A stretch of 64,000 nucleotides of DNA, from the NCBI GenBank assembly GCA_042408215.1, contig JAYFMW010000030.1:224001-288000 (forward strand), given 5' to 3'. Below, piece by piece: positions 1 through 64,000 of this stretch. Origin of the DNA: Microcoleus sp. Lineage in GTDB: Bacteria > Cyanobacteriota > Cyanobacteriia > Cyanobacteriales > Microcoleaceae. The position numbers and the translations under genes were made by a program. The notes beneath the pieces were generated by a model. The model was not told the DNA's origin and ran no database searches. It worked only from the letters and a program-made list of their open reading frames with translations. Each line of letters opens with the position of its first letter. The first letter of the stretch is position 1.

Positions 1-2
1 AA

Positions 3-509
3 GCTGCTCCATTACACACAGATTCTCAATACAGGAATCTGCCTGAAAAATATATGGCATTACTTGTTTTTCGTCAAGCTGAGTGTGCAGGAGGAGAAAC
101 TATGTTACTGGATTTCAAACTTGTTTTAAATGAATTAAGACAAAGTGATTTTGGAAGACAAATGATCGAATTTGCTTGCCAAGATCAATTTCCGATTGCA
201 GTACCAACTATATTTCAGACACAAGATAAAACGGAGTATATTTATTCAAGTTTGATTTCAAATATTCCCCTGATTCGATACAGATATGACACTTTGAAGA
301 CAGGATTAGAATTAATTAAGCGCAGCCATGTAAAATATATTGATGAAAAGCTTCAGGCTTTTAATGATTTGATTAACAGAAGTCGATATTGCTCTAGTTT
401 GTTACTTAATAATGGAGAAGCCATTTTTGTAGATAACCACAGGATGCTACACGGTCGATCGCCATTTTTAGATAATAACAGATTACTTCTGAGAATTCGC
501 ATGAATTAG
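3..509 (+). CDS. TauD/TfdA-family Fe(II)/2-oxoglutarate dioxygenase, 5'-truncated by window edge
   Basis: Frame is open upstream of the track ATG and reads AAPLHTDSQY (HxD). It also has GGET and C-terminal FVDNHRMLHGRSPF...RLLLR (distal His and Arg). Confidence 0.85.
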   Translation, partial: AAPLHTDSQYRNLPEKYMALLVFRQAECAGGETMLLDFKLVLNELRQSDFGRQMIEFACQDQFPIAVPTIFQTQDKTEYIYSSLISNIPLIRYRYDTLKTGLELIKRSHVKYIDEKLQAFNDLINRSRYCSSLLLNNGEAIFVDNHRMLHGRSPFLDNNRLLLRIRMN

Positions 510-558
510 TTAAAGACAAATACTTTTATTTCCCGATAAAAACAGCTACCATAAAAAA

Positions 559-1716
559 ATGGAAAAGTATATTGAACAATATTCCAAAGTTGGTCATGGA
601 GCGTGGACAGCAAAAGCCTTCTATGATGAAGCAGTCACTTCTTTACTAAATCAACAGTTTGACAATCTTGAAGGCTTTCTGGAGATTTTCTATTTAATTT
701 GCGGTGAATTTGGAGGTGAAGCAGCATCCCGCAAACTTCAAAAAGCAGCTAATCTCCTGCTAAAATACGGTCAGCAGCAAGAGATGTCTGAGCGTTGTCT
801 CAAAATTGCAGCAAGCATTCGATTTCATCCACAGGTAGCTAGTTGTATCGACTTGAATAGTGTTGAAAGACAAATTAATTCTCATAATCTAATATCCTCT
901 AGAATTGAAGAACTTTGTGAGTTTTTGGGTTGCTCTCAAAATAATCTAAATGACAATTTGAAAATGGAAGTTGAATCAGATACCATTCCCAGCGATTGGA
1001 GTTTACAAGTTTCTTCGTTGTACACGAGGGCGTATGATGAATGGTTTACGGAAATAGCTGATAGATACCTCAAAGACTACTTACCAAGTCGCGAAACTTT
1101 ATATGCTTCTCCAAAACTGAGAGTTGCTGACTGGAGTTCAGAGGTATGGCGGTGCTGGCGCTTCCTAGATTGTCCCACCTTAGTCGATCCAGGAATTTTT
1201 AGACCATCGCAGTTCTTTGTATGGCATATCATTCACGATTCTGTGCATATTTGGCAAATGCAAGCTTACGATCAAAAGTGGTCTAACATATTGGCTCCAA
1301 ACGAGTTTTTGTTTCTTGAAGCACAAGCAATGTCTGTGGAAATAATATTATTAAACCTCATGAAAGAATCTTATATAGAGATTCCTAAGTGGTATCCTTC
1401 ATCTCAAAAATCAATTATTATTAGACTTTTAATTGGGTTGCTTGAAAGAGAGATCAGATTAGATTTAGATTTAAAAGTACATCTTCACGGACAAAGTTTT
1501 ACAGCATGGCTTGAGGATATTTCAAGATTGACTAATTTATCACCAGAATATTTTCAAGGGCTTACTGCTGAGTTGCTTGGTATGCCTGGTTTTTGTGCAG
1601 CTTACACTGTAGTAACTGATAAATTTAAAAACTTATCTCAAGAACAACGAAAGATGTTGTTGCAAAATTTTCCTAACATCACTTATGAATCTATAGGAAC
1701 TACTTACTTTCCTTAA
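559..1716 (+). CDS. Hypothetical protein with DUF885-like/metallopeptidase-like C-terminal half
   Basis: HIIHDSVHIWQ (HDxxH), EAQAMSVE, REIRLDLDLKVH..G and MPGFCAAY resemble the DUF885 motif series. Confidence 0.5.
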   Translation: MEKYIEQYSKVGHGAWTAKAFYDEAVTSLLNQQFDNLEGFLEIFYLICGEFGGEAASRKLQKAANLLLKYGQQQEMSERCLKIAASIRFHPQVASCIDLNSVERQINSHNLISSRIEELCEFLGCSQNNLNDNLKMEVESDTIPSDWSLQVSSLYTRAYDEWFTEIADRYLKDYLPSRETLYASPKLRVADWSSEVWRCWRFLDCPTLVDPGIFRPSQFFVWHIIHDSVHIWQMQAYDQKWSNILAPNEFLFLEAQAMSVEIILLNLMKESYIEIPKWYPSSQKSIIIRLLIGLLEREIRLDLDLKVHLHGQSFTAWLEDISRLTNLSPEYFQGLTAELLGMPGFCAAYTVVTDKFKNLSQEQRKMLLQNFPNITYESIGTTYFP

Positions 1717-1860
1717 TCTTATTTGTACTTATCTGCGTTAATCTGCGTGTATCTGCGGTTTAAGAATCAAAATTAGCCAAAAAACAGAGGGCGAGTTCAA
1801 CATAAAACTTGACTGCAAAAGTCTAATTTTATGCTCTAAACCCGCCCTCGCAAAACTCCC

Positions 1861-2364
1861 TTAATAAGCGTCTTGCAACTCGTAGAAATCCGGGGAAATG
1901 TAATCTTTCCGCAACGGCCAGCCTACCCAATCTTCGTTCATCAAAATCCGTTTCAGATTCGGATGTCCTTCGTAGACTATGCCGTACATATCGTAGGATT
2001 CCCGCTCTTGAAAATCCGCAGCCTTCCAAATCCAGTAGACTGATGGCACTCTGGGATCTTCCCGTGGAATGAATACTTTGACGCGGACTTCTTCGGGGTG
2101 CGAAGCATTATCTGTCAATTTAGCCAAGTGGTAGACGCTGACTAAATCTTGTCCAGGGCCTTGGTCGTAGGCGCACTGGCACTGCATATAATTGAACCCG
2201 TAGGCGTACAGTGCTGTTGACATGGGAATTAAGAAGTCGCGATCGACCTTTAAAATCTCCACACCCAAATTATCGGCCGCTAAAGCTTCGTGTTCAAAGC
2301 CATTCTGAGTCAACCACTGGGAAACTTTACCAGTTTCAACGATCGCAGATTCTTGCTCAGCCAC
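1861..2364 (-). CDS. ndhJ: NAD(P)H-quinone oxidoreductase subunit J
   Basis: [27 protein letters not shown]...GWPLRKDY; follows ndhK. Confidence 0.97.
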
Positions 2365-3082
2365 GGTTTACCTCCTGTGTTTGTGATGCAAGCAGGGCTG
2401 GTGGTACTGGCATTCCCATAGCTTCCGTCAATTCCTTTGGTGGCGCCATCCGGCCGGGAATTGACAAATATTTGCCATCCAAAATGTCGTCTACTACTTT
2501 CATTTTGTGGGGTCTGGTGTAGTAGCGGTGGGTTGGGAGCAAGTTGCCACGTTCTTGCATCGAATCGTTGGCGATTTTTTTCCGCAGTTTGATGATTGCG
2601 TCAATAATCGCTTCTGGACGCGGGGGACAACCTGGTATGTACAGGTCTACGGGGATCAGTTTGTCAACGCCTCTGACTGCTGTGGGGGAGTCTACGCTGA
2701 ACATTCCACCGGTGATCGTGCAAGCGCCCATCGCGATCACGTATTTGGGTTCGGGCATTTGTTCGTACAGCCGCACCAAGATGGGGGCGTACTTCATGGT
2801 GATGGTGCCGGCGGTGATGAGCAAGTCGGCTTGTCGTGGGCTCGATCGCGGTACTAAGCCAAAGCGATCGAAGTCAAAGCGCGATCCGATCAAAGCTGCA
2901 AATTCGATGAAGCAGCAAGCGGTACCGTAAAGCAGCGGCCACAGGCTCGAAAGTCTCGCCCAATTGTAGAGGTCATCAACCGTAGTTAGGATGACATTCT
3001 CTGATAATTCGGTGGTGACTTCAGGGCGAATAGCGGGGTTGACAATTAGAGGTTTTTGTGATGTATCAGAACTTAAGACCAT
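2357..3082 (-). CDS. ndhK: NAD(P)H-quinone oxidoreductase subunit K (start MVLSS at 3082)
   Basis: [35 protein letters not shown]; start overlaps the ndhC stop. Confidence 0.96.
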
Positions 3083-3435
3083 TCCAAGGCTCCTTTGCGC
3101 CATGCATAGACAAGAGCAATAACGAGGATCGTGATAAAAAACAAGGCTTCGATAAAAGCCAACAGTCCTAGCTGGTTGAAAGCAACCGCCCAAGGATAGA
3201 GGAAGACGGTCTCTACGTCAAAGATGACGAAGACCAGGGCGAACATATAATATCGGATGTTGAATTGAATCCAGGCTCCGCCGATCGGCTCGACGCCGGA
3301 TTCGTAGGTAGTGCGTCGGTCGTAGGGACGACTTTTGGGGCGCAGTACCTTAGCCGCCGTGAGGGCGAGGATAGGGACTAGGCTGGAAATTAGCAGGAAG
3401 CCTAAGAAATACTCGTAGCCGCTGAGTGCAAACAC
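3073..3435 (-). CDS. ndhC: NAD(P)H-quinone oxidoreductase subunit 3
   Basis: [40 protein letters not shown]...RKGALEWS. Confidence 0.97.
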
Positions 3436-3577
3436 GGTGAATAATTACTGCCTAGGTGAAAGGGTTTGTAACTCGATCTTTACATTATATAGATTGTGTG
3501 TAACTGAAATTACGAGTTGGTTGAGATTAATCGTCCATCTTCTGCAATAATTTTTAATGTATATTCTAATATTGTAA

Positions 3578-3772
3578 CTGCCTGTGGAAGGCGGGCGGCT
3601 GCCTGTGGACGCTAAGTAAGACCATCATCGACGCTTTGTGTCGAACACCCTTGTGGTGTCCCTAACGTGGCATCGGCGGTTGAGACGGGAAACCTCGAAG
3701 ACGAATAAGACCGTCCTAATCACAGTTTTAGTTGGAAGCCCCAACTATAACGAAGTTTAGTTGAGGTTGATT
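3578..3772 (+). ncRNA. Degenerate TnpB-type right-end/omega-RNA remnant (no ORF, no left end recognised)
   Basis: GCCTGTGGA...GTAAGACC...GGTTGAGACGGGAA...GAAGCCCCAACTA-TAACGAAGTT-TAGTTGAGG terminal hairpin follows the usual tnpB 3' RNA motif order. Confidence 0.5.
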
Positions 3773-4121
3773 AAGAGTAAGACTTTTTCTGACATTTGCT
3801 AACAATCACTTACATTTGCCTTCGGGTCTTCATGTCATATAGAATGAATTTAGCCACTCAGATGTAGGTGAAAAACCTTGGTAGTACGCAACCGCTATAT
3901 AAATAAGTTGCCTCTACATTATCAAAGCAAATAATCAGATTGGCTAATAGCTGTAAGCGATAACCAAGCTGAAGGCAAGAATATAAGTGCTGGTAGAAAA
4001 TTCTACGGGCATCGGTTGATACGCCTTGGTTGAGATCTGATCTCAACTTATGTATTTGTTAGCAAATGTTAGCAAAAAAGTATCGGTACTTCACGATTAG
4101 CTAGCCTATTCTTTTCGATCT

Positions 4122-4457
4122 ATGAGCGATCCAGCCACTGAGACGAAAACCCTCGATCGGTACGAGTGCCGAGCCTGCGGCTACGTCTACAATCCTAAAA
4201 AGGGCGATCCTAAAAATGCCATTGCCCCGGGCACTGCTTTTACAGATGTGGCCCAAACTTGGGTGTGTCCCGTTTGCGGGGCGCGCAAGTCGATGTTTCA
4301 AAATCTCGGTCAGATGGAAGGGGCGTCTGGATTTAAGGAAAATCAGCGCTACGGTGTCGGCGTCAATGGCATGACCGAAGGTCAGAAAAGTTTACTGATT
4401 TTTGGCGGCTTGGTCGTTGGTTTCTTGTTTTTACTTAGTATGTATGGTTTGCAGTAA
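4122..4457 (+). CDS. rubA: Membrane-anchored rubredoxin
   Basis: YECRACGYVY...WVCPVCGA, C-terminal TM helix; upstream of ycf48. Confidence 0.93.
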   Translation: MSDPATETKTLDRYECRACGYVYNPKKGDPKNAIAPGTAFTDVAQTWVCPVCGARKSMFQNLGQMEGASGFKENQRYGVGVNGMTEGQKSLLIFGGLVVGFLFLLSMYGLQ

Positions 4458-4464
4458 GACGATT

Positions 4465-5457
4465 GTGAGAGTTTGGCAACGAATTGTAATTTTATTGAGT
4501 GCGGCACTCATCTGTGCCAGTTGCAGCACCATTGGTTCTGTGAGTTACAACCCTTGGCAGGTAATTTCCTTGCCGACGGAAGCTAATTTGCAGGATATTG
4601 CCTTTGCGGGCAATGCTCAGCACGGCTGGGTGGTGGGTTCTGAGGCGACTTTGTTTGAAACTGTGGACGGCGGTTCTAACTGGAAACCGATCGCCCTGGA
4701 TATTGACGAGCCGAGGTCGCGTTTTTCGTCGGTGAGTTTTTCGGGTTCCGAAGGCTGGATTGTCGGCCAGCCTTCAGTTTTGCTCCACACAGACGATGAG
4801 GGCAAATCTTGGACTCGGATTGCTTTGAGCTCTCAGTTACCAGGCTCTCCGAGTACGATCGCAGCGGATGGCCCGAACTCGGCAGAAATGACGACGGATG
4901 TGGGAGCGATTTACCGGACTTCTGACGGCGGCAAGAATTGGAAAGCTGTCGTTCAGGATTCTTTTGGAGTCGTTCGCAATATCAACCGTTCTGAAGATGG
5001 GCAGTATGTTGCGGTTTCCTCGAAGGGAAATTTCTATTCTGTGTGGAAACCGGGACAGGATGCTTGGGAACCTCACAACCGCAACAGTTCTCGTCGCCTC
5101 CAAAATATGGGCTTTACCAAGGACGGGCGTTTGTGGATGATCGCCCGCGGCGGTCAGATTCAGTTTAGCGATCCGTCAGAAGCCGAAGGTTGGGGAAAAC
5201 CGTTTTTTCCCGATCGCAAGGCGAGTTGGGGTTTGCTAGACATGGCTTACCGGACTGATAATGAAGTTTGGGTGGCTGGTGGCGGCGGAAATTTGCTGTG
5301 CAGTTTGGATGGCGGGAAAACTTGGCAAAAAGACCGCGAAGTAGAAGATGTTCCCGCGAACTTTTACAGGATTGTCTTTATGGGCCCAGCTCGCGGATTT
5401 ATTATCGGCGCCAACGGTACTCTACTTAAATATCAAGGTTCAGCGCAAGCTGCTTGA
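4465..5457 (+). CDS. ycf48: PSII assembly factor Ycf48/HCF136 (probable GTG start 4465)
   Basis: BNR-like repeats (TxDGGxxW), AVSSKGNFY, HNRNSSRRLQNMGF; between rubA and psbE. Confidence 0.95.
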   Translation: MRVWQRIVILLSAALICASCSTIGSVSYNPWQVISLPTEANLQDIAFAGNAQHGWVVGSEATLFETVDGGSNWKPIALDIDEPRSRFSSVSFSGSEGWIVGQPSVLLHTDDEGKSWTRIALSSQLPGSPSTIAADGPNSAEMTTDVGAIYRTSDGGKNWKAVVQDSFGVVRNINRSEDGQYVAVSSKGNFYSVWKPGQDAWEPHNRNSSRRLQNMGFTKDGRLWMIARGGQIQFSDPSEAEGWGKPFFPDRKASWGLLDMAYRTDNEVWVAGGGGNLLCSLDGGKTWQKDREVEDVPANFYRIVFMGPARGFIIGANGTLLKYQGSAQAA

Positions 5458-5474
5458 TAGTAGAATGGTTTTAT

Positions 5475-5772
5475 AAAGAATACCCTGAAAACCCTGTGAC
5501 TTTAGTCCAGGGATGAAAGGGCTTTGCAGGATTTATCCTGCCAGCCCTCTTTATGCAAGACACAAACCACATTCTGTTACCAGAAAAATGTGGGATGGAT
5601 ACACAGACGCAGGTCTGGGAAGCAAATGCCTACCACAAGTAGCCATAGACTCAGCAATGGGCGAGTGGGTAGTGGGTTATTGACAAACCCTTTAAGCATC
5701 AAGATTTGGGTGGATTCATCCCCCAAAGTTTGTCCTTAAGAATCCCCGTGTCTTTAGACCGGGGAGTGTCAA
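5475..5772 (+). mobile_element. Non-autonomous IS200/IS605 mini-element (left end + omega-RNA/right end) of the 9989-11536 TnpB element
   Basis: TTTAT at 5470-5474. Left end AAAGAATACCCTGAAAACCCTGTGACTTTAGTCCAGGGATGAAAGGG and right end ...GAATCCCCGTGTCTTTAGACCGGGGAGTGTCAA match the full element. Confidence 0.92.
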
Positions 5773-5811
5773 AGATTGTCTGTCAATTTGTTGTTGAAAG
5801 GAGAATTCTAA

Positions 5812-6063
5812 ATGGCTGGCGGTTCAACTGGAGAACGTCCGTTTGGGGACATTGTTACAAGTATCCGTTATTGGGTAATTCACAGCATCACTATTCCGGC
5901 TTTGTTTATCGCTGGATGGCTGTTTGTACAGACTGGTTTGGCTTACGATGCCTTCGGCACTCCTCGCCCTAACCAGTATTTCACTCCGCAGCGGGAAGAA
6001 GTGCCGATTATCTCGGATCGCTTTGAAGCTAAGAAACAAGTAGATCAGTTCATCGGCAAGTAA
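5812..6063 (+). CDS. psbE: Cytochrome b559 alpha subunit
   Basis: [29 protein letters not shown]. Confidence 0.99.
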
Positions 6064-6084
6064 TTTAACAAGGAGTTTGAAAAA

Positions 6085-6219
6085 ATGACGGGCAGAACCC
6101 CAAACGAGCCAATTTCGTATCCGATTTTTACGGTGCGTTGGTTGGCCGTTCATACTTTAGGTGTCCCAACTATTTTCTTTTTGGGCGCGATCGCAGCAAT
6201 GCAATTTATTCAACGATAG
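6085..6219 (+). CDS. psbF: Cytochrome b559 beta subunit
   Basis: Hand translation [44 protein letters not shown]. Confidence 0.98.
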
Positions 6220-6228
6220 GAGTTTACA

Positions 6229-6351
6229 ATGCCTGAGCGCCTTCCTAATCCCAATGAGCAGCCTGTTGAGTTAAACCGGACTTCTTTGTATTTGGGTTTG
6301 TTGCTGATTTTTGTTTTGGGTATTTTGTTTTCCAGTTATTTCTTTAACTAA
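6229..6351 (+). CDS. psbL: PSII protein L
   Basis: Hand translation [40 protein letters not shown]. Confidence 0.98.
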
Positions 6352-6420
6352 CTGGTGTTTGAGTTTGCTTTCAATAGTTCGATCAAATTTATTTAGCTGT
6401 GAATTAGTGAGGTGATGGCT

Positions 6421-6540
6421 ATGTCTAGTGGTGGCAGAATTCCTTTGTGGATAGTGGGTACTGTGGCTGGCCTCGGTGCTCTGGGTATCTTGTCTCTTTT
6501 CTTTTACGGTGCTTATGCCGGTTTAGGTTCTTCTATGTAA
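6421..6540 (+). CDS. psbJ: PSII protein J
   Basis: Hand translation [39 protein letters not shown]. Confidence 0.97.
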
Positions 6541-6606
6541 GGAGAATTGGGCGTATTTTATGCCTCTAACCCCCCTGTTTCAAGGGGTTGAATTTTAGCA
6601 ATTTTG

Positions 6607-6651
6607 CTGTTAGATACCCGCAGGCTTAAAGTGCTGCGGGTATCTAACAGC
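6607..6651 (+). terminator. Long stem-loop after psbJ (terminator/3' stabiliser)
   Basis: GCTGTTAGATACCCGCAG ... CTGCGGGTATCTAACAGC inverted repeat. Confidence 0.55.
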
Positions 6652-6697
6652 GCTCTTGTCCGATCGCTTTTGAAATTAGCCAAAAGTTGTGAGTAGA

Positions 6698-6930
6698 GTC
6701 AGGAACCCCGCCCTTAAGGGACGGGGCTTGCAAGAGTAATCAAACAAGCCATTCTGACCAGCTATCGTCTTAGCTGACTACGTTATTTGAGTCAAGACAC
6801 CCGCTTGATGCGACGCTAGTCCCTTGCTCTGTCGCTGCTGGTTAAACAGTTCTAAGGTCACGCTTTACAGTGCTTTGGGCCCAACAAGCTCTTATAACAA
6901 AGGCGCGCGCGAACATTACCCGAAAGGGAC
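6698..6930 (+). ncRNA. HEARO/IscB-type omega-RNA scaffold (stand-alone, no iscB ORF)
   Basis: GTCAGGAACCCCGCCCTTAAGGGACGGGGCTTG...TGACCAGCT...CTACGTTA...GACACC..GATGC..GCTAGTC...GCTCTGTC...TTAAACAG...CAGTG...TAACA..GGCG...AACATTACC motif series. Confidence 0.85.
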
Positions 6931-7181
6931 GGTCGCAACCAGATCTCCAAAGGAGGGGCAACCATACCCCTGGGCCTCGCAAGAGGTAGGCAATTAATTT
7001 ATCGAATCAAACAAAGGCGATGCATTGAGCGAAGCCGAAGTGACGGGGTTTCAACCCTGCGCTTCGCTCCGCCCAATTTTCTGATGAATTTTCAGAATAT
7101 TCACAGGACGCTAAAGCATCCCGTGTCGCTTTTCCTCCCAGGGCTAAAGCCGCTGGGTTTCCAAGCTTCCGCGAGGTATTT
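6698..7181 (+). mobile_element. Non-autonomous IscB-family IS200/IS605 element ending directly before ATGA
   Basis: Omega-RNA at one end. Terminal hairpin TTCCTCCCAGGGCTAAAGCCGCTGGGTTTCC...GAGGTATTT at the other, followed by ATGA. Confidence 0.75.
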
Positions 7182-9434
7182 ATGACCCCACCGCAGCCGC
7201 CCCGCAAACCTCAAACCGTCTTGGGTGCTATTACCCAAGCAGTCCAGACTATTGCTAAGGTTAATTTTAACCAGCTAGTGCTGAAACCGAATGCTAAAGT
7301 ACCCGAACTGCGGGTGCAAGATGCTGGTGCTGCCACCGCTGAGGTTTATCCGCTATTGGGCGATCGATATTTGTTAGGTCGATCGTCCAAATCTTCTGAT
7401 ATTGTGGTTCGCAATCCTGTTGTCAGCCACGTACATTTATCCCTGTCGCGGGATAGTCGGCGACGAACTCCTTTTGTACTCAAAGATGAAGATTCTACTA
7501 ACGGCATTTACCAAGGAAAAAGGCGAGTAAAAAGTATCTCCCTGCGTCACGGCGACGTGTTTACATTAGGCCCGCCGGAACTCGCAGCCGCTGTCAGAAT
7601 TCAGTACGTTGATCCGCCCCCTTTGTATTCGGAAGTTTTGCGTTACAGCTTTTACGGTGTCAGCGGAATCACTGCTTTAATCGCGATGTTGATAGGCGTT
7701 GAATGCACAAAGTTTCAAGTGCGTCCTCTGCCGAGAAGTGTGAACGGGCCGGTGATTGTTTACGCTCGCGACGGTCAAACTCCCCTGCGTCCTCCTCAGA
7801 ATAACGCTCATTTGGAATTAAAGCAATTGACAGATTTTTCGCCTTATTTGGCCAAGGCGATAATTGCTTCGGAAGACAGCCGCTACAACTGGCATTTAGG
7901 GGTAGATCCGATCGGCGTTTTGCGAGCACTTTTAACTAATGTTCGCGGTGGCGGAATTCGCGAAGGCGGTAGCACTCTGACCCAGCAGTTGGCGAGGAGT
8001 TTGTTTCGAGATTATGTCGGAACTCAAGACTCGGCGGGACGCAAGTTACGGGAAGCTGTAGTTGCTTTTAAACTGGAGAGTTATTACAGTAAAGATGAGC
8101 TGTTGCTGACTTATTTGAATCGGGTGTTTTTGGGAATTGACCTTTACGGTTTTGAGGATGCGGCTCGGTTTTATTTTGGCAAGTCGGCGAAGGATTTAAC
8201 TTTGTCGGAGTCGGCGACTTTGGCGGGAATTTTGCCGGCTCCAAACAGTTTTAATCCGATTCAAAATTATCAGTTGGCGGTGCAGTATCGCGATCGGGTA
8301 ATCGAACGAATGCGGGCTATGGGGACGATTTCTCAGGAAGAAGCCGATCGCGCGAGGCGATCGCGAATTGAAATTAATCCGAAAGCTCGCGAATTTCTGC
8401 AAAGTACGATCGCTCCCTATTTCTACAGTTATGTATTTGATGAATTAGAGTTATTGCTGGGGGAGCCGTTAGCCAGAGAAGGCAATTTTATCGTAGAAAC
8501 TGGCTTAAATCCCAGCCTGCAAAAAGTAGCAGAAAGTTCCCTCAGAAATACTGTTGAAAATGCGGGAGCAAGTGCTGGCTTTTCTCAAGGAGCAGTGGTA
8601 ACTCTCAATACTGCAACCGGCGAAGTCTTAGCTTTAGTTGGCGGCGTAGATTATTTGCAAAGTCAGTTTAATCGGGCGACGCAAGCTTTGAGACAGCCCG
8701 GTTCTACCTTTAAAATTTTCACTTATACAGCAGCCCTGGAACGGGGAATCTCAGCGGGCAAAACTTATTCTTGCGCGCCGCTTTCTTGGGGCGGACAAAG
8801 TTACAGCGGCTGCGAAAGAACTAGCGGTAGTGCAGATATGTATCGGGGTTTAGCACAGTCAGAAAATGCAATTGCTTTGAGGGTAGCACAGGATGTCGGT
8901 TTAGACAATGTAGTGGGAATGGCTAGGCGTTTGGGGATTACTTCTCCCTTGCGTTCTGCCCCTGGTTTAGTATTAGGTGAAAGTGAAGTTAATGTGTTGC
9001 AATTAACGGGGGCTTTCGGGGTTTTGGCCAATCGGGGTTTGGGAAATCGTCCCCACGTAATTAAGCGAATTATTGACAGCAGCGATTGCAAAGATCGGAA
9101 TAGTTTTCAGACTTGCCGCGTGATTTATGACTATCAGAAAGATGGGGTAGCCAATCGACAGTTAGTTTCTGAAGCCGTAGCTGATACGATGACAGATATG
9201 CTGCAAGGTGTGGTGCGGGGAGGTACGGGTAGCAGTGCTGCTTTGGGGTTGGGAGAAGCTGGGAAAACTGGCACGACTAATGATAATAAAGATTTGTGGT
9301 TTGTGGGTTATATTCCGAGTCAGCAACTTGTGACTGGGGTTTGGTTGGGAAATGATGATAATTCTGCGACAGGGGGAGGTAGTGCTAATGCTGCTCAGTT
9401 GTGGGGGGATTATATGCGGCAAGTGGCGCGTTAA
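7182..9434 (+). CDS. Class A penicillin-binding protein (transglycosylase/transpeptidase) with N-terminal FHA domain
   Basis: FHA motifs LGR, VSHVH, STNG; TG motifs SEDSRY and GGSTLTQQLAR; TP motifs QPGSTFK, SEN, KTGT. Confidence 0.93.
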   Translation: MTPPQPPRKPQTVLGAITQAVQTIAKVNFNQLVLKPNAKVPELRVQDAGAATAEVYPLLGDRYLLGRSSKSSDIVVRNPVVSHVHLSLSRDSRRRTPFVLKDEDSTNGIYQGKRRVKSISLRHGDVFTLGPPELAAAVRIQYVDPPPLYSEVLRYSFYGVSGITALIAMLIGVECTKFQVRPLPRSVNGPVIVYARDGQTPLRPPQNNAHLELKQLTDFSPYLAKAIIASEDSRYNWHLGVDPIGVLRALLTNVRGGGIREGGSTLTQQLARSLFRDYVGTQDSAGRKLREAVVAFKLESYYSKDELLLTYLNRVFLGIDLYGFEDAARFYFGKSAKDLTLSESATLAGILPAPNSFNPIQNYQLAVQYRDRVIERMRAMGTISQEEADRARRSRIEINPKAREFLQSTIAPYFYSYVFDELELLLGEPLAREGNFIVETGLNPSLQKVAESSLRNTVENAGASAGFSQGAVVTLNTATGEVLALVGGVDYLQSQFNRATQALRQPGSTFKIFTYTAALERGISAGKTYSCAPLSWGGQSYSGCERTSGSADMYRGLAQSENAIALRVAQDVGLDNVVGMARRLGITSPLRSAPGLVLGESEVNVLQLTGAFGVLANRGLGNRPHVIKRIIDSSDCKDRNSFQTCRVIYDYQKDGVANRQLVSEAVADTMTDMLQGVVRGGTGSSAALGLGEAGKTGTTNDNKDLWFVGYIPSQQLVTGVWLGNDDNSATGGGSANAAQLWGDYMRQVAR

Positions 9435-9640
9435 GTCATTAGTCATTAGTCATTGGTCATTAGTCATTGGTCATTAGTCATTGGTCATTGGTCATTGGTC
9501 ATTAGTCATTGGTCATTAGTCATTAGTCATTAGTCATTGGTCATTGGTCATTGGTCATTGGTCATTTGTTACTTGTTGGTGGTTATTTGTTATGTGTTGA
9601 TGACAATAACCAAATAACAAATAACCAATGACTAATGACT
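9435..9640. repeat. STRR heptamer arrays (GTCATTA/GTCATTG; then TTATTTG/CAAATAA-type)
   Basis: Direct inspection; starts right after the PBP stop codon. Confidence 0.9.
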
Positions 9641-9650
9641 GCGGATGCAA

Positions 9651-9966
9651 TACAGCGAAAACCGCTGTTATGAGGTACACCCACTTATCGTTCAATCCTC
9701 CTAGGGACACTCCAAGAGCCCATAGGTGTCAACTTAAGCCTGAAAGCCTTGATAAATCTCGTTTTTACCTGAGTCCAGATCCCCCTAAATCCCCCTTAAG
9801 AAGGGGGACTTTGAGAAGACTCTTGTCCCCCCCTTCTTAAGGGGGGCTAGGGGGGATCTAGGCTTAATAGTCAAACAGCAGTCTCTGACTGGGTTTGACG
9901 TTAAGTTGACACCAATGGGCTCCTGGAGTGTCCCTACCGTGTTTCATAACAGCGGGAACTGCTGTA
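9651..9966. repeat. Nested palindromic MITE composite
   Basis: Concentric IR pairs: CCGCTGTTATGA/TCATAACAGCGG, TAGGGACACTCC/GGAGTGTCCCTA, GGTGTCAACTTAA/TTAAGTTGACACC, GATCCCCC/GGGGGATC. Confidence 0.8.
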
Positions 9967-9988
9967 TCTAAATTTATTCTAAAGTTTG

Positions 9989-11536
9989 TTGACACTCCCC
10001 GGTCTAAAGACACGGGGATTCTTAAGGACAAACTTTGGGGGATGAATCCGCCCAAAGTTTAATTCTCAAAGGGTTAGTCAGAAACCCCCTACCCACTCGC
10101 TCAATAATTGAGTCTATGGCTACTTTTGACTTTCTAATGATATTAGCTGCACCGTTAACATCTGCATTGATTAACAACCCAGCGCTAGAACGGTACAATC
10201 CTCTTTTGATTCTTTTACCCGATGGTTGCCAATTGTCAGGTTTTTCACCGACTTTTACTGGCAAAATGTCTCGGTCTAAAAAACTTGATTTTGATGTGTA
10301 AGATTCGTCTTGCTCTACAAATCGCCAGCCCCTTAAATCGCACTCTTGTTGGAGTCTATCTTTGACTTTAGCTGTGGGTATTTGGACAAAGTTCTGATTA
10401 GTCACTCCCCTCATATTGACTTCTTGCTTCTGTCCTTTATTCCAACCAAAGACTAAGACATTTATTTGGTTATTTTCGCAATAATCTATAATACTTCTAA
10501 CTGCTTTGTTGACAGCATCTCTCATCCTTCTAGTGCGAGTTTCTGACAACTGTTGTAATCTTTTTGACGAGAAACCTTTGGGTAATTTATGTATTGCGTG
10601 TTCTGATTGAATTCTCGCTTTTTCTTTGTTAAACCATTGGTTCCAAGACTTGAGTCTAAGTCCATCAATGATGAAAGGTTTACCATTGCTAGAGACACAA
10701 GTTAACCAGTTATTGATGCCGTGATCGATGCCCAGAACCCCTGTTACTTCCAAGCTGCAACTAGGGGCTTGTTCAGTGAGGGATTCGTGGACATATTCGA
10801 CCCATACCGCACCATTTCTAGGGATTAACCTGAGTTCTTTGATCTGGCAATTCTTGATCCGTTCAGGTAGCGGCACCCAAATCGCATCTTTCCCAAAGTA
10901 TTCTTTTCCTTTTTTCCCCAGGGGTAATCTGATTTTATTTCCAATTACCTTTAAGGCTTGACCGGGATAGGAAACGGGGTACATTCCCCCTTTGGTTCTG
11001 TACCTTGGTAGTCTCGGTTTTTGATTAATTGCTCCTTTGTTTGCCAACTTCTCTAAGGCTCGGAAAGAAGTAAAAGATTCTGCGACAGATTTAAGAGATT
11101 GTTGGGCAACTTGAGAGTATAGCAACCCGTAATTTTCGTTGGTCTTGGCTATTTTATATAAATCTGGATATTTAACTACGCTTTGGTTCTTAAAGTATTG
11201 TTGCCGACTTTCGTAAGTTCCGACATTAAACAGATTATTTGACCATCTTAGTAGTTGTTCGACAATGGTTTTGTCGAGTCCTTTTAAATGCCAAACATCT
11301 TTTTGTACTGCGTACATTTAACTTACTGGCTATTGTGACACTAGGTTTAGTATATATCGTGAATTAACAAGTTAATTAATCCTAAACAAATCTTTACCTT
11401 GGTCTCAATTGCTAGAAGAATTTGTCCGGGGACGGTTAAACATTATGTTATATTGAAACTTACGAACAGGCAGGATAAATCCTGCCACGCCCTTTCATCC
11501 CTGGACTAAAGTCACAGGGTTTTCAGGGTATTTCTT
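9989..11536 (-). mobile_element. IS200/IS605-family (IS1341-like, TnpB-only) insertion sequence
   Basis: TTTAT motif at 11541-11537, subterminal hairpins at both ends, right end ...GGGGAGTGTCAA, no TIR/TSD, contains tnpB and no intact tnpA. Confidence 0.93.
10022..11317 (-). CDS. tnpB: RNA-guided endonuclease TnpB (rearranged RuvC-II type, no zinc finger)
   Basis: RuvC-I LGIDHG; G at the canonical RuvC-II position (VLVFGWNKGQKQ) with alternative Glu in QDESYTSK; RuvC-III NADVNGAANI. Confidence 0.93.
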   Translation of the reverse strand: MYAVQKDVWHLKGLDKTIVEQLLRWSNNLFNVGTYESRQQYFKNQSVVKYPDLYKIAKTNENYGLLYSQVAQQSLKSVAESFTSFRALEKLANKGAINQKPRLPRYRTKGGMYPVSYPGQALKVIGNKIRLPLGKKGKEYFGKDAIWVPLPERIKNCQIKELRLIPRNGAVWVEYVHESLTEQAPSCSLEVTGVLGIDHGINNWLTCVSSNGKPFIIDGLRLKSWNQWFNKEKARIQSEHAIHKLPKGFSSKRLQQLSETRTRRMRDAVNKAVRSIIDYCENNQINVLVFGWNKGQKQEVNMRGVTNQNFVQIPTAKVKDRLQQECDLRGWRFVEQDESYTSKSSFLDRDILPVKVGEKPDNWQPSGKRIKRGLYRSSAGLLINADVNGAANIIRKSKVAIDSIIERVGRGFLTNPLRIKLWADSSPKVCP

Positions 11537-12289
11537 ATAAACAGGGCGGCATCCAGACAATAAACCGTGCAAATTGACGACATTACCGATGACTGCGATC
11601 GCCGGTGCTGCAAATCCAGTCGCCTCAACTTGCTCTACAATTGTAGCTAAAGTTCCGATCAATTCTTCCTGTTCTGGCCGCGTTCCCCAACGCACTAAAG
11701 CTATGGGCGTTTCAGCACTCAATCCTGCTGCTGTCAACTGGCCGATGATGTATGGTAAATTGTGAATCCCCATGTATATTACAATGGTTTCGGAGCCGTG
11801 GGCGATCGCCTGCCAATTTACCTCTGGTCGATATTTTCCTGCTGATTCGTGACCGGTAACAAAGGTAACAGAAGAACTGTACGATCGATGTGTTAAAGGA
11901 ATTCCCGCATAAGCAGGGGCTGCAATCCCAGAAGTGACACCGGGAACTACTTCTACAGAGACTCCAGCTTTGACCAAATCTTCCATTTCTTCGCCACCAC
12001 GGCCGAAGATAAACGGATCGCCGCCTTTGAGACGGACAACTATTGCATTGTCTTGAGCTTTTTCGATCAATAACTGAGTTGTTTCGTCTTGGATTAGCGA
12101 ATGCTTGCCGCGACGTTTTCCGGCATCAATTCGTTCTGCTTGGGGGTTGATTGACTCCAAAATTTGAGGGCTAACTAAAGCGTCGTAAATTACCACATCG
12201 GCACACTCTAACAGAGTTTTTCCCTTCAGTGTCATCAAACCAGGATCTCCAGGCCCCGCACCTACCAAGTAGACTTTACCAACCGACAT
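11495..12289 (-). CDS. cobA: Uroporphyrinogen-III C-methyltransferase; C-terminus replaced by IS left end
   Basis: [45 protein letters not shown] before the ATG at 12289. Confidence 0.95.
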
Positions 12290-12333
12290 TTTTACCTCTT
12301 TTTTTAGTTGTGCCTCTTGTGTGTCTTTGCGGT

Positions 12334-13095
12334 TCATTTTTGAATTAACTCCCCAATTAAGTCTGCTAATTCTACAGTTGCGCCTAGAGGATTTGCTAGA
12401 TGAATTTCTGCTGTGGGAAATTGCTGCTTTAACTGTGCGACTGTTTTGGCGATCGCATCTGTAATTCCTCCATTAAATAAGAAGTATGGCACTATTCCTA
12501 TTTGCTGCTGTCCATCACGAACTAAATTGTCAATTTGTTCTTCCAAACTCGGCTTGACCGACCAATAAGCTGTTACAGCGCCAACTTTACTAGCTATTTC
12601 TTCAACTGTCGAGTTTCCTCCCGGACGGCGGCTGCCGTGAGATAGTAAAATCCACTTTGGTGAGCGCAAATTGGGGAGAAAAGCCACCTCTTGCATCTGA
12701 GTTTTCACCAAGTTGGTTAAGCCTGCTTCTTGGGTTCCCAAATGCGGCTGCAAGTTAATTGTTAGCTTGTCAGAAAAAGTTTTCCTGGCAATTTCTAGCT
12801 GTGCGGGTATGTCTTCGGCGACGTGAACTCCCGGCAATAAAAATATGGGCAAGATTTGGACTTCTGTCAATCCGAGGGAGAGGGTATGTTCGCCAAAATG
12901 GCAAATTTGTTCGTGCAGTGGCGCGAGGCCCAACTCTAAGGTGGCGGTTCCGACTGCGGGCACAGAGGAAGTGGCAGAATTGCTCAAAATTGGTGAATTT
13001 TGAGACAGCAGTTTAGCTAGGTTTTCCAGGGCTAGTTGGGGTCGGGGGTCGCGACTGCCGTGAGAGACTAATAAATAGGTCGATCGCAATTTCAA
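12334..13095 (-). CDS. cbiX: Sirohydrochlorin chelatase (two CbiX domains)
   Basis: LVSHGSRDP, PIFLLPGVHVAEDIP, second LSHGSRR; adjacent to cobA. Confidence 0.88.
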   Translation of the reverse strand: MKLRSTYLLVSHGSRDPRPQLALENLAKLLSQNSPILSNSATSSVPAVGTATLELGLAPLHEQICHFGEHTLSLGLTEVQILPIFLLPGVHVAEDIPAQLEIARKTFSDKLTINLQPHLGTQEAGLTNLVKTQMQEVAFLPNLRSPKWILLSHGSRRPGGNSTVEEIASKVGAVTAYWSVKPSLEEQIDNLVRDGQQQIGIVPYFLFNGGITDAIAKTVAQLKQQFPTAEIHLANPLGATVELADLIGELIQK

Positions 13096-13281
13096 TATTT
13101 CAAGAGGGATGTGATGTTAATGGTCGATCAGAATTTTCAATAATTATAGCATCTTGGAGTTTCCCTGAATATTGCCGCACTCGGTTAATTTGGCTGACAT
13201 GACATCAAGGTGTCGCTGTCAGGGAGAGAGACTGACAGATCGCAGCCCAAGTTTCTCGATCGGCTTCTTGCGACTTTTTAC

Positions 13282-13311
13282 TTGACAAATAATCCCGCAG
13301 TTTGGTATAAT
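13282..13311 (+). promoter_or_regulatory. Consensus sigma70 promoter with no downstream + strand gene
   Basis: TTGACA-N18-TATAAT with extended -10 (TGG TATAAT). Confidence 0.55.
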
Positions 13312-13404
13312 TAACACCCGGACATTCAATCAAATTAAGTTCCTAATTCAAAGTCATAAATCAAGAAGTCATAGCTCAAGAAGTCATAGCTCAATCAAAA
13401 TTGA

Positions 13405-13543
13405 TATCAATTCCGGTTGCACCGTCAGGTGATGTTGACTGTTGACTGTTGGCTGTTGACGGTTGACTGTTGACGGTTGGCTGTTGACTGTTGGCTGTTG
13501 ACTGTTGATGGTTTGAACAATACCGATGCAACCGGAAACGATA
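13405..13543. mobile_element. MITE, TATCAATTCCGG-TIR family, TGA target duplication, carrying GTTGACT heptamers
   Basis: TGA|TATCAATTCCGGTTGCA...TGCAACCGGAAACGATA|TGA. Confidence 0.75.
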
Positions 13544-13643
13544 TGATGGAGAAAAATTTTCCTGGGGATTGGTGGCGATATTGGTTGTTGAAAACTGAGG
13601 AGCGGGAGTTTTTAATAAACTTAAATTGGTCGAGTTATCGCTA

Positions 13644-14588
13644 TTAATGAGAGTAGGAATAATCCGAGCTTTTGGCGAGGGAGATAGAGTTGGGACTACG
13701 AATCTTTAAAGCTGCATTGATATCTTGCAAAACTTCGACGGCGAAACTGTATCGCTGATTGATATGAACTTGCAGCAATTTATCTAAGATTTCACCTAAC
13801 TCGTTGCTAATAATTGTGCCTTTTGGGAGGTACTCGCGCCACCACCAACGCTCGCTGTTGCCGTCGTACATATCCAAGGGAGGAACTTGGGTCATCATGC
13901 GAATGCAGGTGACACCTAAACTGTAAAGGTCGCTGGCAGGAAATACTTTCCCTCGCATTTGTTCGGGAGCTAAATAATCTGGGCTGCCGATTAAAGTTGC
14001 TGGACGGAGTAGGGCTGTATCGGTGAGCACTTTAGCAATCCCGAAATCGATCAATACTGGTTTGCGATCCGACTGGCGACGGATAATATTTTCTGGTTTG
14101 ATGTCGCGGTGAACAACGTGACGATCGTGGATGAATTGCAGCACTGGCAATAAGTCTTGCAGTAGTTGCCAAATCTGATTTTCACCATATATACTCTGGT
14201 CTAATTCTTGTTTTAGAGTCGGCCCATCAATAAATTCTTCAACTAAATAAACATGGTGTTCTTCTTCAAAGCAGGCTAACAATTTGGGGATTTGCGGGTG
14301 ATTTCCGAGTTCATCTAAACGAATAGCTTCTTGCCGAAATAGATCTAGTGCTTTGCTGCATATTTCGGGATCGCGATCGTAAAAATAAAATTGCTTGACT
14401 GCACATCGGGGATGGGATGGGATGTCTTCATCGACTGCTAAGAAAGTTTTGCCAAATCCACCTCTACCTAAAAGTGCGATCGGTCGATATCGCTGTCTCA
14501 GCAAAAGATTAGATCCACAACTTAAGCAAAATTCGGCAGTGTTAAGATTTTGGGGATTTTGACATTTTGGGTTGACACAGTAGCTCAT
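13644..14588 (-). CDS. Ser/Thr protein kinase with N-terminal 4-Cys zinc ribbon
   Basis: CVNPKC..CLSCG, LGRGGFGKT, HRDIKPEN, IDFG, APE. Confidence 0.93.
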   Translation of the reverse strand: MSYCVNPKCQNPQNLNTAEFCLSCGSNLLLRQRYRPIALLGRGGFGKTFLAVDEDIPSHPRCAVKQFYFYDRDPEICSKALDLFRQEAIRLDELGNHPQIPKLLACFEEEHHVYLVEEFIDGPTLKQELDQSIYGENQIWQLLQDLLPVLQFIHDRHVVHRDIKPENIIRRQSDRKPVLIDFGIAKVLTDTALLRPATLIGSPDYLAPEQMRGKVFPASDLYSLGVTCIRMMTQVPPLDMYDGNSERWWWREYLPKGTIISNELGEILDKLLQVHINQRYSFAVEVLQDINAALKIRSPNSISLAKSSDYSYSH

Positions 14589-14663
14589 ATTGATTTTGGA
14601 TTTTAGATTTTAGATTAGGGAAAGGATCAAGAATTAACTATTTTAGTCCTGGACGCACTCCGA

Positions 14664-14735
14664 CAAAGAAACCGGGTTTTTTACTTAATCTGTGGGTAAC
14701 AACGAAGTATTTTGGTAAAAAAACCCGGTTTCTGG
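14664..14735. repeat. AGAAACCGGGTTTTT / AAAAACCCGGTTTCT palindromic repeat family (also ~38648, ~46514, ~61806)
   Basis: Four recognisable intergenic copies; the 38630-38736 copy is bounded by GGACTTACGCA/TGCGTAAGTCC. Confidence 0.8.
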
Positions 14736-15045
14736 ACCCCGTAGGGACACGGCACTGCCGTGTCTAAAGCTGCACTTCATAAACCGGGGATACGCTGTAT
14801 GAGCCTATTTTAATGTGCTGGCCCAAATCGGGACACTGGTTTGTTGCTGGGTTCGGCTTCATCGACCCGGAACTGCCGAAAGATTGGGGACTGGTCACAA
14901 GCTAAAATTATGCTAAAGTCATACAGTGCATGAGATTCAAAGCACTGTGAATACAGGCGATCGCCCGAAATTCACAAAAATTAAAAAAAAATTTGCCAAA
15001 CCCCTAGACCTATGCTAACGTTAGATGCTATAGTGAAAAAAACAC

Positions 15046-15119
15046 GGCGAGTGTAGCCAAGTGGTTAAGGCAGTGGTTTGTGGTACCACCATTCGTGGGT
15101 TCAATTCCCATCATTCGCC
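15046..15119 (+). tRNA. trnH: tRNA-His(GTG) with encoded G-1, CCA not encoded
   Basis: Acceptor GCGAGTG/CATTCGC, D arm AGCCAAGTGGTTAAGGC, anticodon arm GTGGT-TTGTGGT-ACCAC, T arm GTGGGTTCAATTCCCAT. Confidence 0.95.
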
Positions 15120-15478
15120 CTTTTAAGTCCGCCAGGGCATAGATTCCCTGGCTAATAGCTGAATTCCTCTGAAGAGGAATAAGGGATCTTTTGTGTGACA
15201 ATTAGGCCTAGATCCCCCCTAACCAGGGCGGGCACGGGGGCACCGCCCCTACAGAAGGGGGGAACCGGAAATGGATCAAAGTCCCCCTTCTTAAGGAGGA
15301 TTTAGGGGGATCTAGACTCGGCTGTGAACGAGATATACAAGGGTTTTAGGCTTAAGTTGTCACCAATCGGTAGAGCCTGGTAACGAGTAGAATGAGTAGA
15401 ATAGTGCCCTGCGATGCAAGTTTCGATTGTGTTAATATTATATTAGTCGGGGCGACCAACAATTATTGAAAAATAAAG

Positions 15479-18400
15479 ATGCCATCTTTAGTTGCAGAAG
15501 ATTGGGGATATAAATTTACTGGAAATCGGGCGATTAATAAGTTTATTCGCGATGTTGAAGGAGAAGCGGCTTTAGCAAAATATTGCGATTGGGAATGCAA
15601 AGAGCGTGCGGAAATTTTAATGTCTGAGATTGCTGGAAAATCGCACAATCTTTTCTACGTGCGCCGCCAACAGGTAAATCAGAGATTTGCGGAAGAAGAA
15701 ATATGGGAATTAATCATTGCTACGGATCGAGATGATTTTGAATTACCGGAATTGCTGCAAAAAGCCGATCGCACTTTGCGATTATTAGCTTGTGTACGCT
15801 TTGAAGACGGAATTGGTGGCTTAAAGTTACTGGATGCTGGTTTAGTAAATCAGCTAAGAGGTAAGAAAGATGGGTATGTTTTGCCGGCGAAATTGCGACT
15901 TTTAGGCAATAGTAAAGCCGGTGTTCCTCGCAAGTCGATCGCCCGCGTGCAACAATTGCCATTTTGGGACGATAGACACATCCCAACTACGGAACAACTA
16001 AAAGTTTGGCACACTTTCTTAAAAGTTGAAAAACGCATTGCCGAAGCTCGTCAATTTTGCGTACCTTTTCGAGGTCATAATTACGGTTCTAGCCTCAAAA
16101 TCATCACTTTAGAAATTGATTGTAGTTCCGCAACTCTGGATGGCTATGATGAGAATTCCTTAGAATTGGGCGACTTTCGGGAAAGGCTGAAAAAGGCGCG
16201 CAATGAAGAAATTACCCTGTTTGATTCTGCACCGGGAAGCAGAAGCAGCCGAGATGGAGACACTTTAGGAACGATCGCCGAAATTGACTTTGAAAGCAGC
16301 AAGTTGCGGATTAAGTTAGATCCTGATTTAGCCGCTCGCAGGTTGGGCGATCGATATTTATTGCCTAAACAAGGATTCTTGTATTTTGAGGCTGCTGGCG
16401 ATATCAGTCAGATCAGACGCAAAGAACAAGCTTTAAAAATGTTGGCAGATGGCCGCGCTCAAAATCCCTATTTGAGTGATTTTTTATTCGACGCTTCTCA
16501 AGCAAGACAGCCGCAAAAAAATATTAAATTAGAGCGAGAAAACTTATTAAATCGCAATGCTAATGCTGACCAAATTGCTGCCGTAGAAACGGTGCTTTCC
16601 GCACGGGATTTAATTCTGATTCAAGGCCCGCCGGGAACAGGTAAAACTACCGTTATTGCCGAGATTTGCTATCAAATTGCCCGTCTGGGTGGGAAAACGC
16701 TGATTGCTTCTCAAGCTAATTTAGCTGTAGATAATGCTTTGAGTCGGTTGGTTCACAATCCGGCGATTCGGGCTTTGCGGAAGGGAAAAGCTCATAAGGT
16801 TCAGGAAGAAGGGCAGCCGTTTCTGGAGGAAAATGCGATCGGCACTTGGCTACAAAATACTGCGACTGACTGCGAACAAAAACTATTACAGCGGCATAAA
16901 AATGTCACATATTTGCGGCAGTTGCTGACAGACTATGAACGATTTGCAGCTTACTTTGCCGCCGAAGCCGAATTTTATAACCAACAGAAACATCTACACA
17001 GTAGCAAGGCAAGTCTTGAGGCTAACTGCAACCACCAAGAAACAGCATACCAGGAAAGTTTAGCACAAAAAAATGAAATTGAATCTTTATTTTTGGGTTT
17101 AGAAAATCTTCTGGCTGCACCGAATGTCAAGTGGGAATCTCCAGAAATTGCCGAATTTTTGCCCAGACTGAAACCATACTCAGAAGGCAATGTTTTAGTA
17201 GAAAACTTTCTGGCAAATGTGCGGATAGCCGCCAGCAATGCTACTCAAATTGGCTTTGTTAGGCCCCCTTGCGGTGCTTTTGGAATTGCGGTTTGGCTGC
17301 GGGAAACTGTAGCGCCCCAAATATCGGAATTTAAGGCAGCATTTGATGGTGCTGATGATGCTTGTAATGCTATGTCAGCAGTTGTGGAATCCCTGCGGGT
17401 GTCGCGGCAGATTTCTGATGCTTTGAATCAGCTACAATTGGGCGATCGACAACAGACAAATCGCCAAAATTTAGAGCAGAAAATCCAGAATTTAGAACTG
17501 CGAAAAGCGGAAATTGCGATCGTTGTAGTCGCAGTTGCAACATGGATTAACACAGCGGATGCTCGACTTTATGAAGTTGTGAAATCTTGCTGGGAAACGG
17601 GGGCTTTGCTGACCGATGACATGGTAGAATTGCCTGTGGGATTGTTAAAAATTGCCCGATCGCTCAAATTGCCGATCGTCCCCCCCAAATGGAAAGTTAA
17701 TTTGCCCGATTTAGAAAGACTGCAAAAGGCGATATCCCATGAAGCCAGCGCAGGTTTTAAGGACATTCAAGGCCAACAATTCCGGTTTAGCGAGTTTTTG
17801 CACCTAAATTTGAGTCAAACGCCCATCGTGCTCTCAGCGGGCGATCGGACTCAATGGCAACAACTAGCAAAAGACTTTGATAACTATTCCCAAGTAACTC
17901 GCAGTCAGCGCCAATTTCTCATAGAAAAAGCTCGCACTTTGTTAAGTAATATTCAACAAATTTACAGTGCATCTTTCCAGCCAAATAACATCGAGACTAC
18001 ACTACATAGCGTCGCCAAAGAATTGCTGCACAGCATCCTAGAAAATGCGCGACAATGCGTGGTTCCCCTGAAAACTGAAACCGAACAGCAACTGCAAAAA
18101 CAGCAACAGCTATTAGAGCGACTCAACTTAAGCTTAAACCAGGCAGAAATATCCGCCCTTAAACTTCAGCTAGAAACAGCACAGCAAGCAACAAATTTAA
18201 AAATTAACACAGTAACTAATCTACTGCAAGCAATTGTCCAACAGTCAAACCTACCTGAAAAATTGCGGATTCTAGCAGAACAATATATTGCCCAAAAATC
18301 TAATATTTGGGAACAGCCGCAGCAGTTTTCAAAGCAAGTTGATGCTTGGAAAGCCAATGCAGTTCAGCTTGAAAGTTCCATTGCTGGCTTAGATCCTTTC

Positions 18401-19780
18401 GGTGTTTTGAATATCATCAAAAACAGTCTTAACGAGCATTTATCTCCGCTGCAAATAGCCTCAGAAAAATCGCAGCAGCAACTTCAACAGCTACAAATAG
18501 AGTTAAGTGAAATTCATGCTCAAATCCAACAGCAACAGCTAACACCAGGATTAATTATTGAGAGAAATTGGTGGGACTCAGCATGGCCAACTATCCCCGA
18601 TAAATACAAACCAGAAATTCCCTCTACGGGATTATTCACTGTGGATTTTTTACGCAAAATCAAGCGGCAATTCAACAATTGGCAGCGGGAATTAGCACAA
18701 GACGAAACCGAACTAAATCGCTCTCAAAACTTCGTTACAGACTGGATTGAAAAACTCCGCAATCCCTCAGAAAAAGACCAAAGCGATTTAAAACAAATTT
18801 ATATTGACAATGCCAATGTCATTGGCATTACTTGCGTGCAAGCAGCCAGTTTCGACTTTAGCAAAAACTTTCCCAGCTTTGATGCAGTCATCATTGACGA
18901 AGTTAGTAAATGCACTCCTCCAGAATTATTAATTCCCGCTTTGAAAGGCAAAAAATTAGTATTAGTAGGCGATCACCGACAATTGCCGCCAATGTTCGAT
19001 CGCAATACGATCGACGATATTGCCGAAGAAATCGGCTGTACCGGAGACGAACTAAGTTTCATCAAAGAATCCCTGTTCAAAGTTTTGTTTGAAAATGCCA
19101 GCGACAGCATCAAACAAATGCTGACAACTCAATACCGAATGCACCCGCAGATTATGGGAGCAATCAATCAATTTTATGACCAAAAACTCAACTGTGGAAT
19201 TGCCGAACCCGATGCAAGACGCGCCCACAATCTCGCAGGTAAAATCATTCAAGAAAATAATCACATACTCTGGGTGAAAACGCCGATCGGACAAGGTTTT
19301 GAAGAAGAAAAAAATGGAACTTCGCGCTTGAATGTCAAAGAAGTAGATGCAATTGAACGTTTGTGCGAGCAAATGGAAACAGCTTGGTTGCCAAAAATTT
19401 CCGAGGGTGAACCGCCCAAAGAAATCGGAATTATTACTTTTTACGGCGCTCAATTGAGGTTAATTCAAGATAGAATTGAACCAGAAAAATTTCCATCTTT
19501 GAGCATCCGCACCGGTACTGTTGACATATTTCAAGGCATGGAGCGACCTGCGATCATTGTCAGCACAGTGTGCAATAATAATAGGGGTGATATTGGATTT
19601 GCTAAGGAACCGGAACGGGTGAATGTGGCATTTTCCCGCGCTCAGGAATTGCTGGTAGTTGTTGGCTGCCACGATTTATTTACCCAACAAACAGGTACTG
19701 TCGGAAAAATGTATCAGGAAGTTTCAAAAATTGTGCGTTACTTTGGAGGTTTTGTAGATGTTTCTAGCGTCATCAACTAA
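15479..19780 (+). CDS. Upf1/DNA2-like SF1 helicase (AAA_11/AAA_12) with ~700-aa coiled-coil-rich insertion
   Basis: QGPPGTGKTT, SQANLAVDN, IIDEVSK, LVGDHRQLPP, QYRMHPQI, TVDIFQGME, RVNVAFSRA. Confidence 0.9.
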   Translation: MPSLVAEDWGYKFTGNRAINKFIRDVEGEAALAKYCDWECKERAEILMSEIAGKSHNLFYVRRQQVNQRFAEEEIWELIIATDRDDFELPELLQKADRTLRLLACVRFEDGIGGLKLLDAGLVNQLRGKKDGYVLPAKLRLLGNSKAGVPRKSIARVQQLPFWDDRHIPTTEQLKVWHTFLKVEKRIAEARQFCVPFRGHNYGSSLKIITLEIDCSSATLDGYDENSLELGDFRERLKKARNEEITLFDSAPGSRSSRDGDTLGTIAEIDFESSKLRIKLDPDLAARRLGDRYLLPKQGFLYFEAAGDISQIRRKEQALKMLADGRAQNPYLSDFLFDASQARQPQKNIKLERENLLNRNANADQIAAVETVLSARDLILIQGPPGTGKTTVIAEICYQIARLGGKTLIASQANLAVDNALSRLVHNPAIRALRKGKAHKVQEEGQPFLEENAIGTWLQNTATDCEQKLLQRHKNVTYLRQLLTDYERFAAYFAAEAEFYNQQKHLHSSKASLEANCNHQETAYQESLAQKNEIESLFLGLENLLAAPNVKWESPEIAEFLPRLKPYSEGNVLVENFLANVRIAASNATQIGFVRPPCGAFGIAVWLRETVAPQISEFKAAFDGADDACNAMSAVVESLRVSRQISDALNQLQLGDRQQTNRQNLEQKIQNLELRKAEIAIVVVAVATWINTADARLYEVVKSCWETGALLTDDMVELPVGLLKIARSLKLPIVPPKWKVNLPDLERLQKAISHEASAGFKDIQGQQFRFSEFLHLNLSQTPIVLSAGDRTQWQQLAKDFDNYSQVTRSQRQFLIEKARTLLSNIQQIYSASFQPNNIETTLHSVAKELLHSILENARQCVVPLKTETEQQLQKQQQLLERLNLSLNQAEISALKLQLETAQQATNLKINTVTNLLQAIVQQSNLPEKLRILAEQYIAQKSNIWEQPQQFSKQVDAWKANAVQLESSIAGLDPFGVLNIIKNSLNEHLSPLQIASEKSQQQLQQLQIELSEIHAQIQQQQLTPGLIIERNWWDSAWPTIPDKYKPEIPSTGLFTVDFLRKIKRQFNNWQRELAQDETELNRSQNFVTDWIEKLRNPSEKDQSDLKQIYIDNANVIGITCVQAASFDFSKNFPSFDAVIIDEVSKCTPPELLIPALKGKKLVLVGDHRQLPPMFDRNTIDDIAEEIGCTGDELSFIKESLFKVLFENASDSIKQMLTTQYRMHPQIMGAINQFYDQKLNCGIAEPDARRAHNLAGKIIQENNHILWVKTPIGQGFEEEKNGTSRLNVKEVDAIERLCEQMETAWLPKISEGEPPKEIGIITFYGAQLRLIQDRIEPEKFPSLSIRTGTVDIFQGMERPAIIVSTVCNNNRGDIGFAKEPERVNVAFSRAQELLVVVGCHDLFTQQTGTVGKMYQEVSKIVRYFGGFVDVSSVIN

Positions 19781-21656
19781 ACCAATTGATTCAAATTTAA
19801 GCGCCGTCGTCGAACAAATTGAGCAACAAAATCCCGGTTTGTCAGTTTTGGCGGCGCGTCAATTCCGCTGTCCAAGGCGGCAAACACCTTTAGAGGTGAC
19901 AATTAGCGAACCTCGCAGATTTAATGTTCTCGAAGAATTTATCCTCCGAGCTTGCATTGAGTTTGTACCTGCGCCAACTTTGAAAGAATTGGCTGATTTG
20001 CTGGGCTTAGACGAGATTTTTGTGACAACTACGGCGACTACTTTGGTTAGTTTGGATATCTTGGAGGTGTCTGCAACGGGGAAAATTGCGATCGCACCGG
20101 GAGGACGAGAATTTTTCGAGCTAGGTGCTGTTAGTCGATCGCAAATTCAATCAATTTATGCCATTTCCGATCCTTTAAATCAAAGTCTTACCTTTAACTT
20201 CGATTCTTTACCGACACAAACGGTAAACTTGCCAGATTTAGCAGATTTAGTAGGCCTCGAACATAAAATTGCTGACATTGCCAATTTAAGTATAGCAGAA
20301 ATCCACCCACTAATTCAAGCTTCCGGCTTAGGAATTCATGTACCTGAAAACGGCAAAATTGTATCAAAGTTCGATGTAATTGGCGACGATCAAAATATTT
20401 GGCAAACCATCTCAATTTTTGTTTTGTTTGACGCGATCGAAAATAAAACAAATATCCAAGTGCGACAGGGAAAGCAAATATTAGAAACAGCATCAAACCT
20501 GTTAAACGAACTCGAATTTCAAGAAAAAATATCCTTGAATGACTTGTGCAAATTAACAGAAGATGTTATTTTGCAAGAACAAGCAGCAATCCTCGCCAAG
20601 AAAAATCAAGAAGTTGCAGCGCGATTAGCGAAAATTCAAGAAAAAGCACTCTTCACTGTCAAAGAAACTCAGGTAAACACTGACAGCAATAGTTCCCCAA
20701 CGGTAGCAGAAACTGGTACTGTTGTCTTATTGCGCGACAGCGAAATTCGACAGGATTTCCTGAAAACTCTCAAATCTGCACAACAAAACATCTTTATTTA
20801 TTCTCCTTGGGTCACTCCAGAAGTCGTAGACAGCGAGTTTATTAAAATACTCCAAAATCGAGCCGATCGCGGTGTTTGGACTGCCATAGGCTACGGAATT
20901 GCCCGCAAACAGGAGGAAGAAGACAGGCCCATACCGCCAGAACTTGAGGACAAACTTCGACAAGTTAAAACACCAGAAGGATTGTCAGCAGTACAGATAT
21001 TTTGGCTGGGAAATTCCCACGCAAAGGAAGTAATTGTTGACGGTAAAATTCACTTATCCGGTTCTCACAACTGGCTTTCCTATCGGGGAGATAGACTGCC
21101 GCGAGGCGAAACTACCTATAAAGTTACGATTCCCGATTTAGTGCGAGAAGCTGGCGAATATATGGCGAATCGTTTCCAATCTCGCGCGCTGCAAGTGTGG
21201 AAAGAAGCCGTCACAAATCGAGATGTTACTATTGCTGAAAAGTCTTTTTGTCTGTGGGGTGCGTTGGGGATGGAAGCGGACGCGCTGCAACAATTGCAGC
21301 AGGAAAATTGGCTCGAACTTTATCCAATTTGGCTGCAATTAGTATGTCAGAGTTTGAGGTCAAAACAACTCTCTCCTCTGTCGGATTGTTTGGGGGAAGC
21401 GCTTGGTTTATTGAGTCAAATGTCGGCAGCAGACGGGCCTAGTTCGCCGTTGCAGGAGGGATGGCAACAGGTTATGGGTGCGATCGCAATTCTTGACTCA
21501 AAAACTGCCATAACACTGCTAAATGAGGCATCTTGGCCTGAGTTTGTCCGACTGGGAATAGCTGAAGCATCTATGAATTCCCCAGAAGAATTCATTTCAA
21601 AATATAGCAGTTCTAAGGCTCGGAAACCACCTTTGAAGAAAAAAATAAATAAATAA
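19758..21656 (+). CDS. Winged-helix + phospholipase D-like (single HKD) nuclease domain protein
   Basis: TLKELADLLGLD HTH; IYSPWV; SHAKEVIVDG...SGSHNW (HxKxxxxD..GSxN); overlaps the helicase end by 23 bp. Confidence 0.85.
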   Translation: MFLASSTKPIDSNLSAVVEQIEQQNPGLSVLAARQFRCPRRQTPLEVTISEPRRFNVLEEFILRACIEFVPAPTLKELADLLGLDEIFVTTTATTLVSLDILEVSATGKIAIAPGGREFFELGAVSRSQIQSIYAISDPLNQSLTFNFDSLPTQTVNLPDLADLVGLEHKIADIANLSIAEIHPLIQASGLGIHVPENGKIVSKFDVIGDDQNIWQTISIFVLFDAIENKTNIQVRQGKQILETASNLLNELEFQEKISLNDLCKLTEDVILQEQAAILAKKNQEVAARLAKIQEKALFTVKETQVNTDSNSSPTVAETGTVVLLRDSEIRQDFLKTLKSAQQNIFIYSPWVTPEVVDSEFIKILQNRADRGVWTAIGYGIARKQEEEDRPIPPELEDKLRQVKTPEGLSAVQIFWLGNSHAKEVIVDGKIHLSGSHNWLSYRGDRLPRGETTYKVTIPDLVREAGEYMANRFQSRALQVWKEAVTNRDVTIAEKSFCLWGALGMEADALQQLQQENWLELYPIWLQLVCQSLRSKQLSPLSDCLGEALGLLSQMSAADGPSSPLQEGWQQVMGAIAILDSKTAITLLNEASWPEFVRLGIAEASMNSPEEFISKYSSSKARKPPLKKKINK

Positions 21657-21854
21657 GTGATATTGAAAATATAGGGTTGTTATCTCGGTGGGTATCCTGG
21701 CATTTTTATTCGGAATGATTTAACCACAGAGGCCACAGAGGGCACAGAGGAAGAGAAGAGGGAGATGCATAATTCTGAGATCAATAATTTTTATATTAAA
21801 GCTTCTGAAGAACAGGCAATATGCCTGTTCTACAATAATTATGGGAGATGTCTA

Positions 21855-23069
21855 TTACTGAGCTTTAACACATTTCAATATCCGCAAAGTAGCCTCCCCC
21901 GCGTAATTCCGTTTTGCTGAATCATCGGGAGCAAACCGACTTCCAGTTTCATTGAGAGACGAAGCAATAGAACAATCAGAAGACTTTTGAGTAATCATCG
22001 AAGCAGCCCAATGACTTTCAGTGTCTGAAAAAGTTTTAGGTTGCTGCTTAGCAATTAACTCCGGCTTCATTCCCCGTACCGACAAGCCAAATTCCGCCGC
22101 TCTTCGCAGTACCGCTATCTATTCAGCGTGAGTGACTGGCTGCGTAGGTTGAAAAGTTCCATCTTTATAGCCACTCACTATCTTGTTATCCCGCGCAAAT
22201 TTAACTTTACCCGCACTCCAGCGCCAGATATCAACATCGCGGTAGGGAGGGGAAGAAATTTTGCTAGGAAATGTTACATTAGCACCTTGTATTCCTTTCA
22301 AAGATTCCAATACTAAAGATACCAATTGCTCTCTGGTGACAGCAAGTTGTGGTCGAAAAGTATTATCTTGAGAAAACCCCGCTACAAACCCAAGCCCCAC
22401 AGCTTCTTTAATTTCAGGAGCGTAGATATCATTAGCAATATCTCCTCATTTCGGAGTGCCCGTATTGCCGCCAATATTGCCGCCAATATTGCCGCCGGTA
22501 TTGCCGCCAATCTCGGACGGTGCGGGTTGATTGGTCGTGAAATAAAAGTGACCTAATGTGCGGCCTTGATAAGCTCTTTTAGTCAAGCGCCAAGCCGGAT
22601 CTAAAACGATTTTCATGAAGCCATTAGACTCGCCATTAGTTCTACCGATAATCACCGATTTAGCATTAGGGTAGATCGGAGCACCCATGAGTACAACATT
22701 GCCATCAACGGTTTCCAAACTCAGACTGTATTTTAATGCTAAATCAACGCCGGCCATGCGAATAGAAAAGCCGTTGCTGTCAGTAGCACGGCCACAAATG
22801 CCTGTGAAATCAAATGTTACCAATAGCGGATCGACTTTCACGGGATTAGAGCCATTTTCGGTCCAGCACTGCCGCTTATCAGATACCTGTTCGACAATTA
22901 GCAATTGGTAGCCACCCAAAGCACGGGGTTGAGCGATCGCAATTACCCGGTCTTGGTTAATTTCTGTTTCGTCAAAAGTAAATGCGATCGCCCCGCCGAT
23001 AGCGCCCACTGTTAAAAGTGCTGAACTAGCCAGTGCTGCGAAGGTTCGTACCAATGAAAATTTCATCAT
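21855..23069 (-). pseudogene. DUF3747-like + SLH-domain surface protein interrupted by two in-frame stops
   Basis: ORFs 22446-23069, 22119-22400 and 21855-22085 share one frame. Stops are TGA 22448-22446 and TAG 22121-22119. SLH motifs are FRPQLAVTREQ, GYKDGTFQPTQPVT and FSDTESHWA. Confidence 0.82.
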
Positions 23070-23336
23070 TTTTCGCTATTTCCACTTATTTTGATTCTAC
23101 ATTTCCACAAAAGACTTGCAAAAATCTATTTCATCTGCGTTAATCTGCGTTAATCCGCTTTGCTCTGCGGTGAAAAATAAAAACATCAGATTTTGGCAAA
23201 AAGTCTAATACAACCATGTCTCGATCGCCAGACAACAAATAGAATTTTACCAGGCCCCAAATACTTATACAAAAAATGGTGCGTTACGCTTCACTAACGC
23301 ACCAATTCAGCGCCGTCGGTTCAAAAATTGCCTGGT

Positions 23337-24329
23337 TTAGCGAAACATACTGCTAACCGAACTATCTTCGTGAATCCGCCAAATAGTTTCTCCCAGCAAA
23401 TTCGCCACCGAAAGCACAGTCAACTGCGGGAAATGGTGTTCTTCTGGCACAGGAATGGTATTTGTCACAATCACCTCTTCCAACACTCCACTCGACAAAC
23501 GCTCGATCGCCGGAGGCGAAAACACCGCATGAGTAGCACAAGCATAAACCTGCCTCGCGCCCTCGCGGCGCAACAGCCTCGCACCCTCAGAAATCGTGCC
23601 CGCAGTATCGATCATATCGTCCACTAACACCGCTGTTTTACCTTTCACATCCCCGATCACGTTCATCACTTCCGCCACATTGTGAGCTTGACGGCGCTTG
23701 TCAATAATTGCCAGAGGCGCGTCGTTCAGCTTTTTCGCAAAAGCCCTCGCCCTTGCGACACCGCCGACATCCGGCGAAACCACAACAATATCCGTCAACT
23801 GCTTGCTCTTGAGATAATCTAGGAGTATGGGCGACCCGTAAACGTGGTCAAAAGGAATGTCAAAATAACCTTGAATTTGAGCCGAGTGCAAATCCATCGC
23901 CAAAATCCGACCGGCCCCAGCCTCAGTAATCAAATTCGCCACCAACTTCGCAGTAATCGACTCTCGCCCGGCTGTTTTGCGATCGGCCCTAGCATACCCA
24001 TAGTAAGGAATCACGGCAGTAACTTGCCTTGCCGAAGCGCGGCGACAAGCATCGATCATAATTAACAATTCCATGAGACGATCGTTTACCGGACAGCAAG
24101 TTGGCTGAATCAAGTAGACATCGCAACCCCGAATGGATTCTTGAATTTGAACGTAGAGTTCTCCATCAGCGAACCGCTTGCGAACCATCGGCCCCAAATC
24201 GATCCCCAGATAGCGAGCCACCTCTTGGGCGAGGGGAACATTAGCAGAACCAGAGAACAGCCGCAGACGGTCATGAGCGGAAGCCGGCGGCTCTGGAAGC
24301 GGAAGCGGTAAAGTAGCAGAACGGATCAC
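23337..24329 (-). CDS. prs: Ribose-phosphate pyrophosphokinase
   Basis: FADGE, PYYGYARADRK, DLHSAQIQG, VSPDVGG, VDDMIDTAGT. Confidence 0.98.
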   Translation of the reverse strand: MIRSATLPLPLPEPPASAHDRLRLFSGSANVPLAQEVARYLGIDLGPMVRKRFADGELYVQIQESIRGCDVYLIQPTCCPVNDRLMELLIMIDACRRASARQVTAVIPYYGYARADRKTAGRESITAKLVANLITEAGAGRILAMDLHSAQIQGYFDIPFDHVYGSPILLDYLKSKQLTDIVVVSPDVGGVARARAFAKKLNDAPLAIIDKRRQAHNVAEVMNVIGDVKGKTAVLVDDMIDTAGTISEGARLLRREGARQVYACATHAVFSPPAIERLSSGVLEEVIVTNTIPVPEEHHFPQLTVLSVANLLGETIWRIHEDSSVSSMFR

Positions 24330-24490
24330 AGCAGGCCTCTTGCAGGACGTTTATTTTACGGTTATCTTACCACTTCAAACTCGAAATATGCAGCAGTAAA
24401 TTTTCCTAAGTTTCAGACGTGCAAAGGAAAAATTTTATACCATGTCGATTTTTTTTAGCCTGCGACGAGAATCGGGGCGATCGAAATGAC

Positions 24491-24779
24491 TTGACATACT
24501 CACTGCCCTAAAAGTGCAGTGATTCTTGACAGTTCATCGGGATGTGCTACCGAAGTAGTCTTACCTTCCCTCCTTGTCCGTTTAAAGTCTCCCAATGCCC
24601 TAGGGCGACTTTGTACTCTTGCTTCCGGGTTGGAGTCAACCATTGCCCTTTTGGCTGTCCCTAAGTTTGCTCTCATCGTAGCTGTTTCAACGTGTCTTGA
24701 GCCTAGAGATCCTCTGAGTATCTGAGTATTCTAACACAAAGCCGTCCTACAAGGACGGGGTTTTAAACCCAATTTTCTG
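24491..24779 (-). mobile_element. Non-autonomous TnpB-type mini-element, second family (left end + omega-RNA/right end)
   Basis: Minus strand: TTTAT|CAGAAAATTGGGTTTAAAACCCCGTCCTTGTAGGACGG...GGTAAGACTACTTCGGTAGC...GATGAACTGTCAAGAATCACTGCACTTTTAGGGCAGTGAGTATGTCAA. Confidence 0.8.
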
Positions 24780-24876
24780 ATAAATACGCAATAAACTGGA
24801 AAAATACTGTAAAAAAAGTTAAGAATCTGAGGCAAGCGTCCAGATTTTTGATACTAGCAAAGCCCGGGGAAAATAG

Positions 24877-25335
24877 ATGAGCTTAAGAGAACGCATTGAC
24901 GCCGAAATCAAAGCAGCCATGAAGTCCAAGGACAAAGTTCGCTTGGAAACAGTTCGCAGCATCAAGAAATTTATTCTCGAAAAAGAAGTCAGCCTTCGTC
25001 CTTCGGGGCAGGAAACGCTGACAGAAGCTCAAGAAATGGAAATTTTGGTGCAAATAGCGAAGCAGCGCCGGGATTCGATCGAACAATACCGCAAAGGTGG
25101 CCGCGAAGATTTAGTGGCACAAGAGGCGGCGGAGTTGGCAATTGTTGAAGAATATTTGCCACGTCAGATGTCTGACGAAGAGGTGAGTGCAGTCATTGAC
25201 GAAGTTATTGCTTCGCTTGGGGCGACTTCTGCAAAAGATCTGGGCAAGGTGATGGGGGCGGCGATGCAGCAGCTTAAAGGTAAAGCAGATGGCAAGAAAA
25301 TTCAAGACGCGGTGAAAGCAAAGCTTAGTCATTAG
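24877..25335 (+). CDS. GatB/YqeY domain protein
   Basis: AMKSKDK.RL, KQRRDSIEQY..GGREDL, YLP, DLGKVMG. Confidence 0.93.
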   Translation: MSLRERIDAEIKAAMKSKDKVRLETVRSIKKFILEKEVSLRPSGQETLTEAQEMEILVQIAKQRRDSIEQYRKGGREDLVAQEAAELAIVEEYLPRQMSDEEVSAVIDEVIASLGATSAKDLGKVMGAAMQQLKGKADGKKIQDAVKAKLSH

Positions 25336-25418
25336 TCATTAGTCCTTAGTCAGCAGTCATTAGTCAGCAGTCAGCAGTCCTTAGTCAGCAGTCATTAGTC
25401 AGCAGTCAGCAGTCAGCA
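25326..25418. repeat. STRR heptamer array (TAGTCAT/CAGTCAG)
   Basis: Overlaps the yqeY stop codon. Confidence 0.85.
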
Positions 25419-25634
25419 GGAAAAATGCAGGGGCAAACCCCCGTGGTAGCCCCTGCTTTATTTCAAGGTTGCTCCTGCTGAAACCAGCAAAAAAAACTGG
25501 TTTCTCAAAGTTGCGTAAAAAAAAGTAAAATGCTAACTTTGGTCGGGACTGGCAGGTAAAGAATGTGAAGTATGCTTTTGAGCCTGAAAAATCTAGCAGT
25601 CTAACTCTCTTATTTTAAACATTGTCTACTTAAA

Positions 25635-27344
25635 ATGATACAGCCACCTATTGCTATTGGAACTCTCCTACAAAACCGTTACCGCTTACTGAATATTTTA
25701 GGTCAAGGAGGATTTGGCCGCACTTATTTAGTAGAAGACTTGGGGCGGTTTCAAGAACGTTGCGCCCTGAAGGAATTTATTCCGGTGCAAAGTGGGCCTT
25801 ATGTTTTGGAAAAGTCGAAGGAGTTGTTTCAAAGAGAGGCGGCAATTCTTTATCAAATTCAGCACCCGCAAATTCCCCAGTTTCGGGCAATATTTGAGGA
25901 GAATCAGCGTTTATTTTTGGTGCAGGATTACGTCGAAGGGAAAACTTACCGGGAAATACTGCTCGATCGCACTTCAACGGGCCACACCTTCAGTGAAGCC
26001 GAAGTCCTGGTATTTATCCGGCAAATGTTACCTGTGCTGGCTCACATCCACGCCCGCGGCATCATTCACCGCGACATCTCGCCGGAAAACATTATTCTCC
26101 GTGAAAATGACAAAATGCCGGTGCTGATTGACTTTGGGGTAGTGAAGGAACTCGCCACCAAAGTACAGTCTCCCGAAGGCACAGCCCACGCAACAACTGT
26201 GGGTAAAATCGGTTACGCGCCGATCGAACAATTGCAAAGCGGGCGAGCCACAGCCAGCAGCGACCTCTACGCTTTAGCAGTAACAGCGATCGTCCTGCTG
26301 ACAGGGAAAGAACCCCAAGAATTACTCGATCAAACCACCCTGCTGTGGAATTGGCAGCAGCGAGTGCAGGTAAGTACAGATTTGACTTTGGTGTTAAATC
26401 GGATGTTGAGCCGCAGTCCAGCCGATCGCTATCAATCAGTCAGCGAAGTCGCCAAAGCACTCGACGGACAAACGAATCCCTATGCTAACCCCCAAACCGT
26501 AGCCCCGACTCAGCCACCGATGTCGTCCAATGTTTCGCAAGTAGCAACGGTAGCCGTGGGGAGGCGGCCAGATTCGATCGCCCAAAGTTCCCACTCACCA
26601 AACCAGCCAGGTCCAGTCATCGAGCCTGGAAGCGGTTCTTTGTGGGACAATCCAATGGCTGCGATCGGCATCGGTGCAGGTTTAGTCATCTTGACCGGCT
26701 TCGGTTCCTGGGCCTTAGTAGGTTCATTTCTGAATAAGGGGTCACAGCCAACCCCGACCCCACCAGCACTCACAAGTCCAACCCCAGAAACGTCGCCGAC
26801 ACCAACTCCAGAACCGTCGCCGACACCAGCCCCAGAACCAGCCCCAGAAACAGCCCCAGAAACAGTCCCAGAAACAGCCCCAGAAACAGCCCCAGAAACA
26901 GTCCCAGAAACAGCCCCAGAAACAGCCCCAGAAACAGTCCCAGAAACAGTCCCAGAAACAGCCCCAGAAACAGCCCCAGAAACAGTCCCAGAAACAGCCC
27001 CAGAAACAGCCCCAGAAACAGTCCCAGAAACAGCACCGACGCCAGCACCAGCACCCGCGCCAACTCCCGCACCAGCGCCGTCGCCAGCACCAGCGCCAAC
27101 TCCAGCGCCCAAACCGACGCCAGCACCAGCACCAGCGCCAACTCCCGCACCAGCGCCAACTCCCGCACCAGCACCCGCGCCATCGCCCGAACCAGTGCCA
27201 ACTCCCGCACCAGCACCCGCGCCATCGCCCGAACCAGCGCCAACTCCCGCACCGGCACCCGCGCCATCGCCCGAACCAGCGCCAACTCCCGCACCAGCAC
27301 CCGCGCCGGCTGAAAATCCCACCCAACCATCGCCTCCTCTTTAG
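25635..27344 (+). CDS. Membrane Ser/Thr kinase with long Pro/Ala/Thr/Glu-rich repeat tail
   Basis: LGQGGFGRT, HRDISPEN, IDFG; TM helix; (PETA/PETV)n and (PAPTPA)n repeats. Confidence 0.92.
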   Translation: MIQPPIAIGTLLQNRYRLLNILGQGGFGRTYLVEDLGRFQERCALKEFIPVQSGPYVLEKSKELFQREAAILYQIQHPQIPQFRAIFEENQRLFLVQDYVEGKTYREILLDRTSTGHTFSEAEVLVFIRQMLPVLAHIHARGIIHRDISPENIILRENDKMPVLIDFGVVKELATKVQSPEGTAHATTVGKIGYAPIEQLQSGRATASSDLYALAVTAIVLLTGKEPQELLDQTTLLWNWQQRVQVSTDLTLVLNRMLSRSPADRYQSVSEVAKALDGQTNPYANPQTVAPTQPPMSSNVSQVATVAVGRRPDSIAQSSHSPNQPGPVIEPGSGSLWDNPMAAIGIGAGLVILTGFGSWALVGSFLNKGSQPTPTPPALTSPTPETSPTPTPEPSPTPAPEPAPETAPETVPETAPETAPETVPETAPETAPETVPETVPETAPETAPETVPETAPETAPETVPETAPTPAPAPAPTPAPAPSPAPAPTPAPKPTPAPAPAPTPAPAPTPAPAPAPSPEPVPTPAPAPAPSPEPAPTPAPAPAPSPEPAPTPAPAPAPAENPTQPSPPL

Positions 27345-27410
27345 AGGCTTCTGGCAAAATTCCCCTAGACTGAAGTTGAGACCAATTACCCATTACCTAT
27401 TAGCTATTTA

Positions 27411-28118
27411 ATGAACTCCCTGCTAATTGCTGGAACTGATACCGACGCCGGCAAAACTGTTTTGACGAGTGCTCTGGCTGCTTATTGGCAAATGTATGTT
27501 TCCGATCGCAGTTTGGGAATTATGAAACTGTTGCAAACAGGAACAGGCGATCGCGAACTCTACACCCGTTTATTTGCCCTCGACCAAACCCCCGAAGAAC
27601 TCAACCCGCTGCACTTCAGCGCCCCTGTAGCACCCCCGATTGCCGCCGAACGGGAAGCCCGACATATTGAGTTAGAAAAGGTCTGGAAGGCGCTGCAAAG
27701 CCTCACTGAGCGCAAGGATTTTGTGTTGGTGGAGGCTTTGGGAGGGCTGGGTTCCCCTGTAACACGGGAACTGACGGTGGCTGACATTGCCAGAGATTGG
27801 CGGATGAGGGGGGTTTTGGTAGTCCCGGTGAGGTTGGGGGCGATCGGGCAAGCTGTAGCGAATGTTGCTCTCGCCAGACACAGCGGCTTTAACCTCAGAG
27901 GTATTGTCCTCAACTGTGTTCAAGCTTCTTCCGAACAAGAAATTGCGGATTGGACACCCATCGACTTAATCGAGTCCCTAACTCAAATCCCTGTTTTGGG
28001 TATTTTGCCCCATTTAGATGACCCAAATGACCTTGCCAAATTAGCTCAAGCTGCTTCAGAATTAGATTTAGAAAGATTGTTACATGGGGTCAATTTGGTT
28101 GCTCAGACTTTAAAATAA
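27411..28118 (+). CDS. bioD: Dethiobiotin synthase
   Basis: IAGTDTDAGKT, VEALGGLGSP. Confidence 0.93.
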   Translation: MNSLLIAGTDTDAGKTVLTSALAAYWQMYVSDRSLGIMKLLQTGTGDRELYTRLFALDQTPEELNPLHFSAPVAPPIAAEREARHIELEKVWKALQSLTERKDFVLVEALGGLGSPVTRELTVADIARDWRMRGVLVVPVRLGAIGQAVANVALARHSGFNLRGIVLNCVQASSEQEIADWTPIDLIESLTQIPVLGILPHLDDPNDLAKLAQAASELDLERLLHGVNLVAQTLK

Positions 28119-28123
28119 CCCTA

Positions 28124-28838
28124 TTCTCAAAACATCTCTTTTTCAATCTGATCTTTCTCTGCGTACTCTGCGGCCTCTGTGGTGAAAAACTCAGATTTTA
28201 TTTGAACCGCAGAGAGCGCAGAGAGCGCAGAGAAGGAAAAGAGAGGGTTTCACACATTATTCAGAATTCTCAACACCTCTCTTTTTCAATCTGATCTTTC
28301 TCTGTGTACTCTGTGCCCTCTGTGGTAAAAAACTCAGATTTTATTTGAACCGCAGAGAGCGCCGAGAGCACAGAGAAGGAAAAGAGAGAGTTTCACAAAT
28401 TATTCAGAATTCTCAACACCTCTCTTTTTCAATCTGATCTTTCTCTGCGTACTCTGCGCCCTCTGTGGTGAAAAACTCAGATTTTATTTGAACCGCAGAG
28501 AGCGCCGAGAGCGCAGAGAAGGAAAAGAGAGGGTTTCACAAATTATTCAGAATTCTCAAAACCTCTCTTTTTCAATCTGATCTTTCTCTGCGTACTCTGC
28601 GCCCTCTGTGGTAAAAAACTCAGATTTTATTTGAACCGCAGAGAGCGCCGAGAGCGCCGAGAAGGAAAAGAGAGGGTTTCACAAATTATTCAGAATTCTC
28701 AACACCTCTCTTTTTCAATCTGATCTTTCTCTGCGTACTCTGCGGCCTCTGTGGTGAAAAACTCAGATTTTATTTGAACCGCAGAGAGCGCAGAGAGCGC
28801 AGAGAAGGAAAAGAGAGGGTTTCACACATTATTCAGAA
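28124..28838. repeat. Tandem array of 5 x 143-bp near-identical units, each with an internal inverted repeat
   Basis: Unit starts at 28124, 28267, 28410, 28553, 28696. Confidence 0.95.
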
Positions 28839-28851
28839 AGGAGCATAAAAA

Positions 28852-30066
28852 ATGGTTTCTACTTTGCCTAATTTAACTTCTGTTGATTTATCTCAATTGC
28901 GGCTTGAGATTAGAAATTTGCAGCCTCAGTTAGTGGAATGGCGTCGCCGTTTGCACCAAAAACCTGAGTTGAGTTTTGCGGAAAATTTAACGGCGGAGTT
29001 TGTATCGCAAAAGTTGCAGGAATGGGGAATTGAGCATCAAACTGGTATTGCTCAAACTGGGATTGTCGCCACTATCGACAGCGGCAAACCTGGGCCTGTT
29101 TTGGCAATTCGAGCTGATATGGATGCTTTGCCGATTCAAGAGGAAAATGAGGTATGTTATCGATCGCAACATAACGGAATTATGCACGCTTGTGGCCATG
29201 ATGGTCATATTGCGATCGCCCTCGGTACTGCTTGTTATCTAGCTAAGCACAAACACAGCTTTTCGGGCACTGTAAAAATTATCTTCCAGCCAGCGGAAGA
29301 AGGCCCTGGCGGTGCGAAGCCGATGATTGAAGCCGGAGTTTTAAGGAATCCTGACGTTGATGCGATCGTCGGCTTGCATTTGTGGAACAATCTGCCTTTA
29401 GGCACTGTAGGCGTCCGTAGCGGCGCGCTGATGGCCGCAGTGGAAATTTTTGATTGCACAATTTTGGGCAAAGGTGGACACGGTGGGATGCCGCATCAGA
29501 CTGTAGATTCGATCGTAGTTGCAGCCCAAATTGTCAATGCTTTGCAGGCAATTGTAGCGCGGAATATCGATCCGATCGACTCCGCAGTAGTAACCGTCGG
29601 CACATTCCACGCAGGCCACACCCACAACGTCATTGCTGATACCGCTCAAATGGGCGGCACGGTGCGTTATTTCAATCCAGCATATCAAGGTTATTTTGAC
29701 AAGCGAATCGAGCAAGTAATTGCCGGAATTTGTCAGAGTCACGGGGCTAATTATCAATTAGATTATTATTCGCTTTACCCGCCGGTAATCAACGATGCTA
29801 ACATGGCTGAATTGGTGCGTAGTGTTGCAGAATCCGTTGTGGAAACTCCAGCGGGAATCGTGCCGGAATGTCAAACTATGGGCGGGGAAGATATGTCATT
29901 CTTTTTGCAAGAAGTGCCCGGTTGCTATTTCTTTTTGGGTTCGGCAAATCAGGAGAAAAATTTGGCTTACCCGCACCACCACCCGCGTTTTGATTTTGAT
30001 GAAACTGCTTTGGGGATGGGTGTAGAAATGTTTGTGCGCTGTGTAGAAAAGTTTTGTGTGATGTGA
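28852..30066 (+). CDS. M20D amidohydrolase (N-acyl-L-amino acid amidohydrolase-like)
   Basis: RRRLHQKPELS, RADMDALP, MHACGHDGH, FQPAEEG, GEDM, HHHPRFDFDE. Confidence 0.93.
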   Translation: MVSTLPNLTSVDLSQLRLEIRNLQPQLVEWRRRLHQKPELSFAENLTAEFVSQKLQEWGIEHQTGIAQTGIVATIDSGKPGPVLAIRADMDALPIQEENEVCYRSQHNGIMHACGHDGHIAIALGTACYLAKHKHSFSGTVKIIFQPAEEGPGGAKPMIEAGVLRNPDVDAIVGLHLWNNLPLGTVGVRSGALMAAVEIFDCTILGKGGHGGMPHQTVDSIVVAAQIVNALQAIVARNIDPIDSAVVTVGTFHAGHTHNVIADTAQMGGTVRYFNPAYQGYFDKRIEQVIAGICQSHGANYQLDYYSLYPPVINDANMAELVRSVAESVVETPAGIVPECQTMGGEDMSFFLQEVPGCYFFLGSANQEKNLAYPHHHPRFDFDETALGMGVEMFVRCVEKFCVM

Positions 30067-30071
30067 ATAAG

Positions 30072-30357
30072 TCTTTCATGGGCGGGCTAGAAGCCCAACC
30101 CCTACTCCCCACAAGAAAATTTAGTTGTTGTGGAACCAGCAAATTCATCTCTTGTGGAACCGGGCGGAAAGCCTGTTCATAGAAATGGTGCAAGATCTTA
30201 GTTTAACCTGAGATATTGCACCATTCTGAATAACCCTTTCATGGGCGAGAAGCCCAACCCCTACTCCCCACAAGAAAATTTAGTTGTTGTGGAACCAGCA
30301 AATTCATCTCTTGTGGAACAGGCCGGAAAGCCTGTTCATAGAAATGGTGCAAGATAT
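30072..30357. repeat. Two tandem copies of a ~120-bp intergenic repeat (related copies 36143-36290)
   Basis: CTTTCATGGGCG...CCCACAAGAAAATTTAGTTGTTGTGGAAC...GCCTGTTCATAGAAATGGTGCAAGAT occurs twice. Confidence 0.8.
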
Positions 30358-30468
30358 CAGAAACGGAGGACACGGCAATGCCGTTTCCCTACCCCGATTA
30401 ATTGTAGGGAAACGGCACTGCCGTATCCTGACTGTGGGCAACATTAATTCCGATCCCACCGGATTTGA

Positions 30469-31449
30469 TCACTTAGTTTGAAAGATATTTTGCACCATTT
30501 TCTTATCTACGTTCGCCGCCGCTTTATCCAATTCTGCAATCTCGCCGCCGTCTAATTTCCACCCTAAAGCACCAATATTCTCTGCCGCCTGTGCCGCAGA
30601 TTTCGCCCCAGGAATAGGAAGAGTTTCTTTACAAATGCACCAGTTAATCGCTACCTGCGAAACTGTCTTATTTCTGGATGCTGCTATGGCTCGCAAACAC
30701 TCCAAAAGCGATCGCATTCCCGGCAATATTTGTTTACACGCTAAACCTCGGATGCCTTTAGGAAACGGGCCGTTTTCCGAGTATTTCCCCGTCAGCAATC
30801 CCAAGGCTAAAGGACTGTAAGCAATCAATTTTATACCCAGTTCGTCGCACAGTTCTTTCAATCCAAGTTCAGTAACTGGATAGGTAGAAAGTAGCGAATA
30901 TTGAAATTGTAATGTAACAATTGGAATCTGGCGATCGCTAAATTTTTTCTGTACCCATTTCAGCCGTTTCGGCCCGTAGTTAGACAAGCCCACACCCTTG
31001 ACTAATCCTTGCTCGTAAAGGTCGGCCAAACCATCTAAAAGAGCGCTTTCTTGCCAAGGAGCATAATTAGCTGTAGACCAGTGCATTTGCACCAAATCTA
31101 CATTTTTGCCGAGGCGGTAAGCAGAGGCTTTACAAGCCGATATCATTGACTGTCGCGTCAATCTCCAAGGATAAGCAGCCAGTTTTGTCGCAATACAAAT
31201 ACTGTCTTTATTTGCACCTTCATATGCTTGAGAAAACTGCCCCAAAAGTTGCTCGCTGCGTCCATTTAATTTCCCAGTTCCGTAAGAATCACCTGTATCG
31301 AATAAAGTGACACCGTTACTAACACAAAGATTGAAAACGGCTTGCAATTCGTCGTCCATACTTTCATCGTAGCCCCAGAGCAATCTGTTGCCCCAAGCCC
31401 AAGTGCCACAGCCCATTGTTGGTAGTAAAAGTTTTTGGTTATTTGACAT
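30469..31449 (-). CDS. Aldo/keto reductase
   Basis: GCGTWAWG, FDTGDSYG, IATK, VGLSNY, AYSPLALGLLTGKY, PIPGAK. Confidence 0.93.
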   Translation of the reverse strand: MSNNQKLLLPTMGCGTWAWGNRLLWGYDESMDDELQAVFNLCVSNGVTLFDTGDSYGTGKLNGRSEQLLGQFSQAYEGANKDSICIATKLAAYPWRLTRQSMISACKASAYRLGKNVDLVQMHWSTANYAPWQESALLDGLADLYEQGLVKGVGLSNYGPKRLKWVQKKFSDRQIPIVTLQFQYSLLSTYPVTELGLKELCDELGIKLIAYSPLALGLLTGKYSENGPFPKGIRGLACKQILPGMRSLLECLRAIAASRNKTVSQVAINWCICKETLPIPGAKSAAQAAENIGALGWKLDGGEIAELDKAAANVDKKMVQNIFQTK

Positions 31450-31511
31450 TTTTTGTGGATGGTAGTTGTTGGCAACACTGATATTTTTTTATGCACAGAA
31501 CTCGGTATCCC

Positions 31512-31669
31512 CTAGGGCGTGTTTTCAAAGTCTTAGATCCCCCCCAGCCCCCCTTAAAAAGGGGGGAGAAAGAGTCTCTTTCGTCAACCCCTACTCACAC
31601 CCTACTCCCTTTTTAAGGGGGATTTAGGGGGATCGGGATCTGAGGTCGCAGTTTGAAAACACGCCCTAG
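31512..31669. mobile_element. MITE with GGCGTGTTTTCAAA TIRs flanked by CTAG, enclosing a GATCCCCC-type repeat
   Basis: CTAG-GGCGTGTTTTCAAA ... TTTGAAAACACGCC-CTAG. Confidence 0.7.
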
Positions 31670-31971
31670 CCCCCAGTAGATCTGTTTCATTCTGTCACGG
31701 GCCGCTCTTAGACTCAAGTCCCTGTCTAATAGCATAAGTCGGTTTTAACCGATTCAAATAGTAATCTCAATTTTTAAAAGTAGAGTTACACATATATTCT
31801 GCGCTAACTCTATAGAATAACAGGTTTAATAGAATTGCTACAGTCGTCTAAAGACGACTTAAGCTATGAGACAGGGGTTTCAACCCCTGTCGGACTGTCG
31901 GACTACTACAGCTTTGAGCGAATGAATCAGCCCAGGCGGAAGGGCGATTGAGGGAGCGAGACAACGGTTTC

Positions 31972-32208
31972 TAACTAATGATTAATGACTACTGACTAAT
32001 GACGAATTACGAATTACGAATTACGAATTCCCAATGACTAATGACTAATGACTAATGACTAATGACTACTGACTACTGACTACTGACTACTGACTACTGA
32101 CTACTGACTACTGACTACTGACTACTGACTACTGACTAATGACTACTGACTACTGACTAATGACTACTGACTACTGACTAATGACTACTGACTACTGACT
32201 ACTGACTG
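31972..32208. repeat. STRR heptamer arrays (GACTAAT, GACTACT, ACGAATT)
   Basis: Direct inspection; supplies the stop codon of the adjacent GH gene. Confidence 0.9.
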
Positions 32209-33533
32209 ATGACTTCTTGATTCTTTTCCGTACTTGGCGAAGGCGAAGGTTCGCTGTTATTTCCAGGTTGATTCGGCTTAGCTTTGGGGTCTGGTTTGGG
32301 TGGCGGAGGCGGAGGAAAAGTAGCCGCCCGTCTGGGTATTTGTTGCGCTGTTCGGAATGCAGAAAAGGGGAAGAAAGTTTGAAATTTAGACATTCGATCG
32401 TCAAGAGATTCTGGTGTCAATTCCCATAAACTTTCGTAGTAGAAGAAAGCGACACCTAAGCCGTATTCTTGGACTGCTCGCACCTGGGATTGAATTTGCT
32501 GCATGGGGACTGGGCGATTTCTTAAACCAGTCATAATCCCAACTCCTGTGGGAATCTTTTGCTGTGCTTCTTGCATTTCTGGACGATTAATTTTGCCAAC
32601 AAATGATTCTAGATTTGGACGATAAACTTGCACAATTAGCTCGTCGGCAATATCTAAACGCACCCAAGCTAGCCAATCTTGCAGGTGATTCTTGTAAGCA
32701 AATTCGTAGTAATTGGGAGAAATTGAGAAAATTGCATTGGGTTTTACTGCTTTTACCGCTTGATTTAGTCGCGACATAAATGCCGTAATTTTATTGGCTC
32801 GCCACTGCACCCAAGCTGGATCTTCAAAATCTGTTGGAGGAGCTTTTTTGGTTTCTTTGGTATACAGCGCAACTGTGTAGGCATCGTAGCCAAATTCTGA
32901 TGGCAAACTCATGTGATCGTCAAATTGAATGCCGTCAGCATTGTATTGAGTAGTGACCTCTAGTACGAGTTCGGTAATGAATTGCTGCACTTCTGGATGG
33001 AAAGGATTTAGCCAAACTACTTCGCCTCCAGCACCGTTTGATGTTTGGCTACCGTCTTGTTTTTGTGTTAACCAATCGGGATTATTTAATGCTAATTCTG
33101 ACGTGGGAGGAGCCATGAAACCAAACTCAAACCAAGGAATTACTAGCAATCCTTGGCGGTGAGATTGAGCTATTAAATCTCCGAGCATATCTTGTCCGTC
33201 TAAGCCTCTGTAAACAAAGGGTTGAATATCTCTTTGCTGCGCTACAGGACTAGGATACATTACATAGCCCGAATTCCAAATTACGGGATAAATAGTGTTG
33301 AAATTTAACTGCTTTAGTTTACTGACAGCATCTCCTAATTTGCGCCGATCTCTGAGGATGTCTTTGTCGTTTGTTGTCATCCAAACTCCGCGAATTTCCT
33401 GACGGGGTTGCTGGGCGATCGCCGGAATCAAGTTGTTCGCCAGCACTACTATAATGAATGAGATGGCAAACAGCATCGGGAGAATACGTTTAATCGATCG
33501 CAGCCAACCGCGAGGAATGATCCGTAATGTCAT
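32199..33533 (-). CDS. Glycoside hydrolase family 10-like (DUF187/GHL10) exported protein
   Basis: QEIRGVWMT, FNTIYPVIWNSG, IPWFEFG, WLNPFHPEVQ, DGIQFDDH; start probably at 33533 rather than 33797. Confidence 0.88.
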   Translation of the reverse strand: MTLRIIPRGWLRSIKRILPMLFAISFIIVVLANNLIPAIAQQPRQEIRGVWMTTNDKDILRDRRKLGDAVSKLKQLNFNTIYPVIWNSGYVMYPSPVAQQRDIQPFVYRGLDGQDMLGDLIAQSHRQGLLVIPWFEFGFMAPPTSELALNNPDWLTQKQDGSQTSNGAGGEVVWLNPFHPEVQQFITELVLEVTTQYNADGIQFDDHMSLPSEFGYDAYTVALYTKETKKAPPTDFEDPAWVQWRANKITAFMSRLNQAVKAVKPNAIFSISPNYYEFAYKNHLQDWLAWVRLDIADELIVQVYRPNLESFVGKINRPEMQEAQQKIPTGVGIMTGLRNRPVPMQQIQSQVRAVQEYGLGVAFFYYESLWELTPESLDDRMSKFQTFFPFSAFRTAQQIPRRAATFPPPPPPKPDPKAKPNQPGNNSEPSPSPSTEKNQEVISQ

Positions 33534-33874
33534 AGTTTTGAATGGTGAGTTAGCTATTGAAACACACCCCGGCATAATTTGCTGATAAAATTTACTCGTT
33601 CTACAGTCTACAGCTATTTGTGCAGATTTGGTAATTGATTGAGTGAAATGGCTGGATTGATGCGATGCTCCGATCGCACTTCGGTCAAGTATAATATTTG
33701 ATACACAGAATAAGTGAGAGCCTGTTGTAATATCAAGTCCGATTGATTCGTTCTTATATAATGTGTTTTCCAAGTAGGGGCGGGTTTTACCAACCATCGA
33801 TGTCTAAAACTAACAATCTCGTAAACCCGCCCTGCTGCTGATACTACAAGCTGGAATATCTCCTTCGAACATCC

Positions 33875-35188
33875 ATGTCACAAGATTTAGTTTTAATTGG
33901 CGGCGGTCACAGTCATGCTATTGTATTAAAAATGTTCGGCATGAAACCAATACCGGGAGTGCGTTTGACTCTGATCAGCGATGTGCTGTACGCAACCTAT
34001 TCGGGGATGCTGCCCGGACACATTGCCGGGTTTTACAGTTATGATGAATGTCACATCGATTTGCGATCGCTCTGTGAATTTGCCCAGTGCCAGATATTTG
34101 TCGATCGGGCGATCGCGATCGACTTTAACAAAAATCGCGTGATTTGTCAAAATCGCCCCCCCGTTAATTTTGACTTGCTTTCCATTGATATTGGCAGCAC
34201 TCCCGCGACTTTATCCGTACCTGGTGCCGCACAATATGCAATTCCAGCTAAACCCGTACCAGAGTTTTTAGCTAACTGGAATCAGCTAATTGCATCAACG
34301 CCAAATCATCCCGAAAAACCTCTGCGTATCGCCATTGTTGGCGGCGGTGCAGGCGGCGTAGAATTGGCATTAAATATGCAGTATAGCTTGAGGAAGGAAG
34401 AGGGAAGAAGGAAGTTCGGCAACAGATTGTGTAACGGATTTAACGGATTTAACGGATTTAACGGATGGATATTAAGGCAAGACGGAAGACGTAAGAGAGA
34501 AGAGGGAAGAGGGAAGAAAGAAGAAGAATTAGAAATTCATTTGTTTCATAGCGGTGCTGAATTGATGGCTGCACATAACCAACGGGTGCGCCGCCGCCTC
34601 AAAGAAATTCTCATTAATCGTGGTATTAAACTGCATTTAATGGAAAAAGTCAGTGCCGTGCAAAAGCAAGAAATGATTGACATAGAAGATAATCAAGAAT
34701 GCCCCATGCCCCATGCCCCATGCCCCATGCCCAATTACCAAATTTATTGTGAATCCGGTTTAAAATTAGAGTTCGATCGCATTTTTTGGGTAACACAAGC
34801 ATCCGCAGCTAATTGGATAAAAGAATCTGGTTTAGCCACTGACTCAAACGGGTTTATCCAAGTTAACGATTACTTGCAATCAGTCTCTCACCCTCACGTA
34901 TTTGCTGCTGGCGATATCTGCACGATGGTTAATTATCCGCGCCCCAAAGCAGGCGTATTTGCTGTGCGTCAAGGCAAACCTTTATTTGAAAATTTGCAGC
35001 AAATTTTATTAGCAAAACCGCTCAAATCTTTTGCACCGCAAGAACAATATTTAGGGCTAATTGGTACTGGGAATAAAAGGGCGATCGCCTCTCGCGGCAA
35101 TTTCATGTGGGAATCGCCCTTACTATGGTACTGGAAAGATTGGATCGATCGCCAATTTATGCAAAATTTTATCAATAAAAATGAGTAA
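33875..35188 (+). CDS. FAD-dependent pyridine nucleotide-disulfide oxidoreductase (SelD N-terminal-like) with in-frame repeat insertions
   Basis: LVLIGGGHSH, YSGMLPG, IVGGGAGGVE, FAAGDI, PKAGVFAVRQG, KDWIDRQFM. Confidence 0.88.
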   Translation: MSQDLVLIGGGHSHAIVLKMFGMKPIPGVRLTLISDVLYATYSGMLPGHIAGFYSYDECHIDLRSLCEFAQCQIFVDRAIAIDFNKNRVICQNRPPVNFDLLSIDIGSTPATLSVPGAAQYAIPAKPVPEFLANWNQLIASTPNHPEKPLRIAIVGGGAGGVELALNMQYSLRKEEGRRKFGNRLCNGFNGFNGFNGWILRQDGRRKREEGRGKKEEELEIHLFHSGAELMAAHNQRVRRRLKEILINRGIKLHLMEKVSAVQKQEMIDIEDNQECPMPHAPCPMPNYQIYCESGLKLEFDRIFWVTQASAANWIKESGLATDSNGFIQVNDYLQSVSHPHVFAAGDICTMVNYPRPKAGVFAVRQGKPLFENLQQILLAKPLKSFAPQEQYLGLIGTGNKRAIASRGNFMWESPLLWYWKDWIDRQFMQNFINKNE

Positions 35189-35424
35189 TTGGCCCATAGG
35201 GCGATCGGAGTAAGTGAGCAACGGCTAAAAAAACAGAATACCCAGATTCCCACAGGCTTTAAGAAGTCGGGAATCTAACAGAACCAATGCCCAATGCCCA
35301 ATACTTCGACTACGCGAGCGTGCGCCGCTTCGCTCAGCACAAGTGCCCAATGCCCAAGAACACCTCATTTACTTGAGAAAGGCTATATCATAGTAGTATC
35401 AGCAGGAATCAGTAACGAATAATT

Positions 35425-36084
35425 ATGTTCAGAAAAATCAGCTTTTGGCTACTTTGGATTGGATTTAGCACCTATGCCTTTGTATTTGCACCTCCCGACA
35501 GCCCAGAAACTATCACACTAATTACCAATCTTTCCACCGGCCAAGTAGCAGACATCAACCCTCTAATTGTCGCCTTGTTCAACATCATGGGAATTTGGCC
35601 ACTAATCTATAGTTGCGTGTTGTTTGCTGACGGTAGAGGACAAAAAATACCAGCCTGGTTATTTGCTACTTTATCATTTGGCGTCGGCGCATTTGCCTTA
35701 GTCCCTTATTTAGCCCTGCGGGAACCTAATCCAGAATTTACCGGCAATAAAAATATCTTTTTAAAGGTATTAGACTCCCGTTTTACAGGAATTTTATTAA
35801 CATTAGGCGCTGCTGCTTTAGTTGCCTTTGGCTTGACACAAGGCGATTGGTCTGATTTTATTTTGCAGTGGCAGACTAGCCGTTTTATCCACGTAATGAG
35901 TTTGGATTTCTGTATGCTTTCGGTGTTATTTCCGACATTGTTGGCCGATGATATGGCCCGCAGAGGAATGGAGAACTATACAGCATTTTGGGCAGTAACA
36001 TTAGTGCCTTTGTTTGGCCCGCTGACATATCTGTGTACGCGCCAACCATTGCCGGAAAATAATGTTCAAAATGTTACAAATTAG
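35425..36084 (+). CDS. Conserved cyanobacterial integral membrane protein (DUF2834-like)
   Basis: Multiple TM segments; FNIMGIWP, PYLALR, IHVMSLDF. Confidence 0.7.
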   Translation: MFRKISFWLLWIGFSTYAFVFAPPDSPETITLITNLSTGQVADINPLIVALFNIMGIWPLIYSCVLFADGRGQKIPAWLFATLSFGVGAFALVPYLALREPNPEFTGNKNIFLKVLDSRFTGILLTLGAAALVAFGLTQGDWSDFILQWQTSRFIHVMSLDFCMLSVLFPTLLADDMARRGMENYTAFWAVTLVPLFGPLTYLCTRQPLPENNVQNVTN

Positions 36085-36357
36085 ACAGTAATTCCGACAA
36101 TTATCAGTTTAATCTAGAACTCAATCAAAAGTAATCATACAAGAAACAGGCTTTTCGGCCTGTTCCACAATAAGTAAGTTTTATTGTGGGGAGTAGGGGT
36201 TGGGCTTCTAGCCCGCCAGTTAGAAACAGGCTTTTCGGCCTGTTCCACAATAAGTAAGTTTTATTGTGGGGTTGGGCTTCTAGCCCATGAAAGACTGATT
36301 ACAAATAGTGCAAAATTTGAGTATTAATCTAAATAACTATCTCCCGCCCTGTAGCAA

Positions 36358-37086
36358 ATGAAAAAACATCCGATCATTGGTATCACAACCTATAGCCGCA
36401 GTCCAGTAGGCGAATACTGCCTGAATGGATCTTATATTGATGCAGTGCAAGCGGCTGGCGGCATTCCGATTTTGCTGCCACCGAATCAATTAGATCCAGC
36501 TAGTATTTTCGATGCGGTAGACGGTTTGATTTTTTCCGGTGGTGGAGATATTAACCCAGAACTTTATGGAGGCTGTATTGAGGAAACAGTTTATGCGATC
36601 GATACAGAACGTGATAATTTTGAATTAGGCTTAGCTAAGCTAGCTTTCAAAGCTGACATACCTGTTTTGGGGATTTGTCGCGGAATGCAAATCCTGAACG
36701 TAGCCAGCGGTGGCAGTTTGGTGATTCACGTACCGGATGCTTACGGGGACGAGGTTACTCACGGATCGGGAATTCCCCCGCGTGCGATCGAGCATAGCAT
36801 TGAAATTGAACCCAACAGTAGGCTGGCAAAAATCATGGGAATAACTTCAACAAAAGTTGTTTCTTGGCACCATCAAGCTGTGCAGAATGTGATACCTAGT
36901 TGGCAAATTGCAGCCCGCGCATCAGACAGTTTAGTAGAAGCAATGGAATATGAAAATCACCCTTGGACGATCGGAGTGCAGTGGCACCCGGAAAGGTCGC
37001 CAAAATGTTCGGGAAACTCTCGAATTTTTCGGTCTTTTGTCCAAGCAGCAGCTTCAAAATTTATGACTTATACCAAATCAGCGTGA
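36358..37086 (+). CDS. Gamma-glutamyl-gamma-aminobutyrate hydrolase family (peptidase C26)
   Basis: SGGGDINP, LGICRGMQ, SWHHQAV, GVQWHPE. Confidence 0.92.
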   Translation: MKKHPIIGITTYSRSPVGEYCLNGSYIDAVQAAGGIPILLPPNQLDPASIFDAVDGLIFSGGGDINPELYGGCIEETVYAIDTERDNFELGLAKLAFKADIPVLGICRGMQILNVASGGSLVIHVPDAYGDEVTHGSGIPPRAIEHSIEIEPNSRLAKIMGITSTKVVSWHHQAVQNVIPSWQIAARASDSLVEAMEYENHPWTIGVQWHPERSPKCSGNSRIFRSFVQAAASKFMTYTKSA

Positions 37087-37182
37087 CCATTGTCGGCGTG
37101 ATTTTTGCACATTTAGTATCTCATATCCCCAGGATCTCTTAGTCTGCGGAGGCAGAATTCGTTTGTGTAGTAGCGGTTTCAA

Positions 37183-37371
37183 CTACTCTTGATAGTCAGG
37201 ATCTATTTCAAGATCGAGGGTATCTTCATTTATTCTCACATACAGAACATTCGGGCGACAGCAAACTTGACAATCCTCAATATATGATTGCTCCATTCCC
37301 CCACTAATGTCAACAAAAGTTGTACTCGGTTCGCCGCAGAAAGCACAGTAATATTCAGCCGTTGTTTGCAT
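37183..37371 (-). CDS. CPXCG-motif cysteine-rich protein
   Basis: CAFCGE...YIEDCQVCCRPN. Confidence 0.85.
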   Translation of the reverse strand: MQTTAEYYCAFCGEPSTTFVDISGGMEQSYIEDCQVCCRPNVLYVRINEDTLDLEIDPDYQE

Positions 37372-37816
37372 CTTTTTCGCACTCCCTTTTTGTAACTTCA
37401 TGGCGGTAGCGAAACATATCTGTTAACCGCATATTTACCCACCAACCTAATAATAAATCGACAATTGGGCCGCCCGGTATCGAAAAGGCGATCGCATCCG
37501 TCAATCTAGTCTGACCATTTTCTGTGGTAAACTCGTGTCGGTGAATCCAACTAGCCATCGGCCCCTCAGTTTGCTCATCAACAAACAAGCGATACTGTTC
37601 GCACTGAGTATGAGTCGCCACCCATTTTACCGGAATCGGCCCCAATAAAAGGCGAAATTCAGATACAGCACCCACATCAAGTCCACCTTCGCGGCGAATT
37701 ATTTTCACCGGTTGCCAAGGCGGAGTCAAAAGTTGCAAAATATCCGGTCTTTCGTGAAAGTTCCAGACAGTTTCAACGGCAGAATTAATCAGTGATGAAT
37801 ATCGAAAGTTAGGCAT
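37355..37816 (-). CDS. SRPBCC (polyketide cyclase-like) family protein
   Basis: VWNFHERP..LQLLTPPW, FVDEQTEGPM..WIHRHEF. Confidence 0.88.
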   Translation of the reverse strand: MPNFRYSSLINSAVETVWNFHERPDILQLLTPPWQPVKIIRREGGLDVGAVSEFRLLLGPIPVKWVATHTQCEQYRLFVDEQTEGPMASWIHRHEFTTENGQTRLTDAIAFSIPGGPIVDLLLGWWVNMRLTDMFRYRHEVTKRECEKDANNG

Positions 37817-37830
37817 TTTTTGAATTTTTA

Positions 37831-38184
37831 CTAAACAGTTAATTGCGCTGGAATTTCAGCATTTACATTATTATCCTCTGGATATGTACAAACAGCAACA
37901 GTTAGCTTTAATCCCAAAGCATTCAGCCAAGTTCCCAGATGATAAATCGCATCACTTCCTTGTTGCGAAAGCAATTCATCCAGTATTTTTAAGTGCAATT
38001 CATATTGTTCGGGAGACATTTTTGGTTGACCGAGAGCTTCTGCTAAATCGCTGAGAGCTCGTTTCAGCAGTTCAGGTTCCGGCGCTTCTTCCTCTAATGT
38101 CGCCGTTATATAGGCTGCTGCCAGTTCCGGCTTTTTTCTGAGAGATTCAATCAAAAATGGATGATAAGGTAGGCTTTTAGGCAT
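37831..38184 (-). CDS. Addiction-module antitoxin/regulator
   Basis: LIESLR..PELAAAYI...LE, LNALGLKL; 4 bp downstream of a RelE-like toxin. Confidence 0.75.
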   Translation of the reverse strand: MPKSLPYHPFLIESLRKKPELAAAYITATLEEEAPEPELLKRALSDLAEALGQPKMSPEQYELHLKILDELLSQQGSDAIYHLGTWLNALGLKLTVAVCTYPEDNNVNAEIPAQLTV

Positions 38185-38188
38185 TGTC

Positions 38189-38518
38189 TTAACTCCTATA
38201 ATCTGTCCAGTATTCTTTAGCTTGGCGGATATCTCTGTCTTGAGTGCTTTTATCGCCTCCGCAGATGAGAATCACAATCGTCATTCCTATTTGTCCAAAA
38301 TAGATTCGATAGCCTGGGCCATAATTGATTTTGAGTTCGCATACGCCTTCTCCCACGGAGCCATAGTCTCCTAAATTACCATCAGCAATTCGGTTCAGCC
38401 TAGATATAATCTTGGCTTGAGCATTGATATCTCTCAGCGAATCAAACCACTGATCGTAAGGCACTTCGCCATCTGAGGCGATGTAGCGCTGAATTTCTTT
38501 CGGTTGGACTTCTGGCAT
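38189..38518 (-). CDS. RelE/HigB-like addiction-module toxin
   Basis: WFDSLRD..AQAKI..RL.RI..GNLGD..SVGEGVCELKI.YGPGYRIYF...GGDKSTQDRDI. Confidence 0.9.
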   Translation of the reverse strand: MPEVQPKEIQRYIASDGEVPYDQWFDSLRDINAQAKIISRLNRIADGNLGDYGSVGEGVCELKINYGPGYRIYFGQIGMTIVILICGGDKSTQDRDIRQAKEYWTDYRS

Positions 38519-38823
38519 AATTATATTATAGTGCGTCACTCATCCCAGTATGCTTGCAATTAATTATACTCAAGAAATGCCACAGGGGAAAGATGGAAAA
38601 ACTTACTGGTATTCATAATCGATAAAACAGGACTTACGCACTCCGACCAAAGAAACCGGGTTTTTTTACTAAAATACACGTTGTAGCCCGCATATTCGGT
38701 AAAAAACCCGGTTTCTGGGCCCCCATGCGTAAGTCCGATAAAAGCAATTAGCCGATAGTTATTGCCACCAATATTAAATACTGTGGGGTCAATTATTCAA
38801 TTCTAAAATCTAAAATCTAAAAT

Positions 38824-40434
38824 CTAAAATCGAGTCATCGCCTCGGCTAAATGCTTCTTCAAAGTCGCTTCCGGTAGTGGCCCTTGCAAATGACTCCAAG
38901 GCAAAACCTGCTCTAAATCCCACTCTTGAAAAACATAGAAATCCATCTCTGGCAACTGTCCCCGCAACTCCTTAAAAGCGCGCCGATAACTGCCCAAAGT
39001 ATCGCCGTAATGCCGCACTAATTCTAACAGCTTTGACAAGCGTCGATCGCCCTTTGACAACAAACCCTGAATCACAGACCAGTTATAGCTTTCAGGTCTA
39101 AATTCTAAACCTAACTTCCGCAATTCTTTATCTAAAAACTTCAGTCTCTTCTCCGCATCTTTGTTCACTCCAAACCACTGAAAAGGAGTGTGAGATTTCG
39201 GGACAAATGTACTGCAACCAAAAGTCAATCGTAAACCCGGAGCAGCTTTTTTAACAGCCCGCATCATCGCCACCGTCTCCTCTAAATCCTCCATTTCTTC
39301 CCCAGGTATTCCCGCCATACCGTAGAGTTTAATTCCCTTTAAACCGCCAGATTTAGCATTAATAGCAGCTTGAATAATTTCGTCATTGGTGAGTTTTTTG
39401 TTGACAATTTTGCGGAGGCGATCGCTCCCACTTTCCACAGCAATTGTCACAGATTTACTGTCTCGTTTTGTCAATATTTCTGCCAATTTCACCGTCACCG
39501 TATTTGTACGCACCGAAGAAAGACTCAGCCGCACACCATCGTATTTCGGATGATTCAAATGATCCAGCAAAACTTCAAATTCCGGGTGTTGAGTGACAGA
39601 AGCACCCAACAAACCCAAACGATTAGTAACAGCTAAACCGCGATCGATCGCCGGAATTAGAGAAGCCTCCAAACTCGCAGTTCTAAACGGCAAAGTCAGA
39701 TAACTAGCCAAACAGAAACGGCACATTTCTGGACAACTCCGAACCACTTCCACCATGTAAATATTTTCCCAAGCAGCCTTTTCCGTCACCACAGTAGAAG
39801 CAGATAAAGTATTGCCGCGATAAGTCTGTTTTTCAACCAAGCTGGGAATTGCTGCATCAATGGGCTGAATAGATTTAATACCCTCAGTCGCATCCAGATA
39901 AATCACTTCGTATAAACTGGGAACATAAACCCCCGGAACTTGCGCCAAATGTCGCAATTTAGTTTGTCTATCGGCGGTACGGACTTCTTTAAAAGCATTT
40001 ATAAAATTGTCAATGAGATTCTCGCCATCTCCGAGCAAAATCACATCAAAAAAATCAGCAAAAGGTTCAGGATTAGCAGTAAAAACCGGGCCACCACCAA
40101 ATACAATTGGATGGTTATCTGTTCGTTGAGATGCCCAAATTGGCACTTCTAGAGATTCCAATAAATTGAGAATATTCACATAGTCTAGTTCCCAAGAAAG
40201 GGAAAATCCTAGTAATTCTGGATGTCGGGGAAGTTGTTCGCGGATATCAGTAAATAAACGACCCACTTCAAGATCCGATCGCACGGCCAAAGTTGCCCAC
40301 ACTATCTGATAGCCTAGGCTGGTGATGCCAACAGTGTACTCGTTGGGAAAACCAAAAATCGTCGGGATAGCGTCAACATCGGGGGTTGCTGGGGCAAATA
40401 GCAACCGTTCTTCAACAAATGGATTAGGAGTCAT
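38824..40434 (-). CDS. B12-binding-domain radical SAM protein
   Basis: RSCPEMCRFC (CxxxCxxC), GGPVFTANPEP, FVPKSHTPFQW. Confidence 0.9.
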   Translation of the reverse strand: MTPNPFVEERLLFAPATPDVDAIPTIFGFPNEYTVGITSLGYQIVWATLAVRSDLEVGRLFTDIREQLPRHPELLGFSLSWELDYVNILNLLESLEVPIWASQRTDNHPIVFGGGPVFTANPEPFADFFDVILLGDGENLIDNFINAFKEVRTADRQTKLRHLAQVPGVYVPSLYEVIYLDATEGIKSIQPIDAAIPSLVEKQTYRGNTLSASTVVTEKAAWENIYMVEVVRSCPEMCRFCLASYLTLPFRTASLEASLIPAIDRGLAVTNRLGLLGASVTQHPEFEVLLDHLNHPKYDGVRLSLSSVRTNTVTVKLAEILTKRDSKSVTIAVESGSDRLRKIVNKKLTNDEIIQAAINAKSGGLKGIKLYGMAGIPGEEMEDLEETVAMMRAVKKAAPGLRLTFGCSTFVPKSHTPFQWFGVNKDAEKRLKFLDKELRKLGLEFRPESYNWSVIQGLLSKGDRRLSKLLELVRHYGDTLGSYRRAFKELRGQLPEMDFYVFQEWDLEQVLPWSHLQGPLPEATLKKHLAEAMTRF

Positions 40435-40440
40435 GGGATT

Positions 40441-40690
40441 TTAGATTTGAGATTTTAGATTTGAGATTAGGGAATTTATGCCTGGGAATTATGCCTCTCT
40501 CTTCTCTGACTCTGCGTTCTCTGCGTCCTCTGTGGTTTAATCATTTCGATTTGAGATTTGAGATTTTAGATTTGAGATTAGGGAATTTATGCCTGGGAAT
40601 TATGCCTCTCTCTTCTCTGACTCTGCGTTCTCTGCGTCCTCTGTGGTTTAATCATTTCGATTTGAGATTTGAGATTTGAGATTAGGGAAT
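40441..40690. repeat. Tandem duplication, ~111-bp period, with GATTT(T/G)A heptamers and the CTCTGCG..CTCTGTGG motif
   Basis: TAGGGAATTTATG at 40468 and 40579. Confidence 0.85.
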
Positions 40691-40698
40691 TGACTTAT

Positions 40699-41211
40699 TC
40701 AAAGTTCCTCAGAAATAGAATCGCGATCGTCCTGTCTTCTCGGCGGCGGTGCACTGTGGAAAGTGGCAATTAGCAAACAGATAATCCCAGCATTGATAAA
40801 AACATCAGCTAGATTAAAAACCGGGAACCTAATTATCCGAAAATCGAGAAAATCTACAACGTGGCCGGAAATAAATCGATCGATCCCATTCCCCAGTGCG
40901 CCCCCCAAAATCAAGCCATAGCCAGCTTGTTCCCAGCGATTAATTCGTGGCCCGAACCAAGCGAGTACCATCAATCCCACACTAACGCCCAAAGACAGCC
41001 AGCGCAACCAAATCGCCCCGCCACTAAACAAACTAAAAGCCGCACCGGTATTAACAACATAAGTGAAGTGAAACACCCCAGACCACAGTGGCTGAGTCTG
41101 CGGAGGAACAGCCAAGTCAAAATTTTGCACCACCCAAAACTTAGTCAAGTGGTCTAAAACTAAACTGATAATAGCAGCAACCCAGAACCAAGGATTTCTT
41201 TTAAAACGCAT
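40699..41211 (-). CDS. lspA: Lipoprotein signal peptidase II
   Basis: DHLTK, NTGAAFS, GALGNGIDR, VVDF, FNLAD. Confidence 0.97.
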   Translation of the reverse strand: MRFKRNPWFWVAAIISLVLDHLTKFWVVQNFDLAVPPQTQPLWSGVFHFTYVVNTGAAFSLFSGGAIWLRWLSLGVSVGLMVLAWFGPRINRWEQAGYGLILGGALGNGIDRFISGHVVDFLDFRIIRFPVFNLADVFINAGIICLLIATFHSAPPPRRQDDRDSISEEL

Positions 41212-41463
41212 GAATTAGGCAGTAGAACATAGGGCATCGGATATTGATCGGCCGCAGCGAGATGACTCTCCAGTTGCACAACAACAGTATAACCTAATTT
41301 TGCACAATTACCAATGACTGATGACTAATGACTAATGACTAATAGACATCTCCTAAAAAGCCAGTCTTGAACAGGCAGGATGCCTGTTCCACAATAATTA
41401 TGACTAATGACTAATGACTAATGACTAATGACTAATGACTGATGACTAATGACTAATGACTAA

Positions 41464-42042
41464 TTAATAAAACATCAATCGACGTAAAAAAAATGACAGC
41501 ACTGCGATCGCACAAACTACCGCCAATTGTCCAGGCAAAGGATAAACTGAATACTTGAGAATCTCATCGAATAAAGGTGTGGTTCTTGTCGGTGGCAAAA
41601 AGTGAGTGACAATCAGATAAATTAAGCCGATCGCGTGAACCGTGAACAAACCGCACAAACAGCTAAAAGCCATAGATTCCAGCCGTGACACCACCTTAAA
41701 AGCCACCCATCCGCACACCCAAGCACCCGGAACAAAACCCAGTAAATAGCCAAAACTCGGTTCCTTGAGATAGCCGATGCCGCCGCCTTGAGAAAACACC
41801 GGCCACAAAGTTAATCCTAAAGCTAAATAGGCAATTTGTGACAGAGCCGCAGCATTTTTCCCACCCATGCAGCCTACCAGCAAAACGGCTCCTATTTGAT
41901 AGGTAACACCTAAAGAATAAGCCTGAAATCCTCGACCGTCCCAAAACCAAATTGGAGTGGTGACAGATGCAGGCAAAAAAGTGCCTCCTATCGTTAGGAT
42001 TAAACCAATAAAAGCCCAGATTAGTTCGATGGGAGCAGGCAT
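41464..42042 (-). CDS. bioY: Biotin transporter BioY
   Basis: SQIAYLALGL..PVFSQGGG.GYL..PSFGYLLGF; next to bioB. Confidence 0.93.
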   Translation of the reverse strand: MPAPIELIWAFIGLILTIGGTFLPASVTTPIWFWDGRGFQAYSLGVTYQIGAVLLVGCMGGKNAAALSQIAYLALGLTLWPVFSQGGGIGYLKEPSFGYLLGFVPGAWVCGWVAFKVVSRLESMAFSCLCGLFTVHAIGLIYLIVTHFLPPTRTTPLFDEILKYSVYPLPGQLAVVCAIAVLSFFLRRLMFY

Positions 42043-42083
42043 TCGATTTTAGATTTTAGATTTTAGATTGATTCAAGTTCTGT

Positions 42084-42413
42084 TACAGCGTATTCCACGT
42101 TTATGAAGTTTAGGGACACGGCAATGCCCATTAGTGTCAACTTAAGCTCAAAGGTAGTATCAGTCTACTCTTTGACGATTAAGATTCGATCCCCCCTAGC
42201 CCCCCTTAAGAAGGGGGGGACAGGAGTCTTCTCTTTCGTCACCCCCTACTCACACCCTACTCCCTTCTTAAGGGGGATTTAGGGGGATCGAGACTCAGTT
42301 AAAAGCGATATTTATCAAGGGCTTTCGGCTTAAGTTGACACCAATGGGATCTTGGAGTGTCCCTAGGGGGATCGCTCAATCAGGGATGTCCTTCATAAAC
42401 ATACAATCTGGGT
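42084..42413. repeat. Nested palindromic MITE composite (same families as 9651-9966)
   Basis: TAGGGACAC..., GTGTCAACTTAAG/CTTAAGTTGACAC, GATCCCCC/GGGGGATC. Confidence 0.75.
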
Positions 42414-42414
42414 A

Positions 42415-43512
42415 TTATGAATTCAACTCAAAACTGCCGGGGATTGGTGCTTCGCCGCCCTCAAGTCCGAGGGATTCTAGCATGGCTCGGTCTTGCTCTG
42501 CGGGTTGACCCATAGTAGTAAGATAATGACCGACCAGCATAGCATTAATTCCAGCTTTTAAGCCGAGGTGTTGTAGTTCTCCCATGACGGCTTCTCTACC
42601 TCCTGCGTAGCGGATGATTTGAAGAGGAAGCATTAGCCTAAAAATTGCGATCGCCTTTAATGCTTCATAAGGATCTAGTGGAGGTAAATCGCCCAAAGCG
42701 GTACCTTTTCTAGCAGATAGCAAATTCACCGGTACCGACTCTACCTCTAACTCTCGCAAACTCAAAGCTAAATCTATTCTATCTTCCCAGCTTTCACCCA
42801 TGCCGATAATTCCGCCGCTGCAAGCTTGAATGCCTGCCGCTTTTAAGTTCTTAATTGTAGCAGTCCGATCGCTCCATTTGTGAGTTGTGACAATATTCGG
42901 AAAAAACTGCTCAGACGATTCTAAATTGTGGTTATAGCGCGTCACACCCGCAGCTCGCAATTCTTGAGCTTGTTCGACACTCACTTCTCCCAAAGCGCAG
43001 CAAGGCTTAATATTAGTTTCGTCAATAATTCGGCGCACTGTGTCGAGAATTTGCTCAAATTCTGAGGATTTCGGGCTGTTATGTTTAATCCCTTTTCCTT
43101 GAGAAACCAGACAAAATCTTTTAGCTCCCGCCGCTTCCGCCGCCTTCGCTTGCGCTAAAATCTCATCGGAGGTTTTTAAGCCATAAATCGGGACGTTTTC
43201 TCCCGGATGGTGAGCCGACTGAGAGCAAAAGCCGCAATTTTCCGAACAGTTACCAGACTTAACATTAATGATGCTGCACAAGTCTACCGTATTGCCGCAG
43301 CAAGCTTGACGCACGCGATCGGCTGCGGAGCACAACAGTAAAATATTTTCTTGGCCTTCTATTCCTGTCAGAGCCAGTGCTTCGTCTCTACCGATCCGAT
43401 ATCCTTTAATTATTTGCTCTACGAGGCTATCTAACCGTTGTTGCAGCGGTATTTCCTGGGGTAAAAGGTCGATCGAGCTCTGAGAAAATTTTGATAGTGG
43501 CGCTTGCACCAT
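42415..43512 (-). CDS. bioB: Biotin synthase
   Basis: CSENCGFCSQS, YNHNLESS, CSGGIIGMGE, VPVN. Confidence 0.97.
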   Translation of the reverse strand: MVQAPLSKFSQSSIDLLPQEIPLQQRLDSLVEQIIKGYRIGRDEALALTGIEGQENILLLCSAADRVRQACCGNTVDLCSIINVKSGNCSENCGFCSQSAHHPGENVPIYGLKTSDEILAQAKAAEAAGAKRFCLVSQGKGIKHNSPKSSEFEQILDTVRRIIDETNIKPCCALGEVSVEQAQELRAAGVTRYNHNLESSEQFFPNIVTTHKWSDRTATIKNLKAAGIQACSGGIIGMGESWEDRIDLALSLRELEVESVPVNLLSARKGTALGDLPPLDPYEALKAIAIFRLMLPLQIIRYAGGREAVMGELQHLGLKAGINAMLVGHYLTTMGQPAEQDRAMLESLGLEGGEAPIPGSFELNS

Positions 43513-43741
43513 TTGTTGCACCTTATGAAAACAAACATCATTGTATGGTTTTCTGGAGCTCGAACCGATATTTTTTACAATTAAACGTGAATTTTGGGGC
43601 GGGCGATTCCCTTCGGGATAGCTTCCCTCCCGCGGACTTTACCCGTTTCTGTTCTCCCAACCGTTCCCTATATCTTATTTATTCAAAACTGTCAAGATCT
43701 TTTTTAACTAAAATATTAATATATTGTAAAATGTAAATATT

Positions 43742-43760
43742 CTTAACCTAAGCTTTACTT
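43742..43760 (+). promoter_or_regulatory. Pho box (SphR site) upstream of pstS
   Basis: CTTAACCT-AAG-CTTTACTT 11-bp-period repeat matching PyTTAAPyPy(T/A), followed by TATGCT -10. Confidence 0.65.
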
Positions 43761-43810
43761 TTGAGCGCTATGCTAGTGCGGGACACCTTGTATCAGAATC
43801 AAAGCCTTAT

Positions 43811-45001
43811 ATGCTTTTTCGTATTAACCTAATTAATTCAAACCGACTGACTACCGCAATTTCGGCAATGGCGATCGCCCTCAGCTTAGCAGCTTGTGGT
43901 GGCGGCAGCACAACCACCAGCAGCACCCCCACCCCCGGCGGCGACACCGCAACAACCCCAGGCGCTGCCCCCGTTGCAGCCACCGGCACTGCAACACCCA
44001 GCAAACTCGCCCTAGCAACAGACGTAGCCATCACCGCAGCCGGCGCGTCATTCCCCGCCCCGCTGTACCAGCGTTGGTTTCAAGACTTCAACAAAATCAA
44101 CTCCAAAGTACAAATTAACTATCAATCGGTCGGCAGCGGCGCAGGAGTCGAACAGTTTACCAAAGGTACCGTAGACTTTGGAGCCAGCGACACCGCCATG
44201 AAGGACGATGAAATCGCCAAAGTGCCAGCAGACAAAGGCGTGATACTGTTGCCCATGACAGCCGGCAGCATCGTCATCGCCTACAACCTGCCAGACGTAC
44301 CCGAACTGAAACTGCCGAGAGACGTTTATGTAGACATCTTCGCCGGTAAAATTACTAAGTGGAACGACCCCAAAATTGCAGCAGCCAATCCGGGCGCTAA
44401 ATTGCCAGACCAAAATATCACAGTTGTACGCCGTTCTGACGGTAGCGGTACCACCGCCGTCTTCACCAAACACCTGAGTGCCATCAGTCCAGAATGGAAA
44501 GAAAAAGTAGGGGAAGGCAAGACAGTAGAGTGGCCTTCTCCCGGTAATGTTGGTGGCAAAGGGAATGAAGGTGTCACCGCTTCTATTCAACAAACCGTTG
44601 GTGCTATTGGCTACATTGAGTACGGCTACGCCAAAAACAACAACGTCAAATTTGCATCTTTGCAAAACAAAGCAGGCACATTTGTCACAGCTAATGACGA
44701 GTCAGCTTCTCAAGCTCTAGCAACAGCGCCACTGCCGGAAAATCTGCGAGCATTTATCGAAGACCCAGAAGGCGCTCAATCCTATCCAATTGTCACCTAC
44801 ACTTGGATGCTAGTCCCCAAAACAGTTGCTGACCCCAACAAAGCTAAAGCGATCGAGGCTATGATTGAATACGGCTTGAATGAAGGCCAAAAAGTTAGTT
44901 CTGAATTGGGCTACGTTCCTCTGCCCCAAAGCGTTAAAGAAAAAGTGGCCTTGGCGGCCGATGGCATCAGCCCCGACTACAAGATTGAGGTTGCCAAATA
45001 G
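43811..45001 (+). CDS. pstS: Phosphate ABC transporter substrate-binding lipoprotein
   Basis: LAAC lipobox, AGASFPAPLY, YQSVGSGAG, RSDGSGTT. Confidence 0.97.
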   Translation: MLFRINLINSNRLTTAISAMAIALSLAACGGGSTTTSSTPTPGGDTATTPGAAPVAATGTATPSKLALATDVAITAAGASFPAPLYQRWFQDFNKINSKVQINYQSVGSGAGVEQFTKGTVDFGASDTAMKDDEIAKVPADKGVILLPMTAGSIVIAYNLPDVPELKLPRDVYVDIFAGKITKWNDPKIAAANPGAKLPDQNITVVRRSDGSGTTAVFTKHLSAISPEWKEKVGEGKTVEWPSPGNVGGKGNEGVTASIQQTVGAIGYIEYGYAKNNNVKFASLQNKAGTFVTANDESASQALATAPLPENLRAFIEDPEGAQSYPIVTYTWMLVPKTVADPNKAKAIEAMIEYGLNEGQKVSSELGYVPLPQSVKEKVALAADGISPDYKIEVAK

Positions 45002-45013
45002 TAATAGAAGTCA

Positions 45014-45152
45014 GTTGACTGTTGACTGTTGACTGTTGACTGTTGACTGTTGACTGTTGACTGTTGACTGTTGACTGTTGACTGTTAACTGTTGACTGTT
45101 GACTGTTGACTGTTGGCAGTTGACTGTTGACTGTTGACTGTTGGCAGTTGTC
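45014..45152. repeat. STRR heptamer array (GTTGACT)n
   Basis: Direct inspection. Confidence 0.9.
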
Positions 45153-45533
45153 AGAGGGAAAAAGCCCTTCGGCTTAGCGAGTGGGTAAAAAGAAGGAAGA
45201 AAGAAGAGAGATATTTCTGTAGGGGCGGGCGATTCCCGCTCGCGAAGCGGTGCCCGCTCGCGTAGTCGAAGGGTCGAAGGGTCGAAGGGTTCACCAACAA
45301 TAATTGCCTAAAACCCACAATCTCATAAACCCGCCCCCACCCAACGGTAAATCGCTATCTACGTCTTTCAAGATATAATGGGCGGGTTGAACCAGAAATA
45401 TTTGTTGAAAAATCAGGGGATTAATTAACCCGCCCATCTTTGATTTTATCTATGGTCTTTCTTTCTGCTTCCTTCCAGCTAGCTTTTTCCTAAAATTGCT
45501 CTTTTTCATTACTAATTATTGGGTTTTTTTTCT

Positions 45534-46490
45534 ATGATTTCAGATAATAATAGCGCTCAGTCAGAGAGCAGATCGCGCTCAGGGGCAGAAAAGTCCTTAG
45601 ACCAAGCCTTCATCTGGCTGACTCGGATTTTGGGCCTAGGAATTGGGGTAATTTTGCTGGTAATCGCGCTCACGGTTACTTTCAGAGCGTTACCTGCTAT
45701 TCAACAGTACGGTTTGGGATTTCTATTTAGCAGTAGCTGGAATCCGGTTAAAGAAGAGTACGGTGCTCTGCCGATGATTTACGGGACGATCGTCAGTTCG
45801 GCGATCGGGCTCCTAATTGCAGTACCATTAGGAGTAGGAACTGCTATCTTCTTGAGTGAAGATTTTCTACCGCTACCAATCCGCACAGCTTTGGTTTTTT
45901 TGGTAGAACTCTTAGCAGCCATTCCTAGCGTAGTTTACGGTTTGTGGGGAATTGCTGTATTGATTCCCATTATTAGCACTGTCGGAAAGTTTCTCAACGG
46001 CACTTTCGGATGGCTGCCAATTTTTAGCACCCCGCCAGTGGGCCCCGGAATGTTACCAGCCGGAGTAATTTTGGGAATTATGACTTTGCCCATTATTACT
46101 GCTATCTCCCGCGACTCTTTGGTAAGTCTTCCTCCCGAATTGCGACAAGCATCTTTAGGCTTAGGAGCTACTCGCTGGACAACCATTTTTAGGGTACTCG
46201 TACCTGCTGCTTTCTCCGGCATAGTCGGCGGCATTATGCTCGGTTTGGGTCGCGCTATGGGAGAAACAATGGCTGCAACTCTGTTAATTGGCAATTCCAA
46301 TCAGTTAAGTATTTCTGTGCTAGCTCCTGCAAATACTATTGCTTCTTTGATGGCAAATCAGTTTGCCGAAGCTTCCGGCTTGCAAGTATCAGCTCTGATG
46401 TACACGGGGCTAATTTTGTTTATTATGACGCTGATTGTTAATATCTTGGCAGAGTGGATTGTTTCCCAAGTCAGAGCCAAGTACAACTAA
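45534..46490 (+). CDS. pstC: Phosphate ABC transporter permease
   Basis: ELLAAIPSVVYGLWG, GRAMGETMA. Confidence 0.96.
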   Translation: MISDNNSAQSESRSRSGAEKSLDQAFIWLTRILGLGIGVILLVIALTVTFRALPAIQQYGLGFLFSSSWNPVKEEYGALPMIYGTIVSSAIGLLIAVPLGVGTAIFLSEDFLPLPIRTALVFLVELLAAIPSVVYGLWGIAVLIPIISTVGKFLNGTFGWLPIFSTPPVGPGMLPAGVILGIMTLPIITAISRDSLVSLPPELRQASLGLGATRWTTIFRVLVPAAFSGIVGGIMLGLGRAMGETMAATLLIGNSNQLSISVLAPANTIASLMANQFAEASGLQVSALMYTGLILFIMTLIVNILAEWIVSQVRAKYN

Positions 46491-46640
46491 AACAGGACTG
46501 ACGTATCAAAACCAAAGAAACCGGGTTTTTTGCCGTTTATGCGGGCTTTAACGAAGTATTTTCGCAAAAAACCCGGTAGATCACCACCCGTTCGTATGTC
46601 CTATAAAAGTTGGCGACAATTTCCCATAAAATTGTAATTT

Positions 46641-47537
46641 ATGTCAAAAATCTCGTCCGAACATCGCGATTATTTTGCCTCTAAGACAGGCAGTTTGAAG
46701 AAGGTTAAAGGCAGTCCGCAATCGCTGTTCAATATCGCGATGACGGTATTAGCAGTGGCCTGTTTGGCAATTACTCTTTTGCCTTTGTTTGCAGTGCTTT
46801 CCTACGTCACCGTACAAGGTTTCAATCGCCTGAATTTAGACTTGTTTACCAAGCTGCCACCGCCACCCGGACTATCGGGAGGCGGTATTGCTAATGCAAT
46901 TCTCGGTACATTGATGACGGTGGGAATTGCTTCTTTAATTGCTGTTCCTTTTGGCGTATTGGCCGCCGTTTATTTGTCGGAATTTAGCAAAGGCTCCATA
47001 GCTCGCTGGGTTCGCTTTGCTACTAATGTCCTCAGCGGAGTTCCTTCGATTATTGCGGGGGTATTTGCCTACGGTTTGTTTGTAGTAAATATGGGAGGCT
47101 TTTCGGCAATTGCAGGCGGTGCGGCGCTGGCGGTGCTGATGTTGCCGACGATTGTGCGAACTACTGACGAAGCTCTACAAATCGTCCCTCAAGATATTAG
47201 ATGGGCATCGGTTGGTGTGGGTGCATCTAATTATCAAACGGTGTTGCAGGTGGTTTTGCCTGCGGCAATTCCGGCTATTTTAACTGGTGTGACTCTGGCA
47301 ATTGCCCGCGCTGCGGGAGAAACGGCTCCTTTGATTTTCACTGCGCTAAATTCGCCTTTTTGGCCGGCAGGATTTGATAAGCCAACTCCGTCGCTTTCGG
47401 TTTTGGTTTACAACTTTGCAACGGTTCCTTTTCAGGCACAGAAAGAATTGGCTTGGGCTGCATCTTTAATTTTGGTGTTAATGGTTTTGCTGACGAGTAT
47501 TCTTTCTCGTTGGGCAACTCGCCAAAAGGTTTATTGA
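46641..47537 (+). CDS. pstA: Phosphate ABC transporter permease
   Basis: GVPSIIAG, ARAAGETAPL. Confidence 0.96.
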   Translation: MSKISSEHRDYFASKTGSLKKVKGSPQSLFNIAMTVLAVACLAITLLPLFAVLSYVTVQGFNRLNLDLFTKLPPPPGLSGGGIANAILGTLMTVGIASLIAVPFGVLAAVYLSEFSKGSIARWVRFATNVLSGVPSIIAGVFAYGLFVVNMGGFSAIAGGAALAVLMLPTIVRTTDEALQIVPQDIRWASVGVGASNYQTVLQVVLPAAIPAILTGVTLAIARAAGETAPLIFTALNSPFWPAGFDKPTPSLSVLVYNFATVPFQAQKELAWAASLILVLMVLLTSILSRWATRQKVY

Positions 47538-47689
47538 AGTCATTAGTCATTGGTTATTTGTTATTTGTTATTTGTTATTGGTTATTTGTTACTCCCTGGG
47601 GGCTGGTAATAACCAATAACCAATAACTCACAACTAATAACATAACATTTTCTCGTTATTTTGTAAAATTCGCTTGGAGTATTAACTGT

Positions 47690-48487
47690 ATGATGCACTT
47701 GGAACAAAAGACTGAAACAGTTTTGCAGGTAGACAATATCAATATTTTTTACGGCGCTTTTCAAGCTGTGAAAAATGTTTCGATTGAGATTCCTAAAAAT
47801 CAGATTACTGCTTTTATCGGGCCGTCTGGCTGTGGCAAAAGTACGATTCTGCGATGTTTTAATCGTCTTAACGATTTGGTTAACGGTTTTCGTTTAAACG
47901 GTCAAATTTATTATCACGGTCAAAATCTGTACGATCCTGATATTGATGCTGTGGAGGTGCGCCGCAAGATTGGGATGGTGTTTCAAAAGCCGAATCCTTT
48001 CCCGAAGTCGATTTATGACAATATTGCTTACGGTGCAAGGGTGAATAATTATAAGGGCGATATGGATGAGTTGGTGGAAAATTCGCTTCGCCAAGCTTAT
48101 TTGTGGAATGAGGTGAAGGATAAGCTGAAGCAAAGTGGTTTTTCGCTTTCGGGTGGCCAGCAGCAGCGTTTGTGTATTGCTAGGGCGATCGCGATTAATC
48201 CTGATGTAGTATTAATGGATGAACCTTGCGCTTCTCTTGACCCGATTTCTACTAGCAAAATTGAGGAGTTGATGCGGGAACTGAAAGAGCAGTATACGAT
48301 TGTCATCGTTACTCACAATATGCAGCAAGCTTCTCGCGTTTCTGACCTGACTGCTTTTTTCAATGCTAAACTTTCTGACGATGGGAAGCGGTTCGGCTAT
48401 CTTGTGGAGTGCGACAAGACTGAGGTGATTTTCCAAAGTCCGAAGGAAGAGTCTACTATGGAATATGTCAGCGGTCGTTTTGGCTGA
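47690..48487 (+). CDS. pstB: Phosphate ABC transporter ATPase
   Basis: [36 protein letters not shown]. Confidence 0.97.
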
Positions 48488-48776
48488 TTTGTATTTTTGG
48501 GGCTGGCGGGACGCCAATTGGTGTCAACTTAAACTCACTCATTTGTACTCCTCTGCTGTCTGACGATGAGTCCTTCGATCCCCCCTAGCCCACCTTAAAA
48601 ATGGGGGAACCGGAGCATTCAATGGTAAGGTGCGTCGCCCGAAACAATCTGCAAGTTTCATTTCTCATTACTCAGCGACGCACCCTACAGAGAGTGCACC
48701 TCACTTCATTCATAAAACCGCTATAAATTGTATTTTTGGGGCTGGTTCATTGGCCCACAACACAACAATTTCGCAA

Positions 48777-49514
48777 TTACAATACCCTAAAATATTCGAT
48801 TCCTTCCAGGATTCCCCAAGCGCAGGCAGAGCTAGCTAAATAATGATTTTTACCACCAGATTCGCGGTACCATTCTAAGAGTTCTGACTGAGCATTGGCG
48901 ACTATTACTCCCCGCACATCTTGTTCAAACATACTGATATCATGGCGCGAATCGCCGCACACTAATGTTGCATCGGCTGGAATTTTTAGGCGCTTTTGCA
49001 AATAAGTAAGGGCGTTGCCTTTAGTGCTCGTTTGTGGTAAAATATCTACCTCTCCATTGCTGCTCAAAATTATTTGAGCAGCCAGTCCAGATTCAGCTAA
49101 TTTTTGCTGCAACGCATGGAAAATAGAGGCGGTTTCCGTCACTGATTCCAGAGAAAAACTCAACTTCCAAGGATTTTGTTGATTGGAAGATTGGGGTTTA
49201 AGCTGAGAAAACTGCTGAGTTAAAGAGGCGAGGGCCATTTTATCCCAGTTCTGAGAAAGATATTCTGCCCAATCTAAATCGATGATGCCGTTTCGGTAAA
49301 TCTCGCTGCCTATACCTGTGATTAAATAGTCGGGTGCTAGCAGTTGGTTTTGGGCGATTAATTCGCAAGTGGAAGCATAAGAAGACTCCGTAGCGTAGAC
49401 TAAACAAAATTGCGATCGCTTTGATTGCAAGTGCTGGTTTAAGGCTAGAGTTGCTGGGCGATCTCCGACTAGCGTGTTGTCTAAGTCTGTCACTAATAAA
49501 TTCATTCTGGTCAT
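48777..49514 (-). CDS. Sucrose-phosphatase-like HAD-IIB hydrolase (atypical motif II)
   Basis: [31 protein letters not shown] in place of the usual YATGRS. Confidence 0.82.
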
Positions 49515-49928
49515 GGGGAATGGGGAATTGGGAATTGGGAATTGGGAATGGGGAATTGGGAATTGGGAATTGGGAATGGGGAATTGGGAATGGGGAATGG
49601 GGAATTGGGAATGGGGAATTGGGAATGGGGAATGGGGAATTGGGAATGGGGAATGGGGAATTGGGAATGGGGAATGGGGAATTGGGAATGGGGAATTGGG
49701 AATTGGGAATTGGGAATTGGGAATTGGGAATTGGGAATTGGGAATTGGGAATTGGGAATTGGGAATGGGGAATGGGGAATTGGGAATGGGGAATTGGGAA
49801 TTGGGAATTGGGAATGGGGAATTGGGAATTGGGAATTGGGAATTGGGAATTGGGAATTGGGAATTGGGAATTGGGAATTGGGAATTGGGAATTGGGAATT
49901 GGGAATTGGGAATTGGGAATTGGGAATA
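49513..49928. repeat. Long STRR heptamer array (GGGAATT/GGGAATG), ~59 units
   Basis: Direct inspection. Confidence 0.95.
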
Positions 49929-50033
49929 AAAATATCTGACTATTTATAATGTTTGTTGCATAAAATAGATTTATTTGATAACAACTTAGTTAAGATTTTC
50001 TCGTTGGATTTTTGCAGAAGTGGTGTGAGTGTT

Positions 50034-50460
50034 ATGGTTAAGAATGCAACCTCCGTTAGAGCTTTTTGGCTGTGTTTTTGGGTTTCTGGCGTGGCTGTGC
50101 TTTTGCAGCCGCGACGGCTCAATTTCAGGATAACCTAACTCCAGAAGTTCCGCTAGAAGGTGATGCTGTCTCTAGGAGTATCTCAGATGAAACGCCGCGG
50201 TTGAGGTTGAACCATCGCACTTTAGCAGAAACAGCCGAGAGTCACAGCCCCAAAAGTAACGGCGGCAATTCGTGAATTTCCCCCAAAGGAGTTAGAAACT
50301 GCAAACTCTCCTCAGTCTCAAACAGTTGCTGAAGTCGGTACAGTGCCGCCGGCGCGAATTGGCGATCGGGTTTCAGAAGGAACGTTTATATCGAGCTGCA
50401 TAAGTTGATCTAAATTGGTTTTATTTTCGATCGCCGTTGAGCCTGTACCCTAAAGCTTAC
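50034..50460 (+). pseudogene. Possible decayed 5' fragment of a secreted-protein gene
   Basis: Signal-peptide-like MVKNATSVRAFWLCFWVSGVAVLLQP continues as ATAQ.. in a shifted frame, then hits stops. Confidence 0.3.
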
Positions 50461-50702
50461 CAGAATTGCCATGTTTTTCTCAAGCCGAAGTGCTCAGGGA
50501 TAGAGATAATTTTTGGCAGTAATTTACCAGAACAAAAATTATGGTATCGATCGTTTGTCTTGGGCTTTAAATAGTTACAAATTGTAAATTATATAGCAGT
50601 TCTCAATCTTGGTGAGGTATGCCCTATGCCCTATGCCCTATGCCCTATGCCCTATGCCCTATATCAAGCGTGCACCGCACTGTTACTGAGAAAGGCTATA
50701 TG

Positions 50703-51365
50703 TCATTTATCTTGAATTATCCGGTCTAGTTCCGAAATATTATTAATAACAAACCTCGGTTGCAGCCCCAAACATTCAGTGCGATCGCCATATCCATAGG
50801 CCGCCCAACAAGCATCTATTCCAGCATTTTTAGCAAACAGCAAATCAACGGCTGTATCGCCAACCATTAAAACTTGACTGTTATCTAAATCGGGAAAAAG
50901 CGGTTTAAGAATCGAGTCAAATACAGTCGAATCAGGTTTCTGAGTGATTTCTCCGTTATCGCCTACAATTAAGTCAAAAAAACTGTGAATCTTGAATTTA
51001 TCCAAAAATAAATTGACAAAATTAACCTGTTTATTGCTGAAAACTCCAAGGCTTAATCCCGATTCGCTTGCCAACTGCAAGATGGTCTTGGTTCCGGGAA
51101 ATAGCTCTAGTTGTTTTTCACCTTCTGTGCGATAATAGGAGCGGTAAGTTTCAATCCATACAGGAATTTGGGTTTCATCGATCGCCGGAGCAAGGATTTT
51201 GAAAGTATTTGCTAAATCCATGCCGATCGTCCCTCGAATTGTAGATGACGCAGGCGGCGCGATCTGGAAATTTTCAAAAGTTTTGGTGATACAAAAGACA
51301 ATGGCTTTGTGAGTAATTGCCAAAGTGCCATCAAAGTCGAAAATAATTAACTTGTACTGACTCAT
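50703..51365 (-). CDS. HAD-family phosphatase (Gph-like)
   Basis: IFDFDGTL, FSNK, KPD, MVGDTAVD. Confidence 0.9.
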   Translation of the reverse strand: MSQYKLIIFDFDGTLAITHKAIVFCITKTFENFQIAPPASSTIRGTIGMDLANTFKILAPAIDETQIPVWIETYRSYYRTEGEKQLELFPGTKTILQLASESGLSLGVFSNKQVNFVNLFLDKFKIHSFFDLIVGDNGEITQKPDSTVFDSILKPLFPDLDNSQVLMVGDTAVDLLFAKNAGIDACWAAYGYGDRTECLGLQPRFVINNISELDRIIQDK

Positions 51366-51414
51366 ATTCCGAACCCAATCTAAAGTATAATTTTTCAGCA
51401 TTCAAGAGGTTAAC

Positions 51415-52179
51415 ATGAGTGTCACCGAAAAAACCGAATTTATAACACCAGATTTCCCAGACCACACTCAACTACCAGAATCCGACGGTACTTTTGTGAA
51501 AAACTTTCAAGAACATCCTCAAAGCATCCTGTTAACAACATCAATTAGACCCATTTTAGACCGGATTCATCCCGACGGACAATATTGCATCGGTCAAGAT
51601 TCCGGTATTTATTGGCGAGTCGCCCAACCCCCAGAACCGCCAGAAAGAGGAGCCGAAGCACCAGATTGGTTTTACGTGCCCGACGTGCCGCCAACTATCG
51701 AGGGAAATATGCGCCGTTCCTATGTAATGTGGCAAGAATTAATGCCACCTCTAATTGTACTAGAATTTGTGTCTGGAGATGGCAGCGAAAAAAGAGATAG
51801 AACTCCAAGAGAGGGCAAATTCTGGATTTACGAGCGGATAATTCGACCTGCTTTTTACGGAATTTATGAAGTAAAAAAAGCCCAAGTTGAATTGTATCAT
51901 TTGGTAGAAAATCGATTTGAGTTAGTGCGTAAAAATCAGCGCGGACATTACCAAATCGAGCAGATGGAAGTGGAATTAGGCATTTGGCAAGGGGTTTATC
52001 AGGGCGTAGAACTCCCTTGGCTACGCTGGTGGGATGCTGAGGGGAATTTGATCCAGGCCGCTGAGGAACGGGTAGAACAAGCGGAATTAGCCGCCGAACG
52101 AGAACGACAAAGGCGAATAGAAGCTGAGTTGCAAATTAAAGCTTTAGAAGCGCGTTTACGAGAGTTAGAAGGAGGGTAA
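51415..52179 (+). CDS. Uma2/DUF820 family PD-(D/E)XK protein
   Basis: LPESDG, EAPDWFYVP, PLIVLEFVS, WLRWWD, C-terminal coiled coil. Confidence 0.92.
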   Translation: MSVTEKTEFITPDFPDHTQLPESDGTFVKNFQEHPQSILLTTSIRPILDRIHPDGQYCIGQDSGIYWRVAQPPEPPERGAEAPDWFYVPDVPPTIEGNMRRSYVMWQELMPPLIVLEFVSGDGSEKRDRTPREGKFWIYERIIRPAFYGIYEVKKAQVELYHLVENRFELVRKNQRGHYQIEQMEVELGIWQGVYQGVELPWLRWWDAEGNLIQAAEERVEQAELAAERERQRRIEAELQIKALEARLRELEGG

Positions 52180-52413
52180 AATCAGTTGAGCCGATCGGCA
52201 AATATCGAGAGTCGATCGCAATTGTCAGAATCCAGAGGGCGGGTGGATTAAATTATTGGTTTTGAGGCGTAAATGGCGGGTTTTACCCGCCCAGGAGCAC
52301 ATATTCTTGCTGATTTATCCGGTTTGTAGTATGGAAATTTAAAAAAATATCACTTCTCATCCAGAAGCTGCTTATATTATTTGATAAGTATTGCATCATT
52401 TTGTGTAGAGTAT

Positions 52414-54222
52414 ATGGCACTAATTGTTCAGAAATATGGTGGTTCCTCGGTTGGTACTGTCTCGCGCATTCTTGAAGTAGCCCGACGAGTTGTAAAAACA
52501 GCACAGCTTGGCAACTCCCTAGTTGTCGTACTTTCAGCAATGGGGAAAACCACCGACGGTTTGGTTAAACTAGCTAAGGAAATTTCCGCAAATCCCAACA
52601 AGCGCGAAATGGATATGTTGCTCTCCACTGGGGAACAAGTGTCGATCGCACTTCTCAGTATGGCATTACAAGAACTCGGACAACCCGCCATATCCCTCAC
52701 AGGCGCTCAAGTTGGCATCGTCACCGAAGCCGCCCACACCCGCGCCCGGATTTTGCGGATCGATCCGACTCGGATTGAAAGCCAGCTAAACAGCGGTAAA
52801 GTCGTTGTGGTTGCGGGTTTCCAAGGCATTTCCGATGCCGAGGAAATGGAAATTACCACCTTGGGGCGAGGCGGTTCCGACACTTCAGCGGTAGCCCTAG
52901 CCGCAGCGTTGCGGGCCGACAGGTGCGAAATTTATACTGACGTGCCCGGAATTCTGACTACAGATCCGCGCCTGATTCCCGACGCCCAGTTGATGGACGA
53001 AATCACCTGCGACGAAATGCTGGAATTGGCGAGTTTGGGCGCAAAAGTCCTGCACCCCCGGGCGGTAGAAATTGCCAAAAATTACGGCGTGCCCTTGATA
53101 GTGCTGTCTAGTTGGAGTGACGCCCCCGGTACGCGGGTGGTGTCGCCCCCCCCCCAGCCACGCCCTTTGGAGGGCTTGGAGCTCGCAAAAGCGGTGGATG
53201 CGGTCGAATTTGACTTGGATCAGGCGGGGGTGTCGCTGCTGCGTTTGCCCGATCGCCCTGGAGTAGCAGCGCGGTTATTCGGTGCGATCGCCCAACAAAA
53301 TCTCGATGTAGACTTAATTATCCAGTCAATTCATGAAGGAAATACCAACGATATTGCCTTCACAGTAACGCGAAATTCTCTGCAACAAGCCGCCGCAGTT
53401 GCAGATGCCATTATTCCCACCCTCGGCAAGAATTCTCGCCCAGAATTGGGAGAACCGGAAGTGAAAACAGAAGAACGACCCATAGCTAAAGTTAGCATTG
53501 CAGGGGCGGGAATGATCGGGCGTCCGAGAGTAGCAGCCGAAATGTTTAAAACTTTAGCGGATGCGGGAATTAACATTCAAATGATTTCCACTTCCGAGGT
53601 GAAAGTTAGTTGTACGATCGATGCTACGGATTGCGATCGGGCAGTTGGCGAACTCTGCAAAACATTTGAGGTGGCCAATTCCCCTGTAGCGCTCAATTCC
53701 TCATCACCAAAACCCCCAGCAGTGCGGGCTGTAGCCCTCGATCTCAACCAAGCACGTTTAGCAATTCGCCATTTGCCCGATCGGCCCGGAGTAGCAGCAA
53801 AACTGTTCGGACTTTTAGCCGAAGAAAATATCAGCGTAGACATGATCATTCAGTCCCAGCGCTGCCACAATATTGACGGTATTTTAACTCGCGACATTGC
53901 ATTTACTGTCGCCCAAATGGATGCAGAAGCCGCTCAAACCGCCTTAGAAAAAGCAGCCCACGAGTTAGGATGGGGCGAAGTCGCAGTTGATACAGAAATT
54001 GCCAAAGTTAGCGTCGTCGGTTCCGGGATGATAGCGCATCCCGGAGTAGCCGCCAAAATGTTTGAAGCCCTTTCCCAGCACAAAATCAACATTCAAATGA
54101 TTGCAACTTCCGAGATTAAAATTAGCTGCGTTGTCGATGAAGAACAAGGCGTAATAGCTTTGCGCGCAATCCACACAGCATTTGAACTTGCCGGCACCGA
54201 AAAAATCCAAGTTCCCGCCTAA
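52414..54222 (+). CDS. lysC: Aspartate kinase (four ACT domains)
   Basis: [46 protein letters not shown]. Confidence 0.97.
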
Positions 54223-54242
54223 TACTTGTATGGCGGTTTTCG

Positions 54243-54725
54243 GTAGGGACACTCCAAGAGCCTATTAGTGTCAACTTAACGTCAAACCCTGTCATATCAA
54301 TTCCGTTTACACCGGAATGATATCATTTCGGATTTGATATATAGCAACCGCCAAGGTGGTTAAAGCATTTATGGTTATTGAACCCTTCGACTCCGCTCAG
54401 GGAGCAATGACCTTCTTCGCCTTGGCGACTGCTATACATATGTCATTGCGAGCTCAAGCGCGAAGCAATCGCAATCACTACGATATCATTCCGATGCTGC
54501 CGGAAGTGATATCACAGACTGCTGTTTAACTATTAAGCTTAGATCCCCCCTAGCCCCCAGGGCGGTTTCATTCTCAGGAAAATCGCGATTTTGTAGGGGT
54601 AGTGCTACCCCTACTCCCCGTACCCCCCCACCGACCCTCGAATGGGCGTTTGGACCATCTCGGCAACCACGGGGGGATTACCCCTACAAAGAATGAAACA
54701 GCCCGGCCCTAGCCCCCCTTAAGAA
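54243..54725. mobile_element. Russian-doll cluster of nested MITEs
   Basis: GTGTCAACTTAA-family repeat is split by a TCA-flanked TATCAATTCCG element (54295-54511), which contains a TATAGCAACCGCCAAG/CTTGGCGACTGCTATA element (54340-54436). A CAGGGCGGTTTCATTC/GAATGAAACAGCCC element follows. Confidence 0.8.
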
Positions 54726-54759
54726 GATTGGAATTATGCAGTTTTATGAGCAGCTAAAA

Positions 54760-55783
54760 AGTCGATTAAAATCCCCACTCTCGGAACATTTCGGCTAAAA
54801 GCATCAACACCATTCCCCTGCGTAGCACAGACATTCACTATTTAACGCACAGCAGATAAATGGTATATTTCCTTCGCAATCAAAGCCGAAAAGATGCCAC
54901 CGCTTTTCCATCTAGTTGCTGAACCCATAGGGATTGATATCAATTCCGGTTGTATCGGAATTAATCTTACCCGAAATCAGGACACGGCTTGGCCTTAGTC
55001 CCTACCGCGATCAATTGTAGGGACTAAGGCCAAGCCGTGTCCTCTATATCATTCCGGCGCAGCCGGAATTGATATGACTTAGGAGTATCAACTTTTGCTA
55101 CTATTTCCGATGGTAAGTTTTATGAGTCTCCCCGTCCACTGAAAAAAGCGAAAACCAAGCTGAGTAAAGAACAGTGGAGAAATCGGCAACAGCAATTAGG
55201 TAATAGAAACTTAGGTTTAAGAGGATATAATAATGCTCATAAACACTATCGTATAATCGCTAAAATTCACGCGAAAACAGCTAATTAACGGCGAGATTTT
55301 TTGCCAAGAACTACGACAAAAATTAGCTAGAAATATGCCCACATTCGCATCGAAGTTTTGAAGGTGAGCGAGATGGTTGCTAACCATAAGTTAGCAGCAG
55401 CTATTTCAGATTGTGGTTGCTCTGAATTTCGTCGTCAATTGGAATATAAGTCGGAAATGTATAGCACGAAAGTTGAGCTTTAGGGACACGGCGTGCCTTG
55501 TCCGTACTAAATAGATGGTTTCCTGCTTCTAAAACCTGTTTAAACTGCGGTCATACTCAACCGATGCCATTAAAAGAACGAGTTTTTGATTGTGGCTGTT
55601 GCGCTCTATTAATCAATCGAGATTTGAACGTCGCAATCAATTTATCTCGTTACTCAGAATTAGTAAGACCGGCTCGGTCGCTCCGTTACACCTGCGGACA
55701 AGCAGGAGCCGACTCCCTTGGTAGATGCAGTTCGAGAACATCAAATCTGCCATAGGTAGGTTTGAGTAGATTTCATAGAACGG
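54760..55783 (+). pseudogene. tnpB: Decayed IS607-type tnpB with right end
   Basis: Pieces KIPTLGTFRLK, ADKWYISF, GI/DLG (split by a MITE), RRDFL, ISDCG.SEFRRQLEYK, RWFPASKTCLNCG..CGCC..NRDLNVAINL; stops and frameshifts; ends GTAGATTTCATAGAACGG. Confidence 0.85.
54938..55074. mobile_element. TATCAATTCCGG-TIR MITE with TGA target duplication, inserted in the tnpB RuvC-I codons
   Basis: GGGAT-TGA|TATCAATTCCGG...CCGGAATTGATA|TGA-CTTAGGA; removal restores GGG ATT GAC TTA GGA (GIDLG). Confidence 0.85.
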
Positions 55784-55878
55784 ATCGGGGTCTTTTGTTT
55801 TGCAGAAAGTCGATCGCCCATCAGATCAAATCCGCGCTTCATCGTCCTGGTCAAGTCGAGTCAAGTCGCAACCATATA

Positions 55879-56094
55879 TATAGCAACCGCCAAGATGGTT
55901 AGGAAACTTCGACTGCGCGAGCATGCATCGCATTTTTGGTGATTGAGCCCAACGGCTGCGTTGATCCAGAGCGTAGTCGAAGGACTCAGGATCAACTCCG
56001 TCGAAATGTCCGGTTTCTGAGTGCTTTTCGACCGAGTTTATCCGCTCGCGGAGCCGAAGGGCTCAATCACCTAAGCGCCTTGGCGACTGCTATA
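55879..56094. mobile_element. TATAGCAACCGCCAAG/CTTGGCGACTGCTATA MITE (TA-flanked)
   Basis: Same termini as 54340-54436. Confidence 0.75.
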
Positions 56095-56596
56095 TCGAAG
56101 ATATATCAGCGCAATTTTCAGTTTTTCGACTCACTGTCAACCGTCAACTGTCAACTGTCAACAATCATCTCCAAGAGTGCAACCGGAATCGAGATCACCG
56201 TATTTACACCGAGAATCTGCGGTGAGTGGGTGAAGTGGTGAGGGGGTAGAGGGGGGATTTATGAGACATCGCGATCGCTCAACCCCTATAAAACACGGCA
56301 TTTTTAGCCATAATTGCCCAAATAAACAACTCATGCCCGATCGGAGTCCAAGTAGCTGAATCAACAAAAATCATGTTCTTCAGAATTTCCTCATATTTTT
56401 TAGCTAACGTTTAGTTCAAGGTCTTGAATTCGAGGTCGATCGTCGTTAGCAGCATCCCCCTGCTCAAGAACGAACCTGTCGTCAGGGGAGTGAGGGTGAG
56501 GGATTCTACTTTGAATTGACGACTGCGACAGCATTGCCACCTTCAGGTAAAGCCAAGTCTGAGTATTTATTGTTAAAGAGTGTGGAGATTTTTGAA

Positions 56597-56926
56597 ATGT
56601 CTAATCAGCTATCTTCTCAAGGTAACAGCCTGATTCTGTGCTATTACGCAAATGTTTCCCACCAAATTCAGGTGGTTCGGATTGGGAACATTCCGAATTG
56701 GTATTTTGAAAGGGTGATGTTTCCGGGACAGCGACTGATGTTTCAATCCTGGCCAGAAGCAGTATTAGAAATTCATACGGGTGCGGTAGCAAGTGCTATT
56801 TTATCAGACAAGATTCCTTGCTACGTGCTGCGGGTCATAGAAGAGATCAATGCTGATGAAGTACAAGATGAGGCAGAAGATGACGTAGAAGTTAGGGCCG
56901 TGGAGCAATATCCAGTCTGCGCCTGA
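56597..56926 (+). CDS. DUF1830 family protein
   Basis: ILCYYAN....IQVVRI.NIPNWYFERVMFPGQRLMF...EAVLEIH. Confidence 0.85.
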   Translation: MSNQLSSQGNSLILCYYANVSHQIQVVRIGNIPNWYFERVMFPGQRLMFQSWPEAVLEIHTGAVASAILSDKIPCYVLRVIEEINADEVQDEAEDDVEVRAVEQYPVCA

Positions 56927-56994
56927 TCGGATTAAATAGACATCTCTCATCGACTCAAGCAAGCACAAAAATATTAGTTAATTAATGTTTCAGG

Positions 56995-57354
56995 ATGGAA
57001 AAAATGCCTAAAACTCTTGTCAATATTACCTTATCTGTAGTCACGGAGGAAGTAGAAATTATCTTGGAGTCTTACCCCAGATATCCCTATCAAGAAGCTT
57101 TTTCACCTTCGGGCTTACGACAGGATTTAATTGCTTACGTGCTGAGCCGCGTTCCTAATACTTATAGTGCGATCGAAGCGTCTGAGTCTGCATCGAACCA
57201 AACAGTCCAGGTTCGCTGTTCCTCAGAGCAGTTGCTGCACATAGAAAACTTGATTCACACAGGAATTCGCGACGTGCTGTATAGCTATCACAAGATCGAC
57301 TACCTCGTTCCTGAAACAGTTAGATTCGGGGCGAGAGTTTCTAGTTGGTCGTGA
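56995..57354 (+). CDS. ComFB-like (late competence development) domain protein
   Basis: LVNITL..V.EEVE, QDLIAYVLSRVPNTY. Confidence 0.6.
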   Translation: MEKMPKTLVNITLSVVTEEVEIILESYPRYPYQEAFSPSGLRQDLIAYVLSRVPNTYSAIEASESASNQTVQVRCSSEQLLHIENLIHTGIRDVLYSYHKIDYLVPETVRFGARVSSWS

Positions 57355-57407
57355 TAGTTGGTCGGGCATCAGGGGAGGTTAACCAAGCCTAGACCAAGGG
57401 GATTTAT

Positions 57408-57702
57408 AAGAAATACCCTGAAAACCCTGTGACTTTAGTCCAGGGATGAAAGGGCGTGGCAGGATTTATCCTGCCTGCCCCATCTTGACAAACTGATTTT
57501 GGTTTGATAAAGTTGTTGAAACTTAGTTGGTGAAAAACCCGACAGTTGCAAGCCGTTAGGCACAAAAGTAGCCATAGACTCAGCCACTCGCTGTGTGGGT
57601 AGTGGGTATCTGACTTACCCTTTAAGAATTAAACTTTGGGCGGATTCATCCCCCAATGTTTGTCCTTAAGAATCCCCGCGTCTTCAGACCGGGGAGTGTC
57701 AA
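57408..57702 (+). mobile_element. Non-autonomous IS200/IS605 mini-element of the 9989-11536 family, with internal promoter
   Basis: TTTAT at 57403-57407; left end identical to the full element; TTGACA-N17-TAAAGT at 57485-57513; omega-RNA/right end ...GACCGGGGAGTGTCAA. Confidence 0.92.
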
Positions 57703-57767
57703 ACCTAGCTAGTTACCTGAGCAATTTTTGTGCTTCTATCTATCAAAACTCAGCTCAAATTAACCAA

Positions 57768-57832
57768 TAGCTAAACCCCAGTTACGAGTAAATATGCTAG
57801 GGCAATATTTACTTATAACTGGGGTTTAGCTA
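57768..57832. terminator. Long near-perfect hairpin downstream of the mini-element
   Basis: TAGCTAAACCCCAGTTA..AGTAAATAT / ATATTTACT..TAACTGGGGTTTAGCTA. Confidence 0.55.
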
Positions 57833-57905
57833 CGTGGAAAAGCTGAGATGAAGATGGATGGAAGCCTAATAAATATATCCTGAAAAAGTTCTTGGACAAT
57901 CCTGT

Positions 57906-58069
57906 TATATCATGTCCGGTGGATTAGCTGTCCCCCGTGAACTCCGTGAAGAATCTCGCCCGATACTTCGCTAAACGGCAGTTCATACTGAGTCCTGAGC
58001 CTTCCCCAGGCTCAGGACTCAGTATGACAAATACCGGTGCTCGTAAGTGATTAACCGGACTAGATATTA
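57906..58069. repeat. MITE-like element (ATATC.TGTCCGGT termini) with internal perfect hairpin
   Basis: ATATCATGTCCGGT ... ACCGGACTAGATAT; CATACTGAGTCCTGAGCCT/AGGCTCAGGACTCAGTATG. Confidence 0.6.
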
Positions 58070-58462
58070 AACCAGAACTCAGTTGGATTAAAGAAAAGGG
58101 AATTTGTTAAAAAATCACTCAATATGCTTTCGATAATTTAGGTAATGCGTTGGAAGGATTCTGCACAGATTACTATTACACGGGCTATGGTATCGCACCG
58201 ATAGCACCACCGCCACAGCCAGCGCCACAACCCTAATTGCACGGTTGCTCCGCCAAAGTGTTGCCAAAATGCCATCAAAGAGTCATCCCCACCGCTTTTT
58301 TGAGATCAGGTGTGGGGATGAATGGGAGTAAAAGCTCCATAGACGGAATAAAATATAGTGCGCTGTCACGCACCTTCCCAAGGCTCATTGACTTGATGGC
58401 TCGATCGTACATTGTGTAGATACAAACCGCTGATTTTTTTGGGGAAGAAGTTAAAGAAGATG

Positions 58463-58634
58463 TCAGAGTTTCTTCATCCAATATTTTAAGAGATTTTCTT
58501 TGACCATGTTTTGCCGCATAACTTCGATCAGGTATTCCTGAGCTTGGTCTTGGCTTAAGGTTTTAACTTGGTCGCGCAGCACTTGCAGTTTGAACTGCTG
58601 TTCCATGCTCAGACTGGTTGTAGGGCATATCCAT
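58463..58634 (-). pseudogene. nblA: Phycobilisome degradation adaptor NblA with +1 frameshift near the 5' end (intact 47-aa ORF 58463-58606)
   Basis: GGAGG RBS then ATG GAT ATG CCC TAC.. The body SLSMEQQFKLQVLRDQVKTLSQDQAQEYLIEVMRQNMVKENLLKYWMKKL is in the +1 frame. Confidence 0.8.
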
Positions 58635-58869
58635 AAATCGCTCCTCCAGTTTCCTACGTGAGATTAATCGAGGTGAGATATATCAGATTGACGTTTCGCA
58701 GGATTTGTTGTATTCCTCTAGTGTAAACTATCATAACTTTTGCTTGACAATCTGTCCAAAATACACATTTTGTAACTAATTTGTGTGGCAAAAGTACATC
58801 TAAGTGGGGGGAGCTTTATCATAAAAAAACGTACAAACCGGGAAGCTTAAGCCAAAGGAGCTATTTATT

Positions 58870-59466
58870 ATGGATGCAATGGAGTTTTTTCAGAGCAGTG
58901 CAGGGGAGTGGCGATCGCAGCGCAGCACTCACCATCTCGCTTTCCGCCAAGCGGAGGTGGGGGATTCAAATATTCAGGTGACGACCCTGGGCGCAGATGA
59001 CGCGCGAGTGGCAGAGATTTGTCAGATGCACGAAGTTGACCCGATTCGCGCGGCTGGGGGGGCTTTTGTGACTTGGCACGGCTCGATGGCGTGGGATAAG
59101 GATGATGAGAATCACAAGGGCTCTACGGTGTTCGCGATCGTCCCCGATCCTGAAAATCCGCGGCAGGGTTTGATGTTGCGAGAACGGGGCTATGCGGAAA
59201 TTATGCCGGTGGCGGGCCGTTTTGAGATGGACGATCAGGATGGATTGCTGCTGATTACGGAATACGAGACGATGAGTTCGATCGAGCGTTTCTGGTTTGC
59301 TAATCCGAATGTGCGGATGCGGACAAGTTCGGTAAAGCGCTTTGGGGGTTTCAGCACTTCGACTTTTTGTACGGAAATTCGGGTGGAACCGGATGCGGAT
59401 GCAGCGAAGCAAGTAGCAGAGGAGCAGGCAGTCACCACCGAGTTTTACTCGGCTCTAGGCTGGTAA
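58870..59466 (+). CDS. cpcS: Phycobiliprotein lyase CpcS/CpeS
   Basis: EFFQSSAGEWRSQRSTHHL, RERGYAE, ERFWFANPNVRMR, FCTEIR. Confidence 0.93.
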   Translation: MDAMEFFQSSAGEWRSQRSTHHLAFRQAEVGDSNIQVTTLGADDARVAEICQMHEVDPIRAAGGAFVTWHGSMAWDKDDENHKGSTVFAIVPDPENPRQGLMLRERGYAEIMPVAGRFEMDDQDGLLLITEYETMSSIERFWFANPNVRMRTSSVKRFGGFSTSTFCTEIRVEPDADAAKQVAEEQAVTTEFYSALGW

Positions 59467-59598
59467 TTTAGTCATTATGTCATTAGTCATTAGTCATTGG
59501 TCATTACTTTGGCTTCGTTCGCCAGAGACCGGGAACGAGAGTAACTACTGACTAATGACTACTGACTAATGACTGCTGACTTCCCACAGTCAACAAAT

Positions 59599-59616
59599 GT
59601 TACAGATTGTTGCAAA
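59599..59616 (+). promoter_or_regulatory. HLR1-like (RpaB) direct repeat upstream of cpcG
   Basis: GTTACAGA-TT-GTTGCAAA vs (G/T)TTACA(T/A)(T/A)-N2 repeat. Confidence 0.45.
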
Positions 59617-59740
59617 AATTCAGGAAAATCAGATTTAGATTGCGGGAATCCCCTAATCTGTATGTTGGTTAGTTGTATCATTACGCTGGCCGATCGCAGT
59701 GTCAACTATTTCTGAAATTTGAGATAACGGAGATTATAAC

Positions 59741-60499
59741 GTGGCGCTACCTTTGTTGAACTACGCTCCTAAGAGCCAGAACCAGCGCGTAGCTGGTTAT
59801 GAAGTGGGAGGCGACGAGCAGCCGAGAATTTTCACAACTGAAAATGTGCTCTCGTCCGGGAACATGGAAAATTTGATTTGGGCTGCATATCGCCAGATTT
59901 ACAGCGAACACCAAATCCTCAAGAGCAACCGCCAAACGTCTTTGGAGTCGCAACTCAAGTTCGGCCAAATTACGGTGCGGGATTTTATTCGCGGTTTGGC
60001 TACTTCGTCTCCTTTCTTGGAACGGAATTACCAAACTAACAGTAACTACCGGTTTGCGGAAATGTGCGTGCAGCGCATTTTGGGCCGGGATGTTTACAGC
60101 GAGCGCGAAAAGATTGCTTGGTCGATCGTAATTGCCAATAAGGGGCCTCAAGGGTTTATTGACGAGTTGGTCAATAGCGATGAGTACCTGAACAAGTTCG
60201 GCTACGATACAGTACCTTACCAGCAGCGCCGCATCTTGCCTCAACGAGTTGGAGGCGAAACACCTTTCAACTTGAAGACACCTCGCTACGGTGAGTACCA
60301 CCGTTCGCAGCTTGGTTTCCCCCAAATCATTTGGCAGAGCACAGTTCGCCGTTTTGTTCCTCAAGAACTACAGCCGAAGGCTGGCGATCCGTCGAACTAT
60401 TTGGCTATGGCCCGGAATATGCCGGTGCCTGCTACTCCGCCGCAGCGGGTGCCACTGGCTAATATCAATATCGAGACGATGGTTCCCCGCCGCCGGTAA
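59741..60499 (+). CDS. cpcG: Phycobilisome rod-core linker
   Basis: [48 protein letters not shown]. Confidence 0.96.
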
Positions 60500-60627
60500 T
60501 TGATAGTGCCTGGTGCGCTTAATTGTGTCGGGCGATCGACTTTTAGTCTGAAAAAATTTTGAGTTTTGAGTTTTGAGGTTTGAGTTTTTTAGGAAACTTG
60601 GAATCCAAAACTCAGAACTCATATTTT

Positions 60628-60742
60628 TTAGTCATTAGTCATTAGTCATTAGTCATTAGTCATTAGTCATTAGTCATTAGTAACAAATAACAAATAACAA
60701 ATAACAAATAACAAATAACAAGTAACAAGTAACAAGTAACAA
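60628..60742. repeat. STRR heptamer arrays (TAGTCAT; TAACAAA/TAACAAG)
   Basis: Direct inspection. Confidence 0.9.
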
Positions 60743-60745
60743 TTA

Positions 60746-61708
60746 TCAATTATTAGCTCGCAGCCGCAGTATTTTTAATAGAGTATTGAATTGAGCTGGC
60801 AAAGGTGCGATCGCCTCGATCAATTCTCCTGATATTGGATGCTGCAACGTCAGTTGCCATGCGTGGAGGGCTTGTCCGGTTAAATTGACGCCGATAGAAC
60901 GGTTGGAACTGTACATCGGGTCGCCGATAATCGGATGTTTGATCTCGGCTGTGTGAACGCGAATTTGATGGGTGCGACCGGTTTCTAATTGATAGTGAAT
61001 CAGGCTGTAGTTGCCGAGTCTTTCTTTGATTGTCCAGTGAGTAATTGCGGGGCGGCCGCCTTTTTCTACTGGTACTATGCCCATTTTTTTGCGGTCTGTG
61101 GGATGCCGTCCGATTGGTAAGTCGATCGTGCCTGTTTCGGCGTTAGGAATGCCGTAAACTATGCCTAAATATTCGCGGCGGGCGGTTTTGGCTTTCAGTT
61201 GGGCTTGTAGGTGTTGGTGGGCCATGTCGGTTTTGGCGATCGCGATCGCTCCTGTTGTATCTTTGTCTAATCTGTGTACGATTCCCGGCCTTTGGACTCC
61301 GCCGATTGCTGCTAGGGGACAGTGGGCTAAAAGGGCGTTAACTAATGTGCCGTCTGGATGTCCGGCGGCGGGGTGGACGACTAATCCGGCGGGTTTGTTG
61401 ATGATAATTAGGCTGTCGTCTTCGTAGAGTATGTCGAGGGGAATTGCTTCAGGCTGTAATTTTGTGGGCTGGGTTTCGGGTAAAGTGAGGTGGATGCGAT
61501 CGCCCGTTTTTACTGATATTTTTTTCGAGGTGCAAGTTTCGTCATTGACTTTGACGTTACCTTGTGATATGAGGGTTTGAACGCGCGATCGGGATAAATC
61601 TGGGTTCTGATTTGACAGCCAAATATCTAATCGTTGATTGACTTTAGTATGATTAAATTCCTCTGTATTTTCGACTGTGTACATTTGTTCTGTGTCTATT
61701 TCTATCAT
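60746..61708 (-). CDS. rluD: RluD-type pseudouridine synthase (S4 + RluA domain)
   Basis: RLD, SRSRVQ, NKPAGLVVHP, IVHRLDKDTTG, ETGRTHQIRVH. Confidence 0.92.
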   Translation of the reverse strand: MIEIDTEQMYTVENTEEFNHTKVNQRLDIWLSNQNPDLSRSRVQTLISQGNVKVNDETCTSKKISVKTGDRIHLTLPETQPTKLQPEAIPLDILYEDDSLIIINKPAGLVVHPAAGHPDGTLVNALLAHCPLAAIGGVQRPGIVHRLDKDTTGAIAIAKTDMAHQHLQAQLKAKTARREYLGIVYGIPNAETGTIDLPIGRHPTDRKKMGIVPVEKGGRPAITHWTIKERLGNYSLIHYQLETGRTHQIRVHTAEIKHPIIGDPMYSSNRSIGVNLTGQALHAWQLTLQHPISGELIEAIAPLPAQFNTLLKILRLRANN

Positions 61709-61898
61709 TTAGTTTCTACTGTCACTTGCCAAGTATCTAAAGTGGTGTCGATAATGCGAGCTAGATTTGTCTGAGAATTAATAATGAGACTCGTGCATCA
61801 AAACCAAAGAAACCGGGTTTTTGTCAGATGCCAAGGCTGTAATCAAAGATACTGATAAAAACCCGGTTTCTGACTACCCGTAAGTAATTCCTGTGAAA

Positions 61899-63365
61899 TC
61901 ACCGACAATTATCGCAGTGCCCGCACCGCATAGATTTAGCTTCATTTGCAAACCCAAAAGCTTGCAGCAAAAATTGCCACCTGCACTGTCGGTGTTTCAA
62001 ATATGTTACCATTTCCTCAGCGACGGTAAAATTTGGTTTTTCGGCTTTTTGCTGTGCAGATTTATTGATAACATAATTAAAAGGATCTTGCCATTTTAAT
62101 TGTCCGCTACTGTCGAGAATCGAAAGGGCGATCGCACTTTCGGGAAATTCGCGGGAAACTGCATCTACATCACCTTTAACTGGCAGATTTTTAGCTAATT
62201 GTTGGGCTTCTCGATATTGCGATCGCAATTTATCTTGAAAAAACTCCCTTCTTTGTTTATCTTCTGGGTATAGCAAGCCCGTCGGTTCGCTAATTAACGT
62301 CAAGGCGATCGCCGATTTGCCGTCCCGTCCGCCTCTACCAATTTCTTGAATGTATTCTGATAATAGCAAAGGTGCTTGAAAGTGAACAACCCACCGGACA
62401 TCTGGCTTATTAATTCCCATACCAAATGCTGAGCTACAAACAACAAATGTAAGGGTTCCATTCAGCCAAGCTTTTTCTATTTGTCGCCGTTCTTCTGGAC
62501 TTAAACCTGCATGATAGGCTGCTGTTTCATAGCCTGCTGCTTCCAGCAAATTTGCCAAATTTTCGCTATCTTTTCTAGTACGAACATACACTAAACCAGC
62601 TTGTTTTGGTCGAGTTTTAATAAAATTTAATAATTGCTGTTTGCGTCCCCTCGGTGTCCAGACTGTTTGCACTTGCAGATGTAAGTTAGAACGATAAGGG
62701 CTTAGCAGAAATGCTTCGGGCTTTTGTAGTTGCAAGACATTTTTGATGATTTTTTGTGCTTCGGGGTTGGCGGTAGCGGTGAAAGCGGCGATCGCAATTT
62801 TAGTCCCTGGTGGTTTAGTTTTCAATAAAGCCGATCGCACAGTACCCAAACGCCGATAAGCTGGTCGAAATGTATCGCCCCACTGCACTAAACAGTGAGC
62901 TTCATCTAAGATTAAACCATTAATTTGTATGTGCGGCTGACTGATGATTTCCCAGACAGGTTTGCTGAGCAAGGTTTCGGGAGATAAATACAGTAATCTC
63001 AACTTATTCTGTTGCAGCGATTGCAGAGTTTGCCGGCGCTGCTGTGTTGACAATTGACTGTGAAGTAGGGCGGCGGGGAGATGGCGATCGCGCAATTCTT
63101 GCACTTGATTTTCCATGAGTGCTACCAGCGGCGAAACTACGAGAGTTAAGCCTGTTTGTAACAAAGCTGGCAGTTGAAAACAGATAGATTTACCGCCACC
63201 TGTCGGCAGAACGATCAGCGTGTCTTTTCCTGCTAATAAACTGCTGACTATTTCTCCTTGGGGCGGTCTAAAATCGTCATAGCCCCAAATTGTTTGGAAG
63301 GCGGCGCGGGCTTGATTTAATGCTGTTAATTCTGGTTGAAAGTTCATGGAATTTAGCTGATACAT
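61899..63365 (-). CDS. recQ: RecQ-family helicase (short form)
   Basis: PTGGGKSICFQ, LDEAHC, TATA, FGMGINKPDVR, QEIGRGGRDG, CGHCDNC. Confidence 0.92.
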   Translation of the reverse strand: MYQLNSMNFQPELTALNQARAAFQTIWGYDDFRPPQGEIVSSLLAGKDTLIVLPTGGGKSICFQLPALLQTGLTLVVSPLVALMENQVQELRDRHLPAALLHSQLSTQQRRQTLQSLQQNKLRLLYLSPETLLSKPVWEIISQPHIQINGLILDEAHCLVQWGDTFRPAYRRLGTVRSALLKTKPPGTKIAIAAFTATANPEAQKIIKNVLQLQKPEAFLLSPYRSNLHLQVQTVWTPRGRKQQLLNFIKTRPKQAGLVYVRTRKDSENLANLLEAAGYETAAYHAGLSPEERRQIEKAWLNGTLTFVVCSSAFGMGINKPDVRWVVHFQAPLLLSEYIQEIGRGGRDGKSAIALTLISEPTGLLYPEDKQRREFFQDKLRSQYREAQQLAKNLPVKGDVDAVSREFPESAIALSILDSSGQLKWQDPFNYVINKSAQQKAEKPNFTVAEEMVTYLKHRQCRWQFLLQAFGFANEAKSMRCGHCDNCR

Positions 63366-63679
63366 TTGTTGGCGTTTAAAAACAAAAAGTGCTGATTTAA
63401 TAGTAGTTAATAATTTTACCTGAATTTAAATTATGAACGCAAGTGGATTGAAAGAAACTTTCACCTAATCTCTTCTCTTCTGTTCTCTTTCTCTGTGTCC
63501 TCTGCGCCCTCTGCGGTTCATTAAAAAAATATCTGTCACAAAGCCTTTAAAATTATAAACTGATATTTATTTAAGATTTTGAGTTTTGGATTTGAGATGA
63601 TCCATTCTAGATCCCTGCAAATCTCCGAATCTGTTGAAAAATCCCAATCCAAAATCCAAAATCCCAAATCTAAAATCCC

Positions 63680-64000
63680 CTAAGACTCCTCACCGTCTCG
63701 ACGACCAAGTTCGTAAACTGCGCCACCAATACAGGCGATCGTACCCATAGATACGGCCCAACTTGTGCCCAGAGACAATTCTACGCCCCAATTACAAAAT
63801 CCCCCGACAATTAAAAAGGGGACAATGCTCAATAGCGAAGCGTAAAAGGCATTTTGAGCTTCTCTAGCTTTGCGAGTCTTCTCAAACTCCGCTTCCGAGG
63901 TATAGAGGGATCTTTCGGCAAAATTCATCCAGCGGTTGAGTTGCAGGATCACCCATGCTGTGAGGGGCGAGAGGCCCCAATACAGGGCCAAAGACCATAA
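63680..64000 (-). CDS. Conserved cyanobacterial membrane protein, 5' end outside window
   Basis: Open frame to the window edge, hydrophobic segments, YELGRRD C-terminus. Confidence 0.7.
   Translation of the reverse strand, partial: LWSLALYWGLSPLTAWVILQLNRWMNFAERSLYTSEAEFEKTRKAREAQNAFYASLLSIVPFLIVGGFCNWGVELSLGTSWAVSMGTIACIGGAVYELGRRDGEES

Follow-up and report, generated by a model that had tools for sequence, protein, structure and literature searches.

We find that three related elements in a 64,000-nucleotide stretch of a Microcoleus sp. genome (contig JAYFMW010000030.1, positions 224,001 to 288,000; hereafter the window) are copies of one high-copy, tnpB-only (IS1341-like) insertion sequence of the IS200/IS605 family together with its PATE/MITE-like derivatives. 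The evidence supports the view that the two short copies, or minis, are protein-less derivatives keeping a complete, structurally conserved omega-RNA-type scaffold at the right end. The explanation that best covers all observations is that the minis are probably bound in trans by the TnpB of the long copies and serve retention. Both the element type and the trans-guide idea are already published, and the window copies add another member.

The window contains exactly three scaffold matches. The full-length element (9989..11536, minus strand, 1548 bp) follows, on that strand, a TTTAT TAM (11537-11541) and encodes a 431-aa TnpB (10022..11317, minus strand; assigned from Pfam, a homologue alignment and an AF2 model). 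Its left end (11462..11536, minus strand; DNA fold z = -4.2) contains two hairpins, the subterminal CCCTG-T-GAC-TTTA-GTC-CAGGG and, in addition, GGCAGGA/TCCTGCC. The 137-nt omega-RNA-type scaffold (9989..10125, minus strand; covariance-model match of 173 bits, fold z = -3.8) runs to the right end and overlaps the 3′ part of tnpB by 104 nt, with the stop codon within the overlap. In the family A mini (5475..5772, plus strand, 298 bp; TAM 5470-5474) the left end is followed by an 83-nt middle particular to the family (5550-5632) and then by the scaffold (5636-5772), and the family B mini (57408..57702, plus strand, 295 bp; TAM 57403-57407) is built likewise around an 87-nt middle of its own (57480-57566) and a scaffold at 57566-57702. 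The first-pass annotation had described all three elements as preceded by TTTAT, with a common left end and the terminal sequence GGGGAGTGTCAA, which agrees with the rechecked positions; the conserved scaffold that it put at ~135 nt measures ~137 nt at all three right ends, with a similar fold. Since the scaffold reaches the right end, the guide would derive from the 3′ flank. The guides predicted from this anatomy are CAAACTTTAGAATAAATTTA for the long copy (9969..9988, minus strand), AGATTGTCTGTCAATTTGTT for mini A (5773..5792, plus strand), which is psbE leader, and ACCTAGCTAGTTACCTGAGC for mini B (57703..57722, plus strand); the three 20-mers listed earlier are indeed the exact 3′ flanks.

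Across the genome we count 62 bounded copies, half of them long (31) and half short (31), the latter in two mini families, and 68 left-end matches. The earlier picture of one TnpB is therefore correct within the window, whereas the genome-wide count of 31 long and 31 short copies contradicts a single nuclease with a few extra cassettes. Elsewhere in the genome there are tnpB genes of this family that look intact, and a tnpB frame of 430-434 aa is found in 14 of the 31 long copies. The short copies are 289-481 bp long and protein-less, with left ends 92-100% identical to that of the long copy. Mini scaffolds are 84-92% identical to the scaffold of the window long copy, and with a mini scaffold as query the best long copies are ~91% identical. 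GTCAA terminates all 62 copies. TTTAT, proposed as insertion motif and TAM, precedes all three window copies but only 37/62 genome-wide, where the conserved motif is TTAT (60/62); from these flanks, TTAT is the expected TAM. Subterminal hairpins, motif-directed insertion without target duplication, and OrfB/TnpB as the only ORF place the elements in IS200/IS605, and the short copies are PATE/MITE-like in being protein-less, multi-copy, and polymorphic between relatives while keeping the parental ends.

The elements have been mobile recently. In the closest relative, G041, the site of the long copy is precisely empty and reads TTTAT followed directly by CAAAGTGTAG, with nothing duplicated, and the long copy is missing from all seven relatives' loci examined. 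Mini A is missing from 5/5 relatives' loci examined, and the empty site there reads TGATAG or TAATAG, not TTTAT. The mini B insertion is common only to G040 and G041, where it lies at contig ends. The hairpins of the two ends, CCCTG.GAC-TTTA-GTC.CAGGG on the left and CCCCG.GTC-TTTA-GAC.CGGGG on the right, are built alike. As in IS608, the Microcoleus elements have imperfect subterminal hairpins at both ends, non-duplicating insertion 3′ of a tetranucleotide, and a right-end cut after TCAA; unlike IS608, they have no internal tnpA. IS608 and other IS200/IS605 elements transpose by peel-and-paste through a Y1 TnpA (also summarised in Meers 2023). The genome has 20 PF01797 (Y1) matches, none of them linked to element ends; no TnpA gene lies in or beside any copy, and the sole Y1_Tnp trace inside a copy is a 22-bit fragment in one 1616-bp copy. 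We infer that a Y1 TnpA encoded elsewhere presumably moves the elements as single-stranded DNA via the matching subterminal hairpins.

The tnpB product, encoded by the only ORF of the element, matches PF01385 and PF07282; the Pfam matches of the window TnpB are to OrfB_IS605 (3.1e-18) and Cas12f1-like_TNB (4.8e-06). Its AF2 model gives Foldseek matches to Cas12f, ISFba1 TnpB, and ISDra2 TnpB (E = 6e-17 to 1e-9), while a phmmer search against PDB chains detects no sequence similarity to ISDra2 TnpB. The canonical RuvC-II position is a Gly (FGWNKGQK), an invariant Glu lies 47 residues downstream of it (EESYTSK), and the RuvC-III region has an NADxN motif. D198, the shifted E338, and D386 are invariant in 19/19 aligned homologues and form, from this conservation, a putative RuvC triad. 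As modelled, the protein is of the Cas12f/TnpB fold with a shifted RuvC-II glutamate, a class described before. The TAM of ISDra2 is TTGAT; the Microcoleus system differs from ISDra2 in its TTAT TAM, in the shifted Glu, and in the absence of zinc-finger cysteines from the window TnpB sequence. The family does not fit a TldR-type nuclease-dead regulator: the catalytic residues are kept and the copies are mobile and polymorphic.

The three 137-nt window scaffolds adopt one common predicted four-stem fold (z = -3.8, -2.8, and -3.7 versus shuffles), and the scaffold covariance model matches 140 of the 144 genomes of the taxonomic family. A search of Rfam returned nothing above threshold, the best hit being HgcC (17.8 bits, E = 0.046). 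The three hairpin variants noted at first pass, GGGTTTCTGACTAACCC, GGGTTATTGACAAACCC, and GGGTATCTGACTTACCC, are confirmed, and the compensatory U-A / A-U swap recurs among 24 genome copies (UA:13, AU:11). Covariation also persists in a larger alignment: in 51 sequences on a model-fitted alignment, 95.0% of cells are paired and 21/38 pairs show compensatory changes, compared with 35-63% paired and 6-10 compensatory pairs in slid controls. Variants of helix 3 are directly visible among the sequences. In the 24 copies of the source genome, 10/76 paired columns vary versus 24/61 unpaired columns. The loop TGAC is complementary to the terminal GTCA in the window elements, as had been claimed; these segments are near-invariant (TGAC in 46/51 and GTCA in 47/51 sequences, the rare changes not being compensatory), which puts the pseudoknot beyond the reach of covariation.

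These data bear on an alternative that we consider unlikely, in which the minis are plain TnpA-dependent MITEs whose scaffold is kept for DNA-level reasons, such as a requirement for a longer right end in the single-stranded DNA form, or only through youth of the families, with any RNA unused by TnpB. Within the genome's own copies a two-sided change occurs in only 1/38 pairs, and scaffold helix 6 doubles as the TnpA-type right-end hairpin. Conservation of the invariant terminal GTCAA requires no RNA role, because GTCAA is also the cleavage site. However, helices 2-5, which lie outside the right-end hairpin, covary in the 51 sequences, and about 40-50 nt of the right end are enough for TnpA in IS608. 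The middles of families A and B are unrelated, yet the retained scaffold starts at one and the same 5′ base (AAGTAGCC) in both, and so does another copy, which is scaffold-only; this common start argues against the alternative.

Age argues in its favour. Among 79 genus genomes the family B middle is found in 5 and the family A middle in 3, and the mini families are young and almost restricted to the source lineage; conservation of the scaffold within them could therefore reflect recency rather than selection. Against it, mini B contains a promoter-like site that points at the scaffold, a sigma-70-like match (57485..57513, plus strand; TTGACA, 17 nt, TG-TAAAGT) agreeing with the consensus, and by consensus match only, at 10/12 positions. 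A scan found no promoter-like site inside the mini A element. Mini A lies in the ycf48-psbE spacer of 56 nt, 40 nt upstream of the psbE ATG, so psbE transcription must cross the mini or begin inside it. The minis might act mainly by carrying a promoter or leader to new places and changing the expression of neighbouring genes, with the scaffold as passenger. We regard this as improbable as their main role, and it is compatible with binding by TnpB in trans. The outward-reading site of family B and the position of mini A are in its favour, as is the count of copies upstream of a same-strand ORF, 12/14 for family A versus 4/16 for family B, a contrast from small numbers and crude ORF calls that may be due to chance. 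Against it, family B copies differ in their -10 hexamer (TAAAGT, TCAAGT, or TCGAGT). Relative to upstream genes the short copies show no orientation bias, with 16 on the same strand and 15 opposite.

The guides of the 62 copies are 62 different flanks, each the copy's own. No guide has an exact second-site TTAT+guide target in the genome, and the best second site for any of them is a single TTTAT site with 1 mismatch; the mini B guide has no second occurrence in the genome when ≤2 mismatches over 16 nt are allowed. None of the three window guides has an exact match in viral contigs. The several-guide targeting network suggested from the window alone is not supported by these searches. Since all guides are own flanks and match neither a second site nor a viral contig, the pattern fits transposon retention, and it is a better fit to the published homing/retention role than to a multi-target network. 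A host-level RNA-guided network, in which a many-guide TnpB would act beyond its own donor joints in defence or gene control, is accordingly a highly improbable reading. It could draw on the many distinct guides, on the position of mini A in the psbE leader, with a guide matching the leader of an essential photosynthesis operon, and on the precedent of TnpB-derived regulators (TldRs). TldRs have lost the RuvC catalytic residues and occupy fixed, non-mobile loci; in contrast, these residues are conserved here and the elements are polymorphic and mobile, not fixed.

In the retention model that we favour, the elements insert exactly 3′ of TTAT and duplicate no target sequence; long copies encode the TnpB with rearranged RuvC-II and have the omega-RNA scaffold in their last ~137 nt, the predicted guide being the ~16-20 nt of right flank that come next. 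The minis have lost tnpB while retaining the entire scaffold and the two ends, and family B has a promoter-like site of its own. We infer that mini transcripts would be made and bound in trans by TnpB from long copies, and that the complex would cut the donor joint, TTAT plus flank, remaining after mini excision. Sister-chromosome recombination would then restore the mini copy, so that the minis exploit both TnpA and TnpB. The 62 different flank guides are what this homing model expects. Several points count against it. Compatibility of the mini scaffolds with TnpB is assumed, and activity of TnpB, with Gly at the canonical RuvC-II glutamate, is predicted only. In addition, mini A has no internal promoter-like site, the short copies lack an orientation bias, no TnpA is linked, and the empty site of mini A is not TTTAT.

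We also observed a scaffold-only copy at one orthologous locus in 64/79 genus genomes. This fixed copy lacks the left end and terminates in GTCAG; on one side of it is a 5x CCATCAGGG repeat, on the other a terminator-like hairpin, and downstream comes a fixed sequence, CAGCATGGAATTCCATGCAA. Across 31 orthologues the paired fraction of cells is 92%, and CUGAC pairs with GUCAG in all of them (31/31); compensatory pairs number 12/38 on the model-fitted alignment and only 3/41 on an independent one. The locus is present in 13/13 genomes without a TnpB match to the clade at E ≤ 1e-50. From this locus in the source genome, and in 13 further genomes, precisely the 146-nt scaffold is missing. A possible though doubtful reading is that it encodes a domesticated, long-lived and functional omega-RNA-derived RNA with a fixed guide-position sequence, acting with TnpB in trans or independently of TnpB. 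This locus is the part that could exceed what is already described.

In ISDra2 (Nakagawa 2023, PMC10097598), as here, scaffold and tnpB overlap at the 3′ end of the gene, the scaffold stops where the element does on the right, and the guide lies in the flank. The ISDra2 pseudoknot joins -5 to -3, just 5′ of the guide, to the distant -103 to -105 (PMC10097598); similarly, GUCA at -5 to -2 in Microcoleus could pair with the loop UGAC ~90 nt upstream. By motifs alone, the Microcoleus TnpB resembles rearranged RuvC-II clades such as RIIr-5 (Altae-Tran 2023, PMC10691335) and the 'shifted glutamate' clade (10.1101/2023.08.09.552727), with which it has in common the Gly for the RuvC-II Glu, the downstream Glu, and NADxN in RuvC-III. 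The C4 zinc finger, missing in the Microcoleus protein, is described as lost in some branches only of those clades (PMC10691335 / 10.1101/2023.08.09.552727).

PATEs and stand-alone omega-RNAs are described as existing and acting with effectors in trans (10.1101/2023.03.14.532601; PMC10691335), and Altae-Tran 2021, as summarised in PMC10691335, reports that OMEGA effectors use stand-alone omega-RNAs in trans. Like those, the Microcoleus loci, known from sequence alone, are mobilised loci without effector or transposase beside effector-bearing ones (PMC10691335). Should TnpB indeed be loaded by the minis in trans, the genome would offer a natural example, unusual in its balance of 31 copies with the nuclease and 31 with RNA only, of non-autonomous elements exploiting the parent's transposase and retention nuclease alike. 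The concept is known, and the value would lie in having a clean system for tests, not in a new principle, with possible uses in testing the homing model for PATEs and in characterising the shifted-glutamate, zinc-finger-less TnpB clade. The closest likeness is to the PATEs of Geobacillus stearothermophilus (Meers 2023, 10.1101/2023.03.14.532601), which are also protein-less, have ends in common with tnpB elements, occur in many copies per genome, and keep the omega-RNA. Compared with those PATEs as described there, the Microcoleus elements belong to another phylum and another TnpB clade (rearranged RuvC-II, zinc-finger-less), their minis form two families with distinct middles, one with a promoter-like site, and the minis equal the long copies in number (31 and 31).

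All three copies of the element in the window are preceded by TTTAT and end in GGGGAGTGTCAA. Reading the sequence directly, we place the long, tnpB-bearing copy at 9989-11536 on the minus strand (1548 bp) and two protein-less miniature copies on the plus strand, mini A at 5475-5772 (298 bp) and mini B at 57408-57702 (295 bp). The first-pass annotation described these three places correctly base for base in their coordinates, preceding TTTAT and terminal GGGGAGTGTCAA, and the three 20-mer guides that it predicted are the 3′ flanks of the elements. The two minis have ~75 nt on the left and ~137 nt on the right in common, with middles that are wholly unlike. Searching the window with a covariance model for the right-end segment, the omega-RNA-type scaffold, yields exactly these three places (173, 171 and 160 bits), and the 137-nt segments of all three elements adopt the same four-stem fold (z = -3.8, -2.8 and -3.7 vs shuffles). 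Towards its apex the first stem has a different sequence in each element, and all three form a hairpin there. The window observation is real and far beyond chance.

The window is C30:224001-288000 in an assembly of 7.36 Mb and 30 contigs. Searched by blastn, the 75-nt left end has 68 matches in this assembly and the 143-nt right end has 72, which after pairing give 62 bounded elements and leave 10 right and 6 left ends unpaired. The bounded elements comprise 31 long copies (1446-1616 bp) and 31 short ones: 16 of family B (289-295 bp, mini B included), 14 of family A (298-299 bp, mini A included) and one 481-bp family A variant with an insertion. This variant (contig C23:21447-21927 of this genome, G000) has ~180 additional bases behind its left end and is preceded by CTGAT, not TTAT. 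TTAT precedes 60/62 copies and TTTAT 37/62, and all 62 end in GTCAA. Of the long copies, 14 have a longest frame of 430-434 aa and one has 446 aa; in 10 the C-terminal frame differs and the length is 405-413 aa, and the other 6 have ≤351 aa. The claim of a single TnpB therefore holds for the window and not for the organism, which has 31 long copies, 14 of them with a 430-434 aa frame.

The tnpB ORF in the window (10022-11317, minus strand) encodes 431 aa with the Pfam domains OrfB_IS605 and Cas12f1-like_TNB, and the nearest named relatives of the protein are annotated as TnpB or transposase in Kamptonema and Microcoleus. Three residues are invariant in an alignment with 18 homologues (to 47% identity): D198 (GIDHG), E338 (EESYTSK) and D386 (NADxNGAANI). 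A glycine occupies the canonical RuvC-II position (FGWNKGQK), and the zinc-finger cysteines are absent. Because phmmer found no PDB sequence at E ≤ 0.001, a fold search was used: Foldseek with an AlphaFold2 model (mean pLDDT 77) returned Cas12f, ISFba1 TnpB, ISDra2 TnpB and Fanzor2 at E = 6e-17 to 1e-9. Passages of PMC10691335 describe clades with a rearranged RuvC-II, predicted to be active, in which the Glu to Gly change is offset by another Glu and some branches have lost the zinc fingers. With its RuvC-II glycine, E338 as the putative replacement and no zinc finger, the window TnpB appears to be of this kind, and it likewise fits the "shifted glutamate" clade of 10.1101/2023.08.09.552727.

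The scaffold shows structural conservation of an RNA type. At E ≤ 0.001 its model matches 140/144 genomes of the taxonomic family. In an alignment of 51 matches (the three window loci and 48 others, taken from relatives and this genome), standard pairs occupy 95.0% of cells and 21/38 pairs have two-sided changes; the alignment was fitted to the model and is thus biased towards structure. Controls in which the 3′ partner was slid by 1-3 columns have 35-63% of cells paired and 6-10 pairs with two-sided changes. The compensatory stem noticed on first pass keeps its covariation in this larger set, where seven pair variants occur whatever the alignment: GGGTT/AACCC, GGGTA/TACCC, GGCGC/GCGCC, AGCGC/GCGCT, GGCTG/CAGCC, GGTCG/CGACC and GGCAT/ATGCC. 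Within this genome only 1/38 pairs has a two-sided change (UA 13, AU 11), so that the covariation support is thinner in the genome alone than across the 51 sequences. Variable columns within the genome number 10/76 among paired and 24/61 among unpaired positions, the structure being derived from the same alignment. The partners of the proposed pseudoknot are nearly invariant (loop TGAC 46/51, terminal GTCA 47/51), and their few changes are not compensatory. According to the part of PMC10097598 that treats the ISDra2 pseudoknot, positions -5 to -3 are joined to -103 to -105; the putative pairing here has a similar geometry, but the terminal TCAA is also the cleavage site. No Rfam family reaches its gathering score over the scaffold. 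Under permissive settings, HgcC, an archaeal ncRNA family, matched window 9980-10089 (minus strand) at 17.8 bits (E = 0.046); its cut-off is 50, and the match is not taken as membership.

Both mini families, unrelated in their middles, begin their right-end segment at the same base (AAGTAGCC; in RNA letters the scaffold starts AAGUAGCC) and carry no additional tnpB sequence, and a third, scaffold-only derivative in other genomes has the same start point. TCAA, the right-end cleavage tetranucleotide, directly precedes AAGTAGCC in 11/12 long-copy rows of an alignment of genome copies (columns 1-12), for example at window 10126-10131 on the minus strand. As an idea and not a result, TCAA at this boundary could give the shared scaffold start an origin at the DNA level. 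Family B has a promoter-like site (TTGACA-17 nt-TG-TAAAGT) ~50 nt upstream of the scaffold, with a -10 hexamer that differs among copies; a search inside family A elements found no promoter-like site of their own. Reliance on read-through from upstream genes is not supported by orientation, since 16 minis lie on the same strand as the upstream gene and 15 on the opposite one, and long copies behave likewise. By crude ORF calls and in small numbers, the nearest downstream ORF (at least 120 aa) is on the same strand for 12/14 copies of family A but only 4/16 of family B, the one that bears the promoter-like site.

Both ends fold, as single-stranded DNA, into hairpins of one shared architecture (left, CCCTG-T-GAC-TTTA-GTC-CAGGG; right, CCCCG-T-GTC-TTTA-GAC-CGGGG), as in IS200/IS605 elements mobilised by Y1 TnpA. 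PF01797 has 20 matches in the genome, none inside or adjoining any copy. A genome search with the hairpin pattern found 122 sites, 118 in known copies and 4 outside, none of them near a Y1 gene. At G000:C20:491166-499615, two inverted family B minis with equal identity values lie ~8 kb apart and flank Y1 transposase matches, one of which is broken.

The window's long copy inserted recently and precisely. In the closest relative, G041, the locus is empty and reads ...CCTGTTTAT|CAAAGTGTAGAATAAATTTAG..., and no element adjoins the left flank in 7/7 relatives' loci examined. The copy sits at the extreme 3′ end of a tetrapyrrole methylase gene (ORF 11495-12337, minus strand), whose frame extends 14 codons into the left end; at the empty G041 site it would end ...PVYQSVE. 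Mini A is missing between ycf48 and psbE in 5/5 relatives' loci examined, and its insertion (region 5458-5811) is specific to this genome. The host spacer is 56 nt in relatives, and mini A ends 40 nt before the psbE start codon; lying within this spacer, it would have to be crossed by psbEFLJ transcription or contain its start. The five relatives have TGATAG or TAATAG, not TTTTAT, before the junction, with 4 differences within 8 nt in flanks that are elsewhere 91-97% identical. Mini B is common to the two closest relatives (G040 and G041), whose contigs break inside it. Neither mini middle was found in this genome outside the minis, and among 79 genus genomes the family B middle occurs in 5 and that of family A in 3, counts that may be too low as assemblies are fragmented. 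Both families of minis are young and have multiplied in this lineage.

The window also holds a match to HEARO, the IscB omega-RNA (RF02033), at 6698-6919 on the plus strand (109 bits), with no adjoining iscB; the ORF next to it encodes a penicillin-binding protein. Genome-wide there are 70 HEARO matches, 64 above the gathering score. At G000:C1:90669-91208 and C26:114344-114887, only 20-22 nt separate the end of a family A mini from the 5′ end of a same-strand HEARO match, so that the same guide bases would serve both a TnpB-type and an IscB-type RNA.

Outside the window, 11/20 divergent model matches fetched from other species have one common 3′ flank, CAGCATGGAATTCCATGCAA, and no tnpB frame upstream. 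They represent one orthologous, non-coding locus with a scaffold copy that lacks the left end (L069:1851-2352, minus strand, in a relative, plus 30 orthologues). After a divergently oriented small ORF comes conserved non-coding DNA, which contains five CCATCAGGG repeats, then the 146-nt scaffold with GTCAG as its last bases, then a palindrome and finally a terminator-like hairpin; the fixed sequence in the guide position is CAGCATGGAATTCC. Among the 79 genus genomes, 64 have the scaffold at this locus, 14 (this genome included) lack exactly the scaffold, and one has no locus match; the scaffold-less counterpart here is G000:C29:118853-119159, with the site at C29:118955. The 31 orthologues have 91.9% of cells paired and two-sided changes in 12/38 pairs in a model-fitted alignment, but in only 3/41 pairs in an independent MAFFT/RNAalifold alignment, where CUGAC-GUCAG pairing is present in 31/31. 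The locus is also kept by all 13 genomes in which no TnpB match to this clade reaches E ≤ 1e-50. PsrR1 was considered for the RNA downstream of the scaffold (21.9 bits, cut-off 42) and rejected, since matches just as weak occur at other places in the genome and also in non-cyanobacterial controls. The fixed locus may represent a domesticated RNA of omega-RNA origin, or else a relic that persists within a conserved transcript.

Several guides serving TnpB as a network had been proposed, and the guides themselves do not bear this out. The 62 copies have guides that are all different, and a search of this genome with the first 16 nt of each 3′ flank (≤2 mismatches) found no exact second site preceded by TTAT for any of them, the closest being a TTTAT site at 1 mismatch to one long-copy guide; none of the three window guides has an exact match in a viral contig collection (0/3). 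In the published role of TnpB, each RNA would target the TTAT-flank joint made when its own copy excises, and guides that are a copy's own flank with no exact second TTAT site are what this role predicts. The guide pattern does not suggest a dedicated multi-target system. We infer that the minis are transcribed, that TnpB binds their RNAs in trans and that cleavage follows; this trans-guide reading is plausible, supported in part by anatomy and comparative structure, and unproven. Sections of the Meers et al. preprint (10.1101/2023.03.14.532601) report PATE-like protein-less elements in G. stearothermophilus. The concept of guides acting in trans is already in print (also in PMC10691335, which cites a 2021 paper for it), and the earlier inference therefore restates a published idea for a family that is new. 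The element itself is an ordinary TnpB element of the IS200/IS605 family, albeit a very successful one, and has PATE-like derivatives.
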